Shown: one piece after another, positions 1 to 64,000 of the stretch
How the letters are laid out: the number at the start of each line of letters is the position of its first letter
How positions within the stretch are numbered: the first letter of the stretch is position 1
From: Enterobacteria phage vB_EcoM_IME281
DNA length: 64,000 bases
Sequence record: MH051913
Direction: 5' to 3' (one strand)
Program-made: the position numbers and the translations under genes
The notes under the pieces: model-generated
What the model was told of the DNA's origin: nothing
Database searches by the model: none
What the model saw: the letters and a program-made list of their open reading frames with translations, nothing else

Positions 1-132
1 ATTTGCCATACAAACGCTTTGAATGCTCCAATCCGTAAGAGATATGCTTTAGAGATGGCTAATTATAATGAGTATGTAAATCAAACTAAACGTAATGACC
101 TTGAAATCTTTATTAAGGAATGTAAATCATGA
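1..132 (+). CDS. 3' end of an upstream hypothetical gene (partial)
   Basis: Open frame running in from the window edge, stop at 130-132, ATGA overlap with next gene. Confidence 0.4.
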   Translation: MCHTNALNAPIRKRYALEMANYNEYVNQTKRNDLEIFIKECKS

Positions 133-419
133 ATAAAATTGAAATTGAAATCCCAGAACACAACGACGAGAAATCTGCAGAAAAGGCTATCTATGCTCTT
201 CTGAATAAAGTGAATACCATCGAACATGAATGTGAAGCTATTGCCGATAAGTATGGTATCCAATTCGGTACCGGTGATTATGGTTCAGGCCGTACATATT
301 ATCCTGTCGGTTATGAATGCTCCCAGTGGTTTAAAGATGAAATTGAAAACAACGGCGGTGAAGTTGAAAATGGTGTCGTTACAGTTGGTGCTTGGGTCTC
401 CTCTTCGGCAATGTGCTAA
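129..419 (+). CDS. small acidic protein, tandem paralog family member 1 (C-terminal W-x-SSS-x-x-C)
   Basis: 96-aa ORF with AAGGA SD; shares ADKY core and C-terminal GAWVSSSAMC with four neighbours. Confidence 0.7.
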   Translation: MNKIEIEIPEHNDEKSAEKAIYALLNKVNTIEHECEAIADKYGIQFGTGDYGSGRTYYPVGYECSQWFKDEIENNGGEVENGVVTVGAWVSSSAMC

Positions 420-428
420 GGAAACGCT

Positions 429-710
429 ATGATGAATGATTACCGTAAAAATAAAGAGCTGGCTGAAGCAGTAAATGATATTCATAAAGCTATTCGTCGT
501 GCTGAGGAAATTGCAGACAAATATGAGACTCATTTTAATATATACCCTGCTCGCGGTATGGGCGGTGACTATTATTCTCCTGGCGCCCTGAAAGCCGACC
601 TTGCTCACTGGGAAGAATACGGTGAAGCTCAGTACGCTATTGTAAACCAACATGATTACACTACCAGCCTAGAAAATGGTGGATGGGTATCCTCTTCTTC
701 TGAATGTTAA
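429..710 (+). CDS. small acidic protein, tandem paralog family member 2
   Basis: 93-aa ORF; SD TAAGGAA overlaps upstream stop; C-terminus GGWVSSSSEC. Confidence 0.7.
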   Translation: MMNDYRKNKELAEAVNDIHKAIRRAEEIADKYETHFNIYPARGMGGDYYSPGALKADLAHWEEYGEAQYAIVNQHDYTTSLENGGWVSSSSEC

Positions 711-719
711 GGAATTATT

Positions 720-917
720 ATGTCTCGTGAACTAGATTGTGCAATCCGTACTGCCGCGGCGGCTATTGAAAACGTTATCCAGATTTGCAAAGAAGAACGT
801 GAAGAAGCTGATATCTATATCGATGGTCAACGTGACCTGGAACGTCATATCACGCTTTATAACGGTTGTATTACTATTAGTGGTACCTCTTGGGTGTCCT
901 CCTCTTACGAATGCTAA
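720..917 (+). CDS. small acidic protein, tandem paralog family member 3
   Basis: 65-aa ORF; SD overlaps upstream stop; C-terminus TSWVSSSYEC. Confidence 0.65.
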   Translation: MSRELDCAIRTAAAAIENVIQICKEEREEADIYIDGQRDLERHITLYNGCITISGTSWVSSSYEC

Positions 918-926
918 GGAAATAAA

Positions 927-1136
927 ATGACTATTGATGAAATTGAAAAACAAATCCGTGAATTAGTACGTAAAGGTCAGTCCGTGGCTGACGAAACAGG
1001 TCAGCACTTCCACGCCGGCGGCGAAGAATATATTCCAGCTTCTAGTCCGGAATATGGCGATTACGAATGGGCCCGTGATGATTACGGTATTCCTGAAGGT
1101 GAAGGTTTCTGGTTTAGCTCCTCTATGTCTTGCTAA
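927..1136 (+). CDS. small acidic protein, tandem paralog family member 4
   Basis: 69-aa ORF; SD overlaps upstream stop; C-terminus GFWFSSSMSC. Confidence 0.65.
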   Translation: MTIDEIEKQIRELVRKGQSVADETGQHFHAGGEEYIPASSPEYGDYEWARDDYGIPEGEGFWFSSSMSC

Positions 1137-1146
1137 GGTGATAAAA

Positions 1147-1371
1147 ATGACTGATATTAATGAATTAGAAAAAGCGGCACTTGAACTGGCTGCACTGTAT
1201 AAGAAAGTAAAAGATATGGCTTCTGCTCAGGATTTTGGTGTTGAGCTCGACGATTATGACGGTGAAGTTCGTCTCGAAGATTGGCTGAATAGTTCTTGTT
1301 ATGGTGAAGAAGCTGGTCGTACCTTCGTTGCTCGTGCCGATGGTAAAATCTGGTACCCAAGCTCATGCTAA
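1147..1371 (+). CDS. small acidic protein, tandem paralog family member 5 (degenerate C-terminal motif)
   Basis: ATG at 1147 after AAGGTG SD (track ORF starts earlier at 1054); C-terminus KIWYPSSC. Confidence 0.6.
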   Translation: MTDINELEKAALELAALYKKVKDMASAQDFGVELDDYDGEVRLEDWLNSSCYGEEAGRTFVARADGKIWYPSSC

Positions 1372-1592
1372 AATTGAAAAAACGATACATTCGTAAAATA
1401 AATGGTCTTCGCGATTATGCCAAAGGTTGGCCACTAAGTATTATTATGGCTGATAGACACCCACGTTATAATACTGAGATGACTTATTACAAAAAGTACG
1501 ATTCATATTGTCGGTCTAAAGCGGGTCGTTTAGATGGTTCTTATGAGGACTATTTTGGTAAAAAACCTACTCGTGTTTCGTTAGGAAAATAA
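1365..1592 (+). CDS. hypothetical basic protein
   Basis: 75-aa ORF, codon usage consistent with neighbours. Confidence 0.4.
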   Translation: MLKLKKRYIRKINGLRDYAKGWPLSIIMADRHPRYNTEMTYYKKYDSYCRSKAGRLDGSYEDYFGKKPTRVSLGK

Positions 1593-1622
1593 TTTAACCA
1601 CATGGATGTGATAGGAGGACTT

Positions 1623-1952
1623 ATGCATAAAGATTCAGTATTCAAATATCTTTTGAAAACAGATAAAGAATTCTATATGAATGGGCAAGCTTTCTTGTTC
1701 GTTCGTGGTAAACGTGAGATGTTTTACAAATGCGACCTCTCAATGCACCATCATATGTATCACACCCATGGCGAGCCTATACTGGGGTTCTCTGGTGACG
1801 AAACTAGACGTATAGCTATGTACTACGACCATTTTAAGCTCAATGATTGTGGTGACAACGCTTTGGTCTGGAATCCATCTTGGCGTCGTTGGGATACGGT
1901 AGACAACGATAAATTATTTTTAGAATATTGCAGAAGTGATGTACAGCTCTAA
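1623..1952 (+). CDS. hypothetical protein
   Basis: ORF; AGGAGG SD 6 nt upstream of internal ATG at 1623. Confidence 0.5.
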   Translation: MHKDSVFKYLLKTDKEFYMNGQAFLFVRGKREMFYKCDLSMHHHMYHTHGEPILGFSGDETRRIAMYYDHFKLNDCGDNALVWNPSWRRWDTVDNDKLFLEYCRSDVQL

Positions 1953-1995
1953 AAATACGTGTTACTATTACCCTACACAAACATGAGGAGAACAT

Positions 1996-2235
1996 ATGTG
2001 GTATTACGCTCCGATGTCCGATAAGTCTAATGAACCGGTACGCATTACTCGTGCCAAGTTTAAAAAGATTTATGGCTTTGCTTATAAGAAGTCTGATTAC
2101 GGTGTTCGTTTTGAAGATGCTCACTGTATCAATGATCCTTATGCAGAAGAAATCTCTAATGAGATAATTCCTATCGTTGAGAGTAATTCCAATGATATGT
2201 GGGAATTACATAATACTTACGTTGCCGAAATTTAA
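1996..2235 (+). CDS. hypothetical protein
   Basis: 79-aa ORF with GAGGAG SD. Confidence 0.55.
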   Translation: MWYYAPMSDKSNEPVRITRAKFKKIYGFAYKKSDYGVRFEDAHCINDPYAEEISNEIIPIVESNSNDMWELHNTYVAEI

Positions 2236-2254
2236 GTTTACTGAGGAAAATATT

Positions 2255-3214
2255 ATGATGCTAGTTATTGGTTCTCGTGCACTGCACCACGCAGGTCTGA
2301 TTGAAAATAAGTATATCGAAAATTCTGATTGGGATTTCATTGCCGACCAAGGCTCATGGAACCACTTTAAAGCTCGGATGTTCGGCGCCCATGTACACGT
2401 TGACAATCCTGATGTTCAGGCTTTCAAATGTATGCATAATGGTAAAGAAACCTATTTCGAAGCTTATATCGTCCGTGCCCTGACTAATGTACGAGAAATT
2501 ACCGGTGAGCTCCAAGATGAAGACTACACCTCAAGCTATCGTCTCCTGAAATATGCTGAAAATCATATTAAAAAGGACCGTCTTACAGGTTTCTATTGGG
2601 CGACGCCTGATATCTGTCTGGCTATCAAAACCTCTCATCGTTTCCTGAAGAATAATCCGTTCTTCTTGAAAACTATGTCCCACATCAAATACCTTCGTAA
2701 TAAAGGTATCACCCTGAATGAAGAACTCCGGGAAATTATGCTGCAACGTCAAAAAGAAACGTTGAGCTATTCCCATCCTAAATTGGATGTAAACAAATCA
2801 TCGTTCTTTAATGATACCATTTATACGCTAGACCATGACTCCATCCATGAAGCAGTAGCATTGGCAGGGCGTCCTGCATATACCTTTTATATGAAGGAAG
2901 GTTCTGAAGTCATGACCTCTCGTGAGAAGTTCGAGGCTTTGCCTGAAGCTATTAAATTGGCTGGTGTGTATGAAGAAACTTGTGTCCTGGCACTAGAACG
3001 TTCACAGGTTCCTAATGACTTCAATATTTCACCATCATTAAGTTTCTATATGGCTCTTGAGAAAGTGTGTACCTCAATCACTTCAGGTTGGTTCCGTGAG
3101 TACGCCTGGGAAAACTACCAAGCTGTGGTTAATATGTACAAGACTTTAGGTGAAAACGACTACATCAAACGATTCCAAGACAACCATCATTTAATTCGTC
3201 CTTTCGAAAAATAA
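2255..3214 (+). CDS. hypothetical protein (319 aa)
   Basis: Long ORF; TGAGGAAAATATTATG initiation context; weak GS...D-x-D motif, function not assignable. Confidence 0.7.
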   Translation: MMLVIGSRALHHAGLIENKYIENSDWDFIADQGSWNHFKARMFGAHVHVDNPDVQAFKCMHNGKETYFEAYIVRALTNVREITGELQDEDYTSSYRLLKYAENHIKKDRLTGFYWATPDICLAIKTSHRFLKNNPFFLKTMSHIKYLRNKGITLNEELREIMLQRQKETLSYSHPKLDVNKSSFFNDTIYTLDHDSIHEAVALAGRPAYTFYMKEGSEVMTSREKFEALPEAIKLAGVYEETCVLALERSQVPNDFNISPSLSFYMALEKVCTSITSGWFREYAWENYQAVVNMYKTLGENDYIKRFQDNHHLIRPFEK

Positions 3215-3226
3215 TTGCACAAAACA

Positions 3227-3264
3227 GTGTACAAGGTCTATAGGTGTGATACTATAGACCTATC
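3227..3264 (+). promoter_or_regulatory. early promoter cassette (sigma70-type, PeSL-like)
   Basis: GTGTAC-N17-TG-a-TACTAT then TAGACCTATCAA box; 9-bp inverted repeat AGGTCTATA/TATAGACCT. Confidence 0.6.
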
Positions 3265-3292
3265 AAAACAACAGAGTGAAATGGAGAATAAA

Positions 3293-3508
3293 ATGAAACT
3301 TTCTAACCAAGCAATCAACATGTTAAACGAAGTTCGTGCAGCTGGTGCTAAATGCCTGATGGTTAACACTCGTGACGGTGACCTTCGTCAAGCATTTGGT
3401 GAATTGAAATCTGCTGACCTGGTTAAATGTTCAGTTGGTATTGGTAACGCACTTCGTGTATCCTTATCCCCTAAAGGTAAAATGTACTTTTCAACAAAAA
3501 GTAAGTGA
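3293..3508 (+). CDS. hypothetical protein
   Basis: ORF downstream of early promoter cassette; GGAG SD lies inside the upstream ATG so second ATG preferred. Confidence 0.55.
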   Translation: MKLSNQAINMLNEVRAAGAKCLMVNTRDGDLRQAFGELKSADLVKCSVGIGNALRVSLSPKGKMYFSTKSK

Positions 3509-3518
3509 GGAAAATATT

Positions 3519-4208
3519 ATGAACGGCCCGAAAACTTTTAATTCTCAAGCTCGTGCAGTCGGTGGTTTTGCTCAAGATATCAGTAATGATATGATTAAAA
3601 ATGAGCCTATGTTCTTTAATTGTGATGCTTATTTTGCTCATAAACACGGCGGTCCTATTACTCGTAGCTTTATTGAAAACCTGCCTGAAGATTGGCAATG
3701 TGGCCCTGATATTGTATTTGATTCCCGTGTACACATGTTAATGCCTGGCTGGTACCCTGCAATTCCAGGCTTCCACCATGATGATGTACCACGCCCGGAT
3801 ATTCCGGTCGGTCAACACTTTATTACCGCAGGGCAACCTGATTATGATAATCCTCGTTACCATTCTGAACATATTCTTGGTCTTGTTAACGCTGATGTGT
3901 GTCCTACCCATTTTGCAACCGGAACTGCACAGTTCAGTCGGATTCCTGAAGGCGAACTTATCTATCGCCAGTGGCATAAAGAAGTTCTGGAAAAAATTGA
4001 GTCCAATGAATTAACCAAGTGGGATGCTCCTGACCGCACGTTACTCCAGTTTGATTGGCAGACATGGCATACAGGTTCTCGTGCAGTAAGTAATGGGTGG
4101 CGCTGGTTTGGTCGTGTGTCTCGTAATACAGACCGTGTTAAAAAGATTACAAATGAAATCCGCGTTAATGCTCAAGTATATCTGGAATTCCCTATGGAGG
4201 GCTGGTAA
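3519..4208 (+). CDS. hypothetical protein (229 aa), His/Asp-rich
   Basis: ORF with GAGGAAAATATTATG context; function unknown. Confidence 0.7.
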   Translation: MNGPKTFNSQARAVGGFAQDISNDMIKNEPMFFNCDAYFAHKHGGPITRSFIENLPEDWQCGPDIVFDSRVHMLMPGWYPAIPGFHHDDVPRPDIPVGQHFITAGQPDYDNPRYHSEHILGLVNADVCPTHFATGTAQFSRIPEGELIYRQWHKEVLEKIESNELTKWDAPDRTLLQFDWQTWHTGSRAVSNGWRWFGRVSRNTDRVKKITNEIRVNAQVYLEFPMEGW

Positions 4209-4795
4209 TGGCCCTTTATGAACCTGGTTGTATGGGTATTGATACAAACTTCATCCGTCGGTCGGAAAATGCTGGAATTATTATCCCAAGTGGTGAGACT
4301 ATGATTATTAAAAAGTCCTGGCGAAATATAGATGACGGTGATGAAGGAATTTCAGCCAGTACAATAGATTGGTCAGGTTGTACTGCCGAAATGAAACAGC
4401 TTTTAATTGAGGAATATAAAATGGGCTATATCGTAAACGGCTGGCAAGCGGAACCACATAAAGAACAGACTCCAGACCCATTGATTTGTTATAGCAAAAA
4501 ATACGGCTTCCGTGCATGGAGTGATGAATACGACAAATTGGTGAGTTCTAGATTCTATGTTTGGATGGGTATATTATTTTTCCCACTCCTAGGGTTTTTC
4601 CTGACAACAGATAATGACCTGCCTATTTGTGTATTCGCTTCAGCGATGTCTGCTGCTATCTTAGGTCTTATCGCATCATTTTTATGGACATCGGTTATCG
4701 AAGTACCTTTTCGTATTTCTAAAGTTAAAAAGGTATATGATGATATCACTAAGAAAAATACATTAAACTCTTTTATTAAGGAATGTCGTAAATGA
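4208..4795 (+). CDS. hypothetical membrane protein
   Basis: 195-aa ORF with C-terminal hydrophobic segments; ATGG overlap with upstream stop. Confidence 0.65.
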   Translation: MALYEPGCMGIDTNFIRRSENAGIIIPSGETMIIKKSWRNIDDGDEGISASTIDWSGCTAEMKQLLIEEYKMGYIVNGWQAEPHKEQTPDPLICYSKKYGFRAWSDEYDKLVSSRFYVWMGILFFPLLGFFLTTDNDLPICVFASAMSAAILGLIASFLWTSVIEVPFRISKVKKVYDDITKKNTLNSFIKECRK

Positions 4796-5028
4796 GCATT
4801 GCAATTTATATTAAATCTGAGTCATGTGATTCATATCTATATTCCTATGATACCGGAACATCAGAAGAGAAAATTAAAGAAGACTTAGAAAGCGATATGG
4901 ATATGTTCTGTCCTATTGGTGACTATATGCTTCAAGTGTCTGATAGTGAAAGTCCATCATCAGAAAATAGACTTCAAATTATTATGCAAGATATTTTTAA
5001 ACAATCATGGGAACGAGACGATGGGTAA
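4792..5028 (+). CDS. hypothetical acidic protein
   Basis: 78-aa ORF, overlaps nudE start. Confidence 0.45.
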   Translation: MSIAIYIKSESCDSYLYSYDTGTSEEKIKEDLESDMDMFCPIGDYMLQVSDSESPSSENRLQIIMQDIFKQSWERDDG

Positions 5029-5470
5029 GAAAGCTAAGGAATTATCGGCAGGTATTTTATTCATGACCGTTGATAAAGAACTGGTCATGGGCCGTGTAAC
5101 AGGCTCTCGTAATCCAGAGAACATGCGTCATAAATGGGACATTCCTAAAGGTCATGTCGAACCAGGCGAAGAGCCTATTCAAGCGGCAATGCGTGAAACC
5201 GAAGAAGAGATTGGATTCACAGCATACGATCCTGCATTCCTGAAAGACCTAGGTGAGTTCAAATATTCAAGCAATAAGAATCTACATCTGTTCTTATATA
5301 CAGTGCCTGTGGAACACGAGCAGTTCAAGGATTGCAAATGTACGGCTTACCATACGTTCCCTGATGGTCGTACTATTCCTGAATTCGATGCGTTCGCCTT
5401 GATTAAACGTCCGCAATGGGAATATGTCATGGGTAAGTCGATGTTTAAGGTTTTAGATTCGCTCTTTTGA
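5021..5470 (+). CDS. nudE: Nudix hydrolase
   Basis: Nudix box GHVEPGEEPIQAAMRETEEEIGF; sits immediately upstream of lysozyme as T4 nudE does; start at MGKKAK not track start 4916. Confidence 0.85.
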   Translation: MGKKAKELSAGILFMTVDKELVMGRVTGSRNPENMRHKWDIPKGHVEPGEEPIQAAMRETEEEIGFTAYDPAFLKDLGEFKYSSNKNLHLFLYTVPVEHEQFKDCKCTAYHTFPDGRTIPEFDAFALIKRPQWEYVMGKSMFKVLDSLF

Positions 5471-5478
5471 TATAAATA
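5471..5478 (+). promoter_or_regulatory. late promoter (gp55-dependent) for lysozyme
   Basis: Exact TATAAATA 22 nt upstream of e start codon. Confidence 0.75.
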
Positions 5479-5498
5479 CCTCCTATACTCAGGAGGTA
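5477..5498 (+). promoter_or_regulatory. SD-sequestering hairpin at lysozyme translation start
   Basis: TACCTCCT-atactc-AGGAGGTA; 3' arm is the SD. Confidence 0.7.
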
Positions 5499-5500
5499 TT

Positions 5501-5995
5501 ATGGATATTTTTGATATGTTACGTCAAGACGAAGGTCTTGATTTAAATCTTTATAAAGACACTGAAGGTTATTGGACTATTGGTATTGGCCAGTTAGTTA
5601 CCAAGAACCCATCTAAAGATGTTGCTCGTGCTGAACTTGATAAGCTTATGGGCCGAGTTTGTAATGGTCGTATTACTATGGCTGAAGCCGAACAACTCTT
5701 TAACCGATCGGTTGAAAATGCTCGTAGAGCTATTCTGCGTAATCCTAAATTGAAACCTGTTTACGATGTATTGGACGAAGTTCGTCGTTGTGCTTTAATT
5801 AACATGGTCTTCCAAATGGGTGAAGCAGGTGTAGCAGGGTTCACTAACTCTTTACGTATGCTCCAACAGAAACGTTGGAACGATGCGGCAGTTAACCTGG
5901 CTCAATCCCGTTGGTATAAACAAACCCCTAATCGTGCTAAGCGCGTGATTTCAACATTTAAAACAGGTACTTGGAAAGCATATGAAAACTTATAA
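5501..5995 (+). CDS. e: endolysin (T4 lysozyme)
   Basis: 164 aa, collinear with T4 lysozyme ([13 protein letters not shown]...[10 protein letters not shown]); late promoter and SD hairpin upstream. Confidence 0.97.
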
Positions 5996-6380
5996 TGAAT
6001 TTATCGCAGAGAATGTAGTTCCTGCATCTAAAGAACTTCTGGCGATGTTTGAATCAGAAGAATTCACCGAAGAACTGAACGAGAACCTGACCCAGGCCAC
6101 TCCTCAGGTTATTCGCGTTCGTAATGCCCTTCAGACTGGCATGCAGGCTCGTGTATCTAAGACTATGAAGCTGGCATTCACTACTTCTAAGAACGAAGAC
6201 TATGGCGATGGTATCGCTATGAACACCGGACAGTATTATGTTGAGTGGAATGGCGAAACCGGTACTGCTAAGATTCGTCAGACACGTGCCGCTGGTGGCA
6301 AAATGCTGGACGTTAAATTGAACGTTAAAGAGAAAGACGTCGCAGCTTTGTTTAAGAATTGGATGAAAACTTACAAATAA
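5982..6380 (+). CDS. internal (capsid-packaged) protein with N-terminal capsid targeting sequence
   Basis: Begins [10 protein letters not shown], the CTS seen on T4 internal proteins; position between e and denV. Confidence 0.7.
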
Positions 6381-6430
6381 GTTTACTTCTCCTGTAGGCA
6401 TGATACTATAGACCTATCAACTACAGGAGA
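6381..6430 (+). promoter_or_regulatory. early promoter cassette (PeSL-like) upstream of denV
   Basis: GTTTAC-N17-TACTAT with TG; inverted repeat CTCCTGTAG...CTACAGGAG places SD in 3' arm. Confidence 0.7.
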
Positions 6431-6438
6431 TTAAAAAA

Positions 6439-6855
6439 ATGACTCGTATCAACCTTACCTTAGTATCTGAATTGGCTGACCAACACTTAATGGCTGAATA
6501 TCGTGAATTACCACGTGTTTTCGGTGCAGTTCGTAAGCATGTTGCTAACGGTAAACGTGTTCGTGATTTTAAAATCAGTCCTACTTTTATCCTTGGCACA
6601 GGCCATGTTACATTCTTTTACGATAAGCTCGAATTTTTACGTAAGCGACAAATTGAGCTTATAGCCGAATGTTTAAAACGTGGTTTTAATATCAAGGATA
6701 CTACGGTCCAGGACATTAGTGATATTCCTCAGGAATTCCGTGGTGATTATGTTCCTCACGAAGCTTCTATCGCTATTTCACAAGCCCGTTTAGACGAAAA
6801 AATTGCACAGCGCCCTACCTGGTACAAACATTATGGTAAGGCTATTTACGCTTAA
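6439..6855 (+). CDS. denV: endonuclease V, pyrimidine dimer DNA glycosylase
   Basis: 138 aa, collinear with T4 endonuclease V ([28 protein letters not shown]...). Confidence 0.95.
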
Positions 6856-6897
6856 TTAAATCCGTGATAGAATACTTCTATCAACTTAAGGAATAAT

Positions 6898-7197
6898 ATG
6901 AAAACTTATCAAGAATTTATTACAGAAGCCAAAGCCCCTAAAGCATTTCAAATTGGAGTCCAAGGCACTTTAGACCAAGAATATGTTGACGCTATTGTAG
7001 CAAGCCTCGGTAAACAAGGTGTACAAGTGGATTTGGTTGATTTTACTAAAGGCAACACTTTTAATATTGTTACATCTAAAGGCTCTTTAGCTAAAGTTAA
7101 AAAGGCCTTTGGTGTAGCCCAAGCATACGAAATCGACCACTCTGAATTAGAAAATAAAGGTCGCCAGAATACAATTAAAGGTTCTGGTTCTTTCTAA
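6898..7197 (+). CDS. internal protein with capsid targeting sequence
   Basis: Begins MKTYQEFITEA (CTS motif); 99 aa. Confidence 0.65.
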   Translation: MKTYQEFITEAKAPKAFQIGVQGTLDQEYVDAIVASLGKQGVQVDLVDFTKGNTFNIVTSKGSLAKVKKAFGVAQAYEIDHSELENKGRQNTIKGSGSF

Positions 7198-7293
7198 TAA
7201 AGGCAAGCCGACCCTCTCCTCATGAACGTCGCGTCCTCTGAGTGATGGACCTTTCCCTACCTGTAATAAGGTCGAGCCCAAGTGCGGTAAAGG

Positions 7294-7322
7294 GTTTACA
7301 TACGGATACATGGATGAATTAT
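7294..7322 (+). promoter_or_regulatory. possible early promoter
   Basis: GTTTAC-N17-AATTAT; weaker -10. Confidence 0.35.
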
Positions 7323-7356
7323 GTGCCAAGGAACGGCCCCTCTACTGGAAACCACT

Positions 7357-7884
7357 ATGAAATTTTTAACTCCCATTTATCTAACCTTAATGCACGCCTT
7401 CGCTGAACGCGCCATTGAACGTTTAGACTCGGACCAATATACCTGGTACGAACCCACTTCAAGAATGCAAGAGTTTGGTACTCTTCGACTTGACGGCGGG
7501 CGTCAAACAGGTAAAACAAGTGCCCTTGCCCAGTTCGCAGCTGATTGGGTTTCCAAGGGTAATGATGTGATTGTTATGTCAAGTTCTTCGCATCGCTCAC
7601 GAGAAATCTGTAATATAATAAAAAGGGTTTCTAAGGCCCAACCGCACCTTCAAGTAGAAGGTCCTGGGTTTGTTGTATATGATACCGTGCGTTCATTTTT
7701 AGACGAAGACAACTTCCATAAGTATCGTGGTCTATCAGTTACTCGATTATTGATTATTATCGAAGAGCCAATGCGCCTTCCATCGATGGATAAGTTCTAT
7801 GAAGCTTACCAGGTAATGATTAACAAATTTATGTGCCAGGGTTCTAAACCTCTGCCACTGTTCTTTGTGATAGGAATGCAATGA
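7357..7884 (+). CDS. hypothetical P-loop NTPase
   Basis: Walker A-like GGRQTGKTS; start taken at MKFLTPIY; weak promoter upstream. Confidence 0.55.
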   Translation: MKFLTPIYLTLMHAFAERAIERLDSDQYTWYEPTSRMQEFGTLRLDGGRQTGKTSALAQFAADWVSKGNDVIVMSSSSHRSREICNIIKRVSKAQPHLQVEGPGFVVYDTVRSFLDEDNFHKYRGLSVTRLLIIIEEPMRLPSMDKFYEAYQVMINKFMCQGSKPLPLFFVIGMQ

Positions 7885-8177
7885 TGACTGATGAAGAGCT
7901 TTTTGAGTTCTGCTATTTCTCACGTAAGGTTCGAAGAGAGGACCTTACTGCAAATTTCGAATATGCTTATTTCTATCCATTAGAGTATGTATTCATGTCA
8001 GGGCCCTTTAAGGGCTCTCGTTTTAGATGTCATGCCCCAAGCATCCGATTAATGAAACAGGTTCCTTACTTCACTCTCGAGTTCATCTCTGGGCCGTGTA
8101 AGGGTATTATTACTCGCAGTCTCTTGACGTATGACCAAGAGATTCATATGATTTCTGACTGGAAAAAATATGTCTAA
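7881..8177 (+). CDS. hypothetical protein
   Basis: 98-aa ORF, ATGA-coupled to upstream gene. Confidence 0.5.
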   Translation: MMTDEELFEFCYFSRKVRREDLTANFEYAYFYPLEYVFMSGPFKGSRFRCHAPSIRLMKQVPYFTLEFISGPCKGIITRSLLTYDQEIHMISDWKKYV

Positions 8178-8388
8178 ATTGACTATTGAAGGTTCTGAAG
8201 AAGTTCTGAAGATGTTTGTTGACTGGTTCCACGAGCAAGGCGAACAAGGCTTTATGGAATGTTGGGGCGGCGGCCAATGGAATGGTAAAGAAATTGTTTA
8301 CCCGACCACGTATATCTCTGTTAGTGGTGGATATGATGGCCTTCGTTTTGTAGAATATGATATTGCATCTGATGAGGAAGTAAAATGA
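8170..8388 (+). CDS. hypothetical protein
   Basis: 72-aa ORF, overlapping coupled start. Confidence 0.5.
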   Translation: MSKLTIEGSEEVLKMFVDWFHEQGEQGFMECWGGGQWNGKEIVYPTTYISVSGGYDGLRFVEYDIASDEEVK

Positions 8389-8663
8389 TTGAAGATATCA
8401 AAGGTTACAAGCCGCATACCGACGATAAAATCGGTAAAGTGAATGCCATTAAAGATGCTGAAGTTCGATTAGGCTTAATCTTTAAAGCATTAGAAGAAGA
8501 ATACGTTGAAGCCTTTACATGCTCAGGTGTCGATAAAATGAGTGATGAAGAATTCGACCTCACTCATGAACGTCTCGCCCAGATTCGTACGGCAATCGAA
8601 CGCTTGAAAGAAGCATCCATGTGGGCCTGTCGTTCCGTTTTCCAACCTGAAGAAAAATACTAA
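8385..8663 (+). CDS. hypothetical protein
   Basis: 92-aa ORF, ATGA overlap. Confidence 0.5.
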   Translation: MIEDIKGYKPHTDDKIGKVNAIKDAEVRLGLIFKALEEEYVEAFTCSGVDKMSDEEFDLTHERLAQIRTAIERLKEASMWACRSVFQPEEKY

Positions 8664-8668
8664 AAGCA

Positions 8669-8718
8669 GTTTACATCTCCTGTAGACGTGGTACTATAGA
8701 CCTATCAACTACAGGAGA
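8669..8718 (+). promoter_or_regulatory. early promoter cassette (PeSL-like) upstream of regB
   Basis: GTTTAC-N18-TACTAT; same CTCCTGTAG/CTACAGGAG inverted repeat as at denV. Confidence 0.7.
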
Positions 8719-8725
8719 TTACAAA

Positions 8726-9184
8726 ATGTCAGAAATTAATTCAGAAGTATTCATCCGCCGCAACAAATTACGTCGTCAGTTCGAAACCGAATTTCGTGAA
8801 CTTAACGCGTCCATCAAAAAAGCCGCCATTAAGAGCGGTGTCCCAGCTTTCTTTATTAAGTACTCTAATCACTTGTTGGACCGTGCTATCCAACGTGAAA
8901 TTGACGAAAAATATGTTTTCTCTTTGTTCAAGAAGCTCCATAACCATGTTAAAGAAATCCATGAATTTTTAATCCAGGAGCCTCTTCCTGACATAGAATC
9001 TGAAATTGTCCCAGGTAAAGTGTATCGTCCACTGCGTCTCGAGATTACTGATAAAACCTTATGGTTGGGTATGACCGTAGATCGTAAACATCCTGATAAA
9101 GGATATTCATTAAAATGTCGTATGGCATTTGTTAACTCTAAACGTTTAGAAGGTAAAACCAGCACGAAAGTAATCTATCTTTAA
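8726..9184 (+). CDS. regB: RegB endoribonuclease (cleaves GGAG in early mRNAs)
   Basis: 152 aa collinear with T4 RegB (EVFIRRNKLRR...HLLDRAIQREIDE...RLEITD); early promoter cassette upstream. Confidence 0.9.
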   Translation: MSEINSEVFIRRNKLRRQFETEFRELNASIKKAAIKSGVPAFFIKYSNHLLDRAIQREIDEKYVFSLFKKLHNHVKEIHEFLIQEPLPDIESEIVPGKVYRPLRLEITDKTLWLGMTVDRKHPDKGYSLKCRMAFVNSKRLEGKTSTKVIYL

Positions 9185-9196
9185 TAATGAGGTCTC

Positions 9197-9736
9197 ATGA
9201 AAAAAGTATTAGCCACTTTACTATTGACAGTTAGTATGTCTGCCTATAGCGTAGAGCCTACTTTCAGTAATGAACAACTCGATAATTTACATTATGCGTA
9301 TGCTTTCGGTGAACAATACCAAAAGTCGGGAAAGTTCAAAGAAAACCCTAATCAAAAAGGATTAGGATATATAATGGCCGGATTATTATGGCAGGAATCA
9401 TCTGCTGGAATTAATCAAGGTTTAAATAAAGATAAGCACCATGCTTATGGCATGTTCCAAAATTACTTGCCTACGTTAAGAAGTCGTGTTAAACAGGTAG
9501 GTTGGAAGATGTCAGACAAAGAAATAATCCGTATGGTCCAAAAACGACAGAACAGTGCCTCTTGGGCCTACATTGAGCTGTCTTATTGGATTGATGTTCA
9601 CAAAGGTGACCTGAGAAAAGCGATTGCTTCTTATAATGCGGGCTGGAATGTCAAAGCAGGCAGTAAATATGCTTCCGAAGTTCTAGAAAAGGCCAATTAC
9701 CTAAAATCTAAAAAGATGTTTGAGGCGGTGTATTAA
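9197..9736 (+). CDS. secreted lytic transglycosylase-like (SLT domain) protein
   Basis: Signal peptide; SLT motifs LWQESS and AYNAG; position matches T4 vs.1. Confidence 0.65.
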   Translation: MKKVLATLLLTVSMSAYSVEPTFSNEQLDNLHYAYAFGEQYQKSGKFKENPNQKGLGYIMAGLLWQESSAGINQGLNKDKHHAYGMFQNYLPTLRSRVKQVGWKMSDKEIIRMVQKRQNSASWAYIELSYWIDVHKGDLRKAIASYNAGWNVKAGSKYASEVLEKANYLKSKKMFEAVY

Positions 9737-10093
9737 ATGATTAAGCAGATGACTATAGCGCTTATGTTGATTGCTCCGGGAGTATTAGCGTCACAAGTTG
9801 ATGATAGTAATAATTCAATTGTCGAGTATGCTACCCGTACAGCAAAAGATTATTGTCATCCGAGTAATACTGAATGCATTATCGAATTCAGTTCAAAAAT
9901 CACAGCTGCTTTTAAAGATGGCCAGAATGACGTAGAGCATCGCCGAATGAAAGAGAAAACTCTTTCTAAAAGATACGAGCAACGTCTAAACGTTACTGAA
10001 TGTATTCCATCTGATAAAAAGTACAAAGAAATGTGCGCGTCTATGGTAGACAGACTCGTTGATTCATACAATCGAGGATTAAATTCTAAATGA
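9737..10093 (+). CDS. hypothetical secreted protein
   Basis: N-terminal signal peptide-like segment; 118 aa. Confidence 0.5.
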   Translation: MIKQMTIALMLIAPGVLASQVDDSNNSIVEYATRTAKDYCHPSNTECIIEFSSKITAAFKDGQNDVEHRRMKEKTLSKRYEQRLNVTECIPSDKKYKEMCASMVDRLVDSYNRGLNSK

Positions 10094-10569
10094 TTATTGA
10101 TTATATTAAGGGCGATATTGTCGCCCTATTTCTCCAAGGTAATATTATTGCACACGGGTGCAACTGTTTCCACACAATGGGTTCTGGCGTAGCCGGACAG
10201 TTGGCAAAGGCTTATCCAAAAGTTTTAGAAATAGATAAAACCTCTACTGAATATGGTTCTCGTGATAAATTAGGCAATATGTCTATTGTTTTTAAACATA
10301 AGCCTACAGGTTTTGGCATGTGCTATAACTTGTATACGCAATACGAACCAGGCCCTAATCTTGATTATGGCGCTTTAGTAAATTGTATGATAGAATTAAA
10401 TCTACAAGCAGAAACCCTTTTGTTTAAACCAAGAATTTATATCCCTCGCATTGGTTGTGGTATTGCAGGTGGAGATTGGGAAAAGGTTTCTAAATTAATC
10501 AACATGTTTACTCCTGACATTGATCTGATAGTGGTGGATTATGAAAGCCCATTACCCGCATCCGTTTGA
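10090..10569 (+). CDS. macrodomain protein (ADP-ribose binding / hydrolase fold)
   Basis: Macro motifs NIIAHGCNC..MGSGVAGQLA and IPRIGCGIAGGDWEKV. Confidence 0.75.
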   Translation: MIIDYIKGDIVALFLQGNIIAHGCNCFHTMGSGVAGQLAKAYPKVLEIDKTSTEYGSRDKLGNMSIVFKHKPTGFGMCYNLYTQYEPGPNLDYGALVNCMIELNLQAETLLFKPRIYIPRIGCGIAGGDWEKVSKLINMFTPDIDLIVVDYESPLPASV

Positions 10570-10753
10570 CCCTAAAAACAAAGCGGAAATTATTCGACGC
10601 TGGACCGAAACTCGAGTAACTAAATGTCCTATAAAAAGTCAACACAACACCGATAAATGGTATATTGGCGAATATGTTGAATATACTTTTATAGATAAAA
10701 ATAAACGTAAACAGCACGTAGAAGAATATTGCTTAAAGGTACAATGGTTATGA
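10541..10753 (+). CDS. hypothetical protein
   Basis: 70-aa ORF overlapping macrodomain 3' end; uncertain. Confidence 0.35.
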   Translation: MKAHYPHPFDPKNKAEIIRRWTETRVTKCPIKSQHNTDKWYIGEYVEYTFIDKNKRKQHVEEYCLKVQWL

Positions 10754-10956
10754 GCCAAGCCCGAATTCTTAAAACGGCTAAATGTGAAAAATGCGAATGG
10801 CCAGTAATCGCAGCTTTATGCAACGATGAAATGGAATGTGAATTTGATTACTGGTGGTACTGTTCTAATAAAGGATGTTCTAATCATAAGGGTGAAGGTT
10901 TTCATTCTGGTTATTGTGAACATCCTAAATTTGTGCGATATGGTGAACCTAAATGA
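10729..10956 (+). CDS. hypothetical Cys-rich (likely Zn-binding) protein
   Basis: Multiple CxxC-like pairs (CEKCEW...CSNKGCSNH...CEH). Confidence 0.5.
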   Translation: MLKGTMVMSQARILKTAKCEKCEWPVIAALCNDEMECEFDYWWYCSNKGCSNHKGEGFHSGYCEHPKFVRYGEPK

Positions 10957-11126
10957 GTTTGAGTAAAGAACAAAAAGATAAATTGTTTGAGCTTATCCAT
11001 GAGCTCATGGAACTTAATACAGAATGTGAATTTGATAACTCTCTAGACTGGGATTGGCATGCTGGTGAAGAAGATGAGTTTTCTAAAAAGGAAAATGAAT
11101 TAATTGCTTATGTAAATAGTCTTTAA
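10953..11126 (+). CDS. hypothetical small acidic protein
   Basis: 57-codon ORF (not in track), ATGA-coupled. Confidence 0.4.
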   Translation: MSLSKEQKDKLFELIHELMELNTECEFDNSLDWDWHAGEEDEFSKKENELIAYVNSL

Positions 11127-11135
11127 GAAGGTAAT

Positions 11136-11708
11136 ATGGCTCAACTTTATTTTCACTATGCTGCAATGAATTCTGGGAAAACTGCTTCATTGCTAACAGC
11201 CGCTCATAACTACAAAGAACGCGGTATGGGCGTACTCCTTTTAAAGCCTGCGATAGACAATAGAGAATCAAGCCATAGCATTTCATCTCGTATAGGGATT
11301 AGCCAGGAGGCTAATGCAGTGACTCCGGATATGGACCTATACGAGTTCTATCGTTGGGCTGAATCTCAAAAAGATATCCACTGTGTATTTGTGGATGAAG
11401 CACAGTTCTTAGAACCGGCACAGATAAAACAACTGGCGAAGATAGTAGACAATTATAATGTTCCAGTTATGTGCTATGGGCTAAGAACTGATTTTCAGGG
11501 TAAACTGTTTCCTGGCTCTGCTGAATTACTCGCTACAGCAGATAAACTCGTTGAGTACAAAGGTGTGTGCCACTGTGGCCGTAAAGCTACTATGACTGCT
11601 AGGGTCCAAGATGGTATCGCAATTAAGGACGGCGCCCAAGTTTCTATAGGTGGCAACGATTCTTACGTGTCATTGTGCAGGAAGCACTGGATAGAAATAA
11701 CGAGTTGA
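11136..11708 (+). CDS. tk: thymidine kinase
   Basis: P-loop NSGKTAS, Zn-ribbon CHCGRKAT; collinear with T4 Tk. Confidence 0.95.
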   Translation: MAQLYFHYAAMNSGKTASLLTAAHNYKERGMGVLLLKPAIDNRESSHSISSRIGISQEANAVTPDMDLYEFYRWAESQKDIHCVFVDEAQFLEPAQIKQLAKIVDNYNVPVMCYGLRTDFQGKLFPGSAELLATADKLVEYKGVCHCGRKATMTARVQDGIAIKDGAQVSIGGNDSYVSLCRKHWIEITS

Positions 11709-11715
11709 GGGTACT

Positions 11716-11994
11716 ATGGACCTAAATTCAAAGATTTTAATTCTAGCGTTCGCTGTGGCTATTTCTTACATTGTTCTTTCGCCTATCATGGATGATGCGG
11801 CTTACAAAAGAGAGATAGAAGTTGTAGCAGCGACGTATAATGCTAATAATAAAGAATGCCCTAATAAAAATGGAATGGATTTAATTAAAGCACATTATAT
11901 GCTTTCCATTACCTCGCCTATACAGAGGAATTGGGTTGAATATAATTTTAACGACGTGTTCTATTCTTATTGTCGTAAGCTTAAAAAGCTATAA
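11716..11994 (+). CDS. hypothetical membrane protein (position of T4 rI.-1)
   Basis: N-terminal TM segment; 92 aa; between tk and rI. Confidence 0.5.
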   Translation: MDLNSKILILAFAVAISYIVLSPIMDDAAYKREIEVVAATYNANNKECPNKNGMDLIKAHYMLSITSPIQRNWVEYNFNDVFYSYCRKLKKL

Positions 11995-11997
11995 ATA
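11990..11997 (+). promoter_or_regulatory. late promoter upstream of rI
   Basis: Exact TATAAATA. Confidence 0.5.
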
Positions 11998-12087
11998 GTA
12001 ATACTAACCGTAGAGCTTTAGCTTTTGGTAATCGCTATCGGTTAAGGCCGAAAGGCAAATTCGTATAAAATAACAAAGGACTTTTGT

Positions 12088-12381
12088 ATGGGTATTTTCC
12101 GTACAGTGGCTTGTATCCTTATGATTGGATGTTTAAGCCCAACATCTTCACTAGCAAACAAATCCGACCCTAAATTGATGGACGCCTTTGCTAGTAGTGC
12201 GATGCCAGTTTATGCGCAAATGAGTAAACCTAGTGTAAAGGCCTCCGAAGACTACTGGGCTTATGTAACTGCTTCTTGGAAAATTTCAAATTGCAATACA
12301 ATAGAGTCTTGCTCGATTGAAGGTCGGGCTATCGGAGAACGATACGCTAAACTAATGAAGGTAGATGATGAAATTCAATGA
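12088..12381 (+). CDS. rI: RI antiholin-like lysis inhibition protein
   Basis: 97 aa, N-terminal signal anchor, C-terminal C..C-I-E-x-x-A-x-x-YA..M pattern as in T4 RI; adjacent to tk; TATAAATA upstream. Confidence 0.65.
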   Translation: MGIFRTVACILMIGCLSPTSSLANKSDPKLMDAFASSAMPVYAQMSKPSVKASEDYWAYVTASWKISNCNTIESCSIEGRAIGERYAKLMKVDDEIQ

Positions 12382-12751
12382 TTTCGTACTTAGTCGAGGG
12401 ACTGAAGTAGATTCTTATATTGGTTGGCTGTTGGTTTCTTTAGCCTATTTTAAGTCAGCCCATTTGGAAACCAAAAGCTATGCAAGACACAAAGCATATG
12501 ACTTCTATTATACAGAAGTTCAAGGACCACTAGACCAGTTCAGTGAACAGTATTTAGGATTTAGTGGCAAAGAATATAAAGCATCACTACCATCTGCTTC
12601 AGAACTGCCTAAAGACCCCATAGATTTTCTTGATGAACTTATTAAAGCGTCTGATAAAATCTACAAAAATCTTCCTAAGGCCATCCAATCGACTTTGGAC
12701 GACATCACTGGTGTCTTTTACCAGACTAAGTATTTGTTAACGTTAGAATAA
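12365..12751 (+). CDS. hypothetical protein (position of T4 rI.1)
   Basis: 128-aa ORF followed by intrinsic terminator. Confidence 0.5.
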   Translation: MMKFNDFVLSRGTEVDSYIGWLLVSLAYFKSAHLETKSYARHKAYDFYYTEVQGPLDQFSEQYLGFSGKEYKASLPSASELPKDPIDFLDELIKASDKIYKNLPKAIQSTLDDITGVFYQTKYLLTLE

Positions 12752-12754
12752 TCA

Positions 12755-12784
12755 AAGGTCTCACTTCGGTGGGACCTTTTTTCG
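12755..12784 (+). terminator. intrinsic terminator
   Basis: AAGGTCTCAC-UUCG-GTGGGACCTT then T-run. Confidence 0.7.
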
Positions 12785-12791
12785 TTTAGGT

Positions 12792-12845
12792 GTTTACTTC
12801 CTCTAGGAACGTGATACTATAGACCTATCAACTAATGAGGAGAAC
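12792..12845 (+). promoter_or_regulatory. early promoter cassette (PeSL-like)
   Basis: GTTTAC-N17-TACTAT-AGACCTATCAACTAATGAGGAG. Confidence 0.7.
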
Positions 12846-12848
12846 AGT

Positions 12849-13085
12849 ATGAAACTTACAAGTACTACGGTTTCATTGGAATATGAAATCAATAACCGCC
12901 TCCTTGAGATTAAGATATTCGACGACCGAAGTATCTTTGCTGACTACCGAGGGTACAGAATTCGCCTAGAAAAGGACGAGCTCAAGGAACCACGGCTCCT
13001 TAAAGACACATTAAAGGGATGTGGGTGTAAGCTGAAGACCACTCAAGCCCAAGAATTAATTTCTACTATCAACAAATACTGGTGA
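12849..13085 (+). CDS. hypothetical protein
   Basis: ORF downstream of early promoter cassette, GAGGAG SD. Confidence 0.55.
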   Translation: MKLTSTTVSLEYEINNRLLEIKIFDDRSIFADYRGYRIRLEKDELKEPRLLKDTLKGCGCKLKTTQAQELISTINKYW

Positions 13086-13089
13086 TATT

Positions 13090-13272
13090 ATGTTAACTAC
13101 TGAACAGATTGAGAAAATTATTAAACTCGCCCAGCATATTGAAAACGCATCCAATGACCTAGCTGTTGAATATTGCGAAGGTTATTCATATTCTGGAATA
13201 GAGCAGTGTAAACGAGATTTGGCTAATTCTAAAGCGGCCTTGGTTGAGTATCTTAATGAGTTGAAAGCATAA
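13090..13272 (+). CDS. hypothetical protein
   Basis: 60-aa ORF. Confidence 0.4.
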   Translation: MLTTEQIEKIIKLAQHIENASNDLAVEYCEGYSYSGIEQCKRDLANSKAALVEYLNELKA

Positions 13273-13393
13273 TGGCTGATGGCACAGGAGCCTGAAGATG
13301 ATTTACTATCTTGAACCTTGGGCTTGGTCAACAATGATTATAGGCCCTATTTTAATCGGTTTATTCTTTTCATGGTTAGTGAGGAAATTGTAA

Positions 13394-13591
13394 ATGTTAT
13401 ACGATCCAAATGGTTGTTCTGAAGATGGTGTGATTGCCCTTTTAGCAGATGTTGAAGAATCTGACGATGACGTCTTTGTTAAAGATTGGGAAGAAAAAGG
13501 TGGAATCACGCTCCAACAAGAAAATGATATGATTTGTCTGAATGCAGACCAAGTCGAAGAGCTTTATAGTATTTTAAAACATAACCGTTGA
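13394..13591 (+). CDS. hypothetical acidic protein
   Basis: 65-aa ORF with GTGAGGAAATTGTAAATG context. Confidence 0.5.
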   Translation: MLYDPNGCSEDGVIALLADVEESDDDVFVKDWEEKGGITLQQENDMICLNADQVEELYSILKHNR

Positions 13592-13601
13592 GGAATAGAA
13601 A

Positions 13602-14162
13602 ATGATTATTGAAACAACTGAATTGTTTGGCGAACTGTCCGCTGAAGTAGTTAATAACGCAATTGAGCTTTCACAAGAAGACGATAAAATCGTACTGACT
13701 ATCGCTGATATTAAACCGCTTTATGATTTAATGGTTTTAGATAGACACGATTATCTTAACGGTCGGGCTAGTGCTCCTATCGATATCAATGATGATATGT
13801 TTGCCTATATCTATAAAAATGAAACCGGGTTTAATCTGGAAAATGGTATTGAATGTCTGAGCATCAGCGATTCTGATAAATTCTTTGATTGTATTTTCAA
13901 ACTGTTCCAGGAAGAATGCAAGCCGGAAGTTGAATGGAAAGTCCCTGGCCAAGATGCCGTGATTCGTTCTAGTGAAACCTTTGAAGGTGATGAAGAAGAA
14001 CTGAATTATGATACTGAATTAACCGTGTATCAACATCAGGGCCGTGATTTGTTATCCTTGACCCAAAGACACGATGGTGAAAGTGAAGTGGTATTTACTA
14101 AAGACGAACTAAAAGTTTTAGTCTCTTATCTGAACTCTGTTATCCCAACTATGAACTCTTAA
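13602..14162 (+). CDS. hypothetical acidic protein
   Basis: 186-aa ORF with GAGGAA SD. Confidence 0.6.
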   Translation: MIIETTELFGELSAEVVNNAIELSQEDDKIVLTIADIKPLYDLMVLDRHDYLNGRASAPIDINDDMFAYIYKNETGFNLENGIECLSISDSDKFFDCIFKLFQEECKPEVEWKVPGQDAVIRSSETFEGDEEELNYDTELTVYQHQGRDLLSLTQRHDGESEVVFTKDELKVLVSYLNSVIPTMNS

Positions 14163-14172
14163 GGAAAATATT

Positions 14173-14631
14173 ATGATTATGATTATCAATGCAAACTCTT
14201 GGCACGCTAAACTTCATGACCGTTTTTATGACAGTCATTCTCGACCGCACTCTTTATGTGCTTACTTCTGGAAAATGGTTTGGGCTTGTTTTGCTTGTGC
14301 TGTTGTTGCAGGTAGTACGCTTTTTGGATTAACTGTTGCAGGTGTTGGTGTATTAGAGCATTTCTTTGTATTAAGTACCCCTGTTCTGTTGAGTCTAGGG
14401 TTTGTTTTAGGATTGGTTGCAATAGCTCTTATTATTGCGCTATCCATTGGTTTGGCATTCGGTGCGATGAATTTACACGCATGGTATGATGCCCGTAGAG
14501 AAGAAAAGGAATGGCAACGTATTCAAGCTGAGCGTGAAGGCCGAGAAACTAAAGAAAACATCGTTATTCAATACATTAAAGCTCGTAAATCTAAGGTCTG
14601 TCCGGTAATCCACTTCGAGGACAAAGAATGA
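14173..14631 (+). CDS. hypothetical membrane protein
   Basis: Two hydrophobic helices; 152 aa. Confidence 0.55.
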   Translation: MIMIINANSWHAKLHDRFYDSHSRPHSLCAYFWKMVWACFACAVVAGSTLFGLTVAGVGVLEHFFVLSTPVLLSLGFVLGLVAIALIIALSIGLAFGAMNLHAWYDARREEKEWQRIQAEREGRETKENIVIQYIKARKSKVCPVIHFEDKE

Positions 14632-15638
14632 GAACAGTTATGAAAGGCTACTTCGGTAGTCACCTTTATGGAACAAGTACTCCAGAATCTGATGTTGATT
14701 TTAAAGAAATCTTTGTTCCACATCCGCGTGATATTCTGTTAGGTACGGCTATGAACCATACCAACCTGAATACGAATAACACTGCTTCCAAAAACACTAA
14801 AGATGATGTTGACCACGAGCTTTACAGCCTGAAATATTTCTTTAAACTGGCGGCAGATGGCGAAACCGTTGCTCTGGATATGCTCCACACTCCACCTGAA
14901 ATGGTGGTTAAATCTGATTTACCTGGTGTATGGAAATTTATCCAAGACAATCGTTCTCGGTTCTATACGACTAACATGAAAGCCTATTTAGGGTACGTCC
15001 GTAAGCAAGCTTCTAAATATGGTGTTAAGGGTTCTCGACTAGCTGCACTGCGTGGTGTACTGGCTATTGTTAACCAGATTCCTGAACAGTGGGTCGATTA
15101 TCAAGAAGGAATCCCTGATAGACTTCGTCGTACTAAGGTAGAAGATATCAAACACAGACTCCCTGAAAATGAGTTCTGTGAATGGGTATTCCATAACCAT
15201 GAGAAAACAGGTCCGCAAACGTTCTATACTGTTCTAGGACGTAAGTACCAAACTACTTTGTCTTTAATCGAGCTCAAGCAATCTCTGAATAAGCTCGATG
15301 CTGAATATGGTGAACGTGCCCGTAAAGCTGAAGCTAACGAAGGTATTGACTGGAAAGCTCTGAGCCATGCTTATCGGGCTGGGTATCAATTGTTGGAAAT
15401 CTACCAAACAGGCGACCTGGTATTCCCATTGCGCGAAGCCTCTATCATTAAGCTGATTAAGGCCGGTGAACTTCCATTTAAAGAGGTCCAAGAACTTCTT
15501 GAAGACACTGTTGATTTAGTCGAAGTACTGGCTATCCAGGCTCATAAGAACGGTATGCCTGCTAAGGTAGATATGAAGTTCTGGGACAAGTTTGTTGAAG
15601 AGGTATACCTTGACAACCACAACTCTTATTATCGATAA
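14628..15638 (+). CDS. predicted nucleotidyltransferase (Pol-beta-like fold)
   Basis: hG[GS]-x10-D-x-D motif FGSHLYGTSTPESDVDF near N-terminus; 336 aa. Confidence 0.6.
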   Translation: MRTVMKGYFGSHLYGTSTPESDVDFKEIFVPHPRDILLGTAMNHTNLNTNNTASKNTKDDVDHELYSLKYFFKLAADGETVALDMLHTPPEMVVKSDLPGVWKFIQDNRSRFYTTNMKAYLGYVRKQASKYGVKGSRLAALRGVLAIVNQIPEQWVDYQEGIPDRLRRTKVEDIKHRLPENEFCEWVFHNHEKTGPQTFYTVLGRKYQTTLSLIELKQSLNKLDAEYGERARKAEANEGIDWKALSHAYRAGYQLLEIYQTGDLVFPLREASIIKLIKAGELPFKEVQELLEDTVDLVEVLAIQAHKNGMPAKVDMKFWDKFVEEVYLDNHNSYYR

Positions 15639-15645
15639 CGAAGAA

Positions 15646-15834
15646 ATGAAGGTCTTTTTATCATATGGAAGACCCCATAAAACCCGACGTTGGTATCTTG
15701 AAGCTGTCTGTAAAGAAACCGGACGTCGAGTCAATATCAAGTACGTGTGCAAACCTACGCCTAAACAGACAAGACAATTTGTTAACTGGGCTATAAATGA
15801 TATACGCTTCCATAATTTTTGGAGCGCAATTTAG
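15646..15834 (+). CDS. hypothetical small basic protein
   Basis: ORF followed by intrinsic terminator. Confidence 0.4.
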   Translation: MKVFLSYGRPHKTRRWYLEAVCKETGRRVNIKYVCKPTPKQTRQFVNWAINDIRFHNFWSAI

Positions 15835-15856
15835 GAACCTTCGGGTTCCTTTTTTG
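15833..15856 (+). terminator. intrinsic terminator
   Basis: AGGAACC-UUCG-GGTTCCT then TTTTTT. Confidence 0.75.
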
Positions 15857-15874
15857 GGTTTAGTGCAAAAAAGA

Positions 15875-15910
15875 GTTTACACCCTCGTAGAGCATGTTAT
15901 TATGGACCTA
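15875..15910 (+). promoter_or_regulatory. early promoter cassette (PeSL-like)
   Basis: GTTTAC-N17-TATTAT-GGACCTATCAA. Confidence 0.6.
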
Positions 15911-15940
15911 TCAAATCTACTGAGTGAAATGGAGAATATA

Positions 15941-16921
15941 ATGTTAACTATCAAAATCAACAAAGGTATCTATCGCGGTAATGTAATCTCCGGTACGTTC
16001 ATGAGTTCAGGTAAAACCTGGTTCCCTAATAAAATTCATGAATCCGAAGCTCACCTCGGTGATGGTAAGGTATTTGTACAGATTGATGGTGTTGAACGTG
16101 GTGTATGGGTGTTCAAATGTGACGTTGAAATGGAAGGTGCTGAAGCTCCTGCAATGGTTACTGAATCCGCTGAAGAAATGAAACATCGCATCAACAAACG
16201 TTTTAAAGTAATGAACATGATGACTAACGGAATCATCGATGGTAAAATTCGTTCCCTTATCATCTCTGGTGCCGCAGGTATTGGTAAAACTTATTCTTTG
16301 GATAAAGCATTACAGAATGCCCACGAAAATGAAACTATCGAATATAAATCAATCAACGGAAAGATTAGTGGAATCGGTCTTTACGAGCAGCTTTGGAATA
16401 ACCGCGGCCCTAATAGTGTTCTTCTTATCGATGATGTTGATGTATTCTCTGATATGGATATCCTGAACCTGTTAAAAGCAGCATTGGATACCGGTGAAAA
16501 ACGTAAGGTGTGCTGGAGCACTTCAAGTTCTTATCTCGATGATAAAAATATCGATAAAGAATTCGAATACGAAGGCACCATCGTGTTCATCACCAACGTT
16601 GATATTGACCGTGAATTAGAGCGTGGAACTAAACTTGCTCCGCACCTCCAGGCTTTAGTATCTCGTTCAGTTTACTTAGACCTCGGAGTTCACTCTAACG
16701 AAGAGATTATGGTTCGTGTTGAAGACGTTATCCTGTCCACTGATATGATGCAAAATCGAGGTCTGACCGATGCTGAGACTTATCAAGCACTGGCATGGAT
16801 GAAGGCTAATGTATCTCGTCTTCGTAACGTATCATTACGTACAGCTCTTTATCTGGCGGACTTCATTGCCACCGATAAAAATGACTGGAACGAAATTGCT
16901 GAAGTTACACTTCTGAAATAA
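15941..16921 (+). CDS. predicted P-loop ATPase
   Basis: Walker A SGAAGIGKT, Walker B LLIDDVD; early promoter upstream. Confidence 0.6.
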   Translation: MLTIKINKGIYRGNVISGTFMSSGKTWFPNKIHESEAHLGDGKVFVQIDGVERGVWVFKCDVEMEGAEAPAMVTESAEEMKHRINKRFKVMNMMTNGIIDGKIRSLIISGAAGIGKTYSLDKALQNAHENETIEYKSINGKISGIGLYEQLWNNRGPNSVLLIDDVDVFSDMDILNLLKAALDTGEKRKVCWSTSSSYLDDKNIDKEFEYEGTIVFITNVDIDRELERGTKLAPHLQALVSRSVYLDLGVHSNEEIMVRVEDVILSTDMMQNRGLTDAETYQALAWMKANVSRLRNVSLRTALYLADFIATDKNDWNEIAEVTLLK

Positions 16922-16930
16922 AGGTGAATT

Positions 16931-17272
16931 ATGTTTGAACAATTTATTTACAATCTTTATAAAGCAGGTTTGGCCCATCGTGATGCCATGAAACAGTCCG
17001 TCGAGGACTATGATAAAGAAGTTATCGACGGATATACTAATAGAGTTTATAAAACAGATTGTGAAGAAGGAGATTACAAGAGACTGCTCTTGGCTGCGAA
17101 GACCCAGGCCTTAATAAATCTAGACCGTAAGCAGGTAAAGTTGGCAGGCGACTTCCGAGGTGAACTCTGCGCCATCAGGAATGAATATCGCATTCGTATT
17201 GAACATCAACGGAAACCTAATACCCAATCAGCGTGGTTTAGTGGACATGCCGGTGAAAAAAGTTTCTATTAG
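16931..17272 (+). CDS. hypothetical protein
   Basis: 113-aa ORF. Confidence 0.5.
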   Translation: MFEQFIYNLYKAGLAHRDAMKQSVEDYDKEVIDGYTNRVYKTDCEEGDYKRLLLAAKTQALINLDRKQVKLAGDFRGELCAIRNEYRIRIEHQRKPNTQSAWFSGHAGEKSFY

Positions 17273-17274
17273 TT

Positions 17275-17323
17275 GTTTACATCTCCAGTAGAAATGATAC
17301 TATAGACCTATCAACTACTGGAG
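17275..17323 (+). promoter_or_regulatory. early promoter cassette (PeSL-like)
   Basis: GTTTAC-N17-TACTAT; inverted repeat CTCCAGTAG/CTACTGGAG (compensatory variant of denV copy). Confidence 0.7.
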
Positions 17324-17329
17324 GTTATC

Positions 17330-17854
17330 ATGAACGCTAAAGATATTTTTTCACTGATTAATTTTAACAATGGTAATTTCAAATCTGAAAAACAAAGCAA
17401 GTTCTTTAACGACGTTGCTTGTGGTAATGAGATTACCGTATCTGGAGGAGAGATTTACAAAAGCCGTTGGAACTGGATTGTTGTCATTGATTCAGTTGGT
17501 ATTGTAGAGCTCTATAAAAACACTAACAAAAAACGTACTCTTCACTGGAGTCGTGAAACCAATCAAGCTTATCAAGCTGAACGTAACAAACGTTTAATGC
17601 CTACCGAATCTGACCTGGCAAACGTTAAATCTGATATCGCTTATTTCGATAATCTGATTGCCGAGGAACAAGCGGTTATTGATAAGTTTGATGAAATCAA
17701 AGCTTGTAAAGAGATTCCTGAATTCATGCGGGAATCAGTAAATGAACAGTACGCCCTCACTTCAGGTCGTATCGAGCAGTACAAATCACAACGAGCTGAA
17801 CGCCAAGCTCTGCTTCAGAAATTTGAAGAGCGTTTAAAGACGGTTCTCGCATAA
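17330..17854 (+). CDS. hypothetical protein
   Basis: 174-aa ORF downstream of early promoter cassette. Confidence 0.6.
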   Translation: MNAKDIFSLINFNNGNFKSEKQSKFFNDVACGNEITVSGGEIYKSRWNWIVVIDSVGIVELYKNTNKKRTLHWSRETNQAYQAERNKRLMPTESDLANVKSDIAYFDNLIAEEQAVIDKFDEIKACKEIPEFMRESVNEQYALTSGRIEQYKSQRAERQALLQKFEERLKTVLA

Positions 17855-17880
17855 ACGCTTTATACCAAGGATGGTATAAT
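17855..17880 (+). promoter_or_regulatory. possible middle-type promoter (MotA-box-like + TATAAT)
   Basis: aCGCTTTA then 12 nt then TATAAT. Confidence 0.4.
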
Positions 17881-17917
17881 GGTTCTAGGTTCTTAATTAC
17901 TTACTGAGGAAATTATT

Positions 17918-18763
17918 ATGTCACAGGCAATTAATCAAATTCGTTCTGAAGTTAAAAAAGTTGTTAAATTTGGTCGTATTCCTAGTTCTAAAGAAGTGGT
18001 TGAAAAGGTCCTATATATGATGTGGGACAAGTTCAATGTTTGTACTGTTAAAGATGACTTCACTAAAATCTTTGACAAGACTAAAGGTTCGTTTACGTTA
18101 GAAGACCGAGTCATGAAAACCCTTCGTAAAACGGGTATGTTGTCTCGTGCTAATGCCAAAATTATTCTTAAAAATTATAACAAAGGCTACGACCTCTATG
18201 GTCGTTTAATCCCGGCGATGTCATTTGATGAAGTTGTTCAAGACCTTCATGCCAACCAACGACGTCTACTGGCGCTTGGCGCTCGACTTGCAAAAGGTCA
18301 AGATAAGCAAATGCCATTTAAGACTAATGGTTCGGGTGATTGGATTATCTTTAATATTGTTAACCACCCTGGAAATGAAAATGAGTACACCATTTCAACT
18401 TTTAGTGGTTGCCAATATGACAACTGGAAGTTCCATCTGCGCTTGGCCCTATCTGAATTAGAACAACACAGTGTTCTTAGTTTTGGTGATGCTGAAACTG
18501 GAGTAGGTCAACGTATTAAACTTTATAAAATTAAAGACCTGGCTGAAGAGCATTCAGAACAAGCTCCTAAAATGGAACCTGTACCAGTGCGAAGCAATGA
18601 GAAACATCAAGCCCAGATTGAGTATTTTAGCAATTTGCTTACTTGCTTGAATGTTACAATCCAACAACAAGATGATGAGATTTTCCGACTCTCTGGTCTG
18701 AATGCCAAAGCTAAGGCTGAACGCCAGAAATATATCGATATCCTAAATCTTCTTAAGGATTAA
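17918..18763 (+). CDS. hypothetical protein
   Basis: 281-aa ORF; promoter-leader duplicated at 25690-25770. Confidence 0.6.
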   Translation: MSQAINQIRSEVKKVVKFGRIPSSKEVVEKVLYMMWDKFNVCTVKDDFTKIFDKTKGSFTLEDRVMKTLRKTGMLSRANAKIILKNYNKGYDLYGRLIPAMSFDEVVQDLHANQRRLLALGARLAKGQDKQMPFKTNGSGDWIIFNIVNHPGNENEYTISTFSGCQYDNWKFHLRLALSELEQHSVLSFGDAETGVGQRIKLYKIKDLAEEHSEQAPKMEPVPVRSNEKHQAQIEYFSNLLTCLNVTIQQQDDEIFRLSGLNAKAKAERQKYIDILNLLKD

Positions 18764-18847
18764 TTATGGAATGGCTCGCTGTTCTTGGATATGTAATCGT
18801 AGCCACGGGTGTTCTGAGGCTAATTTTCTCAAACATTGTAGGTTAAT

Positions 18848-19063
18848 ATGGAAATCTTAGGTTTTATTCTCCTTTACTTTGTGCTAGGATTTATGACGAC
18901 CTTTATCATTCATAAATCAGGTGATTGGAATCCAATCGAAATTGAATCAAGCTATGATGCAGTATTCATTACACTAGTATGGCCCCTACTTTGGGTTGTT
19001 TTGGTCATTATGATGGTGTTTTGGCCTATTGCTAAATTCTATGAAAAATTATTTGGACTTTAA
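18848..19063 (+). CDS. hypothetical membrane protein
   Basis: 71 aa, two hydrophobic segments. Confidence 0.5.
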   Translation: MEILGFILLYFVLGFMTTFIIHKSGDWNPIEIESSYDAVFITLVWPLLWVVLVIMMVFWPIAKFYEKLFGL

Positions 19064-19064
19064 T

Positions 19065-19946
19065 ATGAACATTAAAACACGTAAAGAATACTCTATATAC
19101 GACCATGACACTACTCGTCGTATCGCTATTGACCGGTTAGCAGACTTTGGTTATATTTGTAATGGTAATTATACTTATGGCGTAGGACGTAAAGGAACTT
19201 ATATCGGTTCTTTGAACGATTATTGCCGTTGCCCAGCCCACCTGTTTGGTGCAACATTGCGGGCTAATATCAAAGACCTCTTGGCTACCGCAGGACGTAT
19301 TTCTACGGTTCCTGTTAATATCAAAAGTATTAATTTTACGGCTCGTAACCTAGTCATTAATATTCTGCCTGATGGTATTCAAGTTCGTTTCCGTCCCACC
19401 TCAAAAGGCAATAAAGCCCTTCGTGAAGCATTCGAAACCTTATTCAGGGAAGCAATGACTCGTATTAAGGCAGTAGAATCATATAAAGTTACAACCGATG
19501 AATATGCCGATTGTTCTGGGCGAGCAGATGCAGTTTATTTTAATGTTAAACTAGCTCGCGAATATCTTTTATCTTATGCCCCTTATCAACCCCAACAAAA
19601 GGACCCACAAATGGAACGTCGTATATCTATCGCTACCTCTACAGTATCATGTGACAGTGTAGGCCAGTATGCAGCCTATGACAAATTCAAAACCACTGCT
19701 GTGCCTAGTCCATTCAATTCCGAACCATATCATTGGAAAATTAAACCTGATAATTCTTTGGTTGTTACTAACCCTACGATGAAACCTATTGAGACCTATT
19801 ATGCAGATAGCATTCAGGAATCAATCCACCGTTTAAATGGTCAGATTGAAGATGAGAAAAAGAGCATTCAAGACGTATTGACCCGCATCAAGAATATGGA
19901 AAACCAGCGTGACAAGCTCAGCGCGGCACTATTAGCTCTAAAATAG
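19065..19946 (+). CDS. hypothetical protein with C-terminal coiled coil
   Basis: 293-aa ORF. Confidence 0.6.
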   Translation: MNIKTRKEYSIYDHDTTRRIAIDRLADFGYICNGNYTYGVGRKGTYIGSLNDYCRCPAHLFGATLRANIKDLLATAGRISTVPVNIKSINFTARNLVINILPDGIQVRFRPTSKGNKALREAFETLFREAMTRIKAVESYKVTTDEYADCSGRADAVYFNVKLAREYLLSYAPYQPQQKDPQMERRISIATSTVSCDSVGQYAAYDKFKTTAVPSPFNSEPYHWKIKPDNSLVVTNPTMKPIETYYADSIQESIHRLNGQIEDEKKSIQDVLTRIKNMENQRDKLSAALLALK

Positions 19947-19947
19947 T

Positions 19948-19977
19948 GTTTACATCCAAGGACGGATGGAGTATAAT
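19948..19977 (+). promoter_or_regulatory. early promoter
   Basis: GTTTAC-N18-TATAAT. Confidence 0.6.
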
Positions 19978-20005
19978 CCTTTTATCAACTACTGAGGAGA
20001 ATATC

Positions 20006-21016
20006 ATGACCCGTACTGAATACATCAATGCCTTTACTAAGTATATCACTGACAATACCCCTCCATTAACACCGTATGAGGTGATAGTTTCTAATATCAA
20101 TAAATGGGTAGACCAAATTGATAAAGCATTATCCAATTGTTTCAAAGATGAAATCGAAAAGATTGCAGGCCGTTTGTTTATTTCTGATATCGTAGATACA
20201 TTTAAAGGTTCTCGACTGCTTTCACGGTTGGTCAATAAGGATATCCTTTCAGAGTTTGGCAAAGAGAAACACCCAGGTTCCAGCCACGTTGTTAGCTACC
20301 AATGGTTTGGTGATGTTTTAAAAAGCTATATCAAAATGAAAGGTACCGACCCTAAGGGCTTATTTCCTTTACGTTGGGCCGGTGAATTTAAGGCTAACTC
20401 CGCATTAATTCTAAAAGCAGCAACCAAAACCTTTGTAAAGGGTGATTGTCGTACTATCCACCCTATGGCTGATGGCATGATTAAAACAAACAACTATAAA
20501 GGGAAGGTGCTTATTTCTATTATTTGGTCGCCTAGTTGGAAACCTAAAGAAGTTGAAGTTTCGAAATACCAAGATATTTCCTACAATACCCTGAATATTG
20601 TAGAACAAGCTTTAGCTTTGATGGATACAGTAGAGAAATATGAGATTCAAGAAATCAACCACCACTTAGGCTGGAAAGGATATGAAGTTTTAGTAACAGT
20701 TCGCGAAATCAAATGCCCTGTTCCAAAAACCGACGCTGAAATTTACCAAGAAAAATGTGAGGAAATTGTGAACACTGATAAAGAGCCTGCAACCTTAGAA
20801 GACTTGATTGATGAGCTGAATGGCCCAAGGCTACTGGCCTGTGCACCAATTACTAAATCCAAGCCGCCAGAAGTAGTTGCTCTGGAAAAAGCATATAAAG
20901 ATGCCCTTGCTATCAACAAAAAACTGACCGGACAATATACTGCTGCCAAGAAACTTTGGGAAGAGTCTACCAATCGTCTGGATAAACTGGAACAAGCCCT
21001 GGAGCTGTTGAAATGA
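20006..21016 (+). CDS. hypothetical protein with C-terminal coiled coil
   Basis: ATG at 20006 after GAGGAG SD and early promoter. Confidence 0.6.
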   Translation: MTRTEYINAFTKYITDNTPPLTPYEVIVSNINKWVDQIDKALSNCFKDEIEKIAGRLFISDIVDTFKGSRLLSRLVNKDILSEFGKEKHPGSSHVVSYQWFGDVLKSYIKMKGTDPKGLFPLRWAGEFKANSALILKAATKTFVKGDCRTIHPMADGMIKTNNYKGKVLISIIWSPSWKPKEVEVSKYQDISYNTLNIVEQALALMDTVEKYEIQEINHHLGWKGYEVLVTVREIKCPVPKTDAEIYQEKCEEIVNTDKEPATLEDLIDELNGPRLLACAPITKSKPPEVVALEKAYKDALAINKKLTGQYTAAKKLWEESTNRLDKLEQALELLK

Positions 21017-21234
21017 AATACCAATTAGCTGACGATATTGACCAAACTATTCCTGATTGGAATGCTGTTATTAAAATTGTCGAACGTCGTGAAAAAGCTT
21101 CTAAGAATGTTCCAAACTGTCCTATGTGTGGAACTGAACAGGTCCAGTTGGTTCAATGGCGCCATAATCCGCTTCAGTATAAATGCCGCCATTGTAAACA
21201 CCGATTTGAGCGAGACGAAAATGGCAAAGCGTAA
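21013..21234 (+). CDS. hypothetical zinc-ribbon protein
   Basis: CPMCG...CRHCKH. Confidence 0.5.
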
Positions 21235-21457
21235 AGAATATGTAGAGGCCGCCGATAAGGCGGTTCGTGAACTTACTCTGGCTTATTATAAAGAGCATGG
21301 TAAATTCCCGGACAGTTATTCAGTATTGAAATCTGCTTTAACTCGTTCATATAATAATATGCGTTCAGAAGTTTATGATATTATGGACAAACATAAAGAA
21401 CAAACCGGTCAATACCCGGATTATACTGAGACCTTCAAACAAGTATTAGGAATTTAA
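21221..21457 (+). CDS. hypothetical protein
   Basis: 78-aa ORF from MAKRKEY. Confidence 0.45.
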
Positions 21458-21458
21458 A

Positions 21459-21722
21459 ATGTTTAAAATTTATGGTTATGATTCAAATATTCATCGTTGT
21501 GTTTTCTGTGATAATGCTAAACGTTTTTTGGATGTTAAGAAACAACCTTACGAATTCATCAACGTTATGCCAGAAAAAGGTGTGTTTGATGATGAGAAGA
21601 TTGCTCAACTCCTGGCTGCACTTGGTCGCGAATCTCAAATCGGTTTGACTATGCCGCAAGTATTTGCCCCTGACGGAACTTCTATTGGTGGCTTCGACCA
21701 ACTGCGAGAATATTTCAAATGA
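21459..21722 (+). CDS. nrdC: glutaredoxin (thioredoxin-like) for ribonucleotide reductase
   Basis: 87 aa collinear with T4 NrdC (MFKIYGYDSNIHRCVFCDNAKR...GGFDQLREYFK). Confidence 0.9.
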   Translation: MFKIYGYDSNIHRCVFCDNAKRFLDVKKQPYEFINVMPEKGVFDDEKIAQLLAALGRESQIGLTMPQVFAPDGTSIGGFDQLREYFK

Positions 21723-21880
21723 TTGAATTAATGTTGGGTATTTTGTATCTTATCATTGGCATTGGTTATGCTAAGACCTTAGCTAAATTGGATGATTCCG
21801 GTGATTTTTGTGGGTGGTTGACGTCTATGATTTGTTGGCCTTTATTTCTGGTTGGTGCTTCATTCTGGAACTTCAAATGA
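21719..21880 (+). CDS. hypothetical small membrane protein
   Basis: 53-codon hydrophobic ORF, ATGA-coupled to nrdC. Confidence 0.4.
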   Translation: MIELMLGILYLIIGIGYAKTLAKLDDSGDFCGWLTSMICWPLFLVGASFWNFK

Positions 21881-22053
21881 CCGAATTTGATACAGCTTAT
21901 GAAACCTGCGCAGGAGAGTTTGATACTCCTGCCCCTAGTAAAGAAACCGTATTGGCAAATCTCCCGGTTTGGTTAAAAGAAGAAGCCAACGAATGGGGCT
22001 GGACTGATACCTGTGTACGTGACCAACTATTTGAATTTATGGCGGAGTTATGA
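21877..22053 (+). CDS. hypothetical acidic protein
   Basis: Coupled ORF starting MTEFDTAY. Confidence 0.45.
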   Translation: MTEFDTAYETCAGEFDTPAPSKETVLANLPVWLKEEANEWGWTDTCVRDQLFEFMAEL

Positions 22054-22358
22054 TTGAATTAAATGAACAGACTATTTTTCTAGGTGATGGTACTGAAGAT
22101 GACCTGGAATATAAACTATACGAGTATATGGTTTGGTTGGCTAAAGCAGAAGGTATTGACTTTGTTGTGGCTAATCCATATGGCGAGAACACCGTTGTAA
22201 TCGGTGGCACTGCTTATGAAGTCCAATGGCAATACGTTGGGCTTGAATCTGAAGAATTTGAAGAAGATGAACATGGTGATTGGCATCCAATCGGTCCTTG
22301 GTATTGGGAAGACGGTGAACCCGATTTTGAAGTATCAAGTTGGTGGCGTGACCATTAA
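22050..22358 (+). CDS. hypothetical acidic protein
   Basis: 102-aa ORF. Confidence 0.5.
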   Translation: MIELNEQTIFLGDGTEDDLEYKLYEYMVWLAKAEGIDFVVANPYGENTVVIGGTAYEVQWQYVGLESEEFEEDEHGDWHPIGPWYWEDGEPDFEVSSWWRDH

Positions 22359-22474
22359 GCCCTGGTATACCGCTCGATGGGAAACCGTCGAGCCAGAGGA
22401 ACCGGTTTACAACGATTCCGAAATAGATTATAATGAACCTTCAAACAATGATTTAATCGATATGGAGTTTGGAT

Positions 22475-22648
22475 ATGAGTACCAAAATTGAAGTTGGCCG
22501 TCATAAAGGCCGTCTGATTGAACATTCACTTTACGAATTGTCGGATTCCCGTAAGTTACCTGATGAAGAATCTGCTTTAATTTTTGCTGCAGCCGATTAT
22601 ATTCATTGGCTTGAAGCTCAACTTCGCTTTTCCGATGAGGCCTTCTGA
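22475..22648 (+). CDS. hypothetical protein
   Basis: 57-codon ORF not in track, ATGA-coupled to next gene. Confidence 0.4.
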   Translation: MSTKIEVGRHKGRLIEHSLYELSDSRKLPDEESALIFAAADYIHWLEAQLRFSDEAF

Positions 22649-22950
22649 TGAATTTATTTGAATTTGAAGGTAAAACTGTTCGTATTACTGAAGAAGATGT
22701 CGACCATTATGTTGACTGGCCTGAATTAAACGGCAATCGCGGTTTTGAGTCAGGCGAGCTCTGTGAAGGTGCTGAAGTTAAAATCTTGAAGGTGGAGATT
22801 TCTCCATGGGGCAATCCTGAAATCATTGGCGTAACTGCTATCGAATTCAATGGTAAGGTATACGAATACACTAAAGAAATGTTTGAAGATACTAAAGCTT
22901 CATTCTGGTGTTTTTGGACTAACGATGATAATGAATTTGAGGTCGCATGA
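22648..22950 (+). CDS. hypothetical acidic protein
   Basis: 100-aa ORF. Confidence 0.5.
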   Translation: MNLFEFEGKTVRITEEDVDHYVDWPELNGNRGFESGELCEGAEVKILKVEISPWGNPEIIGVTAIEFNGKVYEYTKEMFEDTKASFWCFWTNDDNEFEVA

Positions 22951-23132
22951 AAACTGCATTAGTCTATACCGAAAAGTTAAATGGTGACAAAGTCTGGAAA
23001 CTTCTTATTAAAGGAAGTCCTACCGACCAGTTTATGGCCACCTGTATTGGATTGTATACTCGTCCTACTAAAAAGATGATTCGTCAATTTAAACGGTTAC
23101 ATCGCTCGTTTTATAGTACATTCGAAAAATAA
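22947..23132 (+). CDS. hypothetical basic protein
   Basis: 61-aa ORF. Confidence 0.4.
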   Translation: MKTALVYTEKLNGDKVWKLLIKGSPTDQFMATCIGLYTRPTKKMIRQFKRLHRSFYSTFEK

Positions 23133-23138
23133 TAAATA
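23131..23138 (+). promoter_or_regulatory. possible variant late promoter upstream of gene 49
   Basis: AATAAATA (one mismatch to TATAAATA). Confidence 0.3.
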
Positions 23139-23162
23139 CCCTTATCTAATACAGGTAAGGGT
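23138..23162 (+). promoter_or_regulatory. SD-sequestering hairpin at gene 49 start
   Basis: ACCCTTA-loop-TAAGGGT; 3' arm contains the AAGGG SD. Confidence 0.55.
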
Positions 23163-23167
23163 TTATT

Positions 23168-23641
23168 ATGTTGTTGACTGGTAAATTATACAAAGAAGAA
23201 AAACAAAAACTTTATGATGCACAGGATGGTAAGTGTTTAATCTGTACCCGTGAATTAAACCCTGATGTTCAAAGCAACCACCTTGACCATGACCACGAAT
23301 TAAACGGGCCAAAAGCTGGTAAGGTTCGTGGGTTACTATGCAACCTGTGTAATGCCGCAGAAGGACAAATGAAGCATAAGTTTAACCGCTCCGGTCTTAA
23401 AGGTCAAAACGTTGACTACCTCGAATGGTTAGAGAATTTGCTTGTCTATCTGAAATCTGATTATACTGAAAACAATATCCATCCTAATTTCGTTCCTGAT
23501 AAAACCAAAGAGTTCAGTAGATTAGGTAAGGAAGAAATGATTGCTGAAATGCTTTCACACGGAATGACTTATAATGAATCTGACACAAAGAAACAAATGG
23601 TCGATTCATTTAAAAAACAACTGAGGAAATCGCTTAAATGA
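23168..23641 (+). CDS. 49: endonuclease VII (Holliday junction resolvase)
   Basis: 157 aa collinear with T4 endo VII (MLLTGKLYKEEKQK...HLDHDHELNGPKAGKVRGLLCNLCN). Confidence 0.95.
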   Translation: MLLTGKLYKEEKQKLYDAQDGKCLICTRELNPDVQSNHLDHDHELNGPKAGKVRGLLCNLCNAAEGQMKHKFNRSGLKGQNVDYLEWLENLLVYLKSDYTENNIHPNFVPDKTKEFSRLGKEEMIAEMLSHGMTYNESDTKKQMVDSFKKQLRKSLK

Positions 23642-23735
23642 TTAATTTTTATGCCTTAACCGAATCTATGAACGATATTATCCGGCGCATGGGTGTTGAG
23701 TATCCTGCTCAATGGTTATTTGTTGTAACTAATAC

Positions 23736-23963
23736 ATGGACTATCGTATGAATAAATTTCGTAATGCTGCTTCTGATATCCTGGCCAATATTACATTTGT
23801 CCTGTTTATTGTGTGCCTTTTAATCCTGGTTATCCCATTTGGATTGCTGTTCGTTATTATTGGTGCATTGAGTACTGAAAAGGGTCTTGAAGAGTCTGAG
23901 TTCGACAAACGAATCCAGGCTGTTCATAGTGTTATTTCTAAAATGATGAAGGTGAAAGAATGA
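23736..23963 (+). CDS. hypothetical membrane protein
   Basis: 75 aa with TM helix. Confidence 0.5.
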   Translation: MDYRMNKFRNAASDILANITFVLFIVCLLILVIPFGLLFVIIGALSTEKGLEESEFDKRIQAVHSVISKMMKVKE

Positions 23964-24256
23964 AACGTTTTGAAGAGTATGTAGCTTTGAATTGGACCGC
24001 ATGGGACAAGTTCGGTAATGACTGGTACTTCCATGACTGTGACCTGAACCCTGAATTCTTTAAAGGTAAGGAAGACGACCTTAAGGACATCTATGCTCTG
24101 TCAGAGATTCATGGTATTAAACCAACGGTTTATTTCTCTTTTGATGACACGGGTTTCCTTATCCAGATTTACGTCCCATACGGAACTAATGAAGACGAAG
24201 TTATCAAAACTTGGGACTACCAAGGAGTTATTTCCTGTGGACCAAAAGTTAACTAA
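23960..24256 (+). CDS. hypothetical protein
   Basis: 98-aa ORF. Confidence 0.5.
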   Translation: MKRFEEYVALNWTAWDKFGNDWYFHDCDLNPEFFKGKEDDLKDIYALSEIHGIKPTVYFSFDDTGFLIQIYVPYGTNEDEVIKTWDYQGVISCGPKVN

Positions 24257-24554
24257 AATTGAGATTTACGGTATCCCTGAGACAGTCATGCGCTGTCCAG
24301 GGTGCATTGCAGTTCTATCGCTCCTAAATTCCCTTTCTATCCAATATACTTTCTATCCTGTGATTAACCAGACGCCGTCAGGCGCAGTATATGATAAGCC
24401 TCTTATAGTATCATTGGCCAAACGTGCCGGCTTCAAGAGCTTAGCTATACGCTATCCTGTAATCTTTGTTGATAATAAGAAAATAGAAAATATTCCTGCC
24501 TTCAAATCCCTTTTGATTGAGCTTGGCTATGACCGAGATTTAATTGAAGATTAG
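24237..24554 (+). CDS. NrdH-like glutaredoxin (CPGC redox motif)
   Basis: GTG start 9 nt after AAGGAG; IYG...CPGC thioredoxin-fold motif. Confidence 0.5.
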   Translation: MDQKLTKIEIYGIPETVMRCPGCIAVLSLLNSLSIQYTFYPVINQTPSGAVYDKPLIVSLAKRAGFKSLAIRYPVIFVDNKKIENIPAFKSLLIELGYDRDLIED

Positions 24555-24555
24555 T

Positions 24556-24607
24556 GTTTACTTCCTCTCCTCACGTGTTATAGTCTATCCTATCAACACA
24601 TGAGGAG
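24556..24607 (+). promoter_or_regulatory. early promoter cassette (PeSL-like)
   Basis: GTTTAC-N17-TATAGT; inverted repeat CTCCTCACGTG/CACATGAGGAG. Confidence 0.65.
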
Positions 24608-24613
24608 AACATT

Positions 24614-24790
24614 ATGACTATCCAAGATAAAGAAATTAAAGTCAACCAGTATTATTCAATCAACGGCAAAGCTGTTCTAGTAACTGAAATATCTAGCCTA
24701 GACGTGTGGTATACCATAATTGACCTTAATATTAAAATGATTTGTGACCGTGGTGTATTTTGTTCGATAGCTAAGGAAATTAAATTATGA
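24614..24790 (+). CDS. hypothetical protein
   Basis: 58-codon ORF downstream of early promoter cassette. Confidence 0.45.
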   Translation: MTIQDKEIKVNQYYSINGKAVLVTEISSLDVWYTIIDLNIKMICDRGVFCSIAKEIKL

Positions 24791-25041
24791 GCCTGAAATT
24801 GCATTCAATGAAAAATGTCATCACCCTTAATCTGGATGATGAGCGCCTAATTTTTCTCACCGTCACTGATAAGAATATTGAAATTGCAAATGGTCCTAAG
24901 ACTTATTGCTGTCCTGTTAAGAATTGGAAGCATGTAACCTTTTTGACCCTGACCGACCGTCTGAAAGACCTTAAGTTGGATTTGGATATCAAAGACATCC
25001 AGTACATTAAAAACCTTATTGGATACAAACTGTTGAGGTAA
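24787..25041 (+). CDS. hypothetical protein
   Basis: 84-aa ORF. Confidence 0.5.
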   Translation: MSLKLHSMKNVITLNLDDERLIFLTVTDKNIEIANGPKTYCCPVKNWKHVTFLTLTDRLKDLKLDLDIKDIQYIKNLIGYKLLR

Positions 25042-25043
25042 CT

Positions 25044-25337
25044 ATGGGTAAAACTATCCGTCGTAAAGAATTGCCATCTAGAGATTTTAATTGCATTGCT
25101 AGACGTAAAGCACCTGATGGCGTATCGGAAGAAACTTTGAATGAAAATATCTTCCGGTCAGATAAATGGAAACGCTTTAGCGGCGTTGATTCTGAAGTTA
25201 AGAATGAAATGAACCGCCAACTTCGTAAAGAAGTGAGAAAACTGAAAAAAGATGTTTACAGCGACGATGAACCTGATTACAATACTTCTCATCGAGTTGC
25301 AAAACGTAAATCAAACGAATGCTATCGTTACAGCTGA
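25044..25337 (+). CDS. hypothetical basic protein
   Basis: 97-aa ORF. Confidence 0.5.
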   Translation: MGKTIRRKELPSRDFNCIARRKAPDGVSEETLNENIFRSDKWKRFSGVDSEVKNEMNRQLRKEVRKLKKDVYSDDEPDYNTSHRVAKRKSNECYRYS

Positions 25338-25344
25338 GGAAAAT

Positions 25345-25476
25345 ATGAATATCAAACGTATGCTTTTTAAACAAGGATTATACACTTTAAATGTTACTCC
25401 AAAAGGCGATACGACTAAGTGGTCAGTAAATGACTGGATTAAATTTATTGATGAAAATGGCAACTGGAAAATTTAA
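25345..25476 (+). CDS. hypothetical small protein
   Basis: GAGGAAAATATG context. Confidence 0.4.
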   Translation: MNIKRMLFKQGLYTLNVTPKGDTTKWSVNDWIKFIDENGNWKI

Positions 25477-25677
25477 ATGAATCCTGAATCTAAATTATCA
25501 CAACGAATTGCTGAAGCCCGTCGTCAGTTCTTTGAAAATATGATAGCTCAAGGTATTGATGACGAAGTTTTTCTAAACTGGTTTTGGAATAACAAATATT
25601 CAAAATGCGCAGGAGCAATATTAATATCAGCCGCAATGATGTATGAAGGTTGGAAAGGTGCATTAGCACAAAAATAG
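25477..25677 (+). CDS. hypothetical protein
   Basis: 66-aa ORF. Confidence 0.45.
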   Translation: MNPESKLSQRIAEARRQFFENMIAQGIDDEVFLNWFWNNKYSKCAGAILISAAMMYEGWKGALAQK

Positions 25678-25706
25678 TTTACAAACTCTTGGGACCAGAG
25701 TATAAT
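25677..25706 (+). promoter_or_regulatory. early promoter
   Basis: GTTTAC-N18-TATAAT; inverted repeat GGGACCA/TGGTCC around -10. Confidence 0.6.
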
Positions 25707-25746
25707 GGTCCTATGGATTATAAATTTTTAAACTGAGGAAATTATT

Positions 25747-26076
25747 ATGTCACAAGCTATTAAAAACGTACTGAACTCTTTCGCTTTCGATAAAGTTAAT
25801 GAACTGATGAAAACTGGCTTTGTAACTCCTCAGGTTCTTGACCAATGGGTTGCTGAACTGTTACCAATCATGCACTCTAAAGACCAAAAAATTGGTAAGA
25901 ACGGTATTCGTGAAATCCTGGTTCAATATATTCTCGACGAGTTTGATGTGGCCGCCTTTGGTGTCGAATCTAAAGCTTGGCAGCCAGGTGAAATCACAGA
26001 CAAAACCATCCGTCGTATGAAGAATCAACGTAAGAAAAAATTCGTTGACCTGAAAATTGTTAAGGCAGCTAAATGA
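25747..26076 (+). CDS. hypothetical protein
   Basis: 109-aa ORF; leader and first codons identical to gene at 17918. Confidence 0.55.
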   Translation: MSQAIKNVLNSFAFDKVNELMKTGFVTPQVLDQWVAELLPIMHSKDQKIGKNGIREILVQYILDEFDVAAFGVESKAWQPGEITDKTIRRMKNQRKKKFVDLKIVKAAK

Positions 26077-26321
26077 GTAATTTGCCTGAAGATGTATCGG
26101 TTATAATAGTCCTTAAAGCTTTAGCCGGTTTCCAACGTACCCCTATGATGAATAATAGTGAAACCATTATAAAAGCGGCTAATATGCTAAGTGGAAGTCA
26201 TCGCGATTTCAGGATATTTCCTATAAGCTCTAAGACCACTTATATGAAAATGCCCGATCCTAAAATAGCTTGGGATGAAGGCATGACATTAAATGAATTT
26301 GAGGATTATTTAAATGATTAA
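26073..26321 (+). CDS. hypothetical protein
   Basis: 82-aa ORF. Confidence 0.5.
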   Translation: MSNLPEDVSVIIVLKALAGFQRTPMMNNSETIIKAANMLSGSHRDFRIFPISSKTTYMKMPDPKIAWDEGMTLNEFEDYLND

Positions 26322-26580
26322 AATAAAACTCTCTAATTACGATAAAAACTTGGAAATGATTGCTATGAAAGAAGAACTCCTGAATGATGTCCGCTTTACA
26401 GGTTATGCAGTCCAATTTAATGGTGATGGGGCTCTCCAGATTGAAGGTGGCCACTTTATTATCGAATATGAATTTAAACGGTACTGGCTATACGCTAAAG
26501 ATGAAGTTGGCGGTATTGATTACGTCGATGAGTTTGATAATCTTGATGATGCATTAGAAGGAGCTCGATTCCTACAATGA
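26314..26580 (+). CDS. hypothetical acidic protein
   Basis: 88-aa ORF. Confidence 0.5.
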   Translation: MIKIKLSNYDKNLEMIAMKEELLNDVRFTGYAVQFNGDGALQIEGGHFIIEYEFKRYWLYAKDEVGGIDYVDEFDNLDDALEGARFLQ

Positions 26581-26840
26581 AACCCATATCCACCACCCTC
26601 GCTTATGAAGGTCTCGGATTTTTCTTAATAGATAACTGTATGGATGTTGAGTTTGTTTGTGGTGAGACTTCTTTAGTATGGAAGTCTCATATTTCCAAAT
26701 ACAACCATCGGGATTATCCGGAACTTTTTAAAGAATTTTGCGGATATATGTCCGAACATGGATGTACTGATACAATTTCTTATCCCGAGTTCATACAAAT
26801 CCTTGAAACAGTATTTAAGGCTTATTGCTTACTCCGTTGA
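26577..26840 (+). CDS. hypothetical protein
   Basis: 87-aa ORF. Confidence 0.5.
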   Translation: MKPISTTLAYEGLGFFLIDNCMDVEFVCGETSLVWKSHISKYNHRDYPELFKEFCGYMSEHGCTDTISYPEFIQILETVFKAYCLLR

Positions 26841-26875
26841 TGCTTTAAACGGGTCTCCAAATACTATGATATAAT
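26841..26875 (+). promoter_or_regulatory. possible middle-type promoter upstream of gene 55
   Basis: MotA-box-like TGCTTTA followed at 13 nt by ATACTA/TATAAT. Confidence 0.45.
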
Positions 26876-26906
26876 AGACCTATGATTTGAGTTATCTGAG
26901 GTAACA

Positions 26907-27464
26907 ATGACCGAAATTAAACTGACTAAAAATAACTATGTAAATAATAAGGAGCTTCTGAAAGCCATTACCCAGTGGAAAACAGAACTCCGAGAAAATA
27001 CCGACCCTAATAAAATAGTTCGTCAGAACGACGTTATCGGCTTGGCTATTATGCTCATTGCTGAAGGCCTTTCTAAGCGTTTCAACTTCTCCGGATATAC
27101 CCAATCTTGGAAGCAAGAAATGATTGCTGATGGAATCGAAGCCTCTATTAAAGGTCTTCATAACTTCGACGAAACAAAATACGACAACCCACATGCATAT
27201 ATCACTATGGCTTGTTTTAATGCCTTTGTTCAGCGTATCAAGAAAGAACGTAAAGAAATGGCAAAGAAATACAGCTACTTCGTCCATAACGTTTATGACG
27301 CCAATGACGACGACATGGTAGGTATCGCAGATGAAACTTTTATCCAGGATATTTACGACAAAATGACTCAGTATGAAACCTCTTTAGTTAAAGCGCTAGG
27401 GTCTGATAAGAGCGCCGAATCTAAAGTTGGTGAGCTGGATTTTTTATATGGAACTCAAGATTAA
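26907..27464 (+). CDS. 55: late-transcription sigma factor gp55
   Basis: 185 aa collinear with T4 gp55 (NYVNNKELL...[42 protein letters not shown]). Confidence 0.93.
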
Positions 27465-27675
27465 CCTGGTAGGCCTTTTAGAAGAAGTAGATGGAGAGTA
27501 TTCGGCAATTCCTTATGTTCTTAAAATGTATCTTAAGGATATTGCCAAGCTTCCTATTGTAATAGACCCAAAACACCCTGATTCGGTAGAAATTAAAGCT
27601 GAAAAAGGAACATTAACTTATAACTATCACGTTACCGACGAAGATTTTTATATAAAACTGAATTACAAGGATTAA
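27448..27675 (+). CDS. hypothetical protein
   Basis: ORF overlapping gene 55 end; start uncertain. Confidence 0.4.
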
Positions 27676-27676
27676 T

Positions 27677-27988
27677 ATGCAAAGCACCGACATTTCTCAA
27701 TTGACCGAAGAGCAAATTGAAGAAGCCCAGAAGCGTTTAGAAGAGAATAATGCTAAAGAAGCCGCTTCTCAAGCTGCCAAAATTCTTAAAAAGAATGCCC
27801 GTGAAATTAAGCGTCTTAATACACACGCACAGGGCGCTGTTCTCGAAAACAATTTCGAAGCTTACAAATATGCTATAATTAAATTACGTGGTATTTACCG
27901 TCAACCAACTACTGACGAAATCGTTAGAGTTATGTGGGAAACTACGCGTAAACAGATTTGGGAAATTATCAATGGCGCTAGTAAATAA
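27677..27988 (+). CDS. hypothetical protein
   Basis: 103-aa ORF. Confidence 0.55.
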   Translation: MQSTDISQLTEEQIEEAQKRLEENNAKEAASQAAKILKKNAREIKRLNTHAQGAVLENNFEAYKYAIIKLRGIYRQPTTDEIVRVMWETTRKQIWEIINGASK

Positions 27989-28172
27989 ACCCTTTAAACG
28001 GCTTCTTATTGGAGCCGCCTTCAGACTTCGCTCATACGGTAATATTTGTATTAAGCAGACTGAAACCGAATATAAAATGGTTGGGCAGTATTCCGATGAA
28101 ATTTTTCGGATTGAGCCTGTAGCCAAGGTTTGGGTTGATTCACATCAACTTAAGAAGTGGTGGCAACGATGA
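27972..28172 (+). CDS. hypothetical basic protein
   Basis: ORF from MALVNK. Confidence 0.4.
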   Translation: MALVNKPFKRLLIGAAFRLRSYGNICIKQTETEYKMVGQYSDEIFRIEPVAKVWVDSHQLKKWWQR

Positions 28173-28191
28173 TAACATGGACAGGTGGCTA

Positions 28192-28283
28192 ATGAAAGAC
28201 GAACATCCGGATTTTTAAGCTATGAATGACGAATACGAAAAAGTTTAAGAGGTTTTATGAATGACGAATTCGATGGATTTTGA
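28192..28283 (+). repeat. three tandem ~30-bp direct repeats, each an 8-codon mini-ORF (MKDEHPDF, MNDEYEKV, MNDEFDGF)
   Basis: Direct reading: atgaaagacgaacatccggatttttaa / atgaatgacgaatacgaaaaagtttaa / atgaatgacgaattcgatggattttga. Confidence 0.6.
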
Positions 28284-28434
28284 TAAGATTAAATCTGACA
28301 AAAATGAGATGATACTTAAATTTGAAGCTGCTCGTATTAAAGCGGAAAATGAAGGTACTATTACCTATAAGCCTATCAAGTTCAGGTCTTCTCATGAACC
28401 TCTGTATGGCGTATTAATTGGTAAAGGAGCTTAG
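28261..28434 (+). CDS. hypothetical small protein
   Basis: 57-codon ORF overlapping third mini-ORF in another frame; terminator follows. Confidence 0.35.
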   Translation: MTNSMDFDKIKSDKNEMILKFEAARIKAENEGTITYKPIKFRSSHEPLYGVLIGKGA

Positions 28435-28446
28435 GCTCCTTTTTTG
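28425..28446 (+). terminator. intrinsic terminator
   Basis: AGGAGC-ttag-GCTCCT then TTTTT. Confidence 0.65.
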
Positions 28447-28488
28447 CTTTATATTCGGATGATAAAATGAACCAACTGAGGAGAACAT

Positions 28489-28632
28489 ATGGAATTACTT
28501 TTAGGATATGTCGTGTTATTCATGGCATTCTACACATTCACACGAGCCTGTTGGATAGGATTCTTTTCTACTCCTGATGGGTTCATCTCAATAATTTTAT
28601 TTTGCATTGCGATAACGGTGCTCGGCTTATGA
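28489..28632 (+). CDS. hypothetical small membrane protein
   Basis: 47-codon hydrophobic ORF with GAGGAG SD, ATGA-coupled to gene 47. Confidence 0.4.
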   Translation: MELLLGYVVLFMAFYTFTRACWIGFFSTPDGFISIILFCIAITVLGL

Positions 28633-29651
28633 AAATATTAAACACTGGTGACTGGCACCTTGGAGTGAAGGCCGATGATGTGTGGGTACAAAATATCCAA
28701 CGTCAAGGTATCCAAGACGCTATCAATTATTCTAAAGCAAATGGTATTACCGTGTGGATTCAATACGGTGATATCTTTGACGTTCGTAAAGCAATTACCC
28801 ATAAGTGTATGGAATTCGCTCGCGAAATCTCTGATTTGCTTAAAGCTAATGGCATTACCATGTATACCATTGTTGGTAATCATGATATGCACTACAAAAA
28901 TACCTTGACTCCTAACGCAGCTTCTGAAGTTCTGGGTAAATATGACCATATCAAGGTTATTGAGAAACCTACTACGGTTAACTTTGATGGCACCGAAATT
29001 GATTTGATTCCATGGATGTGTGAAGAAAACACTACTGATATCATGGACCATATCAAAAATACCACAGCAGATTTCTGTATTGGACATTGGGAATTAAATG
29101 GTTTCTATTTCTATAAAGGAATGAAATCTCATGGTTTAGAACCTGATTTCCTTAAAAAGTATAAGCAAGTTTGGTCAGGTCACTTCCACACTATTTCTGA
29201 TGCAGCAAACGTCAAGTACATTGGTACTCCATGGACCCTTACTGCAGGTGATGAGAACGACCCTCGTGGTTTCTGGATTTTCGATACCGAAACTCATAAA
29301 ATGGATTTCATCATTAATGAAACCTGTTGGCATCGTAAGATTCATTATCCTAACGAGACTATCGATTACAAAGATTTTACAAATATCGCAGTTCGTGTTA
29401 TAGTCGATAAAATCGATGACGGTCTTACTAAGTTCGAATCAGAGCTTGAAAAGGTTGTTCACTCTTTACGTATTGTGTCTAAGGTAGATAATAGTGTTGA
29501 TATCGATGATTCTGAAGAGGAAGACGAAGTTAAATCCCTCTTGGATATGATGTATGATTATATCGATGCCCTTCCTGATGGCCACACTGAAGCCGATGTT
29601 AAAGCCCTTAAGACTATGGCTGCACAACTTTATAATGAGGTTACACGATGA
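28629..29651 (+). CDS. 47: recombination endonuclease subunit gp47 (Mre11/SbcD-like)
   Basis: Calcineurin-like phosphoesterase motifs GDWHLG, GNHDM, GHFH; synteny with gene 46. Confidence 0.9.
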   Translation: MKILNTGDWHLGVKADDVWVQNIQRQGIQDAINYSKANGITVWIQYGDIFDVRKAITHKCMEFAREISDLLKANGITMYTIVGNHDMHYKNTLTPNAASEVLGKYDHIKVIEKPTTVNFDGTEIDLIPWMCEENTTDIMDHIKNTTADFCIGHWELNGFYFYKGMKSHGLEPDFLKKYKQVWSGHFHTISDAANVKYIGTPWTLTAGDENDPRGFWIFDTETHKMDFIINETCWHRKIHYPNETIDYKDFTNIAVRVIVDKIDDGLTKFESELEKVVHSLRIVSKVDNSVDIDDSEEEDEVKSLLDMMYDYIDALPDGHTEADVKALKTMAAQLYNEVTR

Positions 29652-29911
29652 CTTTAGATGAATTCAAAAAATCGGGACTTGAACTGGAACACGACTGTAT
29701 AGTTATTGATGATGATGGTCAACCTAGTACAATTAAGTTCTGGTTTGAAGCCGTGAGCACTCGTGATACCGGCGAGCTTATTAAAGTTTATGTTGCTACC
29801 GATTGGGCTGTAGAATTTAGCTTTAATGTAATGGTAGATGATACTCCAGAAACATTAATTCATATGGCTGAATCATGCATCAAGGATGCTTATAACGATG
29901 AAGACTTTTAA
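29648..29911 (+). CDS. hypothetical acidic protein
   Basis: 87-aa ORF between 47 and 46. Confidence 0.5.
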   Translation: MTLDEFKKSGLELEHDCIVIDDDGQPSTIKFWFEAVSTRDTGELIKVYVATDWAVEFSFNVMVDDTPETLIHMAESCIKDAYNDEDF

Positions 29912-31580
29912 GTTAAAGAAAGTAACGTATAAAAATATTATGTCGGTCGGGCAGCAGCCCATTACAATCCAACTTGATAAGGTCCAAAAGACCTTAGTCA
30001 CTGGTAAAAATGGTGCAGGGAAATCAACATTCCTTGAAGCTGTAACATTTGCTCTGTTCGGTAAGCCTTTTCGTGATGTTAAGAAAGGGCAGTTGATTAA
30101 CTCAAGTAACAAGAAAGACCTTTTGGTCGAACTGTGGATGGAATATGATGTCAAAGAATACTATATCAAACGCGGGCAAAAACCCAACGTTTTTGAAATC
30201 TCTTGTGACGGTGAACGTCTTGATGAATCTGCCAGCAGTAAAGACTTCCAAGCGGAATTTGAACAGCTTATCGGAATGTCCTACGCAAGCTTCAAACAAA
30301 TTGTCGTACTCGGCACAGCTGGATATACCCCTTTTATGGGCCTATCCACTCCTGCAAGAAGAAAACTCGTCGAAGACCTCTTAGAGGTTTCCGTATTAGC
30401 GGATATGGATAAGTTGAACAAATCTTTGATTCGTGAGACTAATAGCCAAATCCAAGTAATAGACGTTAAGCAAGATTCTATTACCCAACAAATTAAAATT
30501 TATAATGACAACGAAGAACGCCAACGTAAATTATCTGGCGAGAACGCGGCCCGTCTACAATTAATGTATGATGAGCTCGTTAAAGAAGCCAGGACTGCGA
30601 AGGCGAGCATAGAATCCCTGACTGATGAATTACTCAATGTTATCGTAGATGATGACCCTAGCGATTCCATGAGTGACCTGAGTAATAAAGGATTTGCAAT
30701 CAAAAATGATATGGCAACCTTTACAAAGGTGGTTAAGTTATACGAAACCGGTGGTCACTGCCCTACGTGTATGCAAGGGTTAGAAGAGCATGGTAATATC
30801 CTTACTAAAATTAAGGATAAAAACTTTGAGCTTCAAAAATCTTTGGATAAGATTAATGAGCAATACCAAGAGCTCAAGCTCATTAAAGACCAAGTAACCG
30901 AACAACGCAATAAAGCATTGGCTATTAAATCTCAGATAGCTACTCATAAGCAGCAAGCCATTACTGCTGTAGAGAAAGCCAAAAAGGTTAAGGTATTAAT
31001 TGACCAAGCGGCAGCTGAGTTCGTAAGTAATGCCGAAGAGATTGCTGCGCTTCAAGCAGAGCTTGATAAAATCGTCTCTACCAAATCGTCCTTGGTAATG
31101 GAAAAATATCATCGTGGAATTCTGACAGAAATGTTGAAGGATGCAGGTATTAAAGGTTCCATTATTAAGAAATACATTCCTATCTTTAATAAGCAGATTA
31201 ATTCTTATTTGAAGATTATGGAAGCGGACTACGTCTTTACCCTAGACGAAGAATTCAATGAGACGATTAAATCACGTGGACGTGAAGACTTTAGTTATGC
31301 TTCATTTTCACAGGGTGAGAAAGCACGTATTGATATCGCACTACTTTTTACCTGGCGTGATATTGCTGAAAAAGTCAGTGGAGTCCACATTAGTACATTA
31401 GTGTTGGATGAAGTTTTTGATGGAGCAGTTGACGCTGAGGCTGTTAAGGCGATTGCAAGTATTCTTAATAGTCTTGAAGACAGTAATGTTTTTATAATCA
31501 GCCACAGGGACCATGACCCTCAAGCATATGGTCAGCATTTACAAATGAAAAAGGTTGGTCGATTTACAATTATGGAATAA
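29898..31580 (+). CDS. 46: recombination endonuclease subunit gp46 (Rad50/SbcC-like ATPase)
   Basis: Walker A GKNGAGKST, coiled-coil middle, C-terminal signature/Walker B LVLDEVFDG; 560 aa. Confidence 0.92.
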   Translation: MKTFKLKKVTYKNIMSVGQQPITIQLDKVQKTLVTGKNGAGKSTFLEAVTFALFGKPFRDVKKGQLINSSNKKDLLVELWMEYDVKEYYIKRGQKPNVFEISCDGERLDESASSKDFQAEFEQLIGMSYASFKQIVVLGTAGYTPFMGLSTPARRKLVEDLLEVSVLADMDKLNKSLIRETNSQIQVIDVKQDSITQQIKIYNDNEERQRKLSGENAARLQLMYDELVKEARTAKASIESLTDELLNVIVDDDPSDSMSDLSNKGFAIKNDMATFTKVVKLYETGGHCPTCMQGLEEHGNILTKIKDKNFELQKSLDKINEQYQELKLIKDQVTEQRNKALAIKSQIATHKQQAITAVEKAKKVKVLIDQAAAEFVSNAEEIAALQAELDKIVSTKSSLVMEKYHRGILTEMLKDAGIKGSIIKKYIPIFNKQINSYLKIMEADYVFTLDEEFNETIKSRGREDFSYASFSQGEKARIDIALLFTWRDIAEKVSGVHISTLVLDEVFDGAVDAEAVKAIASILNSLEDSNVFIISHRDHDPQAYGQHLQMKKVGRFTIME

Positions 31581-31597
31581 GCCTCTTATTGAGGCTT
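31579..31597. terminator. bidirectional hairpin between convergent gene 46 and HNH gene
   Basis: AAGCCTC-ttatt-GAGGCTT overlapping both stop codons. Confidence 0.5.
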
Positions 31598-32323
31598 CAT
31601 TTTACAGTTATCGAAATGCCAACGATTCATATTACCGGAATTCCCTTGTTTACCACAATGAGGGCATTCTACCTTCTTTTCTGATTTTTTGCGTCCGTTA
31701 GGATTTTTCTTACAAAAAACTTTATGAGCCGCAATAACACAGGATTTTCCTGAAAGGCCACAGAATTCACATTCCACAATTTTATGGACCATGTTTTCTA
31801 GGCCTTTCTTTATTTTTAATTTTTGCTCTTCAGATATAGAGCGGTCTACTTTATTAGGGCCTTTAGGACAGTTATCGAAATGCCATCTGTTCATATTGCC
31901 TACCAATCCAGTTTTGCCACAGTGTGGACAGGTAACTCTAGGCTTTTTTAAAGCGGAAATTGACATTTTCTTTCTGGTTTCTTCCGAGAATTCTTTATCC
32001 TTTTGGGCTTCTGAATTCTTACGACGAAGCCATCCAAATAATTTATTTTTAGACCTATCAGCTTTTGGTGAGCTAACTGTCATCATTCTTGCTGCATAGA
32101 CTAACGATGCGTTATCTGGATGGATTTTAACTAACAACTGGTGAGCCAAGTAATGTTCTTCAGGTGTTAAGTCTACCAAGTTTAAAGCGTCATCCGTCCC
32201 ACCCATGCATTGTGGTATAATGTGATGACGTTCTTTATAGGTAGTTAAATTTCTATTAACTGCTCGTTGAATAAGCTTTTCGTATATTGATTTATAATTC
32301 ATTATCAAATCCTTATTTGACAC
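31586..32323 (-). CDS. free-standing HNH homing endonuclease with C-terminal zinc-finger repeats
   Basis: HNH core HHIIPQCMGGTDDALNLVDLTPEEHYLAH; three CPHCGK..GNMNRWHFDNC-like repeats; only sizeable minus-strand gene. Confidence 0.85.
   Translation of the reverse strand: MSNKDLIMNYKSIYEKLIQRAVNRNLTTYKERHHIIPQCMGGTDDALNLVDLTPEEHYLAHQLLVKIHPDNASLVYAARMMTVSSPKADRSKNKLFGWLRRKNSEAQKDKEFSEETRKKMSISALKKPRVTCPHCGKTGLVGNMNRWHFDNCPKGPNKVDRSISEEQKLKIKKGLENMVHKIVECEFCGLSGKSCVIAAHKVFCKKNPNGRKKSEKKVECPHCGKQGNSGNMNRWHFDNCKMKPQ
31586..32323 (-). mobile_element. HNH homing endonuclease gene inserted between genes 46 and 45
   Basis: Opposite orientation to all neighbours; HNH family typical of T4 mob genes. 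Confidence 0.7.
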
Positions 32324-32345
32324 AGCGACCGATAAAGATATTTAT

Positions 32346-32540
32346 ATGGCTTCCAATTTTATAACAGGCCAGCATTTGTTGGCCGTTCCAGAAATAAAGA
32401 GATATGTTTTAGTTAACAACTTCTCTGGAGACGAACATCTTGTTACTGAAGATTATCTCCAAAATGCTTTTAAGTCAGAATATGTTACAATCATGTCAAA
32501 TAGAAATCCAGCATGGTTTGTCTATGAGTACTTTGATTAA
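32346..32540 (+). CDS. hypothetical protein
   Basis: 64-aa ORF. Confidence 0.5.
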   Translation: MASNFITGQHLLAVPEIKRYVLVNNFSGDEHLVTEDYLQNAFKSEYVTIMSNRNPAWFVYEYFD

Positions 32541-32542
32541 AT

Positions 32543-32566
32543 TGCTTTAAAATATTGATTTATAAT
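32543..32566 (+). promoter_or_regulatory. possible middle-type promoter upstream of the gene-45 module
   Basis: TGCTTTA then 11 nt then TATAAT. Confidence 0.5.
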
Positions 32567-32596
32567 ACATTTACCAACTAAATGAGAGAAAATATT

Positions 32597-33016
32597 ATGT
32601 TTGCTACTTCTAATGGCGTTACCGTTAAAGATATCCAAGTTAAAACCATCCGTACTGATTCCAACCCACATAATCAGAACCGTATCCGTAAATCATGGGT
32701 ACTGAATATTGATACCGACTCTGCACGCCGACTGCAGTCTCTTCCACAAGAAACCAAGTTTATGCTGTACAGTATCATCGATAATGATGTATCTGATAAG
32801 TGGATTGAAATCATGCGTAAACACTTTAAAGATTCTTTGGCTGCAGGTGCTAAACTTGTTATCGACCGCGACGGTTCTGAACGTTTAGAAGATGATTATT
32901 GCGTCGACCCTGATGAGCAGTTGCTTGAAGCCGGTTCTATTATTGCTTCCAAGATTCCAGAGTATATTGAATCTCTGCCTGAATCAATCCGTAAACAAAT
33001 GATCGTAATTGCTTAA
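32597..33016 (+). CDS. hypothetical protein (possibly RNA polymerase-binding RpbA by position)
   Basis: ORF from MFATSNG after GAGAGAAAATATTATG; middle-type promoter upstream. Confidence 0.5.
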   Translation: MFATSNGVTVKDIQVKTIRTDSNPHNQNRIRKSWVLNIDTDSARRLQSLPQETKFMLYSIIDNDVSDKWIEIMRKHFKDSLAAGAKLVIDRDGSERLEDDYCVDPDEQLLEAGSIIASKIPEYIESLPESIRKQMIVIA

Positions 33017-33041
33017 TAATTTGACTTGATAAGGAAACATT

Positions 33042-33740
33042 ATGAAATTCTCTAAAGAAACCCTGAACATTCTTAAAAACTTCTCTGGTATTAACCCAGG
33101 CATTATGCTTAAACCAGGTAACACCATTCTGACCCGATCTGTTACCGGTGCAAGTTATGGTGAAGCTACTGTAAGTGATACCTTCGATATCGAAGCAGCA
33201 ATCTATGATTTGAATGGCTTCTTAAGTATTCTGTCTTTGGTATCGGAAAGTGCTGAAGTTTCGGTAAGTGAAGACCAAACAACATTAATTATTAAAGACC
33301 AACGTTCAACAATTAAGTGGCCTATTGCCGACCCAAGCACAATCGCATTCCCAAGTAAAGCTATTCCGTTCCCTGTGGCCGAAGTTATTTTCGACCTGAA
33401 AGCCGAAGATTATCAACAGTTGATGCGTGTGTCCTCTGGTCTGAGTATTGATACATTTGCAATCACTGTAGACGATGGTAAAATTGTTATCAACGGTTAT
33501 AAACAAGTCGACGATAAAGAATTAACTCGCCCATTGTATTCTCTGGTCGTGGCCGACCATGATGGTCCTGACTTTAAGTTCATCATTAACAAAACCAATA
33601 TGAAAATGATGCCTGCTGATTATCATGTGTTGTTATGGGCGCGCGGTGAAGGTCAGGATGCTCGATTTGCAGCTAAGTTTGAAGGTACACAAGCTTCTTA
33701 TGTATTAGCTATGGAAGCAGGCTCAAGCCACTCGTTCTAA
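33042..33740 (+). CDS. 45: sliding clamp gp45
   Basis: 232 aa collinear with T4 gp45 (IYDLNGFL...KIVINGY...FEG..A.YVLA.EA). Confidence 0.93.
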   Translation: MKFSKETLNILKNFSGINPGIMLKPGNTILTRSVTGASYGEATVSDTFDIEAAIYDLNGFLSILSLVSESAEVSVSEDQTTLIIKDQRSTIKWPIADPSTIAFPSKAIPFPVAEVIFDLKAEDYQQLMRVSSGLSIDTFAITVDDGKIVINGYKQVDDKELTRPLYSLVVADHDGPDFKFIINKTNMKMMPADYHVLLWARGEGQDARFAAKFEGTQASYVLAMEAGSSHSF

Positions 33741-33746
33741 AGCATA

Positions 33747-33763
33747 GGGAGGAATTTCCTCCC
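33747..33763 (+). terminator. stem-loop after gene 45 (weak terminator or processing/stability element)
   Basis: GGGAGG-aattt-CCTCCC with a short T tract. Confidence 0.4.
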
Positions 33764-33801
33764 TTGGAGTATAATGTAAAAACAAACCTGAGGAAATTAA
33801 T

Positions 33802-34761
33802 ATGCTTACAGTAAATAATAATGAATTCATGTGGGAACAGAAATATCGTCCAGGTACTTTATCTGAATGTATTCTGCCTGCTCATGATAAAGAAACTCTC
33901 CAAGCCATTGTTAATAAGGGCCTAATCCCTAACATTATCCTAGTCTCTGCTTCACCAGGCACAGGTAAAACTACCGTGGCTAAAGCATTGTGTGCTGATA
34001 CAAATTCAGACATGTTGTTTGTTAACGGTTCCGACTGTCGTATTGATTTCGTTCGTAACGAACTTACTCGTTTTGCATCTTCTAAATCTATCGAAGGTAA
34101 ACGTAAGGTAATTGTTATTGACGAATTCGACCGTGCTGGTGTTGCTGAAGCTCAACGCCACCTTCGTTCATTCTTAGAGGCCTATTCCTCAAACTGTTCT
34201 GTAATTATTACAGCAAACAATATTGATGGTATCATCGGTCCACTTCAATCCCGTTGTCGTGTAATTAAATTTGGTGAAGCCACTCCAGCTGACCAAACAG
34301 CCATGATGAAAGAAATGATTCATCGTGCCGTAGCAATTTGTAAAAACGAAAATATCGAAGTCGAAGACCTTAAAGTTATTGCGGCTTTAGTTAAACAAAA
34401 CTTCCCTGACTTCCGTAAAACAGTTAACCAACTGGACCGTTATTCCTCAAGTGGTAAAATCGATACAGGCATTTTGAGTATTGTAATGAATACCAATTCG
34501 CCTATTGATGAAGTAGTGGCTGCACTGAAAGATAAAAACTTTAAAGAACTCCGTGCATTAGCTCCTCGTCATGTCAATGATTATGCCAACTTTATTATGG
34601 CATTGGCTAACGAACTCTATGGTAAATTGCCTGGACCAAGCATTGTTAGAATGTATGAAATCATCGGTGAAAATAACCAATACCATGGTATTGCTGCTAA
34701 CCCAGAAATTCACCTGACTTATCTGTTTATCCAACTTGCTCTGGAGCTCCAATGGCTATAA
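33802..34761 (+). CDS. 44: clamp loader large subunit gp44 (AAA+)
   Basis: Walker A SPGTGKTT, DEFD Walker B; 319 aa as T4 gp44. Confidence 0.93.
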   Translation: MLTVNNNEFMWEQKYRPGTLSECILPAHDKETLQAIVNKGLIPNIILVSASPGTGKTTVAKALCADTNSDMLFVNGSDCRIDFVRNELTRFASSKSIEGKRKVIVIDEFDRAGVAEAQRHLRSFLEAYSSNCSVIITANNIDGIIGPLQSRCRVIKFGEATPADQTAMMKEMIHRAVAICKNENIEVEDLKVIAALVKQNFPDFRKTVNQLDRYSSSGKIDTGILSIVMNTNSPIDEVVAALKDKNFKELRALAPRHVNDYANFIMALANELYGKLPGPSIVRMYEIIGENNQYHGIAANPEIHLTYLFIQLALELQWL

Positions 34762-35324
34762 GTCTTTTTGATGATGACGTTGAACTGAATGAACATGAAG
34801 TTGCTTGGAAACAACGTAACGACGCTGCTATTCAAGCCTTAGCCGATTCATTTAAAGAAAAGGCTGAAAACGAATTGTTTGCCATTATGAACGATATCAC
34901 ATACGGTAAAAAACAACGTAACTTGGCTCAATCGGAAAACTATAATCAATTTTGGCTAGATAATAGTTTGAGCCAACACGTAGATTGCATTATGCAAGCC
35001 GCGATGGTTAACTGTCTTAAACTTGATGACCAAAGTCACTTCAATTATCTTTTACATGCTGTTCCCAAGGGTAAGAGATTTGGTAAATGGGCTAAGGCCC
35101 ATGATGATGAAGTTAGTGTAGTTTTTATTACTCGTTTATTGATGAAATACCATTCAATTAATAATGATGACGCTTATCGTTATCTCGAGACTTATAAAAT
35201 TAAAGGCCATCTTCCAGCAATGCTTAAGAAGATGAAAGGGTTGGTTACGGACGAGTTCCTGAAATCCGTAACTAAAAATGTGAAAGAACAAAAAGACTTG
35301 AAAAAGAAAGCATTGGAATGGTAA
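34752..35324 (+). CDS. 62: clamp loader small subunit gp62
   Basis: 190 aa ORF overlapping gp44 stop, between 44 and regA as in T4. Confidence 0.8.
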   Translation: MAISLFDDDVELNEHEVAWKQRNDAAIQALADSFKEKAENELFAIMNDITYGKKQRNLAQSENYNQFWLDNSLSQHVDCIMQAAMVNCLKLDDQSHFNYLLHAVPKGKRFGKWAKAHDDEVSVVFITRLLMKYHSINNDDAYRYLETYKIKGHLPAMLKKMKGLVTDEFLKSVTKNVKEQKDLKKKALEW

Positions 35325-35330
35325 ATTAAA

Positions 35331-35693
35331 ATGATTGAAATTACTCTGAAACAACCTGAAGACTTTTTGAAAGTGAAAGAGACCCTGACTCGTATGGGTA
35401 TCGCTAATAATAAAGAAAAGAAACTATATCAATCCTGTCACATTTTGCAAAAGCAAGGACGGTATTATATTGTCCACTTTAAAGAGATGTTGCGTATGGA
35501 TGGCCGCCAGGTAGATATCGATGGTGAAGACTACCAACGTCGTGATTCTATCGCCCAGCTTCTTAAGGATTGGGGACTTATTGATATAGTAGACGATTCT
35601 GAATTGTTCGAAATTACTAATAATTTCCGTGTCATTTCCTTTAAACAGAAAAATGACTGGGAACTATTGTCTAAGTATACGATTGGTAATTAA
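35331..35693 (+). CDS. regA: translational repressor RegA
   Basis: 120 aa collinear with T4 RegA (MIEITLK.PEDFLKVKETLTRMGIANNK...QSCHILQK). Confidence 0.93.
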   Translation: MIEITLKQPEDFLKVKETLTRMGIANNKEKKLYQSCHILQKQGRYYIVHFKEMLRMDGRQVDIDGEDYQRRDSIAQLLKDWGLIDIVDDSELFEITNNFRVISFKQKNDWELLSKYTIGN

Positions 35694-35694
35694 T

Positions 35695-35910
35695 ATGATT
35701 CTTGAAATTGAAACGTGTGAACGTCTTAAAGAGGTGTATGGGCTTTCACCAACTCAAACTGTTTTTGACCTTTCCGAAGAGCTCCAAATAGAATTTCAAA
35801 AGGACCACCATAAGTTACTACATCCAGGTCAGCAAGTCTTCCAGGCTATGATTAAAACTAAAGACGAAGATGGCAATCCGACTATTAAACGCTTGACAAT
35901 AGAAATTTAA
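35695..35910 (+). CDS. hypothetical protein
   Basis: ORF between regA and 43, followed by terminator. Confidence 0.5.
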   Translation: MILEIETCERLKEVYGLSPTQTVFDLSEELQIEFQKDHHKLLHPGQQVFQAMIKTKDEDGNPTIKRLTIEI

Positions 35911-35913
35911 GCA

Positions 35914-35935
35914 AAGGGACTTCGGTCCCTTTTTG
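35914..35935 (+). terminator. intrinsic terminator upstream of gene 43
   Basis: AGGGAC-UUCG-GTCCCT then TTTTT. Confidence 0.7.
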
Positions 35936-35992
35936 GAGTATAATGATTCATCAACAAATAAAAGACAATCACTCGTCTATAAAGGAAATGAA

Positions 35993-38704
35993 ATGCAAGA
36001 ATTCTATTTGACAGTCGAACAAATCGGTGATAATATTCTCGAACGTTACATCGATAAAAATGGTAACGAACGTAGTCGTGAAGTTCCTTACAAGCCTACA
36101 ATGTTTATGCATGCTAACCCAGAGCAAGCCGTAAAATATATTGACATCTACGGTAAGGGCTGTGTTAAGAAAGAATTCGATTCAATGCGCGATGCTTCTC
36201 AGTGGATGAAGCGCATGGACGATATGGGTCTCGAAGCCCTTGGTATGGACGACTATAAATTAGCCTATTTGTCTGATACCTATCGTAAAGAAATCAAGTA
36301 TGATTCTTCCAAGATTCGTATTGCTAACTTCGACATCGAGGTAACATCCCCTGATGGATTCCCTGAACCTGCCCAGGCTAAACATCCTATCGATGCCATT
36401 ACTCACTACGACTCGATTGATGATAAATTCTATGTATTTGACCTTTTAGTTTCACCTTACGGTACGGTCGAAGAGTGGTCGATTAAAATCGCTGAGAAAC
36501 TCCAAGACGAAGGTGGTGACGAAGTTCCACAAGAAATCATTGACAAAATCGTTTATCTTCCGTTTAATTCTGAAGAAGAAATGATGCTTGAGTATCTGAA
36601 TTTCTGGCAACAGAAAACTCCTGTGATTTTGACTGGATGGAACGTTGAATCATTTGACGTGCCATACGTTTATAACCGTCTGAAAAATCTGTTTGGTGAG
36701 AACACTGCTAAGCGATTAAGCCCACATCGTAAGACTCGTGTTAAAGTTATCGAGAATATGTACGGTGTTCGCGAAATTATTACACTGTTCGGTATCTCTG
36801 TTCTGGATTATATCGACCTTTATAAAAAATTCAGCTTTACTAACCAGCCTTCTTATTCTCTGGATTATGTTTCTGAATATGAATTGAAAGTAGGTAAGTT
36901 GAAATATGATGGTCCTATCTCCAAGTTACGTGAGACGAACCACCAACGATATATTTCCTATAACATTATCGACGTATATCGTGTTGTGCAGATTGATATG
37001 AAACGCCAGTTCATTCTTCTTAGTCTGGACATGGGTTACTATGCCAAGATGCAGATTCAGTCGGTGTTCAGTCCAATTAAGACTTGGGACGCTATTATCT
37101 TTAATAGCCTTAAAGAACAGGGTAAAGTTATTCCTCAGGCCAAATCGCATGCGGTTCAACCTTATCCAGGTGCTTTCGTTAAGGAACCTATTCCTAACGC
37201 GTACAAATATGTAATGAGTTTCGACCTTACATCTCTGTACCCGAGTATCATTCGACAAGTGAATATAAGCCCAGAGACCATCGCAGGCACATTCGCCAAC
37301 GCACCGATACATGAATATATTGCCGGAACTGCTCCGCGTCCTAGCGACACCTACAGTTGCTCTCCTAACGGCATGATGTACTATAAAGACCGTGACGGTG
37401 TGATTCCTACAGAAATCACGAAGGTGTTCTTACAGCGTAAAGAACATAAAGGTTATATGCTTGCAGCTCAACGTAATGGTGAGTTAATTAAAGAAGCATT
37501 AGAAAATCCTAATCTGTCTGTTGATAGTCCACTGGATATCGATTATCGTTTCGACTTCTCTGACGAAATCAAAGCTCAGATTAAAAAATTGTCAGCATCT
37601 TCTTTAAAAGAAATGTTGTTCAAAGCCGAACGTACTGAAGTCGCAGGTATGACTGCTCAGATTAACCGTAAGTTGCTTATCAACTCCCTTTATGGTGCAC
37701 TTGGTAACGTATGGTTCCGTTACTATGACCTCAGGAACGCAACTGCAATCACATTGTTTGGTCAAATGGCCCTCCAATGGATTGAACGTAAGGTTAACGA
37801 ATATCTGAATGGCGTGTGCAAGACTGAAAACCAGAAGTTCGTGCTCTATGGTGATACTGACTCCATTTATGTTAAGGCTGACGCAATCATCAATAAAGTA
37901 GGCGAAGACAAATTCCGTGATACCAACCATTGGGTAGACTTCTTAGATAAATTTGCACGTGAACGTATGGAACCGGCTATTGATGCAGGCTTCCGTGAGA
38001 TGTGCGAATACATGAACAACAAACAGCACTTGATGTTCATGGACCGAGAAGCTATCGCTGGTCCTCCGCTTGGTTCTAAAGGTCTTGGTGGATTCTGGAC
38101 AGGCAAGAAACGTTATGCACTGAACGTTTGGGACATGGAAGGTACTCGTTATGCCGAACCACACTTGAAAATCATGGGTCTCGAAACTCAGAAATCAAGT
38201 ACGCCTAAAGCGGTTCAGAAAGCACTGAAAGAATGTATCCGTCGTATGCTTCAAGAAGGCGAGGCTTCTTTGCAAGAATATTTCAAACAGTTTAATAAGG
38301 AATTTAACGAATTAGACTATGTAAGCATTGCTGCAGTATCCAGTGCTAACAACATCGAGAAATATAATGAAGGCGGATTCCCTGGTTCTAAATGCCCGTA
38401 CCACATCAAAGGTTGCTTAGCTTACATGCGTGCTTCTGCTGGTGATTTGACTATGCCTCGTATCGTTGATGGTGAAAAGGTATATGTACTGCCACTTAAA
38501 GAAGGCAACCCGTTCGGTGAAGCTTGTATGGCATGGCCGTCAGGTATTGAACTTCCGATTCAGATTCGTGACCAAGTCCTCCGTTGGATGGACTACAACG
38601 TACTGTTCCAAAAGACCTTTATCAAACCTCTGACCGGTTTTACTGAGTCTGCTAAAATCGACTACGAGAAAAAAGCAACATTATTTGACATGTTTGACTT
38701 TTAA
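35993..38704 (+). CDS. 43: DNA polymerase gp43 (family B)
   Basis: Exo motifs FDIEV, YNIIDV; pol motifs SLYPSI, YGDTDS; starts MQEFYLTVEQIG (track start 35933 is upstream in-frame). Confidence 0.97.
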   Translation: MQEFYLTVEQIGDNILERYIDKNGNERSREVPYKPTMFMHANPEQAVKYIDIYGKGCVKKEFDSMRDASQWMKRMDDMGLEALGMDDYKLAYLSDTYRKEIKYDSSKIRIANFDIEVTSPDGFPEPAQAKHPIDAITHYDSIDDKFYVFDLLVSPYGTVEEWSIKIAEKLQDEGGDEVPQEIIDKIVYLPFNSEEEMMLEYLNFWQQKTPVILTGWNVESFDVPYVYNRLKNLFGENTAKRLSPHRKTRVKVIENMYGVREIITLFGISVLDYIDLYKKFSFTNQPSYSLDYVSEYELKVGKLKYDGPISKLRETNHQRYISYNIIDVYRVVQIDMKRQFILLSLDMGYYAKMQIQSVFSPIKTWDAIIFNSLKEQGKVIPQAKSHAVQPYPGAFVKEPIPNAYKYVMSFDLTSLYPSIIRQVNISPETIAGTFANAPIHEYIAGTAPRPSDTYSCSPNGMMYYKDRDGVIPTEITKVFLQRKEHKGYMLAAQRNGELIKEALENPNLSVDSPLDIDYRFDFSDEIKAQIKKLSASSLKEMLFKAERTEVAGMTAQINRKLLINSLYGALGNVWFRYYDLRNATAITLFGQMALQWIERKVNEYLNGVCKTENQKFVLYGDTDSIYVKADAIINKVGEDKFRDTNHWVDFLDKFARERMEPAIDAGFREMCEYMNNKQHLMFMDREAIAGPPLGSKGLGGFWTGKKRYALNVWDMEGTRYAEPHLKIMGLETQKSSTPKAVQKALKECIRRMLQEGEASLQEYFKQFNKEFNELDYVSIAAVSSANNIEKYNEGGFPGSKCPYHIKGCLAYMRASAGDLTMPRIVDGEKVYVLPLKEGNPFGEACMAWPSGIELPIQIRDQVLRWMDYNVLFQKTFIKPLTGFTESAKIDYEKKATLFDMFDF

Positions 38705-38706
38705 GT

Positions 38707-38750
38707 GTTTACATACCACATGGAACGTGGTAGTATCCTTCCTATCAACT
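38707..38750 (+). promoter_or_regulatory. early promoter cassette (PeSL-like) upstream of imm-like gene
   Basis: GTTTAC-N18-TAGTAT then CCTATCAACTACATGAGGAA. Confidence 0.6.
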
Positions 38751-38766
38751 ACATGAGGAAATTATA

Positions 38767-39003
38767 ATGGAAGCTTTAATCGTTAGTGCTGGTGTTTTAG
38801 GATTCGGTTCTCTGGTTATTATGTTCATTGGTTACTTTTTACCATGGATTCTGGCCCTTCTGCGAGGCACTCGTAGCAATGTCGGAATCTTCTTCCTTAA
38901 TCTCCTGTTAGGGTGGACGATGATTGGTTGGGTAGTGGCTTTAATCTGGGCTATCGTCGCTGAACGTAAATCAAACGCACAAATCATTATCGTTAAACAA
39001 TGA
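38767..39003 (+). CDS. superinfection immunity (Imm)-like membrane protein
   Basis: 78 aa, two TM helices, LLGWTMIGWVVALIWA motif; directly downstream of gene 43 as T4 imm. Confidence 0.6.
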   Translation: MEALIVSAGVLGFGSLVIMFIGYFLPWILALLRGTRSNVGIFFLNLLLGWTMIGWVVALIWAIVAERKSNAQIIIVKQ

Positions 39004-39137
39004 AGATAATTATTTTATTTCTTATAATGGCTGCCTTTACCGTTTATTGGGCAGTGGCAATTCCTCCAATGATTCCAACATTAATCATGGGATGGATTAT
39101 TCTTATAGCACAAATTAAGTATAACTGTTTTAATTGA
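39000..39137 (+). CDS. hypothetical small membrane protein
   Basis: 45-codon hydrophobic ORF, ATGA-coupled. Confidence 0.35.
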   Translation: MKIIILFLIMAAFTVYWAVAIPPMIPTLIMGWIILIAQIKYNCFN

Positions 39138-39144
39138 GGATATT

Positions 39145-39645
39145 ATGAAAAAGTTAATTATCGCAATGAGTATGCTCCTATCAGGTTGCGCAGTCCAATA
39201 TGGTGATGCAGTTTCTGCTGATGAAGTTGGTAAAGCTCGTATCGCAGCTGAACAGAAACAATTCGACGGCGAAATGAAATTCCGTGCCGGTTCTGGACTT
39301 GTGTACACCCGAGCTAATAATCAATGTGGTAATAACTGTGCAAAATATGCTCAAAGGGAAATCGAATTCCAACGTGAACAAGAGTCTAAGCGTGAAGCGG
39401 TACTAGCCAAACACCAGGCAGAAATGAAGCGCCAAGATGATTTGTACAAAAAGCAGAAACTGTATGCCATGTGTGTAAACCATATCAATCTACAGATTTC
39501 TGTCCACGAGGCTCGTTATTACGAAATGCTCGAAACCGAGAGCTTCGATAAGGCTCGTGATTATAAGAAACAAATCAACAAGCTTAAGACCAAAGTGCCT
39601 GCTGCAGTAGAACAGTGCATGGAATACGGTAAAGATAAGATTTAA
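39145..39645 (+). CDS. predicted lipoprotein
   Basis: Signal peptide with lipobox LLSGC; 166 aa. Confidence 0.6.
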   Translation: MKKLIIAMSMLLSGCAVQYGDAVSADEVGKARIAAEQKQFDGEMKFRAGSGLVYTRANNQCGNNCAKYAQREIEFQREQESKREAVLAKHQAEMKRQDDLYKKQKLYAMCVNHINLQISVHEARYYEMLETESFDKARDYKKQINKLKTKVPAAVEQCMEYGKDKI

Positions 39646-39706
39646 GCAATAGAAATTTATTAAAAAATAGTGTATAATGTACCTACATTCACTTGAGGAA
39701 CAGATA

Positions 39707-41380
39707 ATGAAAAAGGTTGTTATTTTAGGCGCAGGTCTTGGCTCACGGTTGTATCCAATTACTAACGAAATCCCAAAGGTATTGGTTAACTACAAACAAC
39801 ATACGGTATTAAAACATTTGTATGATTTGTATAGTAACCAATCAGATGAAATTATTCTGGTTATTCACAGCAAATTTAACGACCTCGTTAAAGGCTATAT
39901 TAAATCCATTAACATGATTACTGGTGATAAGCCTAAATTCACTATTCGTAACGTTGATGTTGCTAATGGTTCAGCTCATGCTATCGATTGCATTGCCGAA
40001 GATATCATTGGCCATAATGTCCTGTTTAACTGGTGTGACATCATTCCTATCGGTCATAAAGTTGAATGGGGTAACGACTATTGTTATACCTATGGAACTG
40101 ACTGTCGCTTTACATTTGAAGAACCGTACTTACGTGAAATTGGTACCGGTGGCGGTGTAGTTGGTTTGTATCAGGTAGCCAATTGGACAGGTTTCGACCG
40201 TTCTAATTATGGCGAAGACCTTGCTGATAACCTGGATTCAATGGTCTATTTGACTGAACGTAAACTGGATTTTGTAGTTGATGTCGGTGACAAATTGAAA
40301 CTTGCCAAGGCCCATGAAGATTCTGAAATTAACCGTGAATTTAATAAATTAGAGTTCACCGAGAATCTGGCTATTAAAGTACCAACTAACGAATTAGGTA
40401 AAGAAATTCAATCTAAAGAAATCAATTGGTATAATTCTATTGATTCTGAATTCGTTCCTAGCATTGTAGACTTTTCTCCAGGCGAATTCATTAAAATGGA
40501 ACGTATCTTTGGTCGTACCATGGCAGATGCCTACCGGTTTATGTCCAAAGAAACTAAAGTCCTCATGGTTTATAAGGTCATTAGTGCATTACGTTCATTC
40601 GGTGGAACTATCGATAACCCGTCCGATGAGCAGTGGTATTCCGATGTTAAGAAAGAAGTATTGGACAAGGTCCTTATTCGTAATGCTTCTATTGCCGGAT
40701 TGATTGAAGGCTTTGCTCCACAGGGCATTACCCATGTTAACGATTTCAAAGTAGGCGACCCCGAAAAACTTCTCCGCCATGCACTAGAAATTCTGTCCGA
40801 ACATAAAGAACCGTACCAACTTATTCACGGCGACCCGCACTACAGTAATATTATGTTGTCGGATGAAGGTGATATTAAAATCATCGACCCGCGTGGTTAT
40901 TTTGGTAATAGTTCTAAAGGCCCTGCGATTTATGATGAAGCTAAGGTGCTTTATTCTATCGATGGCTATGACAAATTTAACTCAGACCCTCTATGGGGTG
41001 GATTAACTCGTAACGGAACCCGTGTATTCGTTGATATCGAAAAGGTTATGCCTTTAGACGATATTCCTATGTGCACATTTAAGCACAAGCTCTGGATTGC
41101 TGTTATTTGGATGGCTCTGGCAGGTTACTTTAAGAATAACCCTCTGAAAGCTCTGGGTGCTTATTATAACGGTTTGTATCAACTGAGTGTGCTGCTTAAG
41201 CGGCATCCTCGTAAGCGTAAGCTTATCACAGGTGAATTTGTCGATGAAGTTCGTGACCCTATCACGGCTCAAATTATTACTCGTTGCCCTGATAAGTGGG
41301 TTTTGCTTGACCAGGAAACTGGTGTAAAATATAAACCTACAGGTTCTACTGAACTCCACAAACAATGGAAGAAAATTTAA
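39707..41380 (+). CDS. bifunctional sugar-phosphate nucleotidyltransferase / kinase (NTP-transferase N-domain, APH/ChoK-like kinase C-domain)
   Basis: N-terminal GAGLGSRLYPITNEIPKVLV (G-x-G-x-R-L-x-P-x-T..PK); C-terminal Brenner motif IHGDPHYSN and IIDPRG. Confidence 0.75.
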   Translation: MKKVVILGAGLGSRLYPITNEIPKVLVNYKQHTVLKHLYDLYSNQSDEIILVIHSKFNDLVKGYIKSINMITGDKPKFTIRNVDVANGSAHAIDCIAEDIIGHNVLFNWCDIIPIGHKVEWGNDYCYTYGTDCRFTFEEPYLREIGTGGGVVGLYQVANWTGFDRSNYGEDLADNLDSMVYLTERKLDFVVDVGDKLKLAKAHEDSEINREFNKLEFTENLAIKVPTNELGKEIQSKEINWYNSIDSEFVPSIVDFSPGEFIKMERIFGRTMADAYRFMSKETKVLMVYKVISALRSFGGTIDNPSDEQWYSDVKKEVLDKVLIRNASIAGLIEGFAPQGITHVNDFKVGDPEKLLRHALEILSEHKEPYQLIHGDPHYSNIMLSDEGDIKIIDPRGYFGNSSKGPAIYDEAKVLYSIDGYDKFNSDPLWGGLTRNGTRVFVDIEKVMPLDDIPMCTFKHKLWIAVIWMALAGYFKNNPLKALGAYYNGLYQLSVLLKRHPRKRKLITGEFVDEVRDPITAQIITRCPDKWVLLDQETGVKYKPTGSTELHKQWKKI

Positions 41381-41763
41381 TGTCGCATCGAGTAGAAAAT
41401 AAGCCACATTTATGTTTTGATATCGATAACACAATCACGATTTGGAACCATGACCGTGATTATGAGAACTTTAAACCGGACACCGAAATGGTGTCCATGA
41501 TTAATAAGCTTTATGATGAAGGGTACGAGATTACATTATTCACTGCCCGCGGCATGACTTCATGTGGCCCAGGTCGAATCTTGGTTGAAGTAGTTCCTGC
41601 ATTGGTTAAGAACCTTGAAAAGATTGGATTGAAATATCATAATCTGCTTACGCATAAGCCGAGTTATACTTTTATCATCGATGACCGAGCAATCCGTCCT
41701 GACCACTTTAAAGAAATGGTTCGTGAAGGAACTCTTGATAGTTATAAGGCCTATCATCCATGA
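41380..41763 (+). CDS. HAD-superfamily phosphatase
   Basis: HAD motif I CFDIDNTIT; 127 aa; TAATG coupling to upstream gene. Confidence 0.65.
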   Translation: MSHRVENKPHLCFDIDNTITIWNHDRDYENFKPDTEMVSMINKLYDEGYEITLFTARGMTSCGPGRILVEVVPALVKNLEKIGLKYHNLLTHKPSYTFIIDDRAIRPDHFKEMVREGTLDSYKAYHP

Positions 41764-42296
41764 ATCCAAAAATCATTGTTATAGACGGCCCGGATAATTC
41801 CGGGAAGTCCACTTTAATTAAAAATCTGTTATCCAATAAGAAATACCGCCTTATTGATTTTCCTAAAAAGATTAATGGCAAGTGTATTTCATTAGGAACT
41901 GATAACGATAAGGCTTTAGTTGAAACTCTGTATAAGTTTTTAGACCCTAATTTCGTTTATATCCTTGACCGTGGTTATCCAAGTAATATTGTTTACTCAG
42001 GATTCCTTCGTGGTGAAATGGACCCTTATGTAGAACTGGAAGATTGGAAAGGGTTTAAATCCGAATTTAACGTTATCGAGGTTATTTTAACTCGCAATCC
42101 ATTAGACGAAGACTTCGAAGACGACCTTATTAAATTAACCAAAGATGAGTTCAACCTAACTATCCGGCAATACGAAACATGTTTTGAAAACGTGTTTAAA
42201 ATCTTAAATCATGACGGCCATAATAATTTGCTTAATGTTGATATGGTAGAATTAAAACGTCTGAACGAATATATTGAAAATAAGGTGAATAAATGA
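41760..42296 (+). CDS. P-loop kinase (nucleotide/nucleoside kinase-like)
   Basis: Walker A IDGPDNSGKSTL at N-terminus as in thymidylate/deoxynucleoside kinases. Confidence 0.6.
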   Translation: MNPKIIVIDGPDNSGKSTLIKNLLSNKKYRLIDFPKKINGKCISLGTDNDKALVETLYKFLDPNFVYILDRGYPSNIVYSGFLRGEMDPYVELEDWKGFKSEFNVIEVILTRNPLDEDFEDDLIKLTKDEFNLTIRQYETCFENVFKILNHDGHNNLLNVDMVELKRLNEYIENKVNK

Positions 42297-42991
42297 AACA
42301 CATTACCGCTGTTAGTTTTGAAAATGCATTTAAACAAATGAACGAAGAAATCCTGGAAGCTCCACAGTTTGCAGTTGATTCTCGTATCGGACGTTGTTAT
42401 GAAATTGGTTCTGCTTCGGTAGAAGTACTGGATGCAAGCACCTATAAATTCACCGACCCACGTATCAATCGTATTAGTTATGAATATGCCGAATCCTTTT
42501 GGAAATTTATGATTTCTGGTGGTACTGACGCTGCCGAAGCATTTAAGGAATACCCTAATGTTGCTAAGTTCATTGATAAGCCGAAAAGTGATGTATTGCC
42601 TGCAAACTTCAACACTTTCTATGGACCTCGAATTGTGGCCCAACTCCCAGCCCTACTTAAAGAGCTTAAAGAAAAGGCTAACTCGCGAAGAGTTGTGTTC
42701 CAGATTCTCCAAGAACAAGACCAAGCCCTCCTTGATTCTGACGAATCCTTAGAATATCCTTGCACCGATTCGGTAACGTATTATATTCGTGACGGACGTT
42801 TGTATGCACACACCCATATGCGTTCACAAAACTGCGCCGTTGTTATGCAGCTGGATTTCTATCTGCAGGGTAAACTGATGGCATTTATTGCTGAACAGTG
42901 TGGTGTCGGTTTAGGTACATATTCCCACACCATGGTAAGTGCACACGTGTTTGAACGTGATTTTGACTACGTCCGAGGTTTCCTGAAATGA
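42293..42991 (+). CDS. 42: dCMP hydroxymethylase-like enzyme (thymidylate synthase fold), divergent
   Basis: Catalytic Cys context YPCTDSVTYYIRD and MRS..; Asp in QLDFY at the dCMP-specificity position; position of T4 gene 42. Confidence 0.75.
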   Translation: MKHITAVSFENAFKQMNEEILEAPQFAVDSRIGRCYEIGSASVEVLDASTYKFTDPRINRISYEYAESFWKFMISGGTDAAEAFKEYPNVAKFIDKPKSDVLPANFNTFYGPRIVAQLPALLKELKEKANSRRVVFQILQEQDQALLDSDESLEYPCTDSVTYYIRDGRLYAHTHMRSQNCAVVMQLDFYLQGKLMAFIAEQCGVGLGTYSHTMVSAHVFERDFDYVRGFLK

Positions 42992-43881
42992 GTTTGTTTA
43001 TCGTTCCTATTTTCAGTATGCGTAGTTACGAAACAGGTGAATATGCCGTCCTTAAGGACGGCAATTTTCAACTCCATTTAAATCGTGCTCGTCCAGGTGA
43101 TTATCTGGCTTATCCTAGAAATTCGAGCGATATCAAAGAATGCATTGAATTATTCCCAGAACTGAATTTCGTACCACTTTGGTATAAAGAAAATGCTTAT
43201 GAAACCCGTAAACATTTCTGGTCTGAAAATGAGTTTGTAGTCGATTCACTAATCGAATACTATGATTGCTCAGGACTGGTGACCGATATCACCGGTTATG
43301 ATGGTGCTCATACTGTACAATTCAACTTTAATATCACAATGGACCCTGAAGTTCCTCGTTATTATATCGACGAGTTCATTGATATTGATGTGGCTTCAGT
43401 TGAACGTTCACTTTATACTACAGTCTTGAATCAATGCCAGAAAGACGTCCTGGTGTCACGAGGTGCATCCTCTGATAAGATTTTTGTAGACCAAAAGGTA
43501 ATTAATCCTGCAGTAATTGAGCGTTACTCTGAAGGTCTAGCGCCTATTAAAATTGATGGTATTTTCCATCCATTCCGTATTTCGGATAAGTGTTATCAAT
43601 TCGAAAGAGTTGTAGACCAAGCTGCCGCTGAAGGTGCTCGTCTTTATATCACCGACCCTAATGATTCATTTAAGCGCGAAGACTATCGTCCTGATGTAGA
43701 GATTATTAAATTCAAACCGAGTAAGGTTGAATATTATCAAATTCTGAAATCAAGACCACATATCATTTATCATGAGAACCCAGGTTTAGTATTCCATCCT
43801 GGTCTGGCTGAATTCATTTATTTCGGTGCCAATATTCATTCTGAATACGAAATGCCACGTTATGAGGACGTAGTATGCTAG
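42988..43881 (+). CDS. hypothetical protein (candidate DNA sugar transferase by position)
   Basis: 297-aa ORF where T4 has beta-glucosyltransferase; no motif recognised by eye. Confidence 0.6.
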   Translation: MSLFIVPIFSMRSYETGEYAVLKDGNFQLHLNRARPGDYLAYPRNSSDIKECIELFPELNFVPLWYKENAYETRKHFWSENEFVVDSLIEYYDCSGLVTDITGYDGAHTVQFNFNITMDPEVPRYYIDEFIDIDVASVERSLYTTVLNQCQKDVLVSRGASSDKIFVDQKVINPAVIERYSEGLAPIKIDGIFHPFRISDKCYQFERVVDQAAAEGARLYITDPNDSFKREDYRPDVEIIKFKPSKVEYYQILKSRPHIIYHENPGLVFHPGLAEFIYFGANIHSEYEMPRYEDVVC

Positions 43882-44006
43882 GTCCTCTATTGCTTTTTAT
43901 AGGTTTGGTATTATTCTCTTTCGGAGCCTTGCTATTATTAGTGTGGCTCGAGAAACGAGAAGTTCGGAAGATAGTCGATAAGGCTATCAACCGAGGAATT
44001 AAGTAA
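43875..44006 (+). CDS. hypothetical small membrane protein
   Basis: 43-codon hydrophobic ORF overlapping upstream stop. Confidence 0.35.
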   Translation: MLGPLLLFIGLVLFSFGALLLLVWLEKREVRKIVDKAINRGIK

Positions 44007-44083
44007 TGCTGTAGCTGTGAAGTGATATAATTACCCTATCTTAAAACGTGAGAAAAATATAATGATGCCTATGGAAAAATATA

Positions 44084-45256
44084 ATGTCTGATTTAAAATC
44101 CCGTTTGATTAAAGCTTCTACTTCTAAAATGACTGCCGACCTGACCAAATCTAAATTGTTTAATGGTCGTGACGAAGTTCCTACTCGTATTCCTATGCTT
44201 AATATTGCATTGGGTGGTGCGTTGAATGCAGGCTTACAATCAGGTTTGACAATCTTTGCTGCACCGTCTAAACACTTTAAAACGTTGTTTGGATTAACTA
44301 TGGTTGCGGCATATATGAAGAAATATCCAGACGCAATTTGCTTGTTCTATGACTCTGAGTTCGGTGCTTCAGAATCTTATTTCCGTTCAATGGGTGTTGA
44401 CCTGGAACGTGTAGTTCATACGCCAATCCAGTCAGTCGAACAACTGAAGGTTGACATGACCAACCAATTAGAAGAAATTACTCGTGGTGAAAAGGTTATT
44501 ATCTTTATCGACTCCATCGGTAACACTGCTTCTAAGAAAGAAACCGAAGATGCTTTGAACGAGAAAGTTGTAGGTGATATGACTCGTGCTAAGTCTCTGA
44601 AATCTCTGTTCCGTATCGTAACACCTTATCTGACTATCAAGGATATTCCTTGCGTAGCAATTAACCATACGGCTATGGAAATTGGTGGAATGTATCCTAA
44701 AGAGATTATGGGTGGCGGTACTGGTATTCTGTACTCTGCTTCTACCGTATTCTTTATCTCTAAACGTCAGGTTAAAGATGGTACCGAGCTCACTGGTTAT
44801 GACTTCACCCTGAAGGCCGAAAAATCTCGTACTGTTAAAGAGAAATCAACGTTCCCAATTACTGTGAACTTTGAAGGCGGTATCGACCCGTTTAGTGGTC
44901 TGCTCGAAATGGCTACTGATATCGGTTTTGTCGTGAAACCTAAAGCCGGTTGGTATAATCGTGCATTCCTTGACGAAACCACGGGTGAAATGGTTCAAGA
45001 AGAAAAAGCATGGCGTGCTAAAGCTACCGATTGCGTTGAGTTCTGGGGACCGCTGTTTAAACATGCTCCGTTCCGTGAAGCAATCGAGAATAAGTATAAG
45101 CTCGGTGCAATTAATTCTATTAAAGAAGTTGACGATGCAGTGAACGACCTTATTAACTCTCGTGTCTCTAAGAACGTTGCTGTTAAATTAGGTGGAAATA
45201 CCCAAAGCGCCGCTGATATCGAAAACGATTTAGAAGAGATGGATTTAGATGACTGA
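44084..45256 (+). CDS. uvsX: RecA-like recombinase UvsX
   Basis: 390 aa collinear with T4 UvsX (MSDLKSRLIKASTSK...LFYDSEFG...KETEDALNEKVV.DMTRAKS.KSLFRIVTPY). Confidence 0.95.
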   Translation: MSDLKSRLIKASTSKMTADLTKSKLFNGRDEVPTRIPMLNIALGGALNAGLQSGLTIFAAPSKHFKTLFGLTMVAAYMKKYPDAICLFYDSEFGASESYFRSMGVDLERVVHTPIQSVEQLKVDMTNQLEEITRGEKVIIFIDSIGNTASKKETEDALNEKVVGDMTRAKSLKSLFRIVTPYLTIKDIPCVAINHTAMEIGGMYPKEIMGGGTGILYSASTVFFISKRQVKDGTELTGYDFTLKAEKSRTVKEKSTFPITVNFEGGIDPFSGLLEMATDIGFVVKPKAGWYNRAFLDETTGEMVQEEKAWRAKATDCVEFWGPLFKHAPFREAIENKYKLGAINSIKEVDDAVNDLINSRVSKNVAVKLGGNTQSAADIENDLEEMDLDD

Positions 45257-45578
45257 TTTATCTGATTTAGATAATTTTGTTAAAGACACTGAAGAGGGTC
45301 CTAGTGACCCTCGTTATTATGAGAAATCGTTAGATATAATCCGTAAGTCAATGGGTTCGGTTAAGCAGGAAATTATGCTTACTTTACCCGATGGCACTGC
45401 TCACATCGTTTATGTGATGAATATTGTTATTGAGAAAGATGGAAAAGTGTCGGTTGATTTCGGAACGCCTTCCGAAGACCGAAAAGAAGAGCTAGCGCTT
45501 CATGTAGAAAAATGTGTTACAATGCAAATACAAGAAGAACTGGATAAAATTAAATCTAAGAGGTGGTGGAAGTGGTAG
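45249..45578 (+). CDS. hypothetical protein (position of T4 gene 40)
   Basis: 109-aa ORF between uvsX and 41. Confidence 0.5.
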   Translation: MTDLSDLDNFVKDTEEGPSDPRYYEKSLDIIRKSMGSVKQEIMLTLPDGTAHIVYVMNIVIEKDGKVSVDFGTPSEDRKEELALHVEKCVTMQIQEELDKIKSKRWWKW

Positions 45579-47002
45579 AAACTATTTTGGCTCAACTGCT
45601 AGGCAATAGTGATTATTTCACTAAGGTCTGGCCTTATATGAATGATTCTTATTTTGACCAGGGTCCGGCAAAGACCCTTTTCAAAGAAATCAAAAAACAT
45701 GTCAATGAATATAATGCGGTGCCTTCTAAAAATGCTTTGAGTATTGCATTAGATAACAGCACCCTTTCAGAAGTTGAACATCAAGGAGCTAAAGAGCTTT
45801 TAAATTCTCTGAATGCAGGCCCTGAAGACCAAGAATGGTTGGTTAAAGAGACAGAGAAATATGTTCAGAAGGCAGCGATGTATAATGCCACTTCAAAAAT
45901 TATTGAAATTCAAACTAATGCAGACCTTCCGGTTGAGCAACAAAATAGAAAACTCCCAGGTATTGGTGCTATTCCAGATATCATGCGTGATGCATTATCG
46001 ATTTGTTTCGATTCTGAATTAGGCCACGACTGGATGGATGACTATGAAGAACGTTTTAAAAGTTATTCTGATAAAGCCTGTAAGGTTCCATTCCGTCTTA
46101 ATATTCTGAACAAGATTACTAAGGGTGGCGCTGAGTTTGGTACTGAAAACGTATTGTTGGCAGGAACAAACGTAGGTAAGTCTCTTGGACTGTGTTCATT
46201 GGCTGCTGATTACCTTCAATCAGGTTATGATGTTCTTTATATCTCCATGGAGATGGCAGAGGAAGTATGTGCTAAGCGTATCGATGCTAACCTTCTGGAT
46301 GTATCACTGGATGATATCGATGATGGTCACGTCTCATGGCCTGAATATAAAGCTAAGATGGATAAGTGGCGTTCAACTGCTACTTTAGGTCGTTTAAAGA
46401 TTAAACAGTACCCTACTGGTGGTGCTAATGCCGATACATTCCGTGCATTATTAAACGAATACAAGCTCAAACAAAACTTTGTCCCACAGGTCGTTATCGT
46501 CGACTACCTGGCCATCTGTGCATCTTCTCGTACGAAAGTTTTCTCTGAAAACAGTTACGGATTGATTAAGATGGTTGCTGAAGAACTACGTGGGCTTGCA
46601 GTAGAGAAGAAATTATTGCTGTGGACGGCAGCCCAGACTACTCGTGGTGCGAACGTTGCAGCCGAAATCGATATGGCCGATATTGCTGAATCTTTTGGTA
46701 TTGCACATACTGCAGACTTCATGTTAGGTGTGGTCGAGACAGAAGAGTTTGCTCAGATGGGTATGCAAATGGTTAAGCAGCTTAAATCTCGTTATGGTGA
46801 TAAGAGCTACTACAACAAATTTAAGATTGGTGTTAAGAAAGGAAACCAGCGTTGGTATGAAGTTGAAGACGATTCCAACCCAGGCCCTGTGAACACCGTT
46901 CGTGAGGCTACAGGTGAAATGAATCGCCAAGCTGAAGTCAATCGCCAGACACGTGTTAATAGAAGTGATTTAGACGATTTAGCAGCATCTATCAAATTTT
47001 AA
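45563..47002 (+). CDS. 41: replicative DNA helicase gp41 (DnaB-like)
   Basis: Walker A GTNVGKS, LYISMEMAEEVCAKRIDANLLDV; collinear with T4 gp41. Confidence 0.95.
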   Translation: MVEVVETILAQLLGNSDYFTKVWPYMNDSYFDQGPAKTLFKEIKKHVNEYNAVPSKNALSIALDNSTLSEVEHQGAKELLNSLNAGPEDQEWLVKETEKYVQKAAMYNATSKIIEIQTNADLPVEQQNRKLPGIGAIPDIMRDALSICFDSELGHDWMDDYEERFKSYSDKACKVPFRLNILNKITKGGAEFGTENVLLAGTNVGKSLGLCSLAADYLQSGYDVLYISMEMAEEVCAKRIDANLLDVSLDDIDDGHVSWPEYKAKMDKWRSTATLGRLKIKQYPTGGANADTFRALLNEYKLKQNFVPQVVIVDYLAICASSRTKVFSENSYGLIKMVAEELRGLAVEKKLLLWTAAQTTRGANVAAEIDMADIAESFGIAHTADFMLGVVETEEFAQMGMQMVKQLKSRYGDKSYYNKFKIGVKKGNQRWYEVEDDSNPGPVNTVREATGEMNRQAEVNRQTRVNRSDLDDLAASIKF

Positions 47003-47025
47003 GGAGCTTCGGCTCCTTTTTGTTT
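47002..47025 (+). terminator. intrinsic terminator after gene 41
   Basis: AGGAGC-UUCG-GCTCCT then TTTTTGTTTT. Confidence 0.75.
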
Positions 47026-47030
47026 TAAGG

Positions 47031-47079
47031 GTTTACATCTCCTATAGGCATGATACTATAGACCTATCAACTTGGAGAA
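47031..47079 (+). promoter_or_regulatory. early promoter cassette (PeSL-like)
   Basis: GTTTAC-N17-TACTAT-AGACCTATCAA. Confidence 0.7.
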
Positions 47080-47083
47080 CAAA

Positions 47084-47401
47084 ATGAAAACTATCGATTG
47101 TAAAGCAGAACATAAAGTGTATTACCACGGAAGTTGTAGTGATGCTAATATTGGTAATATGCTTTGTCCTCCTGAGGAAACAGGAGTTCTGTCTGAAACT
47201 GGTCGTAAGAAAAACCTGAATCGTGTATTCTTTACTGAGGATATTGGTTTGGCTAAGATTTATGCTGGACGAGCTGCTCGTTCAGTGGGAGGAGAACCTC
47301 GTCTTTATCGTGTAATTGCTCCGGTAGATGTGGTTTGTTTAAATGATACTAAAGGCGCTACGGTATATCATGCCGAATGGGCCTTCTGTGAGGAAATCTA
47401 A
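47084..47401 (+). CDS. hypothetical protein with H-G-S motif (possible minimal ART-like fold)
   Basis: ATG at 47084 downstream of early promoter cassette (track start 47072 is TTG); YYHGS...FFTED...AEWAFCEE. Confidence 0.5.
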   Translation: MKTIDCKAEHKVYYHGSCSDANIGNMLCPPEETGVLSETGRKKNLNRVFFTEDIGLAKIYAGRAARSVGGEPRLYRVIAPVDVVCLNDTKGATVYHAEWAFCEEI

Positions 47402-47605
47402 ATGTTTAAATTAGAGATCGTAGTGTTTATTGGTTGGTTTGAAAATGGTAATATGTTTACCAAAGAAACTGCGCTGGATGTTAGTGACCAAAAAATGATT
47501 GAATGGGTTACAGTGCAGTATGCAGAAGTGAATAATGCACTGGTGAAAGCCTTTGTTAATGACAATAAAGTTTTTGAATATGATGCCCGCATTGAGGAAA
47601 TCTAA
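47402..47605 (+). CDS. hypothetical protein
   Basis: 67-aa ORF; preceded by GAGGAAATCTAAATG junction repeat. Confidence 0.45.
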   Translation: MFKLEIVVFIGWFENGNMFTKETALDVSDQKMIEWVTVQYAEVNNALVKAFVNDNKVFEYDARIEEI

Positions 47606-47746
47606 ATGGAAGAAGTAGAATGTGTAGTGTGCGGCTGTTCAGTTTGTGAAGACGAAGCCGTTTTTGACGCGTATGATAATGCGACTTGTTTAGACTGTGA
47701 CAGTGAATTCGAAGAAATTGCTCATAAACATGAAGACGAGGAATAA
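47606..47746 (+). CDS. hypothetical small Cys-rich acidic protein
   Basis: 46-codon ORF CVVCGCSVCED...CLDCD; same junction repeat upstream. Confidence 0.4.
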   Translation: MEEVECVVCGCSVCEDEAVFDAYDNATCLDCDSEFEEIAHKHEDEE

Positions 47747-48043
47747 ATGAATATTCAAATTATGAAGCCTGTTAAAAGTGGCTTTTGGGACCGGTCTTTC
47801 GGTAAGCATAAGATTTATGCAGATCGTATTAACAGTCGCTGGGAACTTGTCCTTTCTCAGGAAACTAAAGGCGAAATGGATTTTGTAGAGTTCTACGAAT
47901 TCGATGTTCGTCCTACTAAGCGCCAGATTCGTCAGTGCAAAAAAGCTTTTCGTGCTTATGTTGGTGGTGAGGTTCTCCGTCGTCAACGTCGTCTGATAAT
48001 GGAATCACAGTTAGTAACTTTAGATTACGCTAAAGTAAAATAA
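47747..48043 (+). CDS. hypothetical basic protein (RPTKRQ-motif paralog A)
   Basis: 98 aa; shares VRPTKRQIRQCKKAFRAY with ORF 48832. Confidence 0.5.
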   Translation: MNIQIMKPVKSGFWDRSFGKHKIYADRINSRWELVLSQETKGEMDFVEFYEFDVRPTKRQIRQCKKAFRAYVGGEVLRRQRRLIMESQLVTLDYAKVK

Positions 48044-48045
48044 GT

Positions 48046-48098
48046 GTTTACAACGGTCTATGGTAGTGATACTATAGACCTATCAACTAATGAGGAGT
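48046..48098 (+). promoter_or_regulatory. early promoter cassette (PeSL-like)
   Basis: GTTTAC-N18-TACTAT-AGACCTATCAACTAATGAGGAG. Confidence 0.7.
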
Positions 48099-48103
48099 TA
48101 AAA

Positions 48104-48397
48104 ATGAAAAAGTTATTAATCGCAGCAATCCTTACAGTAGCATCATGTGGCACAGCTCCAGTTACAGCTGGGTTGGATAAAGACCTTTGTGAATGGTCTA
48201 TGACTGCAGACCAAGAATCAGTTGAACATCAGATTTATGCTGATATCATGAACATCACTAAACGTGACCGTCCTGATATGGTTAAAGAAGTATCCGACCA
48301 ATTGGCTTCTAGCGGTGTTATGCAGTATAACTATGTTCTGTACTGTGATGCTAATTTCGATAACAAAAATATCGTTAAAGAGGTGACAGGTGAATAA
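48104..48397 (+). CDS. secreted/lipoprotein, spackle-like by size and position
   Basis: Signal peptide with lipobox-like VASC; 97 aa; lies in the 41-61 interval where T4 sp is. Confidence 0.5.
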   Translation: MKKLLIAAILTVASCGTAPVTAGLDKDLCEWSMTADQESVEHQIYADIMNITKRDRPDMVKEVSDQLASSGVMQYNYVLYCDANFDNKNIVKEVTGE

Positions 48398-48830
48398 GAT
48401 TAACAGAAATTTGGTTATCAAAAAACTTCGTTGTAAAAATCCAAATGCCCAGGCATACAGAATGTATTGGAGCGACGACCATCAATACCTGGGTTATTTT
48501 ATTGTTGATAGCGATGATAGGATTGTATTTGCCCATAAACTTCTTAATAGAGAATTAAACCACTGGCAAGAACTTATTGCTGTTAAGTCTAAATTATTTT
48601 CGCGCAATACAATACACCAATTGGTTTATTTTTTCGCTGATGGTTTTCCTGACAAGGTTGAATTTGAAGGATTCGAATTTAAAGATATCCTCCCGGACAA
48701 TGAATTTAACGACTGCGTTAATATGGATATCCCTAGCAAGTATATCAAAAACAGTCTGTTGAAAATTCTGGAAGCTCCGGTTTATTCAATCGACGACCAG
48801 ATTTTTAATGCCTTTATGAATCGAGGTTGA
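48390..48830 (+). CDS. hypothetical protein
   Basis: 146-aa ORF. Confidence 0.5.
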   Translation: MNKINRNLVIKKLRCKNPNAQAYRMYWSDDHQYLGYFIVDSDDRIVFAHKLLNRELNHWQELIAVKSKLFSRNTIHQLVYFFADGFPDKVEFEGFEFKDILPDNEFNDCVNMDIPSKYIKNSLLKILEAPVYSIDDQIFNAFMNRG

Positions 48831-48831
48831 T

Positions 48832-49053
48832 ATGTTTGTTTTAACTCAATTCTCTAAAGCGGTATATGGTTACTCTTGTCAGTGGGAAGTCTTTATTGAT
48901 TCTCCTTCACCTAAGTATGGTGTTTTTGGACGAGTAACTACTCAAGCTTATGTTGCACGGCCAACTAAGCGCCAGCTTCGTAAACTTAAAAAGGCCCATC
49001 GTCAACTGATTAAAAGAAGGGAACAATATGAGTGCAATGTGTACGGGCTCTAA
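48832..49053 (+). CDS. hypothetical basic protein (RPTKRQ-motif paralog B)
   Basis: 73 aa; VARPTKRQLRKLKKAHRQ. Confidence 0.5.
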   Translation: MFVLTQFSKAVYGYSCQWEVFIDSPSPKYGVFGRVTTQAYVARPTKRQLRKLKKAHRQLIKRREQYECNVYGL

Positions 49054-49219
49054 GATTTCTGTATTCGAGTTGTTCGAAGAATATGAAATCGTATCAAAAG
49101 ACCAAGAAGCTATCCATGTTATTGCTGATGATGGTGTGACCTGGATTATCCCACTTTACCACGAAGATACGTACGAAGTCACTGACGCCAACGGTGACAA
49201 AGCTATTTTCGTAATATAA
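49028..49219 (+). CDS. hypothetical acidic protein
   Basis: 63-aa ORF. Confidence 0.45.
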   Translation: MSAMCTGSKISVFELFEEYEIVSKDQEAIHVIADDGVTWIIPLYHEDTYEVTDANGDKAIFVI

Positions 49220-49222
49220 ATA
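49215..49222 (+). promoter_or_regulatory. late promoter
   Basis: Exact TATAAATA upstream of small ORF 49236. Confidence 0.5.
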
Positions 49223-49235
49223 AGGCCAGGAGCCT

Positions 49236-49397
49236 ATGAAATCTTTTAAAGAAGTTATGAACGAAGATATGGTCGCAGGCGATGCTGGTGGAAATCCATC
49301 TAATATTGCCTCCGGAACTACCTCAGGCGCAGTCGTCAACAAAGGGCCTGAACAAATCCCATCTAAAAAGCGTAAAGAAAAATCCGAAAACGAATGA
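49236..49397 (+). CDS. hypothetical small protein downstream of a late promoter
   Basis: 53-codon ORF with AGGAG SD, TATAAATA 14 nt upstream of SD. Confidence 0.4.
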   Translation: MKSFKEVMNEDMVAGDAGGNPSNIASGTTSGAVVNKGPEQIPSKKRKEKSENE

Positions 49398-49435
49398 TAT
49401 AATGGCTCTATTAATTTAGAGCCCAAGGAAAAATA

Positions 49436-50464
49436 ATGTCATATGTCGATAGAGAATTTGCTGTACGTGCCTTGAATTACCAACCTAAATTCAGACAAGT
49501 AACTGGTAGTGATTTTAAATTAAATTGTCGTTGTCGTGTATGCGGTGACTCCCAAAAGGATGAGAACAAAGCTCGTTTTTGGGCCTATCCGGCCAATGAC
49601 GGTTCCATTATGTTGCATTGTTTTAACTGCGACTATTCAGCAGGAATTAAGAAGTACCTATATGAATATGAGCCTGATTTATATCGCGAATATATTCTTG
49701 AGAAACATAAAGAGCAATCGTTCGGGAGACAAGCTGCACCTAAGGTGGAGATATCTGAAAAAATTAAAGCTAAGATGCCTGTCATCGAAAAGCTTAATTT
49801 CTGCGAACGATTAGATAGAATGCCGAAGGACCATCCTATTATCAAATATGTGACGCTGCGTTGCATTCCTGAAAATAAATGGAATCGACTATGGTTTACT
49901 AAAGAATGGCCTGCATTGGTTAACTCAGTTAATCCAGGGACCTATTCTAAAGAAATGCCTGAGCCTCGTTTGGTTATTCCTATTTTCAATAAGGATAAAC
50001 AAATAGAAAGTTTCCAGGGTCGAGCTTTACGTAAAGATGCTCCACAAAAATATATTACAATAAAAGCTCATGACCAAGCTACAAAAATATATGGAATGGA
50101 TACGGTTGATGAACGTCAATTGGTATGGGTTATGGAAGGACCGATTGATTCTTTATTTGTCCCTAATGCCATAGCAATTACTGGCGGGTCTTTGGACTTG
50201 GCTATGGTTCCATGTAAAGAAACTCGTGCTTGGGTAATGGACAATGAACCCCGTCATCCTGACACAATTAAGCGTATGCAACGATTAGTTGATGCCGGCG
50301 AAAGGGTCCTATTCTGGGACAAGGCTCCATGGCCTTCTAAAGATATAAATGATATGGTTATGAAAGATAAAGCTGATATAAATGATATATTGGCGTATAT
50401 GAAAGCTAATATAGCCCAAGGTCTAATGGCAAAAATGAGGCTTTCAAAATATTCTAAAATTTAG
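49436..50464 (+). CDS. 61: DNA primase gp61
   Basis: Zn-finger CRCRVCGDSQKDENKARFW...CFNCDY; 342 aa as T4 gp61. Confidence 0.93.
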   Translation: MSYVDREFAVRALNYQPKFRQVTGSDFKLNCRCRVCGDSQKDENKARFWAYPANDGSIMLHCFNCDYSAGIKKYLYEYEPDLYREYILEKHKEQSFGRQAAPKVEISEKIKAKMPVIEKLNFCERLDRMPKDHPIIKYVTLRCIPENKWNRLWFTKEWPALVNSVNPGTYSKEMPEPRLVIPIFNKDKQIESFQGRALRKDAPQKYITIKAHDQATKIYGMDTVDERQLVWVMEGPIDSLFVPNAIAITGGSLDLAMVPCKETRAWVMDNEPRHPDTIKRMQRLVDAGERVLFWDKAPWPSKDINDMVMKDKADINDILAYMKANIAQGLMAKMRLSKYSKI

Positions 50465-50661
50465 ACAGGAACTCCGCTAAAGAATCCAATTATGCTTAAT
50501 ACGTGTTCCATTGTAACCGCTGGTAAAATTACCCCTTGGCTAGCGGCTACAGGAACTACTAAAAGATTCCAAAGGAATACGTCTAGCGCAAGAAAACCTA
50601 ACATCATTTTCTTGTCTTTCTTTTCAGCCAATTTCCAGATTTGGTAAAAAATACTACCCAT
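50461..50661 (-). CDS. hypothetical small membrane protein (minus strand)
   Basis: 66-aa ORF, strong AGGAGG SD 6 nt upstream on minus strand, lies in otherwise noncoding gap. Confidence 0.5.
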   Translation of the reverse strand: MGSIFYQIWKLAEKKDKKMMLGFLALDVFLWNLLVVPVAASQGVILPAVTMEHVLSIIGFFSGVPV

Positions 50662-50755
50662 GTTATCCTCCTGTTAAATTAATATTTATTCGCTTTAATC
50701 TAGCAGTTTATAATTATCTAACTTACTAACAAATGAATTGATAAGGAAAAATATA

Positions 50756-51277
50756 ATGGCTCATTTTAATGAATGTTCTCAACTGATTGCCGGTGCCGAT
50801 AAAGCTGAAGAAGCTTATTTTAATGCTCTGATTCACGAAGATAAAGACCCTCTGCAGGTTATGCTTGATATGCAGAAATCTTTGCAGGTTCGTTTAGCTA
50901 AAGATAAGCCTGAATATAATCGTCATCCTGATGATTTGGCCACTGCGGGTGAAGTTGTCGATTGGCTTCGCAACCAGAAAGATTATATTGATGACGAATT
51001 CCGTGAACTTATGACTTCTCTTGGTGGTATGAGCAATGGTGAAAAAGATGCATCTGCAGTATGGAAGCCTTGGAAAGCTCAACATGCTGAACGTCGTGAA
51101 ACCCTGATTAACGATTTGTCTCCTGAAGACCAGCTCGAAATTAAATTCGAAATGATTGATATTCTGCACTTTGTTCTGAATATGTTCCAGGGTCTTGGAC
51201 TGACCGCTGAAGAAATCTTTAAACTGTATTACCTGAAAAATGCCGAGAACTTTGCTCGTCAAGACCGAGGTTATTAA
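50756..51277 (+). CDS. 56: dCTP pyrophosphatase gp56
   Basis: 173 aa collinear with T4 gp56 (MAHFNEC...DPLQVMLDMQ...EIFKLYYLKN.ENFARQDRGY). Confidence 0.93.
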   Translation: MAHFNECSQLIAGADKAEEAYFNALIHEDKDPLQVMLDMQKSLQVRLAKDKPEYNRHPDDLATAGEVVDWLRNQKDYIDDEFRELMTSLGGMSNGEKDASAVWKPWKAQHAERRETLINDLSPEDQLEIKFEMIDILHFVLNMFQGLGLTAEEIFKLYYLKNAENFARQDRGY

Positions 51278-51279
51278 GT

Positions 51280-51287
51280 TATAAATA
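51280..51287 (+). promoter_or_regulatory. late promoter for soc
   Basis: Exact TATAAATA ~30 nt upstream of soc ATG. Confidence 0.7.
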
Positions 51288-51318
51288 CACCTGTAATTAA
51301 ACAACAAAGGAGTTAATT

Positions 51319-51552
51319 ATGGGTGGTTTCGTTAATATCAAAACCTTTACACATCCAGCTGGTGAAGGTAAAGAAGTTAAAGGTGTTGAAGTATCTGTCC
51401 CGTTTGAAATCTATTCAAACGAGCATCGTATTGCGAATGCACACTATCAGACATTTCCTTCTGAAAAGGCGGCATACACTACTGTAGTAACTGATGCAGC
51501 CGATTGGCGAACTAAGAACGCGGCGATGTTTACGCCTACCCCAGTAGTTTAA
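51319..51552 (+). CDS. soc: small outer capsid protein Soc
   Basis: 77 aa; GFVNIKTF...AHYQTFPSEKAAY as in T4 Soc; TATAAATA late promoter upstream, terminator downstream. Confidence 0.9.
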   Translation: MGGFVNIKTFTHPAGEGKEVKGVEVSVPFEIYSNEHRIANAHYQTFPSEKAAYTTVVTDAADWRTKNAAMFTPTPVV

Positions 51553-51557
51553 TTATA

Positions 51558-51581
51558 AGGAACCTTCGGGTTCCTTTTTTG
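51558..51581 (+). terminator. intrinsic terminator after soc
   Basis: AGGAACC-UUCG-GGTTCCT then TTTTTT (same hairpin sequence as at 15833). Confidence 0.75.
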
Positions 51582-51590
51582 GTTTTAAGG

Positions 51591-51620
51591 GTTTACTTTC
51601 TAAGAAGGTTATGTTAAGAT
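51591..51620 (+). promoter_or_regulatory. possible early promoter
   Basis: GTTTAC-N18-TAAGAT with TG. Confidence 0.45.
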
Positions 51621-51648
51621 GGTCTCTTATCTTATAGAGGAGAATGCT

Positions 51649-51858
51649 ATGTTAAATCGTTGGATTAAACCAAATAAAACTTTAGATGAAATTATCGCTA
51701 ATCATGTATTGAAAAAGTACTTCTATACGCCTTGGTATACCGAAGTTATTGTCCATTCATTTATGATGCATGAAGACGGTTCTATCGAATTTAATGCCGA
51801 AATCCGTCACGAGACTGATGATATTGATAAAGTTGAATTTAAACGAGGTTTCCTATGA
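51649..51858 (+). CDS. hypothetical protein
   Basis: ORF from MLNRWIK after AGAGGAGAA SD and early promoter. Confidence 0.5.
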   Translation: MLNRWIKPNKTLDEIIANHVLKKYFYTPWYTEVIVHSFMMHEDGSIEFNAEIRHETDDIDKVEFKRGFL

Positions 51859-52172
51859 TTCGTTGGCTTAAGAATTTTTTCAAGACCAAACCTGGTGAAG
51901 GGGTGGTTCCTATCTCAGGTCTGAAGGAATATGTTTATGTGGGCGATGGTATGATGGAAGAAGTTATACGGCAACCTGAAAAAGCAGGTAATGTGGGCCT
52001 GGGTGCCCTTCCTTTGAATTCTAAAAAGTTTAAAGAACATTTAGAAGCTCGTCGCACAAGCCATATTGATAGTACTCCTATTATGGTTGCGGCTGCTGTT
52101 AGTTCATGGACCGGCGATTCGTCTTATTCTGACTCAGGAAGCTGCGGCTCATCGTCCGGCTCGTGTGATTGA
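51855..52172 (+). CDS. hypothetical protein
   Basis: 105-aa ORF. Confidence 0.5.
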   Translation: MIRWLKNFFKTKPGEGVVPISGLKEYVYVGDGMMEEVIRQPEKAGNVGLGALPLNSKKFKEHLEARRTSHIDSTPIMVAAAVSSWTGDSSYSDSGSCGSSSGSCD

Positions 52173-52372
52173 TGAAACCTTTATCATGGCTTAAAGATTG
52201 GCTAGACCGTCCTGGTGATTATCTTGATGACGGGTGGTTGGACCAAGCTAATGCAGAAATGAAACGCGAGTCCGAAGAATGGATTCTTAAAGGTATCCGT
52301 GAAGAACGCGAAAAGAAATTAGAACGCGAAGCTCTTAGAATTATGCGTGACATCTATGGGGATAAATCATGA
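52169..52372 (+). CDS. hypothetical protein
   Basis: 67-aa ORF. Confidence 0.45.
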
Positions 52373-52536
52373 CTACTGAAGAGGCCGAAAAACAAGCTAA
52401 AGAGGCACTGGATTTGCTTCTTAAAATTGGTAGTAAAATGATGGAAGAAAACGAGAAATACATCCAAGAAAATAAAATTCCGGATGGTCCTTTAGTAGGT
52501 AAACTAAAAAGAGGAAAATATAATGAAAGTCTATGA
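52369..52536 (+). CDS. hypothetical protein
   Basis: 55-codon ORF not in track, coupled. Confidence 0.4.
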
Positions 52537-53011
52537 ACTCGAATTCCATGTACGTGATTCTGCCGGACAAACGCGTCCTTATGATGCTACGGTGTGTCTT
52601 ATCTTTGTCGACAATGGTATGAATTCTATAACCCAGTTAGAAACACGATTAAAAGATATTAAGCTGCCAGAAAATATTATGATGAAGGCGTATCATAATA
52701 AAAATGTTGATGTTGCTGAAGGTTGTCCTTTTAGCCTGGCTGAAGCATTACATATCAAGGGTTATCGCCATCCGGACCCGGATGGCGAAGGAACAATGGA
52801 CATTTTCTATAAAGATACCGATAGAATGTCCAACGAACGTCTTAAAGGTCGTACTTATCTTATTTCCGCTACCGAAGACCTTATTGAAGTTGAACGTCAG
52901 ATTTGGAAGCACTTTGATATTGGATTGCGCTTTACCATGACTGAAGACGCTATTCGTGATGCTAAGGTACGAGCTCGTATGTACGAGTACGGTCCTATCG
53001 GTGGTTACTAA
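52523..53011 (+). CDS. hypothetical protein
   Basis: 162-aa ORF. Confidence 0.55.
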
Positions 53012-53199
53012 TGGACTTATTTGATATGTTTGTCATTCCGGACCCTGAGCCTGAAACAACTCAGGAGCCGCCTGTTGACCTTGTCAACGAACTTGATATG
53101 ATTATACGGAAGCATGGTTTTAAGTTGCCTAAAGAGGTCCTTAGTGACCTTGCTTCTTATTACTTAGACCCTCCACCCTGGGCTCCTTGGGTAAAATAA
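53011..53199 (+). CDS. hypothetical protein
   Basis: 62-aa ORF. Confidence 0.45.
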   Translation: MDLFDMFVIPDPEPETTQEPPVDLVNELDMIIRKHGFKLPKEVLSDLASYYLDPPPWAPWVK

Positions 53200-53201
53200 A
53201 G

Positions 53202-53253
53202 TTTTACACCTCCTCCCTTCATGTTATAATGACCTCTAAATCACTGGAGGTCA
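53202..53253 (+). promoter_or_regulatory. early promoter with SD-sequestering hairpin upstream of mod-like gene
   Basis: TTTTAC-N17-TATAAT; hairpin TGACCTC...GAGGTCA contains the SD. Confidence 0.6.
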
Positions 53254-53254
53254 T

Positions 53255-53824
53255 ATGAACATCGAACAAAAATGTCTTTATCAAGACCGAATCAATTCCA
53301 AATTTTCAAAATCTGAACAAGCCTTGTTAGAGAAATGTCTGGATGCCAAAAAGGACCCTAACTTCCATTACGACCTTGACAAACTGGTTCGTAAGCATGT
53401 TACTTCGGCCGTTCCCGTAGAGTTGTATCGTGGGATTACCACCAGAGAACTTGAGCAATTAGAGCTCCTTTCAGTAGGATGTCAATGGTCTCCTGGTCGA
53501 GTTACTTCTTTTAGTACACAATACTCTCAGGCTCGTCAGTTCGCAGGGTCATGGGAATATGGAACCAAAACCATTTTAAGTCTCAGGAATGCACCCTTCA
53601 TTTTTGACTACTACAATCATGCTATCGACCTTGTTCTTGCAGGGAATGTAGACGAACTCGAAATAGATGAAACCCGTATTGACCTCTATGATATGGTTGA
53701 AACTGAATGTGAGTTCATGGTCTCTAGTCTATCGCGATTTGAGATTGTGGAAATCGAAACTATCAAAAGAGACCCATATGACATCGAGTACAAAATAATT
53801 CATTTAAAAATGTTATATTTTTAG
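53255..53824 (+). CDS. ADP-ribosyltransferase, ModA/ModB-like
   Basis: R-S-E triad candidates LYRGIT, SFST, ECEFMV; position between soc and dda as T4 modA/modB. Confidence 0.7.
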   Translation: MNIEQKCLYQDRINSKFSKSEQALLEKCLDAKKDPNFHYDLDKLVRKHVTSAVPVELYRGITTRELEQLELLSVGCQWSPGRVTSFSTQYSQARQFAGSWEYGTKTILSLRNAPFIFDYYNHAIDLVLAGNVDELEIDETRIDLYDMVETECEFMVSSLSRFEIVEIETIKRDPYDIEYKIIHLKMLYF

Positions 53825-53875
53825 TTTACAGGCAAGGATGCTTATGTTACTATCTTTCTATCAACTGAGGAGAAT
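53824..53875 (+). promoter_or_regulatory. early promoter cassette (PeSL-like)
   Basis: GTTTAC-N18-TACTAT then TCTATCAACTGAGGAG. Confidence 0.65.
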
Positions 53876-53878
53876 AAT

Positions 53879-54493
53879 ATGTTATATCCAAGCCATAAAT
53901 TAGCAGAATTTATCAACAATGCCAAATGCGATGATTTCCGTGAGAATACTCAGATAGAAATTGATGAGGTGTATTCTGATTTAGAACAGAGCACGCTCTG
54001 GCAGTGTATGGAAAATAAACCTGATTCTATCCAGGAAACTCTGAACAAAATTATTCGTAAGAACCTGACTTCTGTAGTGCCTGATAAGCTCTATCGCGGT
54101 ATATCTAAAAAGACCCTGAAGTATCTAGAGTCCACAATGTGTGTGGGTGCGGTAATTGAATTCGACCGTGTGATGAGCTTCTCTAAAGACTTCAACGTAG
54201 CAAGGAATTTCGCATCTTATAACTTCTACGGCACATTTAATATCTTTTGTATTAATGATGCGCCATTTGTGTACAATTATCAGGAAGAAATCTTTAAAAT
54301 GTTATGTGCTGCGCCCCCTGAAGAGTTCCCAGGCGCATTTCCTGAATCTACACGTGTAGCAAACTTACAATTAATTAATGATGAAGATGAGATGATGTTC
54401 CCTGCGGGAACTACGCTGCGCGTAGACTCTATTGAGAGAAATCCTAAATGGAATAATTACACCATTTGGAATCTTTCCGTTCTTTCTTACTGA
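53879..54493 (+). CDS. ADP-ribosyltransferase, ModA/ModB-like paralog
   Basis: LYRGIS, SFSK, EDEMMF; tandem paralog of the preceding gene. Confidence 0.7.
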   Translation: MLYPSHKLAEFINNAKCDDFRENTQIEIDEVYSDLEQSTLWQCMENKPDSIQETLNKIIRKNLTSVVPDKLYRGISKKTLKYLESTMCVGAVIEFDRVMSFSKDFNVARNFASYNFYGTFNIFCINDAPFVYNYQEEIFKMLCAAPPEEFPGAFPESTRVANLQLINDEDEMMFPAGTTLRVDSIERNPKWNNYTIWNLSVLSY

Positions 54494-54562
54494 ACCACCC
54501 GGTTTAATTGAAAGGCAAAGTCCTTGATTCATTATACCGTTGAAAATTTAAAGCAAAAAAGT

Positions 54563-54600
54563 GTTTACTTTATCAAGCAACATGATACTAGACCTATCAA
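54563..54600 (+). promoter_or_regulatory. early promoter cassette (PeSL-like)
   Basis: GTTTAC-N17-TACTAG-ACCTATCAACTA (one-base deletion relative to consensus). Confidence 0.6.
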
Positions 54601-54629
54601 CTAATCGTCCGTAAGATGAGAAAAATATC

Positions 54630-55379
54630 ATGCCTACTATTAAAACTAACGATGAATTTGAGTTAAAGGTTTACAACCGCCGCAAACACACCAAAGCTTC
54701 TGCTTATAAACGTGGTAAGGACTTCAATCTGTCTAGTAAATATGTTCGTAGACTTCTCGAACAAAAAGTGTGCGCTTATTCAGGCGAGTACTTTGATGAA
54801 AATTCAGTTAATGATAAGATTTCATTTGAACGTTTTAACAACGATATCGGCTATATTGAGGGTAATGTAATCCCAGTTAAAGTTAAGTATAACAGCTTAC
54901 GTGCCGATTTGTCCCTTGATGAACTGAAACGTGCTCAGACTCGTTTAGCAGTTCGTATTTCAGGTAGTTCTAAAATGCCTAATAGTTTTAAAGTTACCCC
55001 TGATAATTATTATAAAATCCGTAAAATCGTTAAAAATATAAAAGATACCCAAAGAGGTCTTAAAAAACGTGAAAAACGTCTTAAAGACCTTATTAAATCA
55101 GGAGCTACTGATAAGACTCCTTCTGTTATCGCAGTTAAGGCCCGTATCCACGGTTCTAATGCTTCAATCGGTACTATGGAAAAAGGTCTTAAATCTTTAA
55201 TTGGTGGACCTGACTGGCGTGTCAAGTTTAAATTGTCTGAAGCAGAAACGCGTTACGATATGTATGATAAAATTATTCAAGGTCTGGAGCGTTTAGAACA
55301 CCTTTCTTTTATTGACAAATTGAAGTTGAAAAAAGGTCTTCCGCTGAATGCTTCAATTTTTTCACTGATTAGAGGTTAA
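54630..55379 (+). CDS. hypothetical basic protein (Srd-like by size and position)
   Basis: 249-aa ORF downstream of early promoter; between mod-like genes and dda. Confidence 0.45.
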   Translation: MPTIKTNDEFELKVYNRRKHTKASAYKRGKDFNLSSKYVRRLLEQKVCAYSGEYFDENSVNDKISFERFNNDIGYIEGNVIPVKVKYNSLRADLSLDELKRAQTRLAVRISGSSKMPNSFKVTPDNYYKIRKIVKNIKDTQRGLKKREKRLKDLIKSGATDKTPSVIAVKARIHGSNASIGTMEKGLKSLIGGPDWRVKFKLSEAETRYDMYDKIIQGLERLEHLSFIDKLKLKKGLPLNASIFSLIRG

Positions 55380-55380
55380 C

Positions 55381-55680
55381 GTGATGTACTATGCATACGT
55401 ATTGGTTCACAAGGACAAAGACGGGTATGAAATTCCGTTAGAAGATGCCGGTGAAGTGACTTTGTATTCGACAAAGATTGGGGCTGACACTGCTTTAGAG
55501 GCTTATGAAATCTCAACAAAAAGATATCTTCGGCTTGGACGCCTTGAAACAGTGTGCACGCCAAGAAAGTGGTGGTTTGATAAGTGGGAAACTAAAACAG
55601 TTTTTCCTACCAAAGAACGGGCCCGAGAATTAAAATTGATTTTAGACACTTTATATGTTAAGCGAGTAAAATTGGCATGA
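55381..55680 (+). CDS. hypothetical protein
   Basis: 99-aa ORF immediately upstream of dda. Confidence 0.5.
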   Translation: MMYYAYVLVHKDKDGYEIPLEDAGEVTLYSTKIGADTALEAYEISTKRYLRLGRLETVCTPRKWWFDKWETKTVFPTKERARELKLILDTLYVKRVKLA

Positions 55681-57008
55681 TTACATTTGAAGACTTGAAT
55701 ATCGGGCAACGGACGGCCTTTAAAGAAATCATTGAAGCTATTAAACGACGTAAGGGCGAATGGATTACATTGAATGGTCCTGCAGGTACAGGTAAAACGA
55801 CCCTTACTAAATTTATCCTTGACCACTTAGTCAAGAATGGCGAACTCGGAGTTATTTTGACCGCACCTACACACGCGGCCAAGAAGGTATTGTCGAAACT
55901 CGCAGGCCAAGAAGCATCGACAATCCACCGAATCTTAAAGATTAACCCGACTACATACGAAGACCAGGATATTTTTGAACAACGTGAAGCTCCTGACTTG
56001 AGCAAATGTAATGTTCTTGTGGTCGACGAAGGCTCAATGATTGACGGCAAGCTGTTTAAGATTATCGAAGCTTCGGTTCCACCATGGTGCACTGTACTAG
56101 GGATTGGCGACCGAGCACAGTTACAACCTGTAGAACCAGGAAGTGATGGAAGCCCTCAGTTGTCTCCATTCTTTACTCATCCTAAAATTAAACAGCTGCA
56201 CCTTACTGAAGTAATGCGTAGTAATGCTCCCATCATTGAGGTTGCTACTGAAATCCGTAATGGTGGATGGTTCCGAGATTGTATATTCGAAGGTCACGGT
56301 GTCCATGGTTTTAAATCTCAAACGGCTTTAAAAGATTTTATGATGAATTATTTTTCCATCGTAAAAGATGCCGATGCCTTGTTTGAGAATAGGATGTTTG
56401 CTTATACAAATAAATCAGTTGAAAAACTGAATAGTATTATTCGTAAAAAGCTTTATGAAACCGATGCGCCTTATATCAAGGGCGAAATCCTCGTGATGCA
56501 AGAGCCTTTTATTAAGGAACTTGAATACGACGGTAAGAAATTCTCTGAAACCATTTTTAATAACGGCCAGATGGTTCGTATTTTAGATGTGAACCACACC
56601 TCATTGTTCTTGTCTGCCAAGGATGTAGGCACTCGCCAGATGATTAATTACTGGGACCTCCAGGTTGAATCTGTTGATGAGGATGACGAGTACTATGTAG
56701 AACACTTGAAAGTTATTGATGAGGCTTCAGTTGAGAAGTTCCATTATTTCTTGGCTAAGGTGGCTACTGAGTACAAGGCTATGCGTGGAACTGGTAAGAA
56801 ACCTAAGTGGGCTGATTTCTGGAAAGCTAAGCGAATGTTCACTAAGGTTCGAGCTCTTCCGGTGAGCACTGTTCATAAATCACAGGGTCTTACTGTCCAA
56901 AACAGTTTCATCTATACTCCGTGCATGCACATGGCAGATGCCAATTTAGCTTCACAGCTGGCTTATGTTAGTATTACCCGTGCTCGTACTGATGCCTATT
57001 ATGTTTGA
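55677..57008 (+). CDS. dda: SF1 DNA helicase Dda
   Basis: Walker A GPAGTGKTT, Walker B VVDEGSM; 443 aa. Confidence 0.93.
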   Translation: MITFEDLNIGQRTAFKEIIEAIKRRKGEWITLNGPAGTGKTTLTKFILDHLVKNGELGVILTAPTHAAKKVLSKLAGQEASTIHRILKINPTTYEDQDIFEQREAPDLSKCNVLVVDEGSMIDGKLFKIIEASVPPWCTVLGIGDRAQLQPVEPGSDGSPQLSPFFTHPKIKQLHLTEVMRSNAPIIEVATEIRNGGWFRDCIFEGHGVHGFKSQTALKDFMMNYFSIVKDADALFENRMFAYTNKSVEKLNSIIRKKLYETDAPYIKGEILVMQEPFIKELEYDGKKFSETIFNNGQMVRILDVNHTSLFLSAKDVGTRQMINYWDLQVESVDEDDEYYVEHLKVIDEASVEKFHYFLAKVATEYKAMRGTGKKPKWADFWKAKRMFTKVRALPVSTVHKSQGLTVQNSFIYTPCMHMADANLASQLAYVSITRARTDAYYV

Positions 57009-57015
57009 GGAAAAT

Positions 57016-57255
57016 ATGATTAAAGTAACTAAAGACCAATTTTATAAGTTGAAATTCGAGACGGAATATATTATTAAGGTCAACCCAGACGATACAAATA
57101 TCCGTGGCAAGGCTCATAAGGTCTTGCATTCACTTAAAGAGATTGAAAGTGATTTTATTGCAGTGCAAAAACTGATGGACGACAATATCTCTTCGGTTTA
57201 TATTGAAGACTATACTGTTGGCCAAATCCGAGACCTTATGAGGTACGTTAAATGA
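57016..57255 (+). CDS. hypothetical protein
   Basis: ORF from MIKVTKDQ after GAGGAAAATATG. Confidence 0.5.
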   Translation: MIKVTKDQFYKLKFETEYIIKVNPDDTNIRGKAHKVLHSLKEIESDFIAVQKLMDDNISSVYIEDYTVGQIRDLMRYVK

Positions 57256-57926
57256 AAGATATAATTATTGACTTCGAAACCTTTGCCACTACCCAAAATG
57301 CAGCAGTTATAGACCTCGCCGTAATTGCTTATGACCCCAATCCAGAGGTAGTAGAATCGTTTGAAGAGCTTACTCAACGCGGCCTTCGTATTAAATTCGA
57401 TTTGGCTTCTCAACGCGATAAACGTCTGTTCTCTAAAAGCACATTGCAATGGTGGAAAGAACAAGGACCTGAAGCACGTAAAAACCTGGCTCCGTCCGAA
57501 ATTGATGTGAGTACTTCTATCGGCATTGGTAATTTCCTGGAATACTGCCGTAAAAACGAAGTGGACCAATGGAAATCGCAGATGTGGTGCCGCGGAATGT
57601 CCTTTGACTTTCCAATCTTAGTGGACCTTATTCGCGATGCTTATCGTTCTGAAGGTGTTCCTGAGAACGAAATCGATACCACTAAGTTGGAACCGGTTAA
57701 ATTCTGGAACCAACGTGATATCCGCACGGCCATTGAAGCCTATTCATTGACGCGTGGATTAAGCATGTGCCCTCTGCCTAACGGAACATTGAATGGCTTT
57801 GTAGCCCATGACTCTATCCATGACTGTGCTAAGGATATCTTGATGCTGAAATATGCCCAACGATATGCTTTAAACCTGGAAGATGTTCCTGAGAATCCGG
57901 ACCCATTAAGTGTAAAAAATCGATAA
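57252..57926 (+). CDS. dexA: exonuclease A (DnaQ-like 3'-5' exonuclease)
   Basis: IIDFETF exo motif I; CRGMSFDFPILVDLIRD and FVAHDSIHDCAKD as in T4 DexA. Confidence 0.88.
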   Translation: MKDIIIDFETFATTQNAAVIDLAVIAYDPNPEVVESFEELTQRGLRIKFDLASQRDKRLFSKSTLQWWKEQGPEARKNLAPSEIDVSTSIGIGNFLEYCRKNEVDQWKSQMWCRGMSFDFPILVDLIRDAYRSEGVPENEIDTTKLEPVKFWNQRDIRTAIEAYSLTRGLSMCPLPNGTLNGFVAHDSIHDCAKDILMLKYAQRYALNLEDVPENPDPLSVKNR

Positions 57927-57930
57927 AAGT

Positions 57931-57982
57931 GTTTACTTCTCCTCATGACATGATATTATCTACCCTATCAACATGAGGAGAA
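57931..57982 (+). promoter_or_regulatory. early promoter cassette (PeSL-like)
   Basis: GTTTAC-N17-TATTAT; perfect 11-bp inverted repeat TTCTCCTCATG/CATGAGGAGAA. Confidence 0.7.
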
Positions 57983-57986
57983 CAAA

Positions 57987-58496
57987 ATGAAAATTTATCG
58001 AGTTGAGTCATCGTTCAGTATCTTAGATGATGGAAACGCTATCACAATACGACGAGACCTCTGTACCCAAATGACCCCGTATAGAAGTACAACAGACTCA
58101 TGGAGTGAAGGCTGGTTATTAGAAGTAGGTTTAGACAGACCTATTTTTAGACATCATCATAGCATTAATAAAAATATCCCACTACCAAGTCAAGATAAGT
58201 TGCTGGTAGAAAATTCTAATAAAACCATTAGAACTAAGTGGAAACGACCTGATTATGAAGGCTGCGACGATTATATTCCAGGCTGGTTTGTTAACCTCTA
58301 CCATTTTGCTTTTGCCAGTGAGTATGATATGATGCGCTGGTTCACTCGTGAAGAGCGTAAAGAATTATCTTCTAAAGGATTCTATCTTGCTGTTTACGAA
58401 ATACCTGAAGATGAGGTTGTCATTGGTGGCCGCCAAGTAATGTTCCGCAAATCCTATGCCGAACTCGTAGATTTTATTGAATTGAGAACAATATGA
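57987..58496 (+). CDS. hypothetical protein
   Basis: 169-aa ORF downstream of early promoter cassette. Confidence 0.55.
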   Translation: MKIYRVESSFSILDDGNAITIRRDLCTQMTPYRSTTDSWSEGWLLEVGLDRPIFRHHHSINKNIPLPSQDKLLVENSNKTIRTKWKRPDYEGCDDYIPGWFVNLYHFAFASEYDMMRWFTREERKELSSKGFYLAVYEIPEDEVVIGGRQVMFRKSYAELVDFIELRTI

Positions 58497-59041
58497 AATT
58501 TAATTACAACCCTAAATACACCCCGAATCCGGCAGCTAAACTGATTGATTTTGATGTTTTAAGCACTTATGTATGCCCTGTTAAACCACTGGAAATTAAG
58601 GAAACCACTATGACTACTCAGACTATCGAAATCGGCAAAACCTACAAACTGGTTGAACCTGAAATTAAAACTAAGGCCTTGATTTCTGGTTATAAAACTC
58701 TGACTGATGTTTTTGGCGAAGGCGAATTTATTGTTGAAGAATTCGCCAAAAGTGAGTGGTTTGACAAATCTTACGTCATCCACGGTCGCCGGTTAGATAA
58801 TAACAAAATAGAGAAAAACCTGGTTTATGAAGATGAGTTCATCCTGTTCCAAGAAGTTGAAGAACAAGGCCCTACCGACCTGTTGTGTGCTGCTGTGGCT
58901 ATCCGTCGTCCTTTTGATAATCCTATCTGTGGTTGGGTAACAGACCAGTGGATTGAAGATGGTGTTGAACTCCTGAACGTTGTACATGCTGGTGATTTTA
59001 GCATAGTACCTCGTAGTGCAGTGGTTAACGTATTGAATTAA
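58493..59041 (+). CDS. hypothetical protein, paralog pair member A (shared TDQW[IV]E[DG]GV C-domain)
   Basis: 182-aa ORF. Confidence 0.55.
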   Translation: MKFNYNPKYTPNPAAKLIDFDVLSTYVCPVKPLEIKETTMTTQTIEIGKTYKLVEPEIKTKALISGYKTLTDVFGEGEFIVEEFAKSEWFDKSYVIHGRRLDNNKIEKNLVYEDEFILFQEVEEQGPTDLLCAAVAIRRPFDNPICGWVTDQWIEDGVELLNVVHAGDFSIVPRSAVVNVLN

Positions 59042-59043
59042 TA

Positions 59044-59079
59044 GTTTACTTTATCGAGAGCCATGTTATAATGGCTCTC
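59044..59079 (+). promoter_or_regulatory. early promoter
   Basis: GTTTAC-N17-TATAAT; 9-bp inverted repeat GAGAGCCAT/ATGGCTCTC flanks -10. Confidence 0.6.
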
Positions 59080-59114
59080 ATGGATTATAAACCTTTAACC
59101 AAGAGAGAAAAATT

Positions 59115-59681
59115 ATGATTACTATTTCCGATATCGGCAGTATCGTTCGTGTATCCAAAAAGTCTCGTTCAAAAGCTGCGGGCAGTTTAGTTGAAGTTGT
59201 TAGCATCCAACTTAAAGAAGGTGACAGTGAAGAAAATTATGAAGTAAAAGTTCGTATCATTCCTAAAAATCGCCAGACTGAAACTCAATTCGGTTATGTG
59301 CGTGCTAAATTCTTGGAATCGACTGAATTTACCGGGTACATCGCTCCTGTAGTTGAAGAAGTTGAATCCCATGATGGGTATGTATGTGAAAGCAATGATA
59401 TCCGTGGCGTAGTAGCTCAAGACGTTGAAACTATCGACCAGTCCCATGTTGGCGTTGATTTCAAATGGAAATTAGGTCGAGGAGTGTGTTTTAATACTCC
59501 TAAACCGTTCAAATATGTTGACGAACCTTTTGGTACTTACGAAACCAGTAGCATGTCTGGTTACATCACAGACCAGTGGGTTGAAGGTGGCGTTAAGCTC
59601 TATAACATCGTGTTCCTTGGAACCTTTAAGGTTGTTCCTGAAAGCTTTATTGTTGAATATGCTAACATTCACCGTGCATAA
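59115..59681 (+). CDS. hypothetical protein, paralog pair member B
   Basis: 188-aa ORF; C-terminal ITDQWVEGGVKLYNIVF matches member A. Confidence 0.55.
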   Translation: MITISDIGSIVRVSKKSRSKAAGSLVEVVSIQLKEGDSEENYEVKVRIIPKNRQTETQFGYVRAKFLESTEFTGYIAPVVEEVESHDGYVCESNDIRGVVAQDVETIDQSHVGVDFKWKLGRGVCFNTPKPFKYVDEPFGTYETSSMSGYITDQWVEGGVKLYNIVFLGTFKVVPESFIVEYANIHRA

Positions 59682-59694
59682 AGTTTAAAAAATA

Positions 59695-59745
59695 GTATAC
59701 AATACGGTAGGGTAGTGATACTATTTACCCTATCAACAAATGAGA
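59695..59745 (+). promoter_or_regulatory. early promoter cassette (PeSL-like)
   Basis: GTATAC-N18-TACTAT then TTTACCCTATCAA; inverted repeat TAGGGTA/TACCCTA. Confidence 0.55.
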
Positions 59746-59755
59746 GGAAAATAAA

Positions 59756-59974
59756 ATGGCTAAAGTTACTGTGAACTCGACTCGTGAAGAATTTGAAGAT
59801 GTTCTGTTCAACCCTGATTTAATCGTGGTTCAAAAGGAACATTCTGATACGTTTTCTCATTTATCGTCGGTTTATGTATACGAAAATCAAGGTGATAAAA
59901 ACCCTATCTATGCAGTGTTCCGTGAAATCACTGCTGAAGGCACCGACTTCTGGAAGGAAACTTACAATGCTTAA
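59756..59974 (+). CDS. hypothetical protein
   Basis: 72-aa ORF downstream of early promoter. Confidence 0.5.
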   Translation: MAKVTVNSTREEFEDVLFNPDLIVVQKEHSDTFSHLSSVYVYENQGDKNPIYAVFREITAEGTDFWKETYNA

Positions 59975-60404
59975 TCAAGAACTCGAATTTGAAAAAGGTA
60001 AATGGTACTATTTTAAAGATGACGCTGCAGAAGCTGAATTCCGTAAGCTGAATGCCCATAATATTAGGAATCCTGATAATTCTAGCTTAGCCGATATTAT
60101 TGTCAATGCTGAAGGGTTTTGCCCTGTTAGATTAGCGGCAGGTTATGTGATGAACGTGGACTTGGCTTATGGTGATAACATTGATATGGTTTTATATCCA
60201 AGCGAGCGTAAATTCTTTACGGAAATGGTTGTAGTTGACAGTGAAGACGAATGGGCCGAAGATGGTTTTTCTGAAGACGAAGACCAGTCTGAAGATGCAG
60301 CCCCATCTGAACCGAGTGATTTCCCTTTGACTAAAATCACTATCTCTAATAATTCTGAAGCCTGGACTGTTTACCAGATGCTGAAAGCGCACTTTAAGGA
60401 ATAA
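59967..60404 (+). CDS. hypothetical acidic protein
   Basis: ORF from MLNQELEF. Confidence 0.5.
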   Translation: MLNQELEFEKGKWYYFKDDAAEAEFRKLNAHNIRNPDNSSLADIIVNAEGFCPVRLAAGYVMNVDLAYGDNIDMVLYPSERKFFTEMVVVDSEDEWAEDGFSEDEDQSEDAAPSEPSDFPLTKITISNNSEAWTVYQMLKAHFKE

Positions 60405-60405
60405 T

Positions 60406-60582
60406 ATGCCACTTTATGATTACAAATGCCAATCCGAAGACTGTGCAAAAGAATACGAAAAAATCAAGAAAATCTCTGAAAGAGATAATGATGTTTGCCC
60501 TGATTGCCATCGGCCGGCTGTTCGGCTAGTTTCAGCTCCTAAACATGTTAACGGCGGGTTCTATGACCTGCTAACTAAGTGA
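60406..60582 (+). CDS. FmdB-family zinc-ribbon protein
   Basis: MPLYDYKCQSEDCAKEYE...CPDCHRP pattern. Confidence 0.55.
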   Translation: MPLYDYKCQSEDCAKEYEKIKKISERDNDVCPDCHRPAVRLVSAPKHVNGGFYDLLTK

Positions 60583-60588
60583 GAAATT

Positions 60589-60849
60589 ATGAAATATGTT
60601 AATCGTTCTATTGCGGCTCTTGTACTAGCAGTTTCGTTGGTTGGTTGTACTGATGCTGATAATGCTGTTAAAGTTTTGAATGCAAACGGGTTCGATCAGG
60701 TCCAAATCACAGGTTATAGCTTGTTTGGATGTTCTGAAGATGACTTCCAACGTACAGGATTCATTGCTGTAGGTCCTACAGGTAAAACTGTTAAGGGTAC
60801 CGTGTGCTCAGGATTACTGTTTAAAAACTCTACTATTCGATTCGAATAA
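60589..60849 (+). CDS. predicted lipoprotein
   Basis: Signal peptide with lipobox LVGC; terminator follows. Confidence 0.55.
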   Translation: MKYVNRSIAALVLAVSLVGCTDADNAVKVLNANGFDQVQITGYSLFGCSEDDFQRTGFIAVGPTGKTVKGTVCSGLLFKNSTIRFE

Positions 60850-60868
60850 GGGCTTCGGCCCTTTTTTT
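60849..60868 (+). terminator. intrinsic terminator
   Basis: GGGC-UUCG-GCCC then TTTTTTT. Confidence 0.7.
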
Positions 60869-60898
60869 GTTTACGCTCCAATAAAGCCATGATATAAT
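60869..60898 (+). promoter_or_regulatory. early promoter upstream of GIY-YIG endonuclease
   Basis: GTTTAC-N18-TATAAT with TG. Confidence 0.6.
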
Positions 60899-60921
60899 CT
60901 TCATAAATTAAAGGAGGATGT

Positions 60922-61599
60922 ATGTTTATAGTTTACTTGACGATTTATTCCGGAGACAAATTACCTCCATTTTATATAGGTTCGACTAGCCTAGAAAAAC
61001 ATTTAAACGGATACCACGGCTCCGTAAAATCTAAAAAGTACCAAGAGATTTACAAGTCTGAATTGGCTGCCCATCCTGAGCTTTTCGATAGTTTGATAGT
61101 TGAAGAATTCGAGACAAGAGAAGAAGCTACTAAAGCGGAGTATAAGTATCAAGTCCTTAATAATGCGGCTAAATCTGATTTATTTTTTAATAGAGCAACT
61201 GCAGCACCTAAAGGATTTTTCGGCTCCGACGTTAGTAAAGAAAACAATCCTTTCTTTAACAAACATCATTCTCATGAAACTATAAAAATCCAATCAGGCC
61301 TTAAATTAGGTGAACTTAACCCTATGTATGGGATTAAACGCCCTGAACATTCCAAAGCAATGGCTAAAGAAAACAACCCTTTCTTTGGTAAGAAACATAC
61401 AGACGAGGCCTTAATCAAATGCGGTCTTAAAAATCGTAAAAGCCCTGTTTGGGAATATGAATCCGCTTTAGAAGATTTATGGTTAGAATTAGATAAACCT
61501 AAACTGGCTAAATTCATGAAAGAAAGTATTAAACGTGGATTTCCTGAAGGGTCCTATAAAAATATTTTAAAACAATTCGAGAGAAAACATAATGATTGA
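60922..61599 (+). CDS. GIY-YIG homing endonuclease (Seg-like) with NUMOD3-type repeats
   Basis: GIY-YIG core VYLTIYSGDKLPPFYIGST; three NP[FM][FY]GK repeats. Confidence 0.85.
   Translation: MFIVYLTIYSGDKLPPFYIGSTSLEKHLNGYHGSVKSKKYQEIYKSELAAHPELFDSLIVEEFETREEATKAEYKYQVLNNAAKSDLFFNRATAAPKGFFGSDVSKENNPFFNKHHSHETIKIQSGLKLGELNPMYGIKRPEHSKAMAKENNPFFGKKHTDEALIKCGLKNRKSPVWEYESALEDLWLELDKPKLAKFMKESIKRGFPEGSYKNILKQFERKHND
60922..61599 (+). mobile_element. free-standing GIY-YIG homing endonuclease gene abutting gene 39
   Basis: Own early promoter; 3' end overlaps start of topoisomerase gene by 8 nt. Confidence 0.65.
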
Positions 61600-63412
61600 T
61601 AATAAAATTGAAATGCTTTCAGATAAGGAACACGTTCTTAAGCGTCCTGGAATGTACATCGGAAGTGTATCATTTGAAGACCATGAACGATTTCTTTTCG
61701 GCGAGTTTACCAAAGTACGGTATGTAGCGGGTGTTCTTAAATTAGTTGATGAAATCATCGATAACTCAGTTGATGAAGCTATTCGTACTAATTTTAAGTT
61801 TGCCAACAAAATTTCAGTAAGCATTGATTTAAGTTCTAATAAGGTTACTGTAGAAGATAATGGCCGTGGTATTCCTCAAGCTCTAGTGGTTACTCCTGAA
61901 GGTGAAGAAATCCCAGGACCCGTCGCGGCTTGGACAAAAACCAAGGCAGGCGGTAACTTTGGTGATGACTCTGAACGTGTTACCGGTGGTCAAAACGGTG
62001 TCGGTTCCAGTTTAACAAATATATTCTCTGTGATGTTTACAGGCACAACTTCTGATGGTAAATCTGAACTTATTGTTAACTGCTCTAATAACGCTGAAAA
62101 CGTTTCTTGGAAATCAAAGCCATCTAAAACTAATGGAACCAAAGTAGAATTTGTACCTGATTTTAGCCACTTTGAAATGAACCAATTTGAAAAAATTTAT
62201 CAAGATATTACCATTGACCGACTTCAAACCTTAGCAGTCATTTATCCTGATATTGAATTTAAATTTAATGGTAAGAAAATCCAAGGGTCGTTTAAAAAAT
62301 ACGCCAAACAGTTCGACGAAGAGTGCATTATCCAAGAACAGGACAATTGTTCGATATCTATAGGACGCTCTCCTGATGGATTCCGACAATTAACGTACGT
62401 GAACAATATTCATACTAAAAACGGTGGTCACCACGTTGAATGTGTTATGGATGATATTTGTGACGAGCTTATCCCACAAATTAAGCGTAAGTTTAAAATT
62501 GAAGTAACCAAAGCCCGTATTAAAGAATGTTTAACGATGCTGATGTTTGTGCGAAGCATGAAAAATATGCGATTCGATTCCCAGACTAAAGAACGTCTAA
62601 CATCGCCGTATGGTGAAATTCGTTCGCATATTCAGTTAGATTCTAAAAAACTAGCTAAATCCATATTAGCTAATGAAGCTGTGTTGATGCCTATTATTGA
62701 GGCTGCATTAGCACGTAAGCTCGCTGCTGAAAAGGCTGCCGAAACAAAAGCTGCTAAGAAAGCTTTGAAAGCCAAGGTCCATAAGCATATTAAAGCCAAT
62801 ATGTATGGCAAAGATGCTGATACGACTTTATTCCTTACGGAAGGTGATTCTGCAATGGGTCCTTTCATTGAAGTTCGTAATAAAGACCTCCAAGGTGGTT
62901 ATCCGTTACGCGGAAAGGTTATGAATACCTGGGGTATGACTGCTGCCGATATCATGAAGAACAAAGAATTGTTTGATATCTGTGCAATCACTGGACTGGT
63001 TATTGGTGAACCTGCAGATAAAACCAACTATCGTAATATCGCTATCATGACTGACGCCGATGTGGATGGTACTGGTTCGATTTATCCTTCGTTATTAGCT
63101 TTCTTTAGTCAGTGGCCGGAATTGTTTGAACAGGGACGAATTCGTTTCTGTAAGACTCCTGTAATCATTGCTCAGGTTGGTAAAGAACAGGAATGGTTCT
63201 ATGATGTACCTAGTTATACCAAAGCTAAGGACTCTCTACCTAAGCATTCTATTCGTTATATTAAAGGACTCGGTTCTCTTGAGAAGGCTGAATACCGTCG
63301 AATGATTCAAGACCCTAAATTCGATGTAGTTCAATTACCTGAAGATTGGAAAGACCAGTTCGAAATGCTCCTTGGAAACGACCCACAGCTGCGTAAGGCT
63401 TGGATGTCATAA
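61592..63412 (+). CDS. 39: DNA topoisomerase II large subunit (gp39 fused with gp60 region; GyrB-like ATPase + TOPRIM)
   Basis: GHKL ATPase motifs (EDNGRGIP, GGQNGVGSS), TOPRIM EGDSA; 606 aa continuous ORF. Confidence 0.93.
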   Translation: MIDNKIEMLSDKEHVLKRPGMYIGSVSFEDHERFLFGEFTKVRYVAGVLKLVDEIIDNSVDEAIRTNFKFANKISVSIDLSSNKVTVEDNGRGIPQALVVTPEGEEIPGPVAAWTKTKAGGNFGDDSERVTGGQNGVGSSLTNIFSVMFTGTTSDGKSELIVNCSNNAENVSWKSKPSKTNGTKVEFVPDFSHFEMNQFEKIYQDITIDRLQTLAVIYPDIEFKFNGKKIQGSFKKYAKQFDEECIIQEQDNCSISIGRSPDGFRQLTYVNNIHTKNGGHHVECVMDDICDELIPQIKRKFKIEVTKARIKECLTMLMFVRSMKNMRFDSQTKERLTSPYGEIRSHIQLDSKKLAKSILANEAVLMPIIEAALARKLAAEKAAETKAAKKALKAKVHKHIKANMYGKDADTTLFLTEGDSAMGPFIEVRNKDLQGGYPLRGKVMNTWGMTAADIMKNKELFDICAITGLVIGEPADKTNYRNIAIMTDADVDGTGSIYPSLLAFFSQWPELFEQGRIRFCKTPVIIAQVGKEQEWFYDVPSYTKAKDSLPKHSIRYIKGLGSLEKAEYRRMIQDPKFDVVQLPEDWKDQFEMLLGNDPQLRKAWMS

Positions 63413-63454
63413 TAAATACGTACGGTACATGAGTACCGTATAAAAGGAGACTTT

Positions 63455-63616
63455 ATGAGAAAGTACTGGGTTACGCTCGTCACAGGTGAATATGGTTATC
63501 TCTGGACAGATACACGTCCTCTTTTTGCCGAGTACGTTACTATCACAGTTGAAACATGGGACGGCGAAGTTTACCAAACCCGTGGTCAAGTTTATAGAGT
63601 CGATTCAAGCAACTAA
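63455..63616 (+). CDS. hypothetical small protein
   Basis: 53-codon ORF with AAGGAG SD, terminator downstream. Confidence 0.45.
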   Translation: MRKYWVTLVTGEYGYLWTDTRPLFAEYVTITVETWDGEVYQTRGQVYRVDSSN

Positions 63617-63620
63617 TTAA

Positions 63621-63638
63621 GGGCCGCAAGGCCCTTTT
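63621..63638 (+). terminator. intrinsic terminator
   Basis: GGGCC-gcaa-GGCCC then TTTT. Confidence 0.65.
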
Positions 63639-63642
63639 CGGG

Positions 63643-63672
63643 GTTTACAACAGATTAAAAGTGTGATACGAT
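63643..63672 (+). promoter_or_regulatory. early promoter
   Basis: GTTTAC-N18-TACGAT with TG. Confidence 0.5.
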
Positions 63673-63690
63673 TCTCTAAGAGGTGAGAAT

Positions 63691-64000
63691 ATGATTATGC
63701 AAGATAATAGTATAGTGAACACTGACAACTTGGCTTTGTCTTTTATGGAGACGGCAATTCGCAATTGTAAAGACGAAGGAGTAGTGATTACAAGCGGCAA
63801 GGGACTAGAATATCTCAAGGCTGTAAAATCTATTGCCTTAAAGATTAAAGATAACCAGGCGCTCTCTCCTATTGTCCAGGAAAAGGTTCTAGAGATATTG
63901 TATCGCCACAGAGAGCACAAAAGTACAATGGGTTCTATGAGAAGAATTCTGGCTGAACTGGGTTCTACCAGAGAATATGTTCAACATGAGGTAGTTAAAA
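63691..64000 (+). CDS. hypothetical protein (5' part, runs off window)
   Basis: ORF after early promoter and GAGGTGAGAATATG context; no stop before window end. Confidence 0.5.
   Translation, partial: MIMQDNSIVNTDNLALSFMETAIRNCKDEGVVITSGKGLEYLKAVKSIALKIKDNQALSPIVQEKVLEILYRHREHKSTMGSMRRILAELGSTREYVQHEVVK

What the first reader, a model, noticed from the sequence alone, without database searches (positions are those of the whole stretch)
129..1371. Tandem array of five paralogous small acidic genes with a conserved C-terminal W-x-S-S-S-x-x-C tail
Five consecutive ORFs (65-96 aa) are clearly related: a shared internal (A/V)ADKY/ADETG..HF core, Gly/Tyr-rich middle, and C-termini GAWVSSSAMC, GGWVSSSSEC, TSWVSSSYEC, GFWFSSSMSC, KIWYPSSC. 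Each stop codon TAA is part of the next gene's TAAGGAA Shine-Dalgarno, so the array is tightly translationally chained. Arrays of diversified small acidic early proteins in T-even phages are typically host-takeover or anti-defence factors. A conserved C-terminal tail ending in Cys suggests a shared partner, targeting signal or modification site. I do not recognise this family.
Basis: seen in the sequence. Interest (0 to 1): 0.65.

Follow-up and report, generated by a model that had tools for sequence, protein, structure and literature searches.

The report
Tail-tagged small proteins beside phage nucleotidyltransferase
Five neighbouring small acidic phage genes belong to a large, unnamed, so far phage-only family whose members nearly all end in Trp-x-Ser-Ser-Ser-x-x-Cys, and across many unrelated phages they sit next to an uncharacterised nucleotidyltransferase, which suggests a two-part module, probably in RNA repair or counter-defence.

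Summary
Five tightly packed ORFs (96, 93, 65, 69 and 74 aa, pI 4.3-4.9) in a JS98-like T4-type phage (Dhakavirus) are paralogues with the reported C-terminal tails.

The tail is conserved at protein level, so it is not a by-product of the stop/SD overlap. In 35 genes from 21 loci the Ser positions use all six Ser codons, Cys uses both codons, and all three stop codons occur.

A full HMMER scan found 242 cluster representatives (50% identity clusters). Of the 147 inspected:
- 136 end exactly in Cys;
- 133 of those 136 fit W-x-[S/A/P]-S-S-x-x-C.

The new result is the neighbour. The family sits next to a Pol-beta-fold nucleotidyltransferase (window 2255-3214, DUF7277+DUF7275, closest structure MenT1). 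In one subclade the neighbour is an RlaP RNA-repair NTase instead. This held in nearly every locus with enough flank, in T4-like, rV5-like, Otagovirus, Menderavirus and metagenomic phages.

My best reading is that these are accessory partners (regulator, specificity factor or neutraliser) of that NTase. The function is inferred, not shown. The family and module look new; interest 0.7.

The parts
129..419 (+). Paralogue 1 (96 aa; GDYGSGRTYYP type). Tail WVSSSAMC is encoded at 393-416.
   Evidence: ORF. phrog_899 E = 1.4e-23. Family HMM E = 1.3e-27. AF2 pLDDT 90.2.
429..710 (+). Paralogue 2 (93 aa; GMGGDYYSP type). Tail WVSSSSEC is encoded at 684-707.
   Evidence: phrog_899 E = 5.5e-21. Family HMM E = 6.5e-27.
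720..917 (+). Paralogue 3 (65 aa). Short form with the N-terminal helix and the tail WVSSSYEC (891-914); the Gly/Tyr hairpin is missing.
   Evidence: phrog_4882 E = 1e-36. Weak two-part match to the family HMM, E = 5.5e-5. Orthologues in Mosigvirus and Marfavirus arrays.
927..1136 (+). Paralogue 4 (69 aa; GGEEYIP type). Tail WFSSSMSC is encoded at 1110-1133.
   Evidence: phrog_899 E = 1.9e-12. Family HMM E = 1.5e-21. The orthologue in the JS98 record is unannotated.
1147..1371 (+). Paralogue 5 (74 aa). Divergent double-motif form with an internal WLNSSC (1282-1299) and a terminal WYPSSC (1351-1368).
   Evidence: phrog_899 E = 6.4e-10. Not significant against my own HMM. A similar double-motif protein lies in the Phapecoctavirus array, L022 3353-3631.
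417..428 (+). Stop/SD junction TAAGGAAACGCT before ATG 429. Equivalent junctions lie at 708-719, 915-926 and 1134-1146 (the last reads TAAGGTGA).
   Evidence: Read directly. Relatives use TAA, TGA or TAG with varied downstream sequence.
1365..2235 (+). Three intervening small ORFs (1365-1592, basic, pI 10; 1623-1952; 1996-2235) between the array and the NTase gene. They are not family members.
   Evidence: phrog_7065, phrog_9796 and phrog_3723, all of unknown function. pI values. No family HMM hit.
2255..3214 (+). 319-aa Pol-beta-fold nucleotidyltransferase (DUF7277 N-terminal NTase domain plus DUF7275 helical domain). Proposed partner of the small proteins.
3519..4208 (+). 229-aa protein of unknown function (phrog_1843). 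Often co-located downstream of the NTase; membership of the module is uncertain.
   Evidence: Homologues beside the NTase in JS98, NBG1, Potts1 and Aeromonas phage CC2. Absent from most other loci.

Best explanation
The five ORFs are diverged paralogues of a large family of small acidic proteins seen so far only in phage sequences. The family is defined by four elements:
- a long N-terminal helix ending in (I/V)AD(E/K)xG-x-F;
- a Gly/Tyr-rich hairpin (YGMGGTYYP or GDYGSGRTYYP);
- a variable acidic linker;
- a nearly invariant C-terminal W-x-S-S-S-x-x-Cys-COOH.

They form the accessory half of a conserved two-part module. The other half is a Pol-beta-fold nucleotidyltransferase (window 2255-3214). 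In one subclade it is an RlaP NTase instead.

Most likely mechanism (inferred): each small protein binds the NTase through its conserved face and tail. It then tunes the enzyme by holding it inactive, as small antitoxins do for MenT-type NTases, or by setting which RNA 3' end or nucleotide is used. Several long-retained paralogues would give one enzyme several alternative partners. The module probably serves tRNA/RNA-end repair or remodelling during infection, as counter-defence against RNA-cutting host systems.

Shown: the family, the tail, the fold prediction, the NTase fold and the gene linkage. Inferred: physical binding, the direction of regulation and the RNA substrate.
For: 1. Family size and tail. 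The full HMMER scan gave 242 representatives. Of 147 inspected, 136 end in Cys and 9 have Cys penultimate. W lies seven residues before Cys in 133/136, and Ser-Ser lies at -4/-3 in 134/136. Median pI is 4.46.

2. Protein-level selection on the tail.

3. Linkage, starting from the small protein.
- NTase within about 1.5 kb downstream in six phage genera.
- NTase immediately downstream in metagenomic contigs L008, L014, L019 and L021 (E down to 4e-55). In L046 it was recognised only by eye, from a 53-residue fragment with no HMM hit.
- NTase in 10 of 13 IMG/VR loci retrieved only through the small-protein motif. The other 3 are cut at that end.

4. Linkage, starting from the NTase. Family members are adjacent in Phapecoctavirus, Otagovirus, Hadassahvirus and Menderavirus phages and in 4 of 4 MAG contigs.

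5. Analogous swap. Members P0047 and P0060 lie directly downstream of an RlaP (PF10127) NTase. RlaP adds 1-2 NMP to RNA 3'-OH (bioRxiv 10.64898/2025.12.29.696909).

6. RNA-repair neighbours. PNKP in L014, PNK-phosphatase in L022, rnlA in CC2, and tRNA clusters in the T4-likes.

7. NTase fold. The closest structures are the tRNA-modifying MenT toxins. MenT1 is controlled by a small antitoxin that binds through one long helix (PMC11375011).

8. Transcription. No promoter-like, terminator-like or late-promoter site separates the array from the NTase.

9. Age of the paralogues. Paralogue types are conserved across genera, which argues for non-redundant roles.
Against: - No direct evidence of binding. 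A complex prediction could not be run.
- In the window three unrelated small ORFs lie between the array and the NTase.
- The most distant NTase homologues (Streptomyces BillNye, Gordonia PhinkBoden, roseophage DSS3_PM1) have no tail protein within 3.5 kb. The enzyme fold therefore does not need the partner.
- Two short contigs showed no NTase: L012 (3 kb) and L020 (1.2 kb). A third, L044 (931 nt), also showed none; it is cut upstream and shares downstream genes with the RlaP-linked L045.
- The NTase has no sequence-level match to DUF1814/AbiEii or RlaP. The MenT and RlaP analogies rest on fold and context only.
- Up to five partners for one enzyme is unusual for a toxin-antitoxin-type arrangement.
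- An invariant terminal Cys and Ser-Ser pair would suit a chemical role (acceptor or nucleophile) at least as well as a docking role.
Confidence: 0.45

Rival explanations
1. Acceptor-substrate model. The small proteins are covalently modified by the NTase. It transfers NMP to one of the invariant serines (or a Tyr of the YYP loop, or the terminal Cys), producing nucleotidylylated proteins that act as decoys, sponges, primers or switches.
For: - Same gene linkage as the best explanation.
- The invariant residues are hydroxyl and thiol side chains: Ser-Ser in 134/136 and terminal Cys in 136/147.
- The closest structures include enzymes that nucleotidylylate hydroxyl groups of non-RNA substrates, ANT(2'') and LnuA.
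- MenT-family NTases can transfer phosphate to their own Ser/Thr (PMC11375011).
- From my own knowledge, not checked here: minimal NTases of HEPN-MNT systems AMPylate a protein Tyr.
Against: - The AF2 model places W-V-S in a beta-strand and the last residues in a short helix packed on the domain (pLDDT about 72), not in a free flexible tail.
- RlaP, which replaces the NTase in one subclade, labelled only RNA among E. coli macromolecules (bioRxiv 10.64898/2025.12.29.696909).
- No experimental evidence for modification.
Confidence: 0.2
2. First reader's model. The proteins are free-standing early host-takeover or anti-defence inhibitors, for example nucleic-acid mimics that block host nucleases. 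The tail contacts a host target, and the NTase is merely a neighbour with a related theme.
For: - Strongly acidic small proteins.
- Arrays of 1-5 diverged copies.
- Found only in phage or phage-like sequences; 0 motif hits in 185,579 species genomes.
- Located in the accessory e-to-tRNA region of T4-like genomes.
- Distant NTase homologues work without them.
Against: - The near-universal, same-strand, usually abutting position beside the NTase persists across phage groups that share no other synteny. That is not expected for independent inhibitors.
- The most conserved parts are shared by all paralogues, and the variable part is only the linker.
- No match to any known anti-defence or DNA-mimic family or fold.
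Confidence: 0.2
3. RiPP-like or carrier model. The tail is a core peptide that is chemically processed, for example by Ser dehydration plus Cys addition; S-x-x-C-COOH resembles the lanthionine/AviCys ring pattern. Alternatively the terminal Cys carboxylate is activated as in small carrier proteins.
For: - Multiple precursor-like paralogues sit upstream of an enzyme gene.
- The terminal Cys lies three residues after a conserved Ser.
- The resemblance to AviCys and LysW-type tails is from my own knowledge, not tested here.
Against: - No dehydratase, cyclase, flavin decarboxylase, radical-SAM or ATP-grasp domain was found in the window proteins scanned, which run from the array through the lysozyme gene (window 129-5995), nor among the Pfam hits listed for called genes of the metagenomic loci.
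- The proteins are predicted to be folded, with the tail as part of the fold.
- The Ser-to-Cys spacing varies in paralogue 5 (WYPSSC) and in WYSSSMQNC.
Confidence: 0.04
4. Artefact model. The C-terminal similarity is a nucleotide-level by-product of the overlapping stop codon and Shine-Dalgarno sequence and of recent tandem duplication.
For: In the window and close relatives four junctions share TGY-TAA-GG(A/T).
Against: - Across 35 genes the Ser positions use TCN and AGY codons, Cys uses TGC and TGT, and stops are TAA, TGA and TAG with unrelated downstream sequence.
- The motif holds in 133/136 representatives that are less than 50% identical to each other.
- The paralogues share only 27-33% identity.
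Confidence: 0.01

Closest known systems
MenAT / AbiE nucleotidyltransferase toxin-antitoxin modules (DUF1814 NTases with small or unrelated antitoxins)
   Same: - A Pol-beta-fold NTase is encoded next to, and usually just after, a small cognate protein gene.
- MenA1 is a small protein that acts through a single long alpha-helix (PMC11375011). The small proteins here have a 29-residue N-terminal helix.
   Different: - No sequence membership in DUF1814/AbiEii.
- The small proteins match no MenA or AbiEi sequence or fold.
- Copy number is 1-5 per NTase.
- The module is encoded by lytic phages, not by cellular defence loci; PADLOC gives no hit.
- An invariant C-terminal W-x-S-S-S-x-x-C has no counterpart.
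- Toxicity is untested.
RlaP (PF10127) RNA-ligase-associated Pol-beta NTase of RNA-repair operons, including T4 NrdC.11
   Same: - Same gross architecture: an N-terminal NTase domain plus a C-terminal helical domain (bioRxiv 10.64898/2025.12.29.696909).
- Similar neighbourhoods containing PNK, RNA ligase or tRNA genes.
- In one subclade the small protein sits directly beside a true RlaP.
   Different: - The window NTase does not hit PF10127.
- In the two sources consulted (that preprint and PMC7824862) I found no small protein partner described for RlaP.
- The T4 regions that were searched lack the small family.
Small acidic phage anti-restriction / nucleic-acid-mimic proteins (Ocr, ArdA, Arn type)
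   Same: Small, strongly acidic, phage-encoded and located in accessory regions.
   Different: - No sequence or fold similarity.
- Those proteins have no conserved terminal Cys motif and no obligate enzyme neighbour. This last comparison is from my own knowledge.
PHROG families 899 and 4882
   Same: The five proteins match these clusters.
   Different: PHROGs lists both as 'unknown function'. It splits paralogue 3 from the others and records neither the tail nor the NTase linkage.

Membership tests
PHROG 899 / 4882 (uncharacterised phage protein clusters) | Significant profile match | tested here: met
   Paralogues 1, 2, 4 and 5 match phrog_899 (E = 1e-23 to 6e-10). Paralogue 3 matches phrog_4882 (E = 1e-36).
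Tail-bearing small-protein family defined here | C-terminal W-x-[S/A/P]-S-S-x-x-C at the very end of the protein | tested here: met
   Paralogues 1-4 fit exactly. Paralogue 5 has the shortened W-x-x-S-S-C twice. The motif is present in 133/136 Cys-terminal representatives.
Tail-bearing small-protein family defined here | Adjacent Pol-beta-fold NTase (DUF7277+DUF7275 or RlaP) | tested here: met
   The NTase lies at window 2255-3214. Linkage was seen in nearly all informative loci. One of them, L046, was recognised only by eye.
MenAT / AbiE (DUF1814 NTase toxin-antitoxin) | NTase belongs to DUF1814/AbiEii by sequence | tested here: not met
   Pfam scan of the window protein and 43 homologues found only DUF7275 and DUF7277. 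PADLOC gave no hit. The similarity is at fold level only.
MenAT / AbiE (DUF1814 NTase toxin-antitoxin) | Partner protein homologous to MenA or AbiEi antitoxins | tested here: not met
MenAT / AbiE (DUF1814 NTase toxin-antitoxin) | NTase is growth-inhibitory and is neutralised by the partner | not testable with these tools
   Needs expression assays.
RlaP (PF10127) | Sequence match to PF10127 | tested here: not met
   No PF10127 hit for the window NTase or its homologues. True RlaP neighbours occur only in the P0047/P0060 subclade.
RlaP (PF10127) | Adds NMP to RNA 3'-OH; linked to RNA ligase or PNK genes | tested here: inconclusive
   PNK, RNA ligase or tRNA genes are nearby in several loci. Within the window stretch that was scanned (129-5995) no such gene was found. 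Enzyme activity is not testable here.
Pol-beta nucleotidyltransferase superfamily (for the neighbour gene) | G-S ... D-x-D plus a third acidic residue, and an NTase alpha/beta fold | tested here: met
RiPP precursor peptides (lanthipeptide / AviCys type) | Disordered core peptide and a nearby dehydratase, cyclase or decarboxylase | tested here: not met
   No such domains in the window proteins scanned, from the array through the lysozyme gene (129-5995), nor among the Pfam hits listed for called genes of the metagenomic loci. The tail is predicted to be part of the fold.
Acidic DNA-mimic anti-restriction proteins (Ocr/ArdA/Arn) | Sequence or fold similarity to a known mimic | tested here: not met

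The most novel reading that the evidence does not exclude
The small proteins are a new class of protein cofactor for template-independent RNA-end repair. Each paralogue would present its Gly/Tyr loop and its Ser-Ser-x-x-Cys terminus in the NTase cleft. There it would act either as a covalent nucleotide acceptor or primer, or as a protein 'template' that dictates which nucleotide is restored on which damaged tRNA. A phage carrying 4-5 paralogues could then repair several different lesions with one enzyme.
Probability: 0.12. Interest if true: 0.9.

Novelty: categorically new. Interest (0 to 1): 0.7.

Why it matters
If the linkage reflects function, this is a widespread and undescribed two-component phage module. 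The NTase occurs in 732 of 50,697 phage records and has more than 2,000 protein clusters. The small family has 242 clusters at 50% identity.

The module sits in RNA-repair neighbourhoods, so it bears on how phages answer tRNA-cutting defences such as PrrC, RloC, PARIS and retron nucleases. It also bears on how template-independent NTases obtain specificity or are kept in check.

It gives DUF7275 and DUF7277 a testable partner. It defines a sharp, mutable motif (W, Ser-Ser, terminal Cys) for experiments. It explains a block of 'hypothetical' genes present in many therapeutic-candidate T4-like and rV5-like phages.

I label the novelty 'categorically new' because every membership test against known systems failed. 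It could still prove to be a variation on the NTase-plus-small-regulator theme.

Tried and rejected
- Pfam, NCBIfam and PADLOC scans of all five proteins gave nothing significant.
- PDB sequence profile search gave nothing.
- afdb50 was unavailable.
I replaced it with a degenerate DNA pattern for YGMGGTYYP.
- The word-indexed protein search found only 33 close relatives. The full HMMER scan was needed.
- Two long hits from that scan, P0076 (1446 aa) and P0135 (769 aa), did not match the rebuilt family HMM and were dropped as spurious.
- The T4 regions e-to-tRNA, nrdC and mobD were searched for family members and for the NTase. None was found.
- No motif hits in 185,579 bacterial and archaeal species genomes. 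The NTase-motif hits in that collection were MAG contigs carrying the same module, so they are probably phage contigs.
- Literature searches for DUF7275, DUF7277 and the PHROG ids found nothing.
- The lanthipeptide/AviCys idea was rejected for lack of enzymes and because the tail is predicted to be folded.
- The stop/SD artefact idea was rejected on codon evidence.
Full report
**1. Where the window comes from**

Bases 1-2400 are 97-98% identical to Salmonella phage SHP1 and Escherichia phage C6, and 92% identical to phage JS98. The window is therefore a Dhakavirus, a T4-like Straboviridae phage. In JS98 the region lies between the tRNA cluster with e.6/e.8 and nudE with the lysozyme gene e. 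T4 itself has unrelated genes (e.2-e.5) at this position.

**2. The observation**

All five ORFs are present as described: 129-419, 429-710, 720-917, 927-1136 and 1147-1371.
- Four junctions place the stop codon inside TAAGGAA or TAAGGTGA, 5-7 nt before the next ATG.
- The proteins are acidic (pI 4.3-4.9).
- Pairwise identity is only 27-33%.

Support for membership differs between the paralogues:
- Paralogues 1, 2 and 4 are robust members (E = 1e-27 to 1e-21 against an HMM of mostly distant relatives; phrog_899).
- Paralogue 5 is divergent (phrog_899 E = 6e-10). It carries two W-x-x-S-S-C motifs.
- Paralogue 3 (phrog_4882) keeps only the helix and the tail.

JS98 has all five genes, but its RefSeq record leaves the fourth unannotated.

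**3. The tail is a protein-level feature**

I examined 35 family genes from 21 loci.
- The three Ser positions use TCT, TCC, TCA, TCG, AGT and AGC.
- Cys uses TGC (22 genes) and TGT (13 genes).
- Stops are TAA (26), TGA (6) and TAG (3), and the downstream sequence is unrelated.

**4. Size and shape of the family**

The word-indexed search found only close relatives (33 hits). A full HMMER scan of 1.84 billion cluster representatives found 242 with E <= 1e-3. Almost all are 70-120 aa and align through to their last residue.

I inspected 147 of them:
- 136 end in Cys, and 9 have one residue after Cys.
- W lies seven residues before Cys in 133/136.
- Ser-Ser lies at -4/-3 in 134/136.
- 75 contain no other Cys.
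- Median pI is 4.46.

The consensus has four parts: helix-(A)E-x-IAD-E-x-G-(V/L)-x-F, then YGMGGTYYP or GDYGSGRTYYP, then an acidic D/E/W/S-rich linker, then G-x-W-(V/I)-S-S-S-x-x-C. Some members repeat a W-(E/D)-S-S-x-E-G unit before the tail.

No Pfam, NCBIfam, PADLOC or PDB sequence match exists.

**5. The key finding: a constant neighbour**

Downstream at 2255-3214 lies a 319-aa protein matching DUF7277 and DUF7275. Its homologues keep G6-S7, D25-x-D27 and E69 invariant. That is the Pol-beta nucleotidyltransferase signature.

*Starting from the small proteins:*
- The NTase follows the array in Dhakavirus, Mosigvirus, Karamvirus, Marfavirus, Tulanevirus and Ceceduovirus. In the two Aeromonas phages the pair sits in a different genomic place.
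- It is the very next gene in metagenomic contigs carrying distant members: L008 (E = 4e-55), L019 (four tandem paralogues, then the NTase) and L021 (two paralogues, then the NTase). In L046 I identified it only by eye, from a 53-residue N-terminal fragment with no HMM hit. In L014, an 87-kb phage contig, it lies a few genes downstream.
- Thirteen IMG/VR loci were pulled out only by a degenerate YGMGGTYYP DNA pattern. Ten of them have the NTase downstream on the same strand. The other three are cut off exactly there.

*Starting from the NTase (732 phage records):*
- Family members lie beside it in Phapecoctavirus SKA64 (three members, one a double-motif form like paralogue 5).
- The same holds for Otagovirus phiPsa397 (four or five members), Acinetobacter phage Morttis and Stenotrophomonas phage IME-SM1.
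- It also holds in four of four MAG contigs.

*Exceptions:*
- Contigs L012 (3 kb) and L020 (1.2 kb) showed no NTase. L044 (931 nt) showed none either, but it is cut upstream and shares downstream genes with the RlaP-linked L045.
- The three most distant NTase homologues (25-30% identity; Streptomyces, Gordonia and roseobacter phages) have no tail protein within 3.5 kb.

*The RlaP subclade:* members P0047 and P0060 instead lie directly downstream of, and overlap, an RlaP (PF10127) NTase.

**6. Context**

- RlaP adds one or two NMPs to RNA 3'-OH and is proposed to restore nucleotides removed by 'smart' ribotoxins. T4 NrdC.11 is an RlaP (bioRxiv 10.64898/2025.12.29.696909; see also PMC7824862).
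- PNK or PNKP, RNA ligase or tRNA genes lie near the module in several loci.
- MenT toxins add nucleotides to tRNA 3' ends. MenA1, a small antitoxin acting through one long helix, triggers their auto-phosphorylation (PMC11375011).
- In the window no sigma-70-like promoter, terminator or T4 late promoter lies between 1 and 4300. The array and the NTase are therefore probably co-transcribed from upstream.

**7. Interpretation**

The linkage persists across phage groups that share no other synteny, and one NTase family is swapped for another. Guilt by association is therefore strong that the small proteins work with an RNA-end-type NTase.

What they do to it is inference. I favour non-covalent partners (regulator, neutraliser or specificity factor) at 0.45.

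Paralogue types are conserved across genera. Type 1 occurs from Dhakavirus to Aeromonas and rV5-like phages, and type 5 occurs in both Dhakavirus and Phapecoctavirus. The copies are therefore old and not redundant.

**8. Novelty**

No paper, Pfam entry or defence or anti-defence catalogue that I could search describes the family, the tail or the linkage. All membership tests against known systems failed. Only a fold-level and context-level analogy to the MenAT and RlaP systems remains.

I rate the finding as new, with interest 0.7. The function is unproven, and it may turn out to be a variation on the NTase-plus-small-regulator theme.

Noticed in passing
window 19-132 (+): This is the C-terminal end of an e.3-like membrane protein ending ...LEIFIKECKS. 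T4 e.3 and e.4 and their Mosigvirus counterparts all end in a similar F(I/V)KE(C/S)R(C)K tail. They form a second small-protein family with a conserved Cys-containing C-terminus, directly upstream of the array.
   Followed up: no
L001 (JS98, NC_010105) 8927-9136: The orthologue of paralogue 4 is not annotated in the JS98 RefSeq record, which leaves an apparent 230-nt gap.
   Followed up: yes
window 3519-4208 (+): A 229-aa protein (phrog_1843, no Pfam) with an HHDD-containing stretch recurs downstream of the NTase in JS98, Mosigvirus, Marfavirus and Aeromonas phage CC2. It may be a third module component in some lineages.
   Followed up: partly
P0035 / BFVD Q7Y506 (RB69 ORF139c): The RB69 orthologue of paralogue 1 is recorded as a 71-aa protein that stops before the tail. 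It is either a truncation or frameshift in RB69, or an annotation or sequencing issue.
   Followed up: no
L020 574-912; L023 3232-3666: A different small protein with the conserved stretch ...TYTPASMWEASG(S/G)CEWEESAQYG.DYGW sits inside or beside the arrays in two unrelated phage contigs. It may be a degenerate relative or a further module component.
   Followed up: no
L014 8295-8534: This is a family member (GDYGYGRTYYP type) that ends ...RWYPK, without the Ser-Ser-Cys tail, inside a four-gene array. It shows that the tail can be lost.
   Followed up: no
L047, L048, L049 (Streptomyces BillNye, Gordonia PhinkBoden, roseophage DSS3_PM1): Distant DUF7275-type NTase homologues lack tail proteins nearby. 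They sit next to a polynucleotide kinase, a tRNA cluster, and RNA ligase 2 plus a metallophosphoesterase respectively. This supports an RNA-repair role for the NTase family.
   Followed up: partly
window 1365-1592 (+): A very basic 75-aa ORF (pI 10.0, net charge +11.6) starts 7 nt before the stop of acidic paralogue 5. It is a charge-opposite neighbour of unknown function (phrog_7065).
   Followed up: no

Follow-up and report, generated by a model that had tools for sequence, protein, structure and literature searches.

Copy-specific, covarying stems straddle about half of the early promoters of a T4-type coliphage and in six cassettes cover the SD

Introduction

The closest known relatives of the elements described here are the promoter-early stem-loop (PeSL) cassettes of T4-type phages and the hairpins associated with the late promoters of T4 genes e, soc, 49 and I-TevI. 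Of the five PeSL subclasses published, none places its 3' arm on the SD, and the stems have been interpreted as terminators; an RB49 PeSL stem cut expression of a downstream lacZ, like a strong terminator (PMC2839356). For T4 gene e, the inhibitory effect of the late-promoter-split hairpin has been shown experimentally (PMC3014915). RNA secondary structure also shields GGAG from the nuclease RegB, for which the strong-site consensus is GGAGRAYARAA; among GGAG-bearing mRNAs, those of the late class all resist it, as do most middle ones, and regB expression is tightly confined to the first minutes (PMC3014915). While PeSLs and late-promoter hairpins are already known, we found no description in the accessible literature of an SD-masking hairpin split by an early promoter, and this form is apparently undescribed.

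Results and Discussion

A family of 23 early-promoter cassettes

The window analysed here, 64,000 nucleotides of Enterobacteria phage vB_EcoM_IME281 (MH051913), is that of a JS98-like T4-type coliphage (Dhakavirus), with 92–98% identity to JS98, JS10, EcWhh-1 and MX01, and its early-transcribed strand is the + strand. A relaxed scan, together with a PWM in which the downstream box plays no part, identified 23 intergenic early-promoter cassettes. Every one lies on the + strand ahead of an SD and an ATG; the - strand has only two weak, non-genic PWM matches. Their -35 elements start at 1939, 3227, 6381, 6844, 8669, 12792, 15875, 17275, 19948, 24556, 25677, 38707, 47031, 48046, 51591, 53202, 53824, 54563, 57931, 59044, 59695, 60869 and 63643. 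The original prediction had placed about 20 copies in 3227–63672, limits that correspond to its first -35 and last -10; 22 of the 23 fall within them, the other being a weak cassette at 1939–1998 (ATGTAC -35, TACTAT -10 at 1963–1968, SD GAGGAG, ATG 1996) with no significant stem.

Each cassette has an A-rich stretch ahead of its -35 (GTTTAC), then an extended -10 (TGn TAYTAT) and a pyrimidine-rich discriminator, followed by a leader in which the predicted +1 A opens a conserved AUCAAC, with SD and ATG 20–40 nt later. They are thus early promoters of a T4-type phage, as had been proposed, and of the sigma-70 type, an assignment borne out by both the promoter family and the Dhakavirus identity. 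The pattern first quoted for them, GTTTAC-N17/18-TG-n-TACTAT, has no literal match in the window because N17/18 describes the whole spacer, TGn included; as GTTTAC-N14-16-TGN-TAYTAT it occurs nine times against 0.01 expected. The box AGACCTATCAAC has seven exact matches, and 14 at ≤2 mismatches against 4.6 expected. Its core, ATCAAC, begins 7–8 nt past the -10 in 14 of 23 copies, and the box is therefore discriminator, +1 and initial transcribed sequence. The predicted SD, GAGGAG, holds for 8 copies, the others having GGAG, AGGA or GAGG.

Three stem groups can be distinguished: six cassettes with SD-masking stems (classes A and A'), five in which the stem straddles only the -10 (class B) and six that are preceded by a terminator and have no strong straddling stem. 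A strong stem is thus present in only about 11 of 23 copies. The earlier proposal that an inverted repeat masks the SD applies to six of these and to about four further, weak copies, but not to the five stems that leave the SD free or to the approximately eight copies without a stem. Anti-SD motifs (CTCC, CCTC or TCCT) are found in 10 of 23 spacers where 1.7 are expected, a six-fold enrichment.

Stems that cover the SD

Class A and A' cassettes have an anti-SD for a 5' arm, YTCTCC and then 4–9 variable nt, and for a 3' arm the SD GGAG plus its flanks. The denV cassette (6381–6441; -10 6404–6409, predicted +1 A 6416, ATG 6439) pairs TCTCCTGTAG in the spacer (6388–6397) with CTACAGGAGA over the SD (6421–6430), and its read-through segment is predicted to fold at -18.1 kcal/mol (z -3.4), against -1.8 for the local transcript. 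The same design is seen in regB (8669–8728; ATCTCCTGTAG 8675–8685 with CTACAGGAGAT 8709–8719, -10 8692–8697, predicted +1 8704, ATG 8726; -18.3 kcal/mol, z -3.1, local -1.4), nrdC.8 (17275–17332; ATCTCCAGTAG 17281–17291 with CTACTGGAGGT 17315–17325, -10 17298–17303, predicted +1 17310, ATG 17330; -19.5 kcal/mol, z -4.2, local -1.0) and motB.2 (57931–57989; 57937–57947 with 57972–57982, -10 57954–57959, predicted +1 57967, ATG 57987; -19.4 kcal/mol, z -5.8, local 0). The 55.6 homologue, absent from the earlier list, follows this design too (24556–24616; TCTCCTCA 24566–24573 with TGAGGAGA 24601–24608, extending to ~12 bp with one mismatch; -10 TATAGT 24579–24584, ATG 24614; -21.6 kcal/mol, z -5.8, local -2.3). 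In the class A' cassette of modB (53202–53257) the 5' arm, ATGACCTCTA (53229–53238), consists of the last bases of the -10 and the discriminator, and the 3' arm, TGGAGGTCAT (53245–53254), runs over the SD as far as the ATG (53255; -18.7 kcal/mol, z -5.1, local 0); its spacer additionally carries CCTCC.

The arms quoted in the original prediction are all present, CTCCAGTAG/CTACTGGAG at 17283/17315, TTCTCCTCATG/CATGAGGAGAA of motB.2 at 57937/57972 and CTACAGGAG at 6421 exactly as placed, while CTCCTGTAG begins at 6389 and 8677 (not 6388 and 8675) and the second CTACAGGAG at 8709 (not 8708). Predicted folds across the group range from -18.1 to -21.6 kcal/mol (z -3.1 to -5.8) for read-through segments, and from 0 to -2.3 kcal/mol (z about 0) for transcripts from the predicted +1. 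The 5' arm precedes the -10 and so, as was anticipated, cannot be part of RNA started at the local promoter. Gene e, in the same window, has the classical late-promoter-split SD hairpin. Comparison with PeSLs, also drawn earlier, points to the right neighbourhood, but the published subclasses do not include a 3' arm on the SD and their stems are read as terminators.

Stems that leave the SD free

The five class B stems end before the start site. They are found at 3227–3295 (AGGTCTATAG 3234–3243 with CTATAGACCT 3252–3261, -10 3250–3255; -15.4 kcal/mol, z -2.8; likely start ATG 3293 behind GGAG), around the -10 of 55.2 (25677–25749; TGGGACCA 25690–25697 with TGGTCCTA 25706–25713), at sp (48046–48106; GGTCTATGGTA 48055–48065 with TACTATAGACC 48070–48080, one G.U; -16.0 kcal/mol, z -3.0), overlapping the -10 of motB (59044–59117; GAGAGCCAT 59056–59064 with ATGGCTCTC 59071–59079; -19.9 kcal/mol, z -4.1) and at cef (59695–59758; GGTAGGGTAG 59706–59715 with TTACCCTATC 59725–59734; -13.5 kcal/mol), where box and spacer carry matching changes. 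In strength of covariation class B equals class A, and its stems, too, contain sense-strand G.U pairs. Since five equally well-supported stems leave the SD untouched, SD masking cannot explain the whole family.

Complementarity is copy-specific and biased to the sense strand

The mean duplex energy of cognate spacer and leader is -9.6, whereas permuting the leaders between copies gives -6.8 (sd 0.45; p about 5e-6), and the 19 promoters of T4 itself give -10.4 against -6.4 (p < 1e-5). In an alignment of 21 class A arms from nine genera or lineages (alignment A1), the covariation score reaches 0.475, where shuffles give 0.208 ± 0.021 (0/500 as high) and slid partners ≤0.176, so that the covariation claimed for the arms persists when promoter and SD conservation are controlled for. 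Two-sided changes are seen in 75 cells against 34.8, and stem positions 7–11 each show 4–5 Watson-Crick pair types, a number that, unlike the percentage paired, is not inflated by choosing the arm register for maximal pairing and pre-selecting sequences as class A. Interior G.U pairs outnumber A.C by 14 to 1 (46 distinct helices, p = 0.001), and sense MFEs (mean -15.8) are lower than antisense (-14.3; Wilcoxon p = 1e-4); this asymmetry points to a structure on the mRNA-sense strand. Together with the recurrence of the design with different stems, this supports the view that the stem is selected as RNA.

The same genes are SD-masked in T4 and RB69 with differing stem sequences, and regB is masked in at least seven genera. 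For regB, the Dhakavirus CTCCTGTAG/CTACAGGAG is replaced by TTTTCCTCTTGACTG/CAGTTAAGAGGAGAA in T4, TTCTCCTCTAGTTG/CAACTAGAGGAGAA in RB69, ATCCTCATTTG/CAAATGAGGAT in Winklervirus and TTTCTCCTCTTTATG/CATAAAGAGGAGAAA in Gelderlandvirus. The denV stem has the same Dhakavirus arms, identical in T4, with TTCCTCCAAG/CTTGGAGGAA in RB69 and GTGTTCTC/GAGAACAC in MX01; motB.2 has TCCTCGGTTAG/CTACTGAGGA in T4 and TTCTCCTCTGGTT/AACCAGAGGAGAA in RB69, and modB is class A' in Dhakavirus, T4 and RB69. Occasional orthologue changes disrupt pairing (a U.C mismatch in JS98 nrdC.8, A.C in MX01 motB.2). Stem class is gene-specific in 14 of 15 genes compared across three genera, but class switches do occur, nrdC.8 being class B in RB69 and regB class B in Marfavirus, and in Jiaodavirus and SonariX a class A stem is nested around a class B stem. 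This switching and nesting is a hint that the classes have some function in common apart from SD masking.

Strong stems are absent behind terminators

Canonical terminators lie upstream of five cassettes. The first (12754–12779; 11-bp stem, UUCG loop, T run) directly precedes the cassette at 12792–12851, which has only weak anti-SD pairing (TCCTC 12799–12803 with GAGGA 12837–12841) and a leader that forms the breakpoint of a 222-bp indel relative to EcWhh-1. The others, at 15833–15850, 47001–47018, 51557–51576 and 60848–60863, precede the cassettes of nrdC.10 (15875–15943; no conserved stem, the spacer varying among orthologues while the leader is constant), the orf34 homologue upstream of dmd (47031–47086; only a 5-bp TCTCC/GGAGA pairing), mrh.2 (51591–51651; no conserved straddling stem) and an inserted GIY-YIG/NUMOD3 homing-endonuclease ORF at 60922–61599 (60869–60924; no strong stem). 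A terminator-like hairpin (63621–63634; GGGCCGCAAGGCCC then TTTT) precedes the stemless cassette of a Bp7-like ORF (63643–63693). A strong stem is found in 0/6 terminator-preceded cassettes and in 11/17 others (Fisher p = 0.014, on small counts); an automated count pooling Dhakavirus, T4 and RB69 gives 0/7 against 30/50 (p = 0.003). A terminator scan called the six true terminators, whereas none of the straddling stems was called or has a U tract.

Among the remaining cassettes, that before the orf112 homologue (6844–6900; ATTTAC/TAGAAT) has only a short local 7–8 bp stem around the -10, and imm (38707–38769) a weak, interrupted CCACATG/CATGAGG pairing with a two-sided change plus bulge in EcWhh-1. 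No significant straddling stem is seen at nrdC.4 (19948–20008; TATAAT -10 without TGn), nor any significant stem at modA (53824–53881); srd (54563–54632) has no stem and a 2-bp deletion in the -10 (TACT-AGACC), which is intact (TACTAT) in its orthologues.

A putative role on read-through RNA

We infer where transcripts start, that the stems fold in vivo and that they affect translation and RegB. We think it rather probable that class A and A' stems insulate their genes from translation on read-through RNA, and that they probably shield GGAG from RegB as well. In about half of the copies the stretch from -35 to -10, on which the promoter imposes no constraint, encodes the 5' arm of a hairpin, and with the start site between the two arms, RNA from a gene's own promoter would lack the 5' arm and have an open leader. 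Read-through RNA from an upstream promoter would contain both arms and fold, locking the SD in a helix of -18 to -22 kcal/mol that should keep the 30S subunit from binding and probably keep RegB/S1 from cutting GGAG as well. Masked genes would then be translated, and inactivated by RegB, only as promoter-proximal immediate-early messages, while longer early or middle transcripts would run through them silently. A cassette with an intrinsic terminator just upstream would not need a stem, and such cassettes have no strong one. Class B stems, formed by the spacer and the -10/discriminator, may follow the same read-through-only logic with the SD free.

It is less likely, though with an appreciable chance, that all straddling stems, A and B, are generic intercistronic hairpins of read-through RNA, serving as attenuators or terminators as suggested for PeSLs, or stabilising the 3' end of the upstream cistron after cutting by RegB or RNase E/G. 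SD masking would then be incidental, because a compact intergenic region offers no unconstrained sequence besides spacer and leader. The equal covariation and sense-strand G.U pairs of class B, the interchange or nesting of A and B at the same gene in some genera and the terminator-like effect of the RB49 stem on lacZ (PMC2839356) all fit this explanation, and the mutual exclusion of stems and upstream terminators is compatible with it as well. Against it, the stems lack the U tract of the six true terminators and none scores as one, class is gene-specific with masking at denV, regB, motB.2 and modB outliving complete change of the stem sequence, anti-SD motifs are enriched in the spacers, and the SD pairs are the best kept of the class A helix.

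We regard as improbable that class A primarily protects intergenic GGAG from RegB/S1 on long transcripts, keeping polycistronic messages intact, with translation control secondary. Every class A SD is GGAG, several leaders fit the RegB consensus (e.g. GGAGAACAAAA at 57976 and 47073), no gene is masked more consistently than regB itself, and the protection of GGAG by structure and the resistance of middle and late mRNAs point the same way (PMC3014915). However, many GGAG-SD cassettes have no such stem (12792, 19948, 53824, and 48046, whose class B stem leaves the SD free), and A' stems reach the AUG, further than shielding from RegB would call for. Such protection is also compatible with translational insulation, as one helix can do both.

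That the repeats act as DNA, as operators for dimeric proteins, cruciforms modulating melting or recombination substrates (PeSL mini-circle formation, endonuclease VII targets), seems very improbable. Perfect or near-perfect palindromic arms do flank the -10, several indel breakpoints lie inside cassettes, and a JS98 hybrid cassette, with a 5' arm of one type and a 3' arm of another, shows that exchange takes place within the conserved core. Yet a protein site would be conserved, whereas the arms differ wholly between copies and genera; selection on duplex or cruciform would give symmetry rather than the G.U excess and better sense folds, and class A loops of 22–25 nt are unfavourable to cruciform extrusion. 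Nor are indel junctions enriched for cassettes: 8 of ~31 indel loci adjoin one (one being the homing-endonuclease insertion), about chance for gene junctions, which leaves the proposal that cassettes mark the boundaries of shuffled accessory genes weak.

The ribosomal helicase acts at about +11. Translational coupling, in which ribosomes ending at the upstream stop melt the outer anti-SD end so that read-through RNA is translated only when the upstream ORF is, would suit an anti-SD at the 5' outer stem end only 8–14 nt past the stop codon, but is scarcely credible. A terminating ribosome has the stop codon in its A site, which puts the start of the anti-SD ~+14 to +20 from the P site, past the helicase, so stems should stay closed; coupling would also make the internal-promoter arrangement unnecessary.

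Early-promoter cassettes of the window

By megablast, the window belongs to Dhakavirus, the genus of JS98-like T4-type coliphages, sharing 97.7% identity with EcWhh-1 (over 40-64 kb) and 95% with JS10 and JS98. Relative to the GenBank records the window is reverse-complemented, and T4-type early genes are accordingly read from its + strand. The gene order runs from the e.x ORFs through e, denV, regB, tk, the nrdC cluster, 49, 55, 47-46, 45-44-62, 43, uvsX, 41, 61, soc, mrh, modA/B, srd, dda, dexA, motB, cef and 39 to rIIA.1. Across the whole window no curated Rfam covariance model matched at its gathering score, and a tRNA scan gave no match.

The original prediction described about 20 copies of an early promoter written as GTTTAC-N17/18-TG-n-TACTAT. 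Taken literally this pattern has no match, since N17/18 is the entire spacer, TGn included; rewritten as GTTTAC-N14-16-TGN-TAYTAT it matches nine times in the window, against 0.01 expected. A relaxed scan, a search for the downstream box and a PWM built on the -35 block and TGn/-10 alone yield 23 intergenic cassettes (named here by the start of their -35), all on the + strand and each with an SD and an ORF behind it; on the - strand the PWM gives two weak non-genic matches. The cassettes have the -35, 17 ± 1 bp spacer, TGn (20/23 copies), TAnnnT and A-rich upstream flanks of T4-type early (sigma-70) promoters. Twenty-two of them fall within the predicted span, 3227-63672, and the arm coordinates quoted for them proved correct to within 2 nt; the predicted set was incomplete in missing 24556, and a weak copy, 1939, lies outside the span.

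By its position, the conserved AGACCTATCAAC box behind the -10 comprises the discriminator, the predicted +1 and the first transcribed bases. ATCAAC starts 7-8 nt past the -10 in 14/23 copies, putting an A, the predicted +1, at that position (AUCAAC in the RNA, e.g. at 6416-6421, 8704-8709 and 17310-17315). The CTATCAAC motif is likewise found behind many T4 early promoters, and a preprint of 2024-26 reports that T4 transcripts with +1A, those of modA/modB among them, are NAD-capped. The srd cassette (54563-54632) is aberrant in that its -10, TACT-AGACC, has lost 2 bp by comparison with TACTATAGACC, the intact form in EcWhh-1 and JS98; the promoter may be weakened, or the genome sequence may be in error here.

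An exact search of IMG/VR with TACTATAGACCTATCAAC returned 30 stretches, apparently from a few JS98-like genomes of ~155-172 kb and short metagenome contigs. As these are too few for large-scale statistics, we compared JS98, EcWhh-1, MX01, T4, RB69 and eleven regB loci instead.

Copy-specific pairing of spacer and leader

Eleven cassettes contain a strong stem straddling the -10 or the predicted start site (a straddling stem), and six others have a terminator hairpin upstream; of all 23 copies, about eight are without a stem. The straddling stems are of two kinds. In class A (or A'), comprising the + strand cassettes 6381 (denV), 8669 (regB), 17275 (nrdC.8), 24556 (55.6 homologue), 53202 (modB) and 57931 (motB.2), the spacer provides the 5' arm, except at modB, where it comes from the -10/discriminator; the 3' arm, at about +6 to +16 from the predicted start, covers the SD GGAG, and class A loops are 22-25 nt long. 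The start sites predicted for these six are 6416, 8704, 17310, 24592, 53238 and 57967. In class B (3227, 25677, 48046, 59044 and 59695, all +) the 5' arm is again in the spacer, the 3' arm is formed by the discriminator and the 3' half of the -10, and the SD is free. SD masking, predicted for many of the copies, thus belongs to a defined subset of genes, those of the six class A/A' cassettes. Anti-SD tetramers (CTCC, CCTC or TCCT) occur in 10/23 spacers, against 1.7 expected.

Read-through RNA, originating at an upstream promoter, has a predicted fold of -18.1 to -21.6 kcal/mol (z -3.1 to -5.8) over the six class A cassettes; for RNA beginning at the predicted +1 the value is 0 to -2.3 kcal/mol, with z ~0. 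Whether it lies in the spacer or in the -10/discriminator, the class A 5' arm is upstream of any start site possible for its -10, and the idea that locally initiated transcripts would lack this arm agrees with promoter geometry as judged from predicted start sites.

The complementarity is specific to the individual copy. When each spacer was paired with each leader, cognate duplexes had an energy of -9.6 kcal/mol, compared to -6.8 ± 0.45 kcal/mol for permuted ones, and no permutation out of 200,000 reached so low a value (p = 5e-6); the outcome is unchanged when arms are allowed to overlap the -10, and the signal stems from about 11 copies. Apparent stems at 15875, 51591 and 63643 were rejected as conserved features, as their orthologues alter the spacer with the leader unchanged.

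A survey of 88 distinct cassettes from Dhakavirus loci identified the class A arm pairs CTCCTGTAG/CTACAGGAG, CTCCAGTAG/CTACTGGAG, CTCCTCATG/CATGAGGAG and CTCCATTAG/CTAATGGAG, and the class B pairs GGTCTATGGTA/TACTATAGACC, AAGGCTATGGTA/TACTATAGCCTT, TTTGGTACAGGT/ACCTGTACCAAA, GGGATAAT/ATTATCCC, GGTAGGGTA/TACCCTATC and GAGAGCCAT/ATGGCTCTC. In several class B copies the otherwise conserved box is altered jointly with the spacer. For 21 class A arm pairs, set in a gapless best-run register, the covariation score is 0.475, compared to 0.208 ± 0.021 for shuffled pairs (0/500 as high) and ≤0.176 with slid partners. Two-sided changes occupy 75 cells, against 34.8, and stem positions 7-11 each show 4-5 Watson-Crick pair types; choosing the register sequence by sequence and pre-selecting the set bias the percentage of paired positions upward, and these two measures are free of that bias. 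The predicted covariation is thus borne out by both the permutation test and the score, beyond what promoter conservation would give, and the observation is real and statistically solid.

Probable structure in RNA and relation to terminators

Inverted repeats at promoters could also mark a protein operator or a cruciform in DNA. Under our helix rule, which treats every non-Watson-Crick pair alike, interior G.U outnumber A.C by 14 to 1 in 46 distinct helices (p = 0.001), and over 78 cassettes the sense strand folds at -15.8 kcal/mol, compared to -14.3 kcal/mol for the reverse complement (Wilcoxon p = 1e-4). This strand asymmetry, together with the diversity of arm sequences and the 22-25 nt class A loops, argues for structure of the mRNA-sense strand over an operator or cruciform, both of which we reject.

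Termination was similarly judged an unlikely role for the straddling stems, since none has a U tract behind it and a terminator scan calls none of them; neither class A nor class B stems have the form of intrinsic terminators. Translational coupling was judged unlikely from the distance between stop codon and arm. The form of an intrinsic terminator is found instead in the hairpins of six terminator-type cassettes (12792, 15875, 47031, 51591, 60869 and 63643, all +), where a canonical tetraloop hairpin and T run lie directly upstream of the -35 and no strong straddling stem is present. In the curated window set, which we prefer, a strong straddling stem occurs in 0/6 terminator-preceded cassettes compared to 11/17 others (Fisher p = 0.014). 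Pooling Dhakavirus, T4 and RB69 gives 0/7 compared to 30/50 (p = 0.003) in an automated and incomplete count that skips cassettes with an internal ATG in the leader. As stems and upstream terminators are mutually exclusive, the stems are located where read-through is expected.

The terminators at 12754-12779, 15833-15850, 47001-47018, 51557-51576 and 60848-60863 are nearly identical to one another (AAGGNNCC-UUCG-GGNNCCUU plus a T run). The same type occurs in T4 and RB69, and these UUCG terminators may constitute a second repeated cassette family.

Conservation in other genera

Phage records bearing regB number 1,136. For the comparison between genera we took the regB upstream regions of eleven further phages; from T4 and RB69 we used the homologous 76-80 kb. 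An SD-masking, promoter-straddling hairpin precedes regB in Tequatrovirus, Mosigvirus, Winklervirus, Gelderlandvirus and Kagamiyamavirus, with distal stems of unrelated sequence. In Jiaodavirus and SonariX the version is shorter (5-7 bp) and encloses a class B stem; Gaprivervirus has the A' form and Marfavirus a class B stem. Krischvirus has no promoter at regB, and nothing clear was seen at regB of Aeromonas phage Asfd_1. In T4, 19 early-type promoters within 1-80 kb pass the permutation test (-10.4 compared to -6.4, p < 1e-5). The original prediction that the stem is selected as RNA structure is supported, in T4 and further genera as well.

Across Dhakavirus, T4 and RB69 the class of stem is specific to the gene. 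In all three, denV, regB and motB.2 are class A and modB is class A', with different stems; motB, 55.2, sp and cef are class B; and modA, srd, imm and nrdC.10 are without a stem. The gene nrdC.8 is class A in Dhakavirus and T4, and class B in RB69. In MX01, where ipII and ipIII (1067 bp) are inserted ahead of denV with a breakpoint at 6393-6436 of the window, the replacement cassette at denV masks the SD too, by means of a new stem, GTGTTCTC/GAGAACAC.

The denV cassette of T4 (T4 coordinate 65355) is the same as window 6381-6441 in the CTCCTGTAG/CTACAGGAG arms, the -10 and the AGACCTATCAAC box, with few differences in spacer and leader, although the two genera are otherwise considerably different. 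This likeness may reflect strong constraint or lateral exchange of the cassette.

Putative role in early translation and RegB cleavage

We propose that on read-through RNA the class A helix, if it forms, would lock the SD, extending for modB up to the AUG, and that RNA from the cassette's own promoter, in which the 5' arm is absent, would be open. As the SD would be locked on upstream-derived RNA and the 5' arm is missing from local RNA, class A genes would be translated early only; the promoter being of the early sigma-70 type, translation would be confined to the first minutes. We also propose that the helix would shield the GGAG at the junction from the nuclease RegB on long transcripts, because GGAG is protected from RegB by RNA secondary structure, and resistance to RegB is seen in all late mRNAs with a GGAG and in most middle ones (PMC3014915). 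Several class A leaders fit the strong RegB/S1 consensus GGAGRAYARAA. The regB early promoter itself shuts off at 2-3 min, and RegB cuts its own SD (PMC3014915).

The main rival explanation is that straddling stems have a generic hairpin function, as attenuator, 3'-end stabiliser or other. Class B stems have the same read-through-only geometry as class A but do not reach the SD, and the occasional switches between A and B among relatives hint at such a function. That T-even phages, including T4, possess a general code of start-site-split anti-SD hairpins at the early promoters of an invariant group of immediate-early genes (regB, denV, motB.2, modB and often nrdC.8), such that these messages are translatable and RegB-cleavable solely on own-promoter RNA, and silent and RegB-resistant on long early and middle transcripts, is a model we put forward tentatively, judging it somewhat less probable than an even chance.

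If this anti-SD code were true, it would provide a structural explanation for the abrupt stop of these proteins at early-promoter shut-off, and would explain the long-noted immunity from RegB of GGAG on middle and late transcripts, suggesting a reason why RegB tells early from middle messages. It would give the early-to-middle switch of T4, a founding model of gene regulation, a further, simple layer at the level of RNA, and would explain how two toxic early enzymes, the RegB nuclease and the ModB ADP-ribosyltransferase, are held to a short burst despite continued upstream transcription. For genome annotation, phage promoter spacers can hold RNA-structure information.

Comparison with known systems

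The same logic is found in the hairpins of T4 e, soc, 49 and I-TevI (Uzan & Miller 2010, PMC3014915), in which the promoter is placed within or beside the 5' arm; long transcripts consequently mask the SD or AUG, while promoter-proximal ones are open and translated. In the T4 e gene this hairpin reduces lysozyme synthesis from early transcripts ~100-fold (PMC3014915). The window retains the e hairpin at ~5471-5503, upstream of gene e (ORF 5501-5995) and with the TATAAATA late promoter; its arms, AAUACCUCCU...AGGAGGUAUU, mask the SD, and a 96-nt segment folds at -25.1 kcal/mol. The class A cassettes share with these hairpins a predicted pairing of the SD on long transcripts and a promoter that, by its geometry, omits the 5' arm. 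They differ in the promoter itself, which in the e, soc, 49 and I-TevI type is gp55-dependent and late (TATAAATA), restricting translation to late infection, whereas that of the cassettes is early sigma-70. The list of such hairpins in PMC3014915 contains no early-promoter case and no regB hairpin. In the reviews, genome papers and full-text searches that we covered, no SD-masking hairpin at a T4 early promoter is described, though older reports on single genes may exist. The accessible reviews list late cases of promoter-split SD masking alone, to which an early-promoter form would be an addition.

The T4 early promoter consensus (Hinton 2010, PMC2988021; Nolan et al. 2006, PMC1524935) shares with the cassettes an A-rich UP-like region, GTTTAC, TGn, TAnnnT and a +1 A. 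These reviews mention 'additional regions of consensus' in T4 early promoters, but the consensus descriptions take the spacer as unstructured and make no mention of spacer-leader complementarity. A functional analogue is offered by the CT-rich anti-SD insulators of bacterial sigma-54 promoters (Levy et al., bioRxiv 10.1101/086108). Both systems place a pyrimidine-rich anti-SD in promoter DNA upstream of the start, where it pairs with the downstream SD and lowers protein output from read-through RNA. The Levy motifs are short, were identified by means of synthetic libraries and belong to another promoter class and other organisms; the cassette stems are by comparison 10-15 bp long, covarying, gene-specific and located at phage early promoters.

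The closest described family is the promoter-early stem-loop, or PeSL (RB49/phi1, Arbiol et al. 2010, PMC2839356; PST/T4 and nt-1/KVP40, Comeau et al. 2014, PMC4122927), with which the cassettes had been likened. Both are intergenic modules, repeated and ~60-100 bp long, that combine A/T-rich sequence upstream, a strong early promoter of sigma-70 type, a stable stem-loop and an SD with its start codon. The likeness extends to class B, which corresponds to two of the published subclasses, 'between -35 and -10' and 'overlapping -10', and to the six terminator-plus-promoter copies, in which a stem immediately precedes the promoter as in the PST/T4 type. It does not extend to class A. PeSL stems occupy five positions, all upstream of the start site (the upstream A/T region, over the -35, between -35 and -10, over the -10, and between -10 and +1; PMC2839356), and class A, with its 3' arm past the start site on the SD, fits none of them. 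Published PeSL stems were moreover interpreted as terminators or attenuators; the straddling stems are without U tracts. A preferential link to indels or replacements between close relatives, and encapsidated mini-circles arising when adjacent cassettes recombine, are further traits of the PeSL family (PMC2839356). JS98 is mentioned merely in passing in the two PeSL papers (PMC2839356, PMC4122927).

Indels and exchange of cassettes

Alignment to JS98, EcWhh-1 and MX01 gave ~31 indel or replacement loci, eight of which adjoin a cassette: 6393-6436, 8661, 12833-12854, 15632-15860 (counted twice, as a replacement relative to JS98/EcWhh-1 and a deletion in MX01), 47584/47941-48036, 53199-53203 and 60873-61581. 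As ~16% of the ~135 gene junctions carry a cassette, ~22% would be expected, so that 8/~31 is about the level given by gene junctions by chance. An enrichment of cassettes at indel boundaries is therefore not supported, and neither is the claim that they mark the edges of shuffled accessory genes. Some indel breakpoints and one hybrid cassette within the modules are PeSL-like. The PeSL label is partly apt, and support for the boundary claim does not exceed chance. One of the eight loci, the 707-bp insertion at 60873-61581 relative to JS98 and MX01, is a GIY-YIG/NUMOD3 (seg-type) homing endonuclease whose ORF (60922-61599) lies directly behind the terminator and cassette 60869.

The hybrid is the nrdC.8 cassette of JS98 (at ~1449 of the JS98 locus), orthologous to 17275. 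It joins a CTCCATTAG-type 5' half to the CTACTGGAG 3' arm, the CTCCATTAG 5' arm being that of a cassette of another type (L009-2459), and its helix is weakened to -13.9 kcal/mol, compared to -20.1 kcal/mol. It looks like a crossover in the conserved TGATACTATAGACCTATCAACTA core, and supports the view that exchange inside the cassette core does occur. In phage engineering, cassette exchange can break matched arms in the same way.

A separate observation concerns the ORF at 31586-32323, which has sub-threshold Pfam matches only (Zn-ribbon and Lar-like) and sits in an insertion of 774-788 bp that JS98 and EcWhh-1 lack; it is on the - strand in a region otherwise +, and is the only such ORF we noticed within an indel.

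Follow-up and report, generated by a model that had tools for sequence, protein, structure and literature searches.

The tk.4 locus and its annotation

The window analysed here is the whole 64,000-nucleotide stretch of DNA from Enterobacteria phage vB_EcoM_IME281 (sequence record MH051913). It contains an open reading frame of 159 codons plus a TGA stop codon, beginning at ATG, which a first-pass annotation made from the sequence alone had described as encoding a stand-alone macrodomain protein with two signature regions. The limits, strand and length of the frame are as described (Table 1), both signature regions are present in the translation (NIIAHGCNC..MGSGVAGQLAKA, residues 18-41, and IPRIGCGIAGGDWEKV, residues 118-133), and a single domain occupies the 159 residues, as expected of a stand-alone protein. 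The product matches the Pfam Macro family (PF01661; E=1.2e-7, profile positions 2-117 of 118) with a score of 32.1 bits, which exceeds the gathering cut-off of 22 bits and thus establishes family membership. Since it also matches PHROG 335 (E=1.9e-71), and since relatives were detected by tblastn in 2761 of 50,697 phage records, the frame is a genuine, intact gene as opposed to a chance reading frame.

The flanking ORFs were identified with PHROGs. The resultant gene order, regB-vs.1-vs-tk.4-tk.3-tk, is that annotated in phages JS98, RB27 and T4, and the region between positions 9000 and 12000 shares ~95% nucleotide identity with JS98-like T-even phages of the genus Dhakavirus. Alignment of the macrodomain protein with T4 Tk.4 extends without gaps over 155 amino acids, with 55% identity and 74% positives (E=7e-68). 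Given this gapless identity and the conserved gene order, the gene is a syntenic ortholog of T4 tk.4. It occupies the same slot between vs and tk.3, upstream of tk, and the residues H22, N25, N80, Q84 and W130 are identical in the two proteins. Conversely, the two proteins differ at 45% of residues, and in the second loop the window protein has GCGIAGGDW where T4 Tk.4 has GAGIGKGNW; its C terminus is 4 amino acids longer, and the overlap of its gene with tk.3 is 29 nt rather than the 4 nt found in T4. The start codon of tk.4 shares an ATGA sequence with the stop codon of vs, which suggests that the two genes are translationally coupled in this closely packed array of co-directional genes; the coordinates of T4 vs and tk.4 give the identical four-base overlap. 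The N termini of the vs.1 and vs products are hydrophobic and resemble signal peptides (MKKVLATLLLTVSMSAYS... and MIKQMTIALMLIAPGVLAS..., respectively). Previous work tied vs.1 weakly to SLT transglycosylases (PMC1524935), and vs was the T4 gene most strongly depleted in minimal medium in a transposon study (HIDEN-SEQ preprint, bioRxiv 10.1101/2025.11.20.689424).

The macro (A1pp) domain of tk.4 orthologs has been on record since 2006 (PMC1524935). The RefSeq entry for JS98 tk.4 reads 'phosphatase; contains A1pp phosphatase motif', other records use 'macro domain protein', 'Poa1p-like family protein' or 'O-acetyl-ADP-ribose deacetylase', and many GenBank records name the gene 'phosphatase' or 'hypothetical protein'. 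The gene is therefore already known, under the annotation tk.4 and, in T4, the name adfM, and the first-pass annotation overrated its novelty, since RefSeq holds tk.4 with its A1pp motif and a function has already been reported. The present analysis amounts to correct annotation and not to a discovery: the proper name is tk.4/adfM, and the product a putative anti-DarTG2 DNA ADP-ribosylglycohydrolase.

Table 1. Positions in the window of tk.4, its sequence features and the other genes discussed
Feature	Position	Strand	Basis or remark
vs.1	9197-9736	+	upstream of vs
vs	9737-10093	+	PHROG 1256; directly upstream of tk.4
ATGA overlap of tk.4 start codon with vs stop codon	10090..10093	+	sequence read directly
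tk.4/adfM ortholog (159-aa stand-alone macrodomain protein)	10090..10569, stop codon included	+	ATG-to-TGA ORF
First ADP-ribose-binding loop (predicted), codons H22-A35 (HGCNCFHTMGSGVA)	10153..10194	+	61-sequence alignment, profile alignment, MAFFT
Codons N80-Q84 (NLYTQ)	10327..10341	+	profile and MAFFT alignments
Q84 codon (caa)	10339-10341	+	position of catalytic Lys in TARG1/DarG
Second loop, glycine-rich, diphosphate-binding (predicted), codons P119-W130 (PRIGCGIAGGDW)	10444..10479	+	alignments
tk.3 ortholog, 70 aa	10541..10753	+	PHROG 2008, JS98 annotation; start overlaps tk.4 3' end by 29 nt
146-aa ORF between sp and 61.1	48390-48830	+	PHROG 8539
modB-like ADP-ribosyltransferase	53255-53824	+	PHROG 832, JS98 modB
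modA-like ADP-ribosyltransferase	53879-54493	+	PHROG 832, JS98 modA

Fold class and active-site residues

An AlphaFold2 model of the protein was prepared from an alignment of 61 sequences (pLDDT 94, pTM 0.89), and predicts the three-layer alpha/beta/alpha macro fold. The highest match values of the model against known structures were obtained with BT1257 (18.2), M. tuberculosis DarG (17.4), yeast Poa1p (17.2), Thermosipho DarG (16.8) and human TARG1 (16.6), all of which are ALC1-like; a clear gap separates these five from the next matches, to MacroD-type and viral macrodomains, with values of 13.5 or below. Foldseek returned the same set, with TARG1/OARD1 as top match (E=2.8e-9, TM 0.73-0.82). 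A search with the Tk.4-family profile similarly gave BT1257 as best match (2.5e-19), followed by TARG1 (2.9e-16) and SCO6735 (3e-16), and searching the PDB with no more than the last 98 residues added nothing to the profile result. The PF01661 match, the AlphaFold2 model and the Foldseek result together bear out the macrodomain assignment. With regard to subfamily, for which the first-pass annotation had looked to structure prediction, the modelled structure places Tk.4 in the ALC1-like class, which includes TARG1, DarG, Poa1p and SCO6735, as opposed to the MacroD-type, PARG-type or viral classes.

Two glycine-rich segments, MGSGVAG (residues 30-36) and GCGIAGG (residues 122-128), are predicted from the sequence to form the ADP-ribose- and diphosphate-binding loops. 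The first loop was aligned by profile to 5e3b, 2fg1 and 4j5r, and the table of equivalent residues was derived from a MAFFT alignment. The 61-sequence alignment shows no variation at H22, G23, N25, C26, G33 or A35. The SCO6735 equivalents of H22 and N25 are H24 and N27, and N25 aligns additionally with N22 of DarG and N23 of PhiKZ AdfM. The catalytic position, on which the profile and MAFFT alignments concur, is occupied by Q84, where TARG1 has K84, DarG K80 and PhiKZ AdfM K78, and where SCO6735 has Gln85 and BT1257 also has Gln. Counting SCO6735 residues from the alignment recovers the published H24, N27, K34, Q85 and K89 and so confirms the register. All 200 homologs examined (120 from phages and metagenomes, 80 bacterial) have glutamine here, and H22, N25, N80, G122, G124 and W130 are likewise invariant among them, the only exceptions being gaps where two or three sequences are partial. 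With PRIGCGIAGG as its second loop, the protein follows the BT1257/SCO6735 pattern (PRIGCGLAGG) and not that of DarG (PPLGxGNGGL). The window protein retains every active-site residue that is invariant in its homologs, and mutagenesis of AdfM should be directed at Q84, N25 and H22 rather than at a DarG-like lysine.

SCO6735 of Streptomyces is a stand-alone macrodomain of the Gln type that strips thymidine-linked ADP-ribose from DNA and shields S. coelicolor against DarT; its Q85A variant is inactive on DNA and protein substrates, and the authors proposed that the glutamine positions the distal ribose in a water- or substrate-assisted reaction (PMC9411070). Both SCO6735 (PDB 5E3B) and Bacteroides BT1257 (PDB 2AFC/2FG1) show ~30% identity to the window protein. 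The constellation of His, Asn and Gln (H22, N25 and Q84) is common to Tk.4 and SCO6735, from which a SCO6735-like chemistry would be the most economical reading for Tk.4. However, the lysines that position DNA in SCO6735, K34 and K89, are replaced by S32 and G88 in the window protein and mostly by Ala and Gly among phage and metagenome homologs in the MAFFT alignment; since they are not conserved in the phage family, Tk.4 would have to engage DNA differently from SCO6735. In addition, Tk.4 has invariant HGCNC and NLYTQ motifs of its own, unlike SCO6735 and BT1257, and has no counterpart of the longer loop found after the glutamine in both. Human TARG1/OARD1 (PDB 4J5S) has the histidine and the PRIGCG loop in common with the window protein, whereas its catalytic dyad, K84/D125, corresponds to Q84/A126. 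TARG1 also removes thymidine-linked ADP-ribose from DNA (PMC8501950; PMC9411070). For Poa1p, only residues 3-78 align well, His23 falling opposite H22 and Ser30 opposite T29.

Comparison with DarG was made using the PADLOC and NCBIfam models, against which the window protein scored 28.8 and 28.9 bits, T4 Tk.4 36 and 30.3 bits, and PhiKZ gp104 132.9 and 137.8 bits, respectively; the E values against M. tuberculosis DarG were 1.8e-5 for the window protein and 9e-25 for PhiKZ gp104. With ~29 bits against a cut-off of 250 bits for full-length DarG (NCBIfam NF048014), and with glutamine in place of the catalytic Lys80, membership of the DarG family was rejected. DarG (PDB 5M3I, 5M31/5M3E, 7OMU) carries Lys80 within an FPTK motif where the window protein has LYTQ, and it has a DarT-binding domain at its C terminus and is encoded next to darT; neither holds for Tk.4, whose gene is neighboured by vs and tk.3. 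PhiKZ gp104 resembles Tk.4 in being a phage-encoded, stand-alone macrodomain that counters DarTG2. It has been reported to take DarT2-installed ADP-ribose off DNA in vitro, to have N23 and K78 as putative active-site residues, and to enter the phage nucleus by import (Cell Rep 2026, PMC13309987). However, it is a true DarG-like macrodomain with K78 in an FPTK motif and is not an ortholog of Tk.4; assignment of the window protein to the PhiKZ type was discarded on the basis of the HMM scores, the Lys-to-Gln difference and an identity of 20%. The name AdfM has thus been given independently to two non-orthologous proteins, T4 Tk.4 (Gln-type) and PhiKZ gp104 (DarG-like, Lys-type), which should be handled as distinct families with a shared name. 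Judged by these comparisons, Tk.4 is not strictly a DarG-like enzyme, and T-even AdfM would belong to the Gln-type, SCO6735/BT1257-like branch, a subfamily different from those of DarG and the PhiKZ protein. Its chemistry probably differs likewise from the Lys-dependent chemistry of DarG, TARG1 and PhiKZ AdfM. This placement, apart from DarG and the PhiKZ namesake, is the modestly new point of the analysis.

Bacterial relatives and other features of the window

Relatives of Tk.4 are encoded in at least 505 stretches of bacterial genomes, the best 80 of which, from Ruegeria, Hyphomicrobiaceae, Verrucomicrobia, Desulfobacter and others, are at most 44% identical. A tblastn search with a single query, P. 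aeruginosa DarT2, and hence of limited sensitivity, gave no DarT2 match at E up to 1 in the window or in 84 loci, including the 80 bacterial ones, none of which (0/80) had a match within 6 kb of the Tk.4-like gene. Since no DarT2 was found near these 80 relatives, the Tk.4 lineage is a widespread stand-alone macrodomain and not a component of a toxin-antitoxin operon, which is consistent with recruitment by phages independently of DarG. The neighbours of the bacterial genes that were identified are housekeeping genes, such as rpoC, ileS and metH. In Hyphomicrobiaceae and Jannaschia the macrodomain gene lies directly 3' of ileS at four loci (L007, L011, L034 and L044; the upstream gene spans, for example, L007:2644-5958), and in a Ruegeria locus rpoC lies upstream (L017:1385-5809), six further Ruegeria loci having an upstream ORF of a size similar to that of this rpoC. 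A link between tk.4 and aminoacyl-tRNA synthetases, the vs product being a valyl-tRNA synthetase modifier, was considered and set aside: the bacterial neighbour is a class I synthetase gene, but it is ileS, not valS, and the juxtaposition is probably coincidental.

Elsewhere in the window, the 146-aa ORF lies between sp and 61.1, at the position of gene 61.2 in T4. T4 gene 61.2 is adfA, encoding an anti-DarT1 factor, gp61.2, of 208 aa (PHROG 3781). The only part that the two proteins have in common is an identical 14-residue C-terminal tail, SIDDQIFNAFMNRG, and the arrangement looks like a cassette replacement in which the 3' end has been kept. A promoter and terminator scan of positions 7000-12500, together with a MotA-box pattern, gave counts at chance level (17 against 16.0 expected, and 3 against 1.2). 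No tRNA genes were found by ARAGORN, and no Rfam match at the gathering threshold, over the whole window (1-64000).

Anti-DarT function and its alternatives

The first-pass annotation had proposed that the protein might be an anti-defence eraser directed against DarT-type ADP-ribosylation, and this proposal is supported by genetic work on the T4 ortholog, together with the 55% identity, the synteny and the active-site residues. When a T4 transposon library was screened on a DarTG2-expressing host, tk.4 was the single significant hit; a clean tk.4 knockout was sensitised to DarTG2, and the authors of this genetic study, a preprint, renamed the gene adfM ('anti-DarT factor Macrodomain') and proposed that T4 AdfM removes ADP-ribose from DNA (HIDEN-SEQ, bioRxiv 10.1101/2025.11.20.689424). 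The phenotype fits the earlier observation that T4 without both adfA and adfN is still resistant to DarTG2, from which a further anti-DarTG2 factor had been predicted (PMC11257639). The present analysis adds the macrodomain fold, the orthology to T4 Tk.4 and the composition of the active site, and the window gene is probably the Dhakavirus ortholog of T4 tk.4 (adfM) in the functional sense also, i.e. an anti-DarT factor. De-ADP-ribosylation of DNA by the window protein, as by any Tk.4-type protein, is what we infer from these data. In the mechanism envisaged, host DarT2, released upon infection, would ADP-ribosylate thymidines of single-stranded phage DNA, blocking replication; the two glycine-rich loops of Tk.4 would hold the ADP-ribose moiety, and hydrolysis of the thymine-ribose bond would restore the template. 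The catalytic site would comprise the invariant Q84 with H22 and N25, as in SCO6735, and would probably not rely on Lys-dependent chemistry, and the protein, having no DarT-binding domain, would act as an orphan antitoxin enzyme. Against an anti-DarT role may be set an identity to T4 Tk.4 of only 55%, the weak similarity to the DarG models (~29 bits) and the replacement of the SCO6735 lysines. No depletion of TNTC, the motif targeted by DarT2, was seen in the window (observed/expected 1.0, with 0.75 for TCTC and 1.24 for TTTC). This result is uninformative; depletion is not expected where an eraser is present.

The T4 genetics are compatible with catalysis or binding alike, and Tk.4 could feasibly neutralise DarT2 chiefly as an inhibitor that binds the toxin, or as a shield on ADP-ribosylated DNA, as opposed to a hydrolase. 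Indeed, catalytically dead SCO6735 (Q85A), DarG (K80A) and TARG1 (K84A) inhibit DarT in vitro, SCO6735 most strongly (PMC9411070). However, the single-domain, 159-aa Tk.4 lacks the C-terminal DarT-binding domain of DarG, and the ADP-ribose pocket is invariant at every residue across the 200 homologs, among them bacterial proteins whose genes have no DarT2 match close by, a pattern that selection on catalysis would predict; a binding mechanism is accordingly considered unlikely. Much the same low probability is attached to a main role in processing small ADP-ribose derivatives, as an ADP-ribose-1''-phosphate phosphatase or O-acetyl-ADP-ribose deacetylase. A role of this kind is implied by names given in databases, 'phosphatase', 'Poa1p-like' and 'O-acetyl-ADP-ribose deacetylase'; Poa1p is structurally close, and housekeeping genes (rpoC, ileS, metH) adjoin the bacterial homologs. 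The names, however, derive from the A1pp domain match and not from assays (PMC1524935). DarTG2 sensitivity is the sole phenotype on record for the T4 ortholog. Small-molecule activities of this kind are, moreover, common side activities of macrodomains in vitro.

The first-pass annotation had also pointed to two ModA/ModB-like ADP-ribosyltransferases in the same genome, both of which match PHROG 832 'RNA polymerase ADP-ribosylase' (1e-37 and 1.5e-44), and had raised the alternative that the macrodomain regulates the phage's own ADP-ribosylation. The ModA-like protein has a 100% identical counterpart in PQ561406.1 (phage Ec2-ASingh), a record that is probably among the closest public relatives of the window. 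The presence of modA-like and modB-like genes alongside tk.4 is what favours the idea that Tk.4 reverses or tunes the modification of host proteins, through ADP-ribosylation or RNAylation, that Alt, ModA or ModB carries out. The T4 transferases modify arginine, whereas ALC1-like macrodomains are known for acting on Glu/Asp-ester and thymidine linkages (PMC9411070), and are not known to cleave Arg-linked ADP-ribose. Moreover, tk.4 and the mod genes lie ~43 kb apart, no functional link between them was seen, and their distributions across phage records differ: the 2761 records with Tk.4-like genes include Pseudomonas, Vibrio, Acinetobacter and Aeromonas phages, whereas 1062 records carry ModA-like genes, and enterobacterial phages make up all ten of the leading name groups listed for these. 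With Tk.4-like genes so much the more widespread, a regulatory role is unsupported, and appears very improbable.

The anti-DarT reading is therefore retained for the phage protein, although the ancestral role of the Tk.4 lineage need not have been anti-DarT, since no DarT2 match was found within 6 kb of the gene in 80 bacterial relatives and their identified neighbours are housekeeping genes. Whether Tk.4-type AdfM represents the phage branch of a lysine-less, Gln-type ALC1-like lineage and not a captured DarG, such that two macrodomain subfamilies with different chemistry have been recruited against DarT2, is a proposal for which we consider the chances evenly balanced. If it is true, erasure of thymidine-linked ADP-ribose, or of a broader nucleic-acid mark, would be among the commonest of phage counter-defences, homologs being present in about 2,700 phage genomes.
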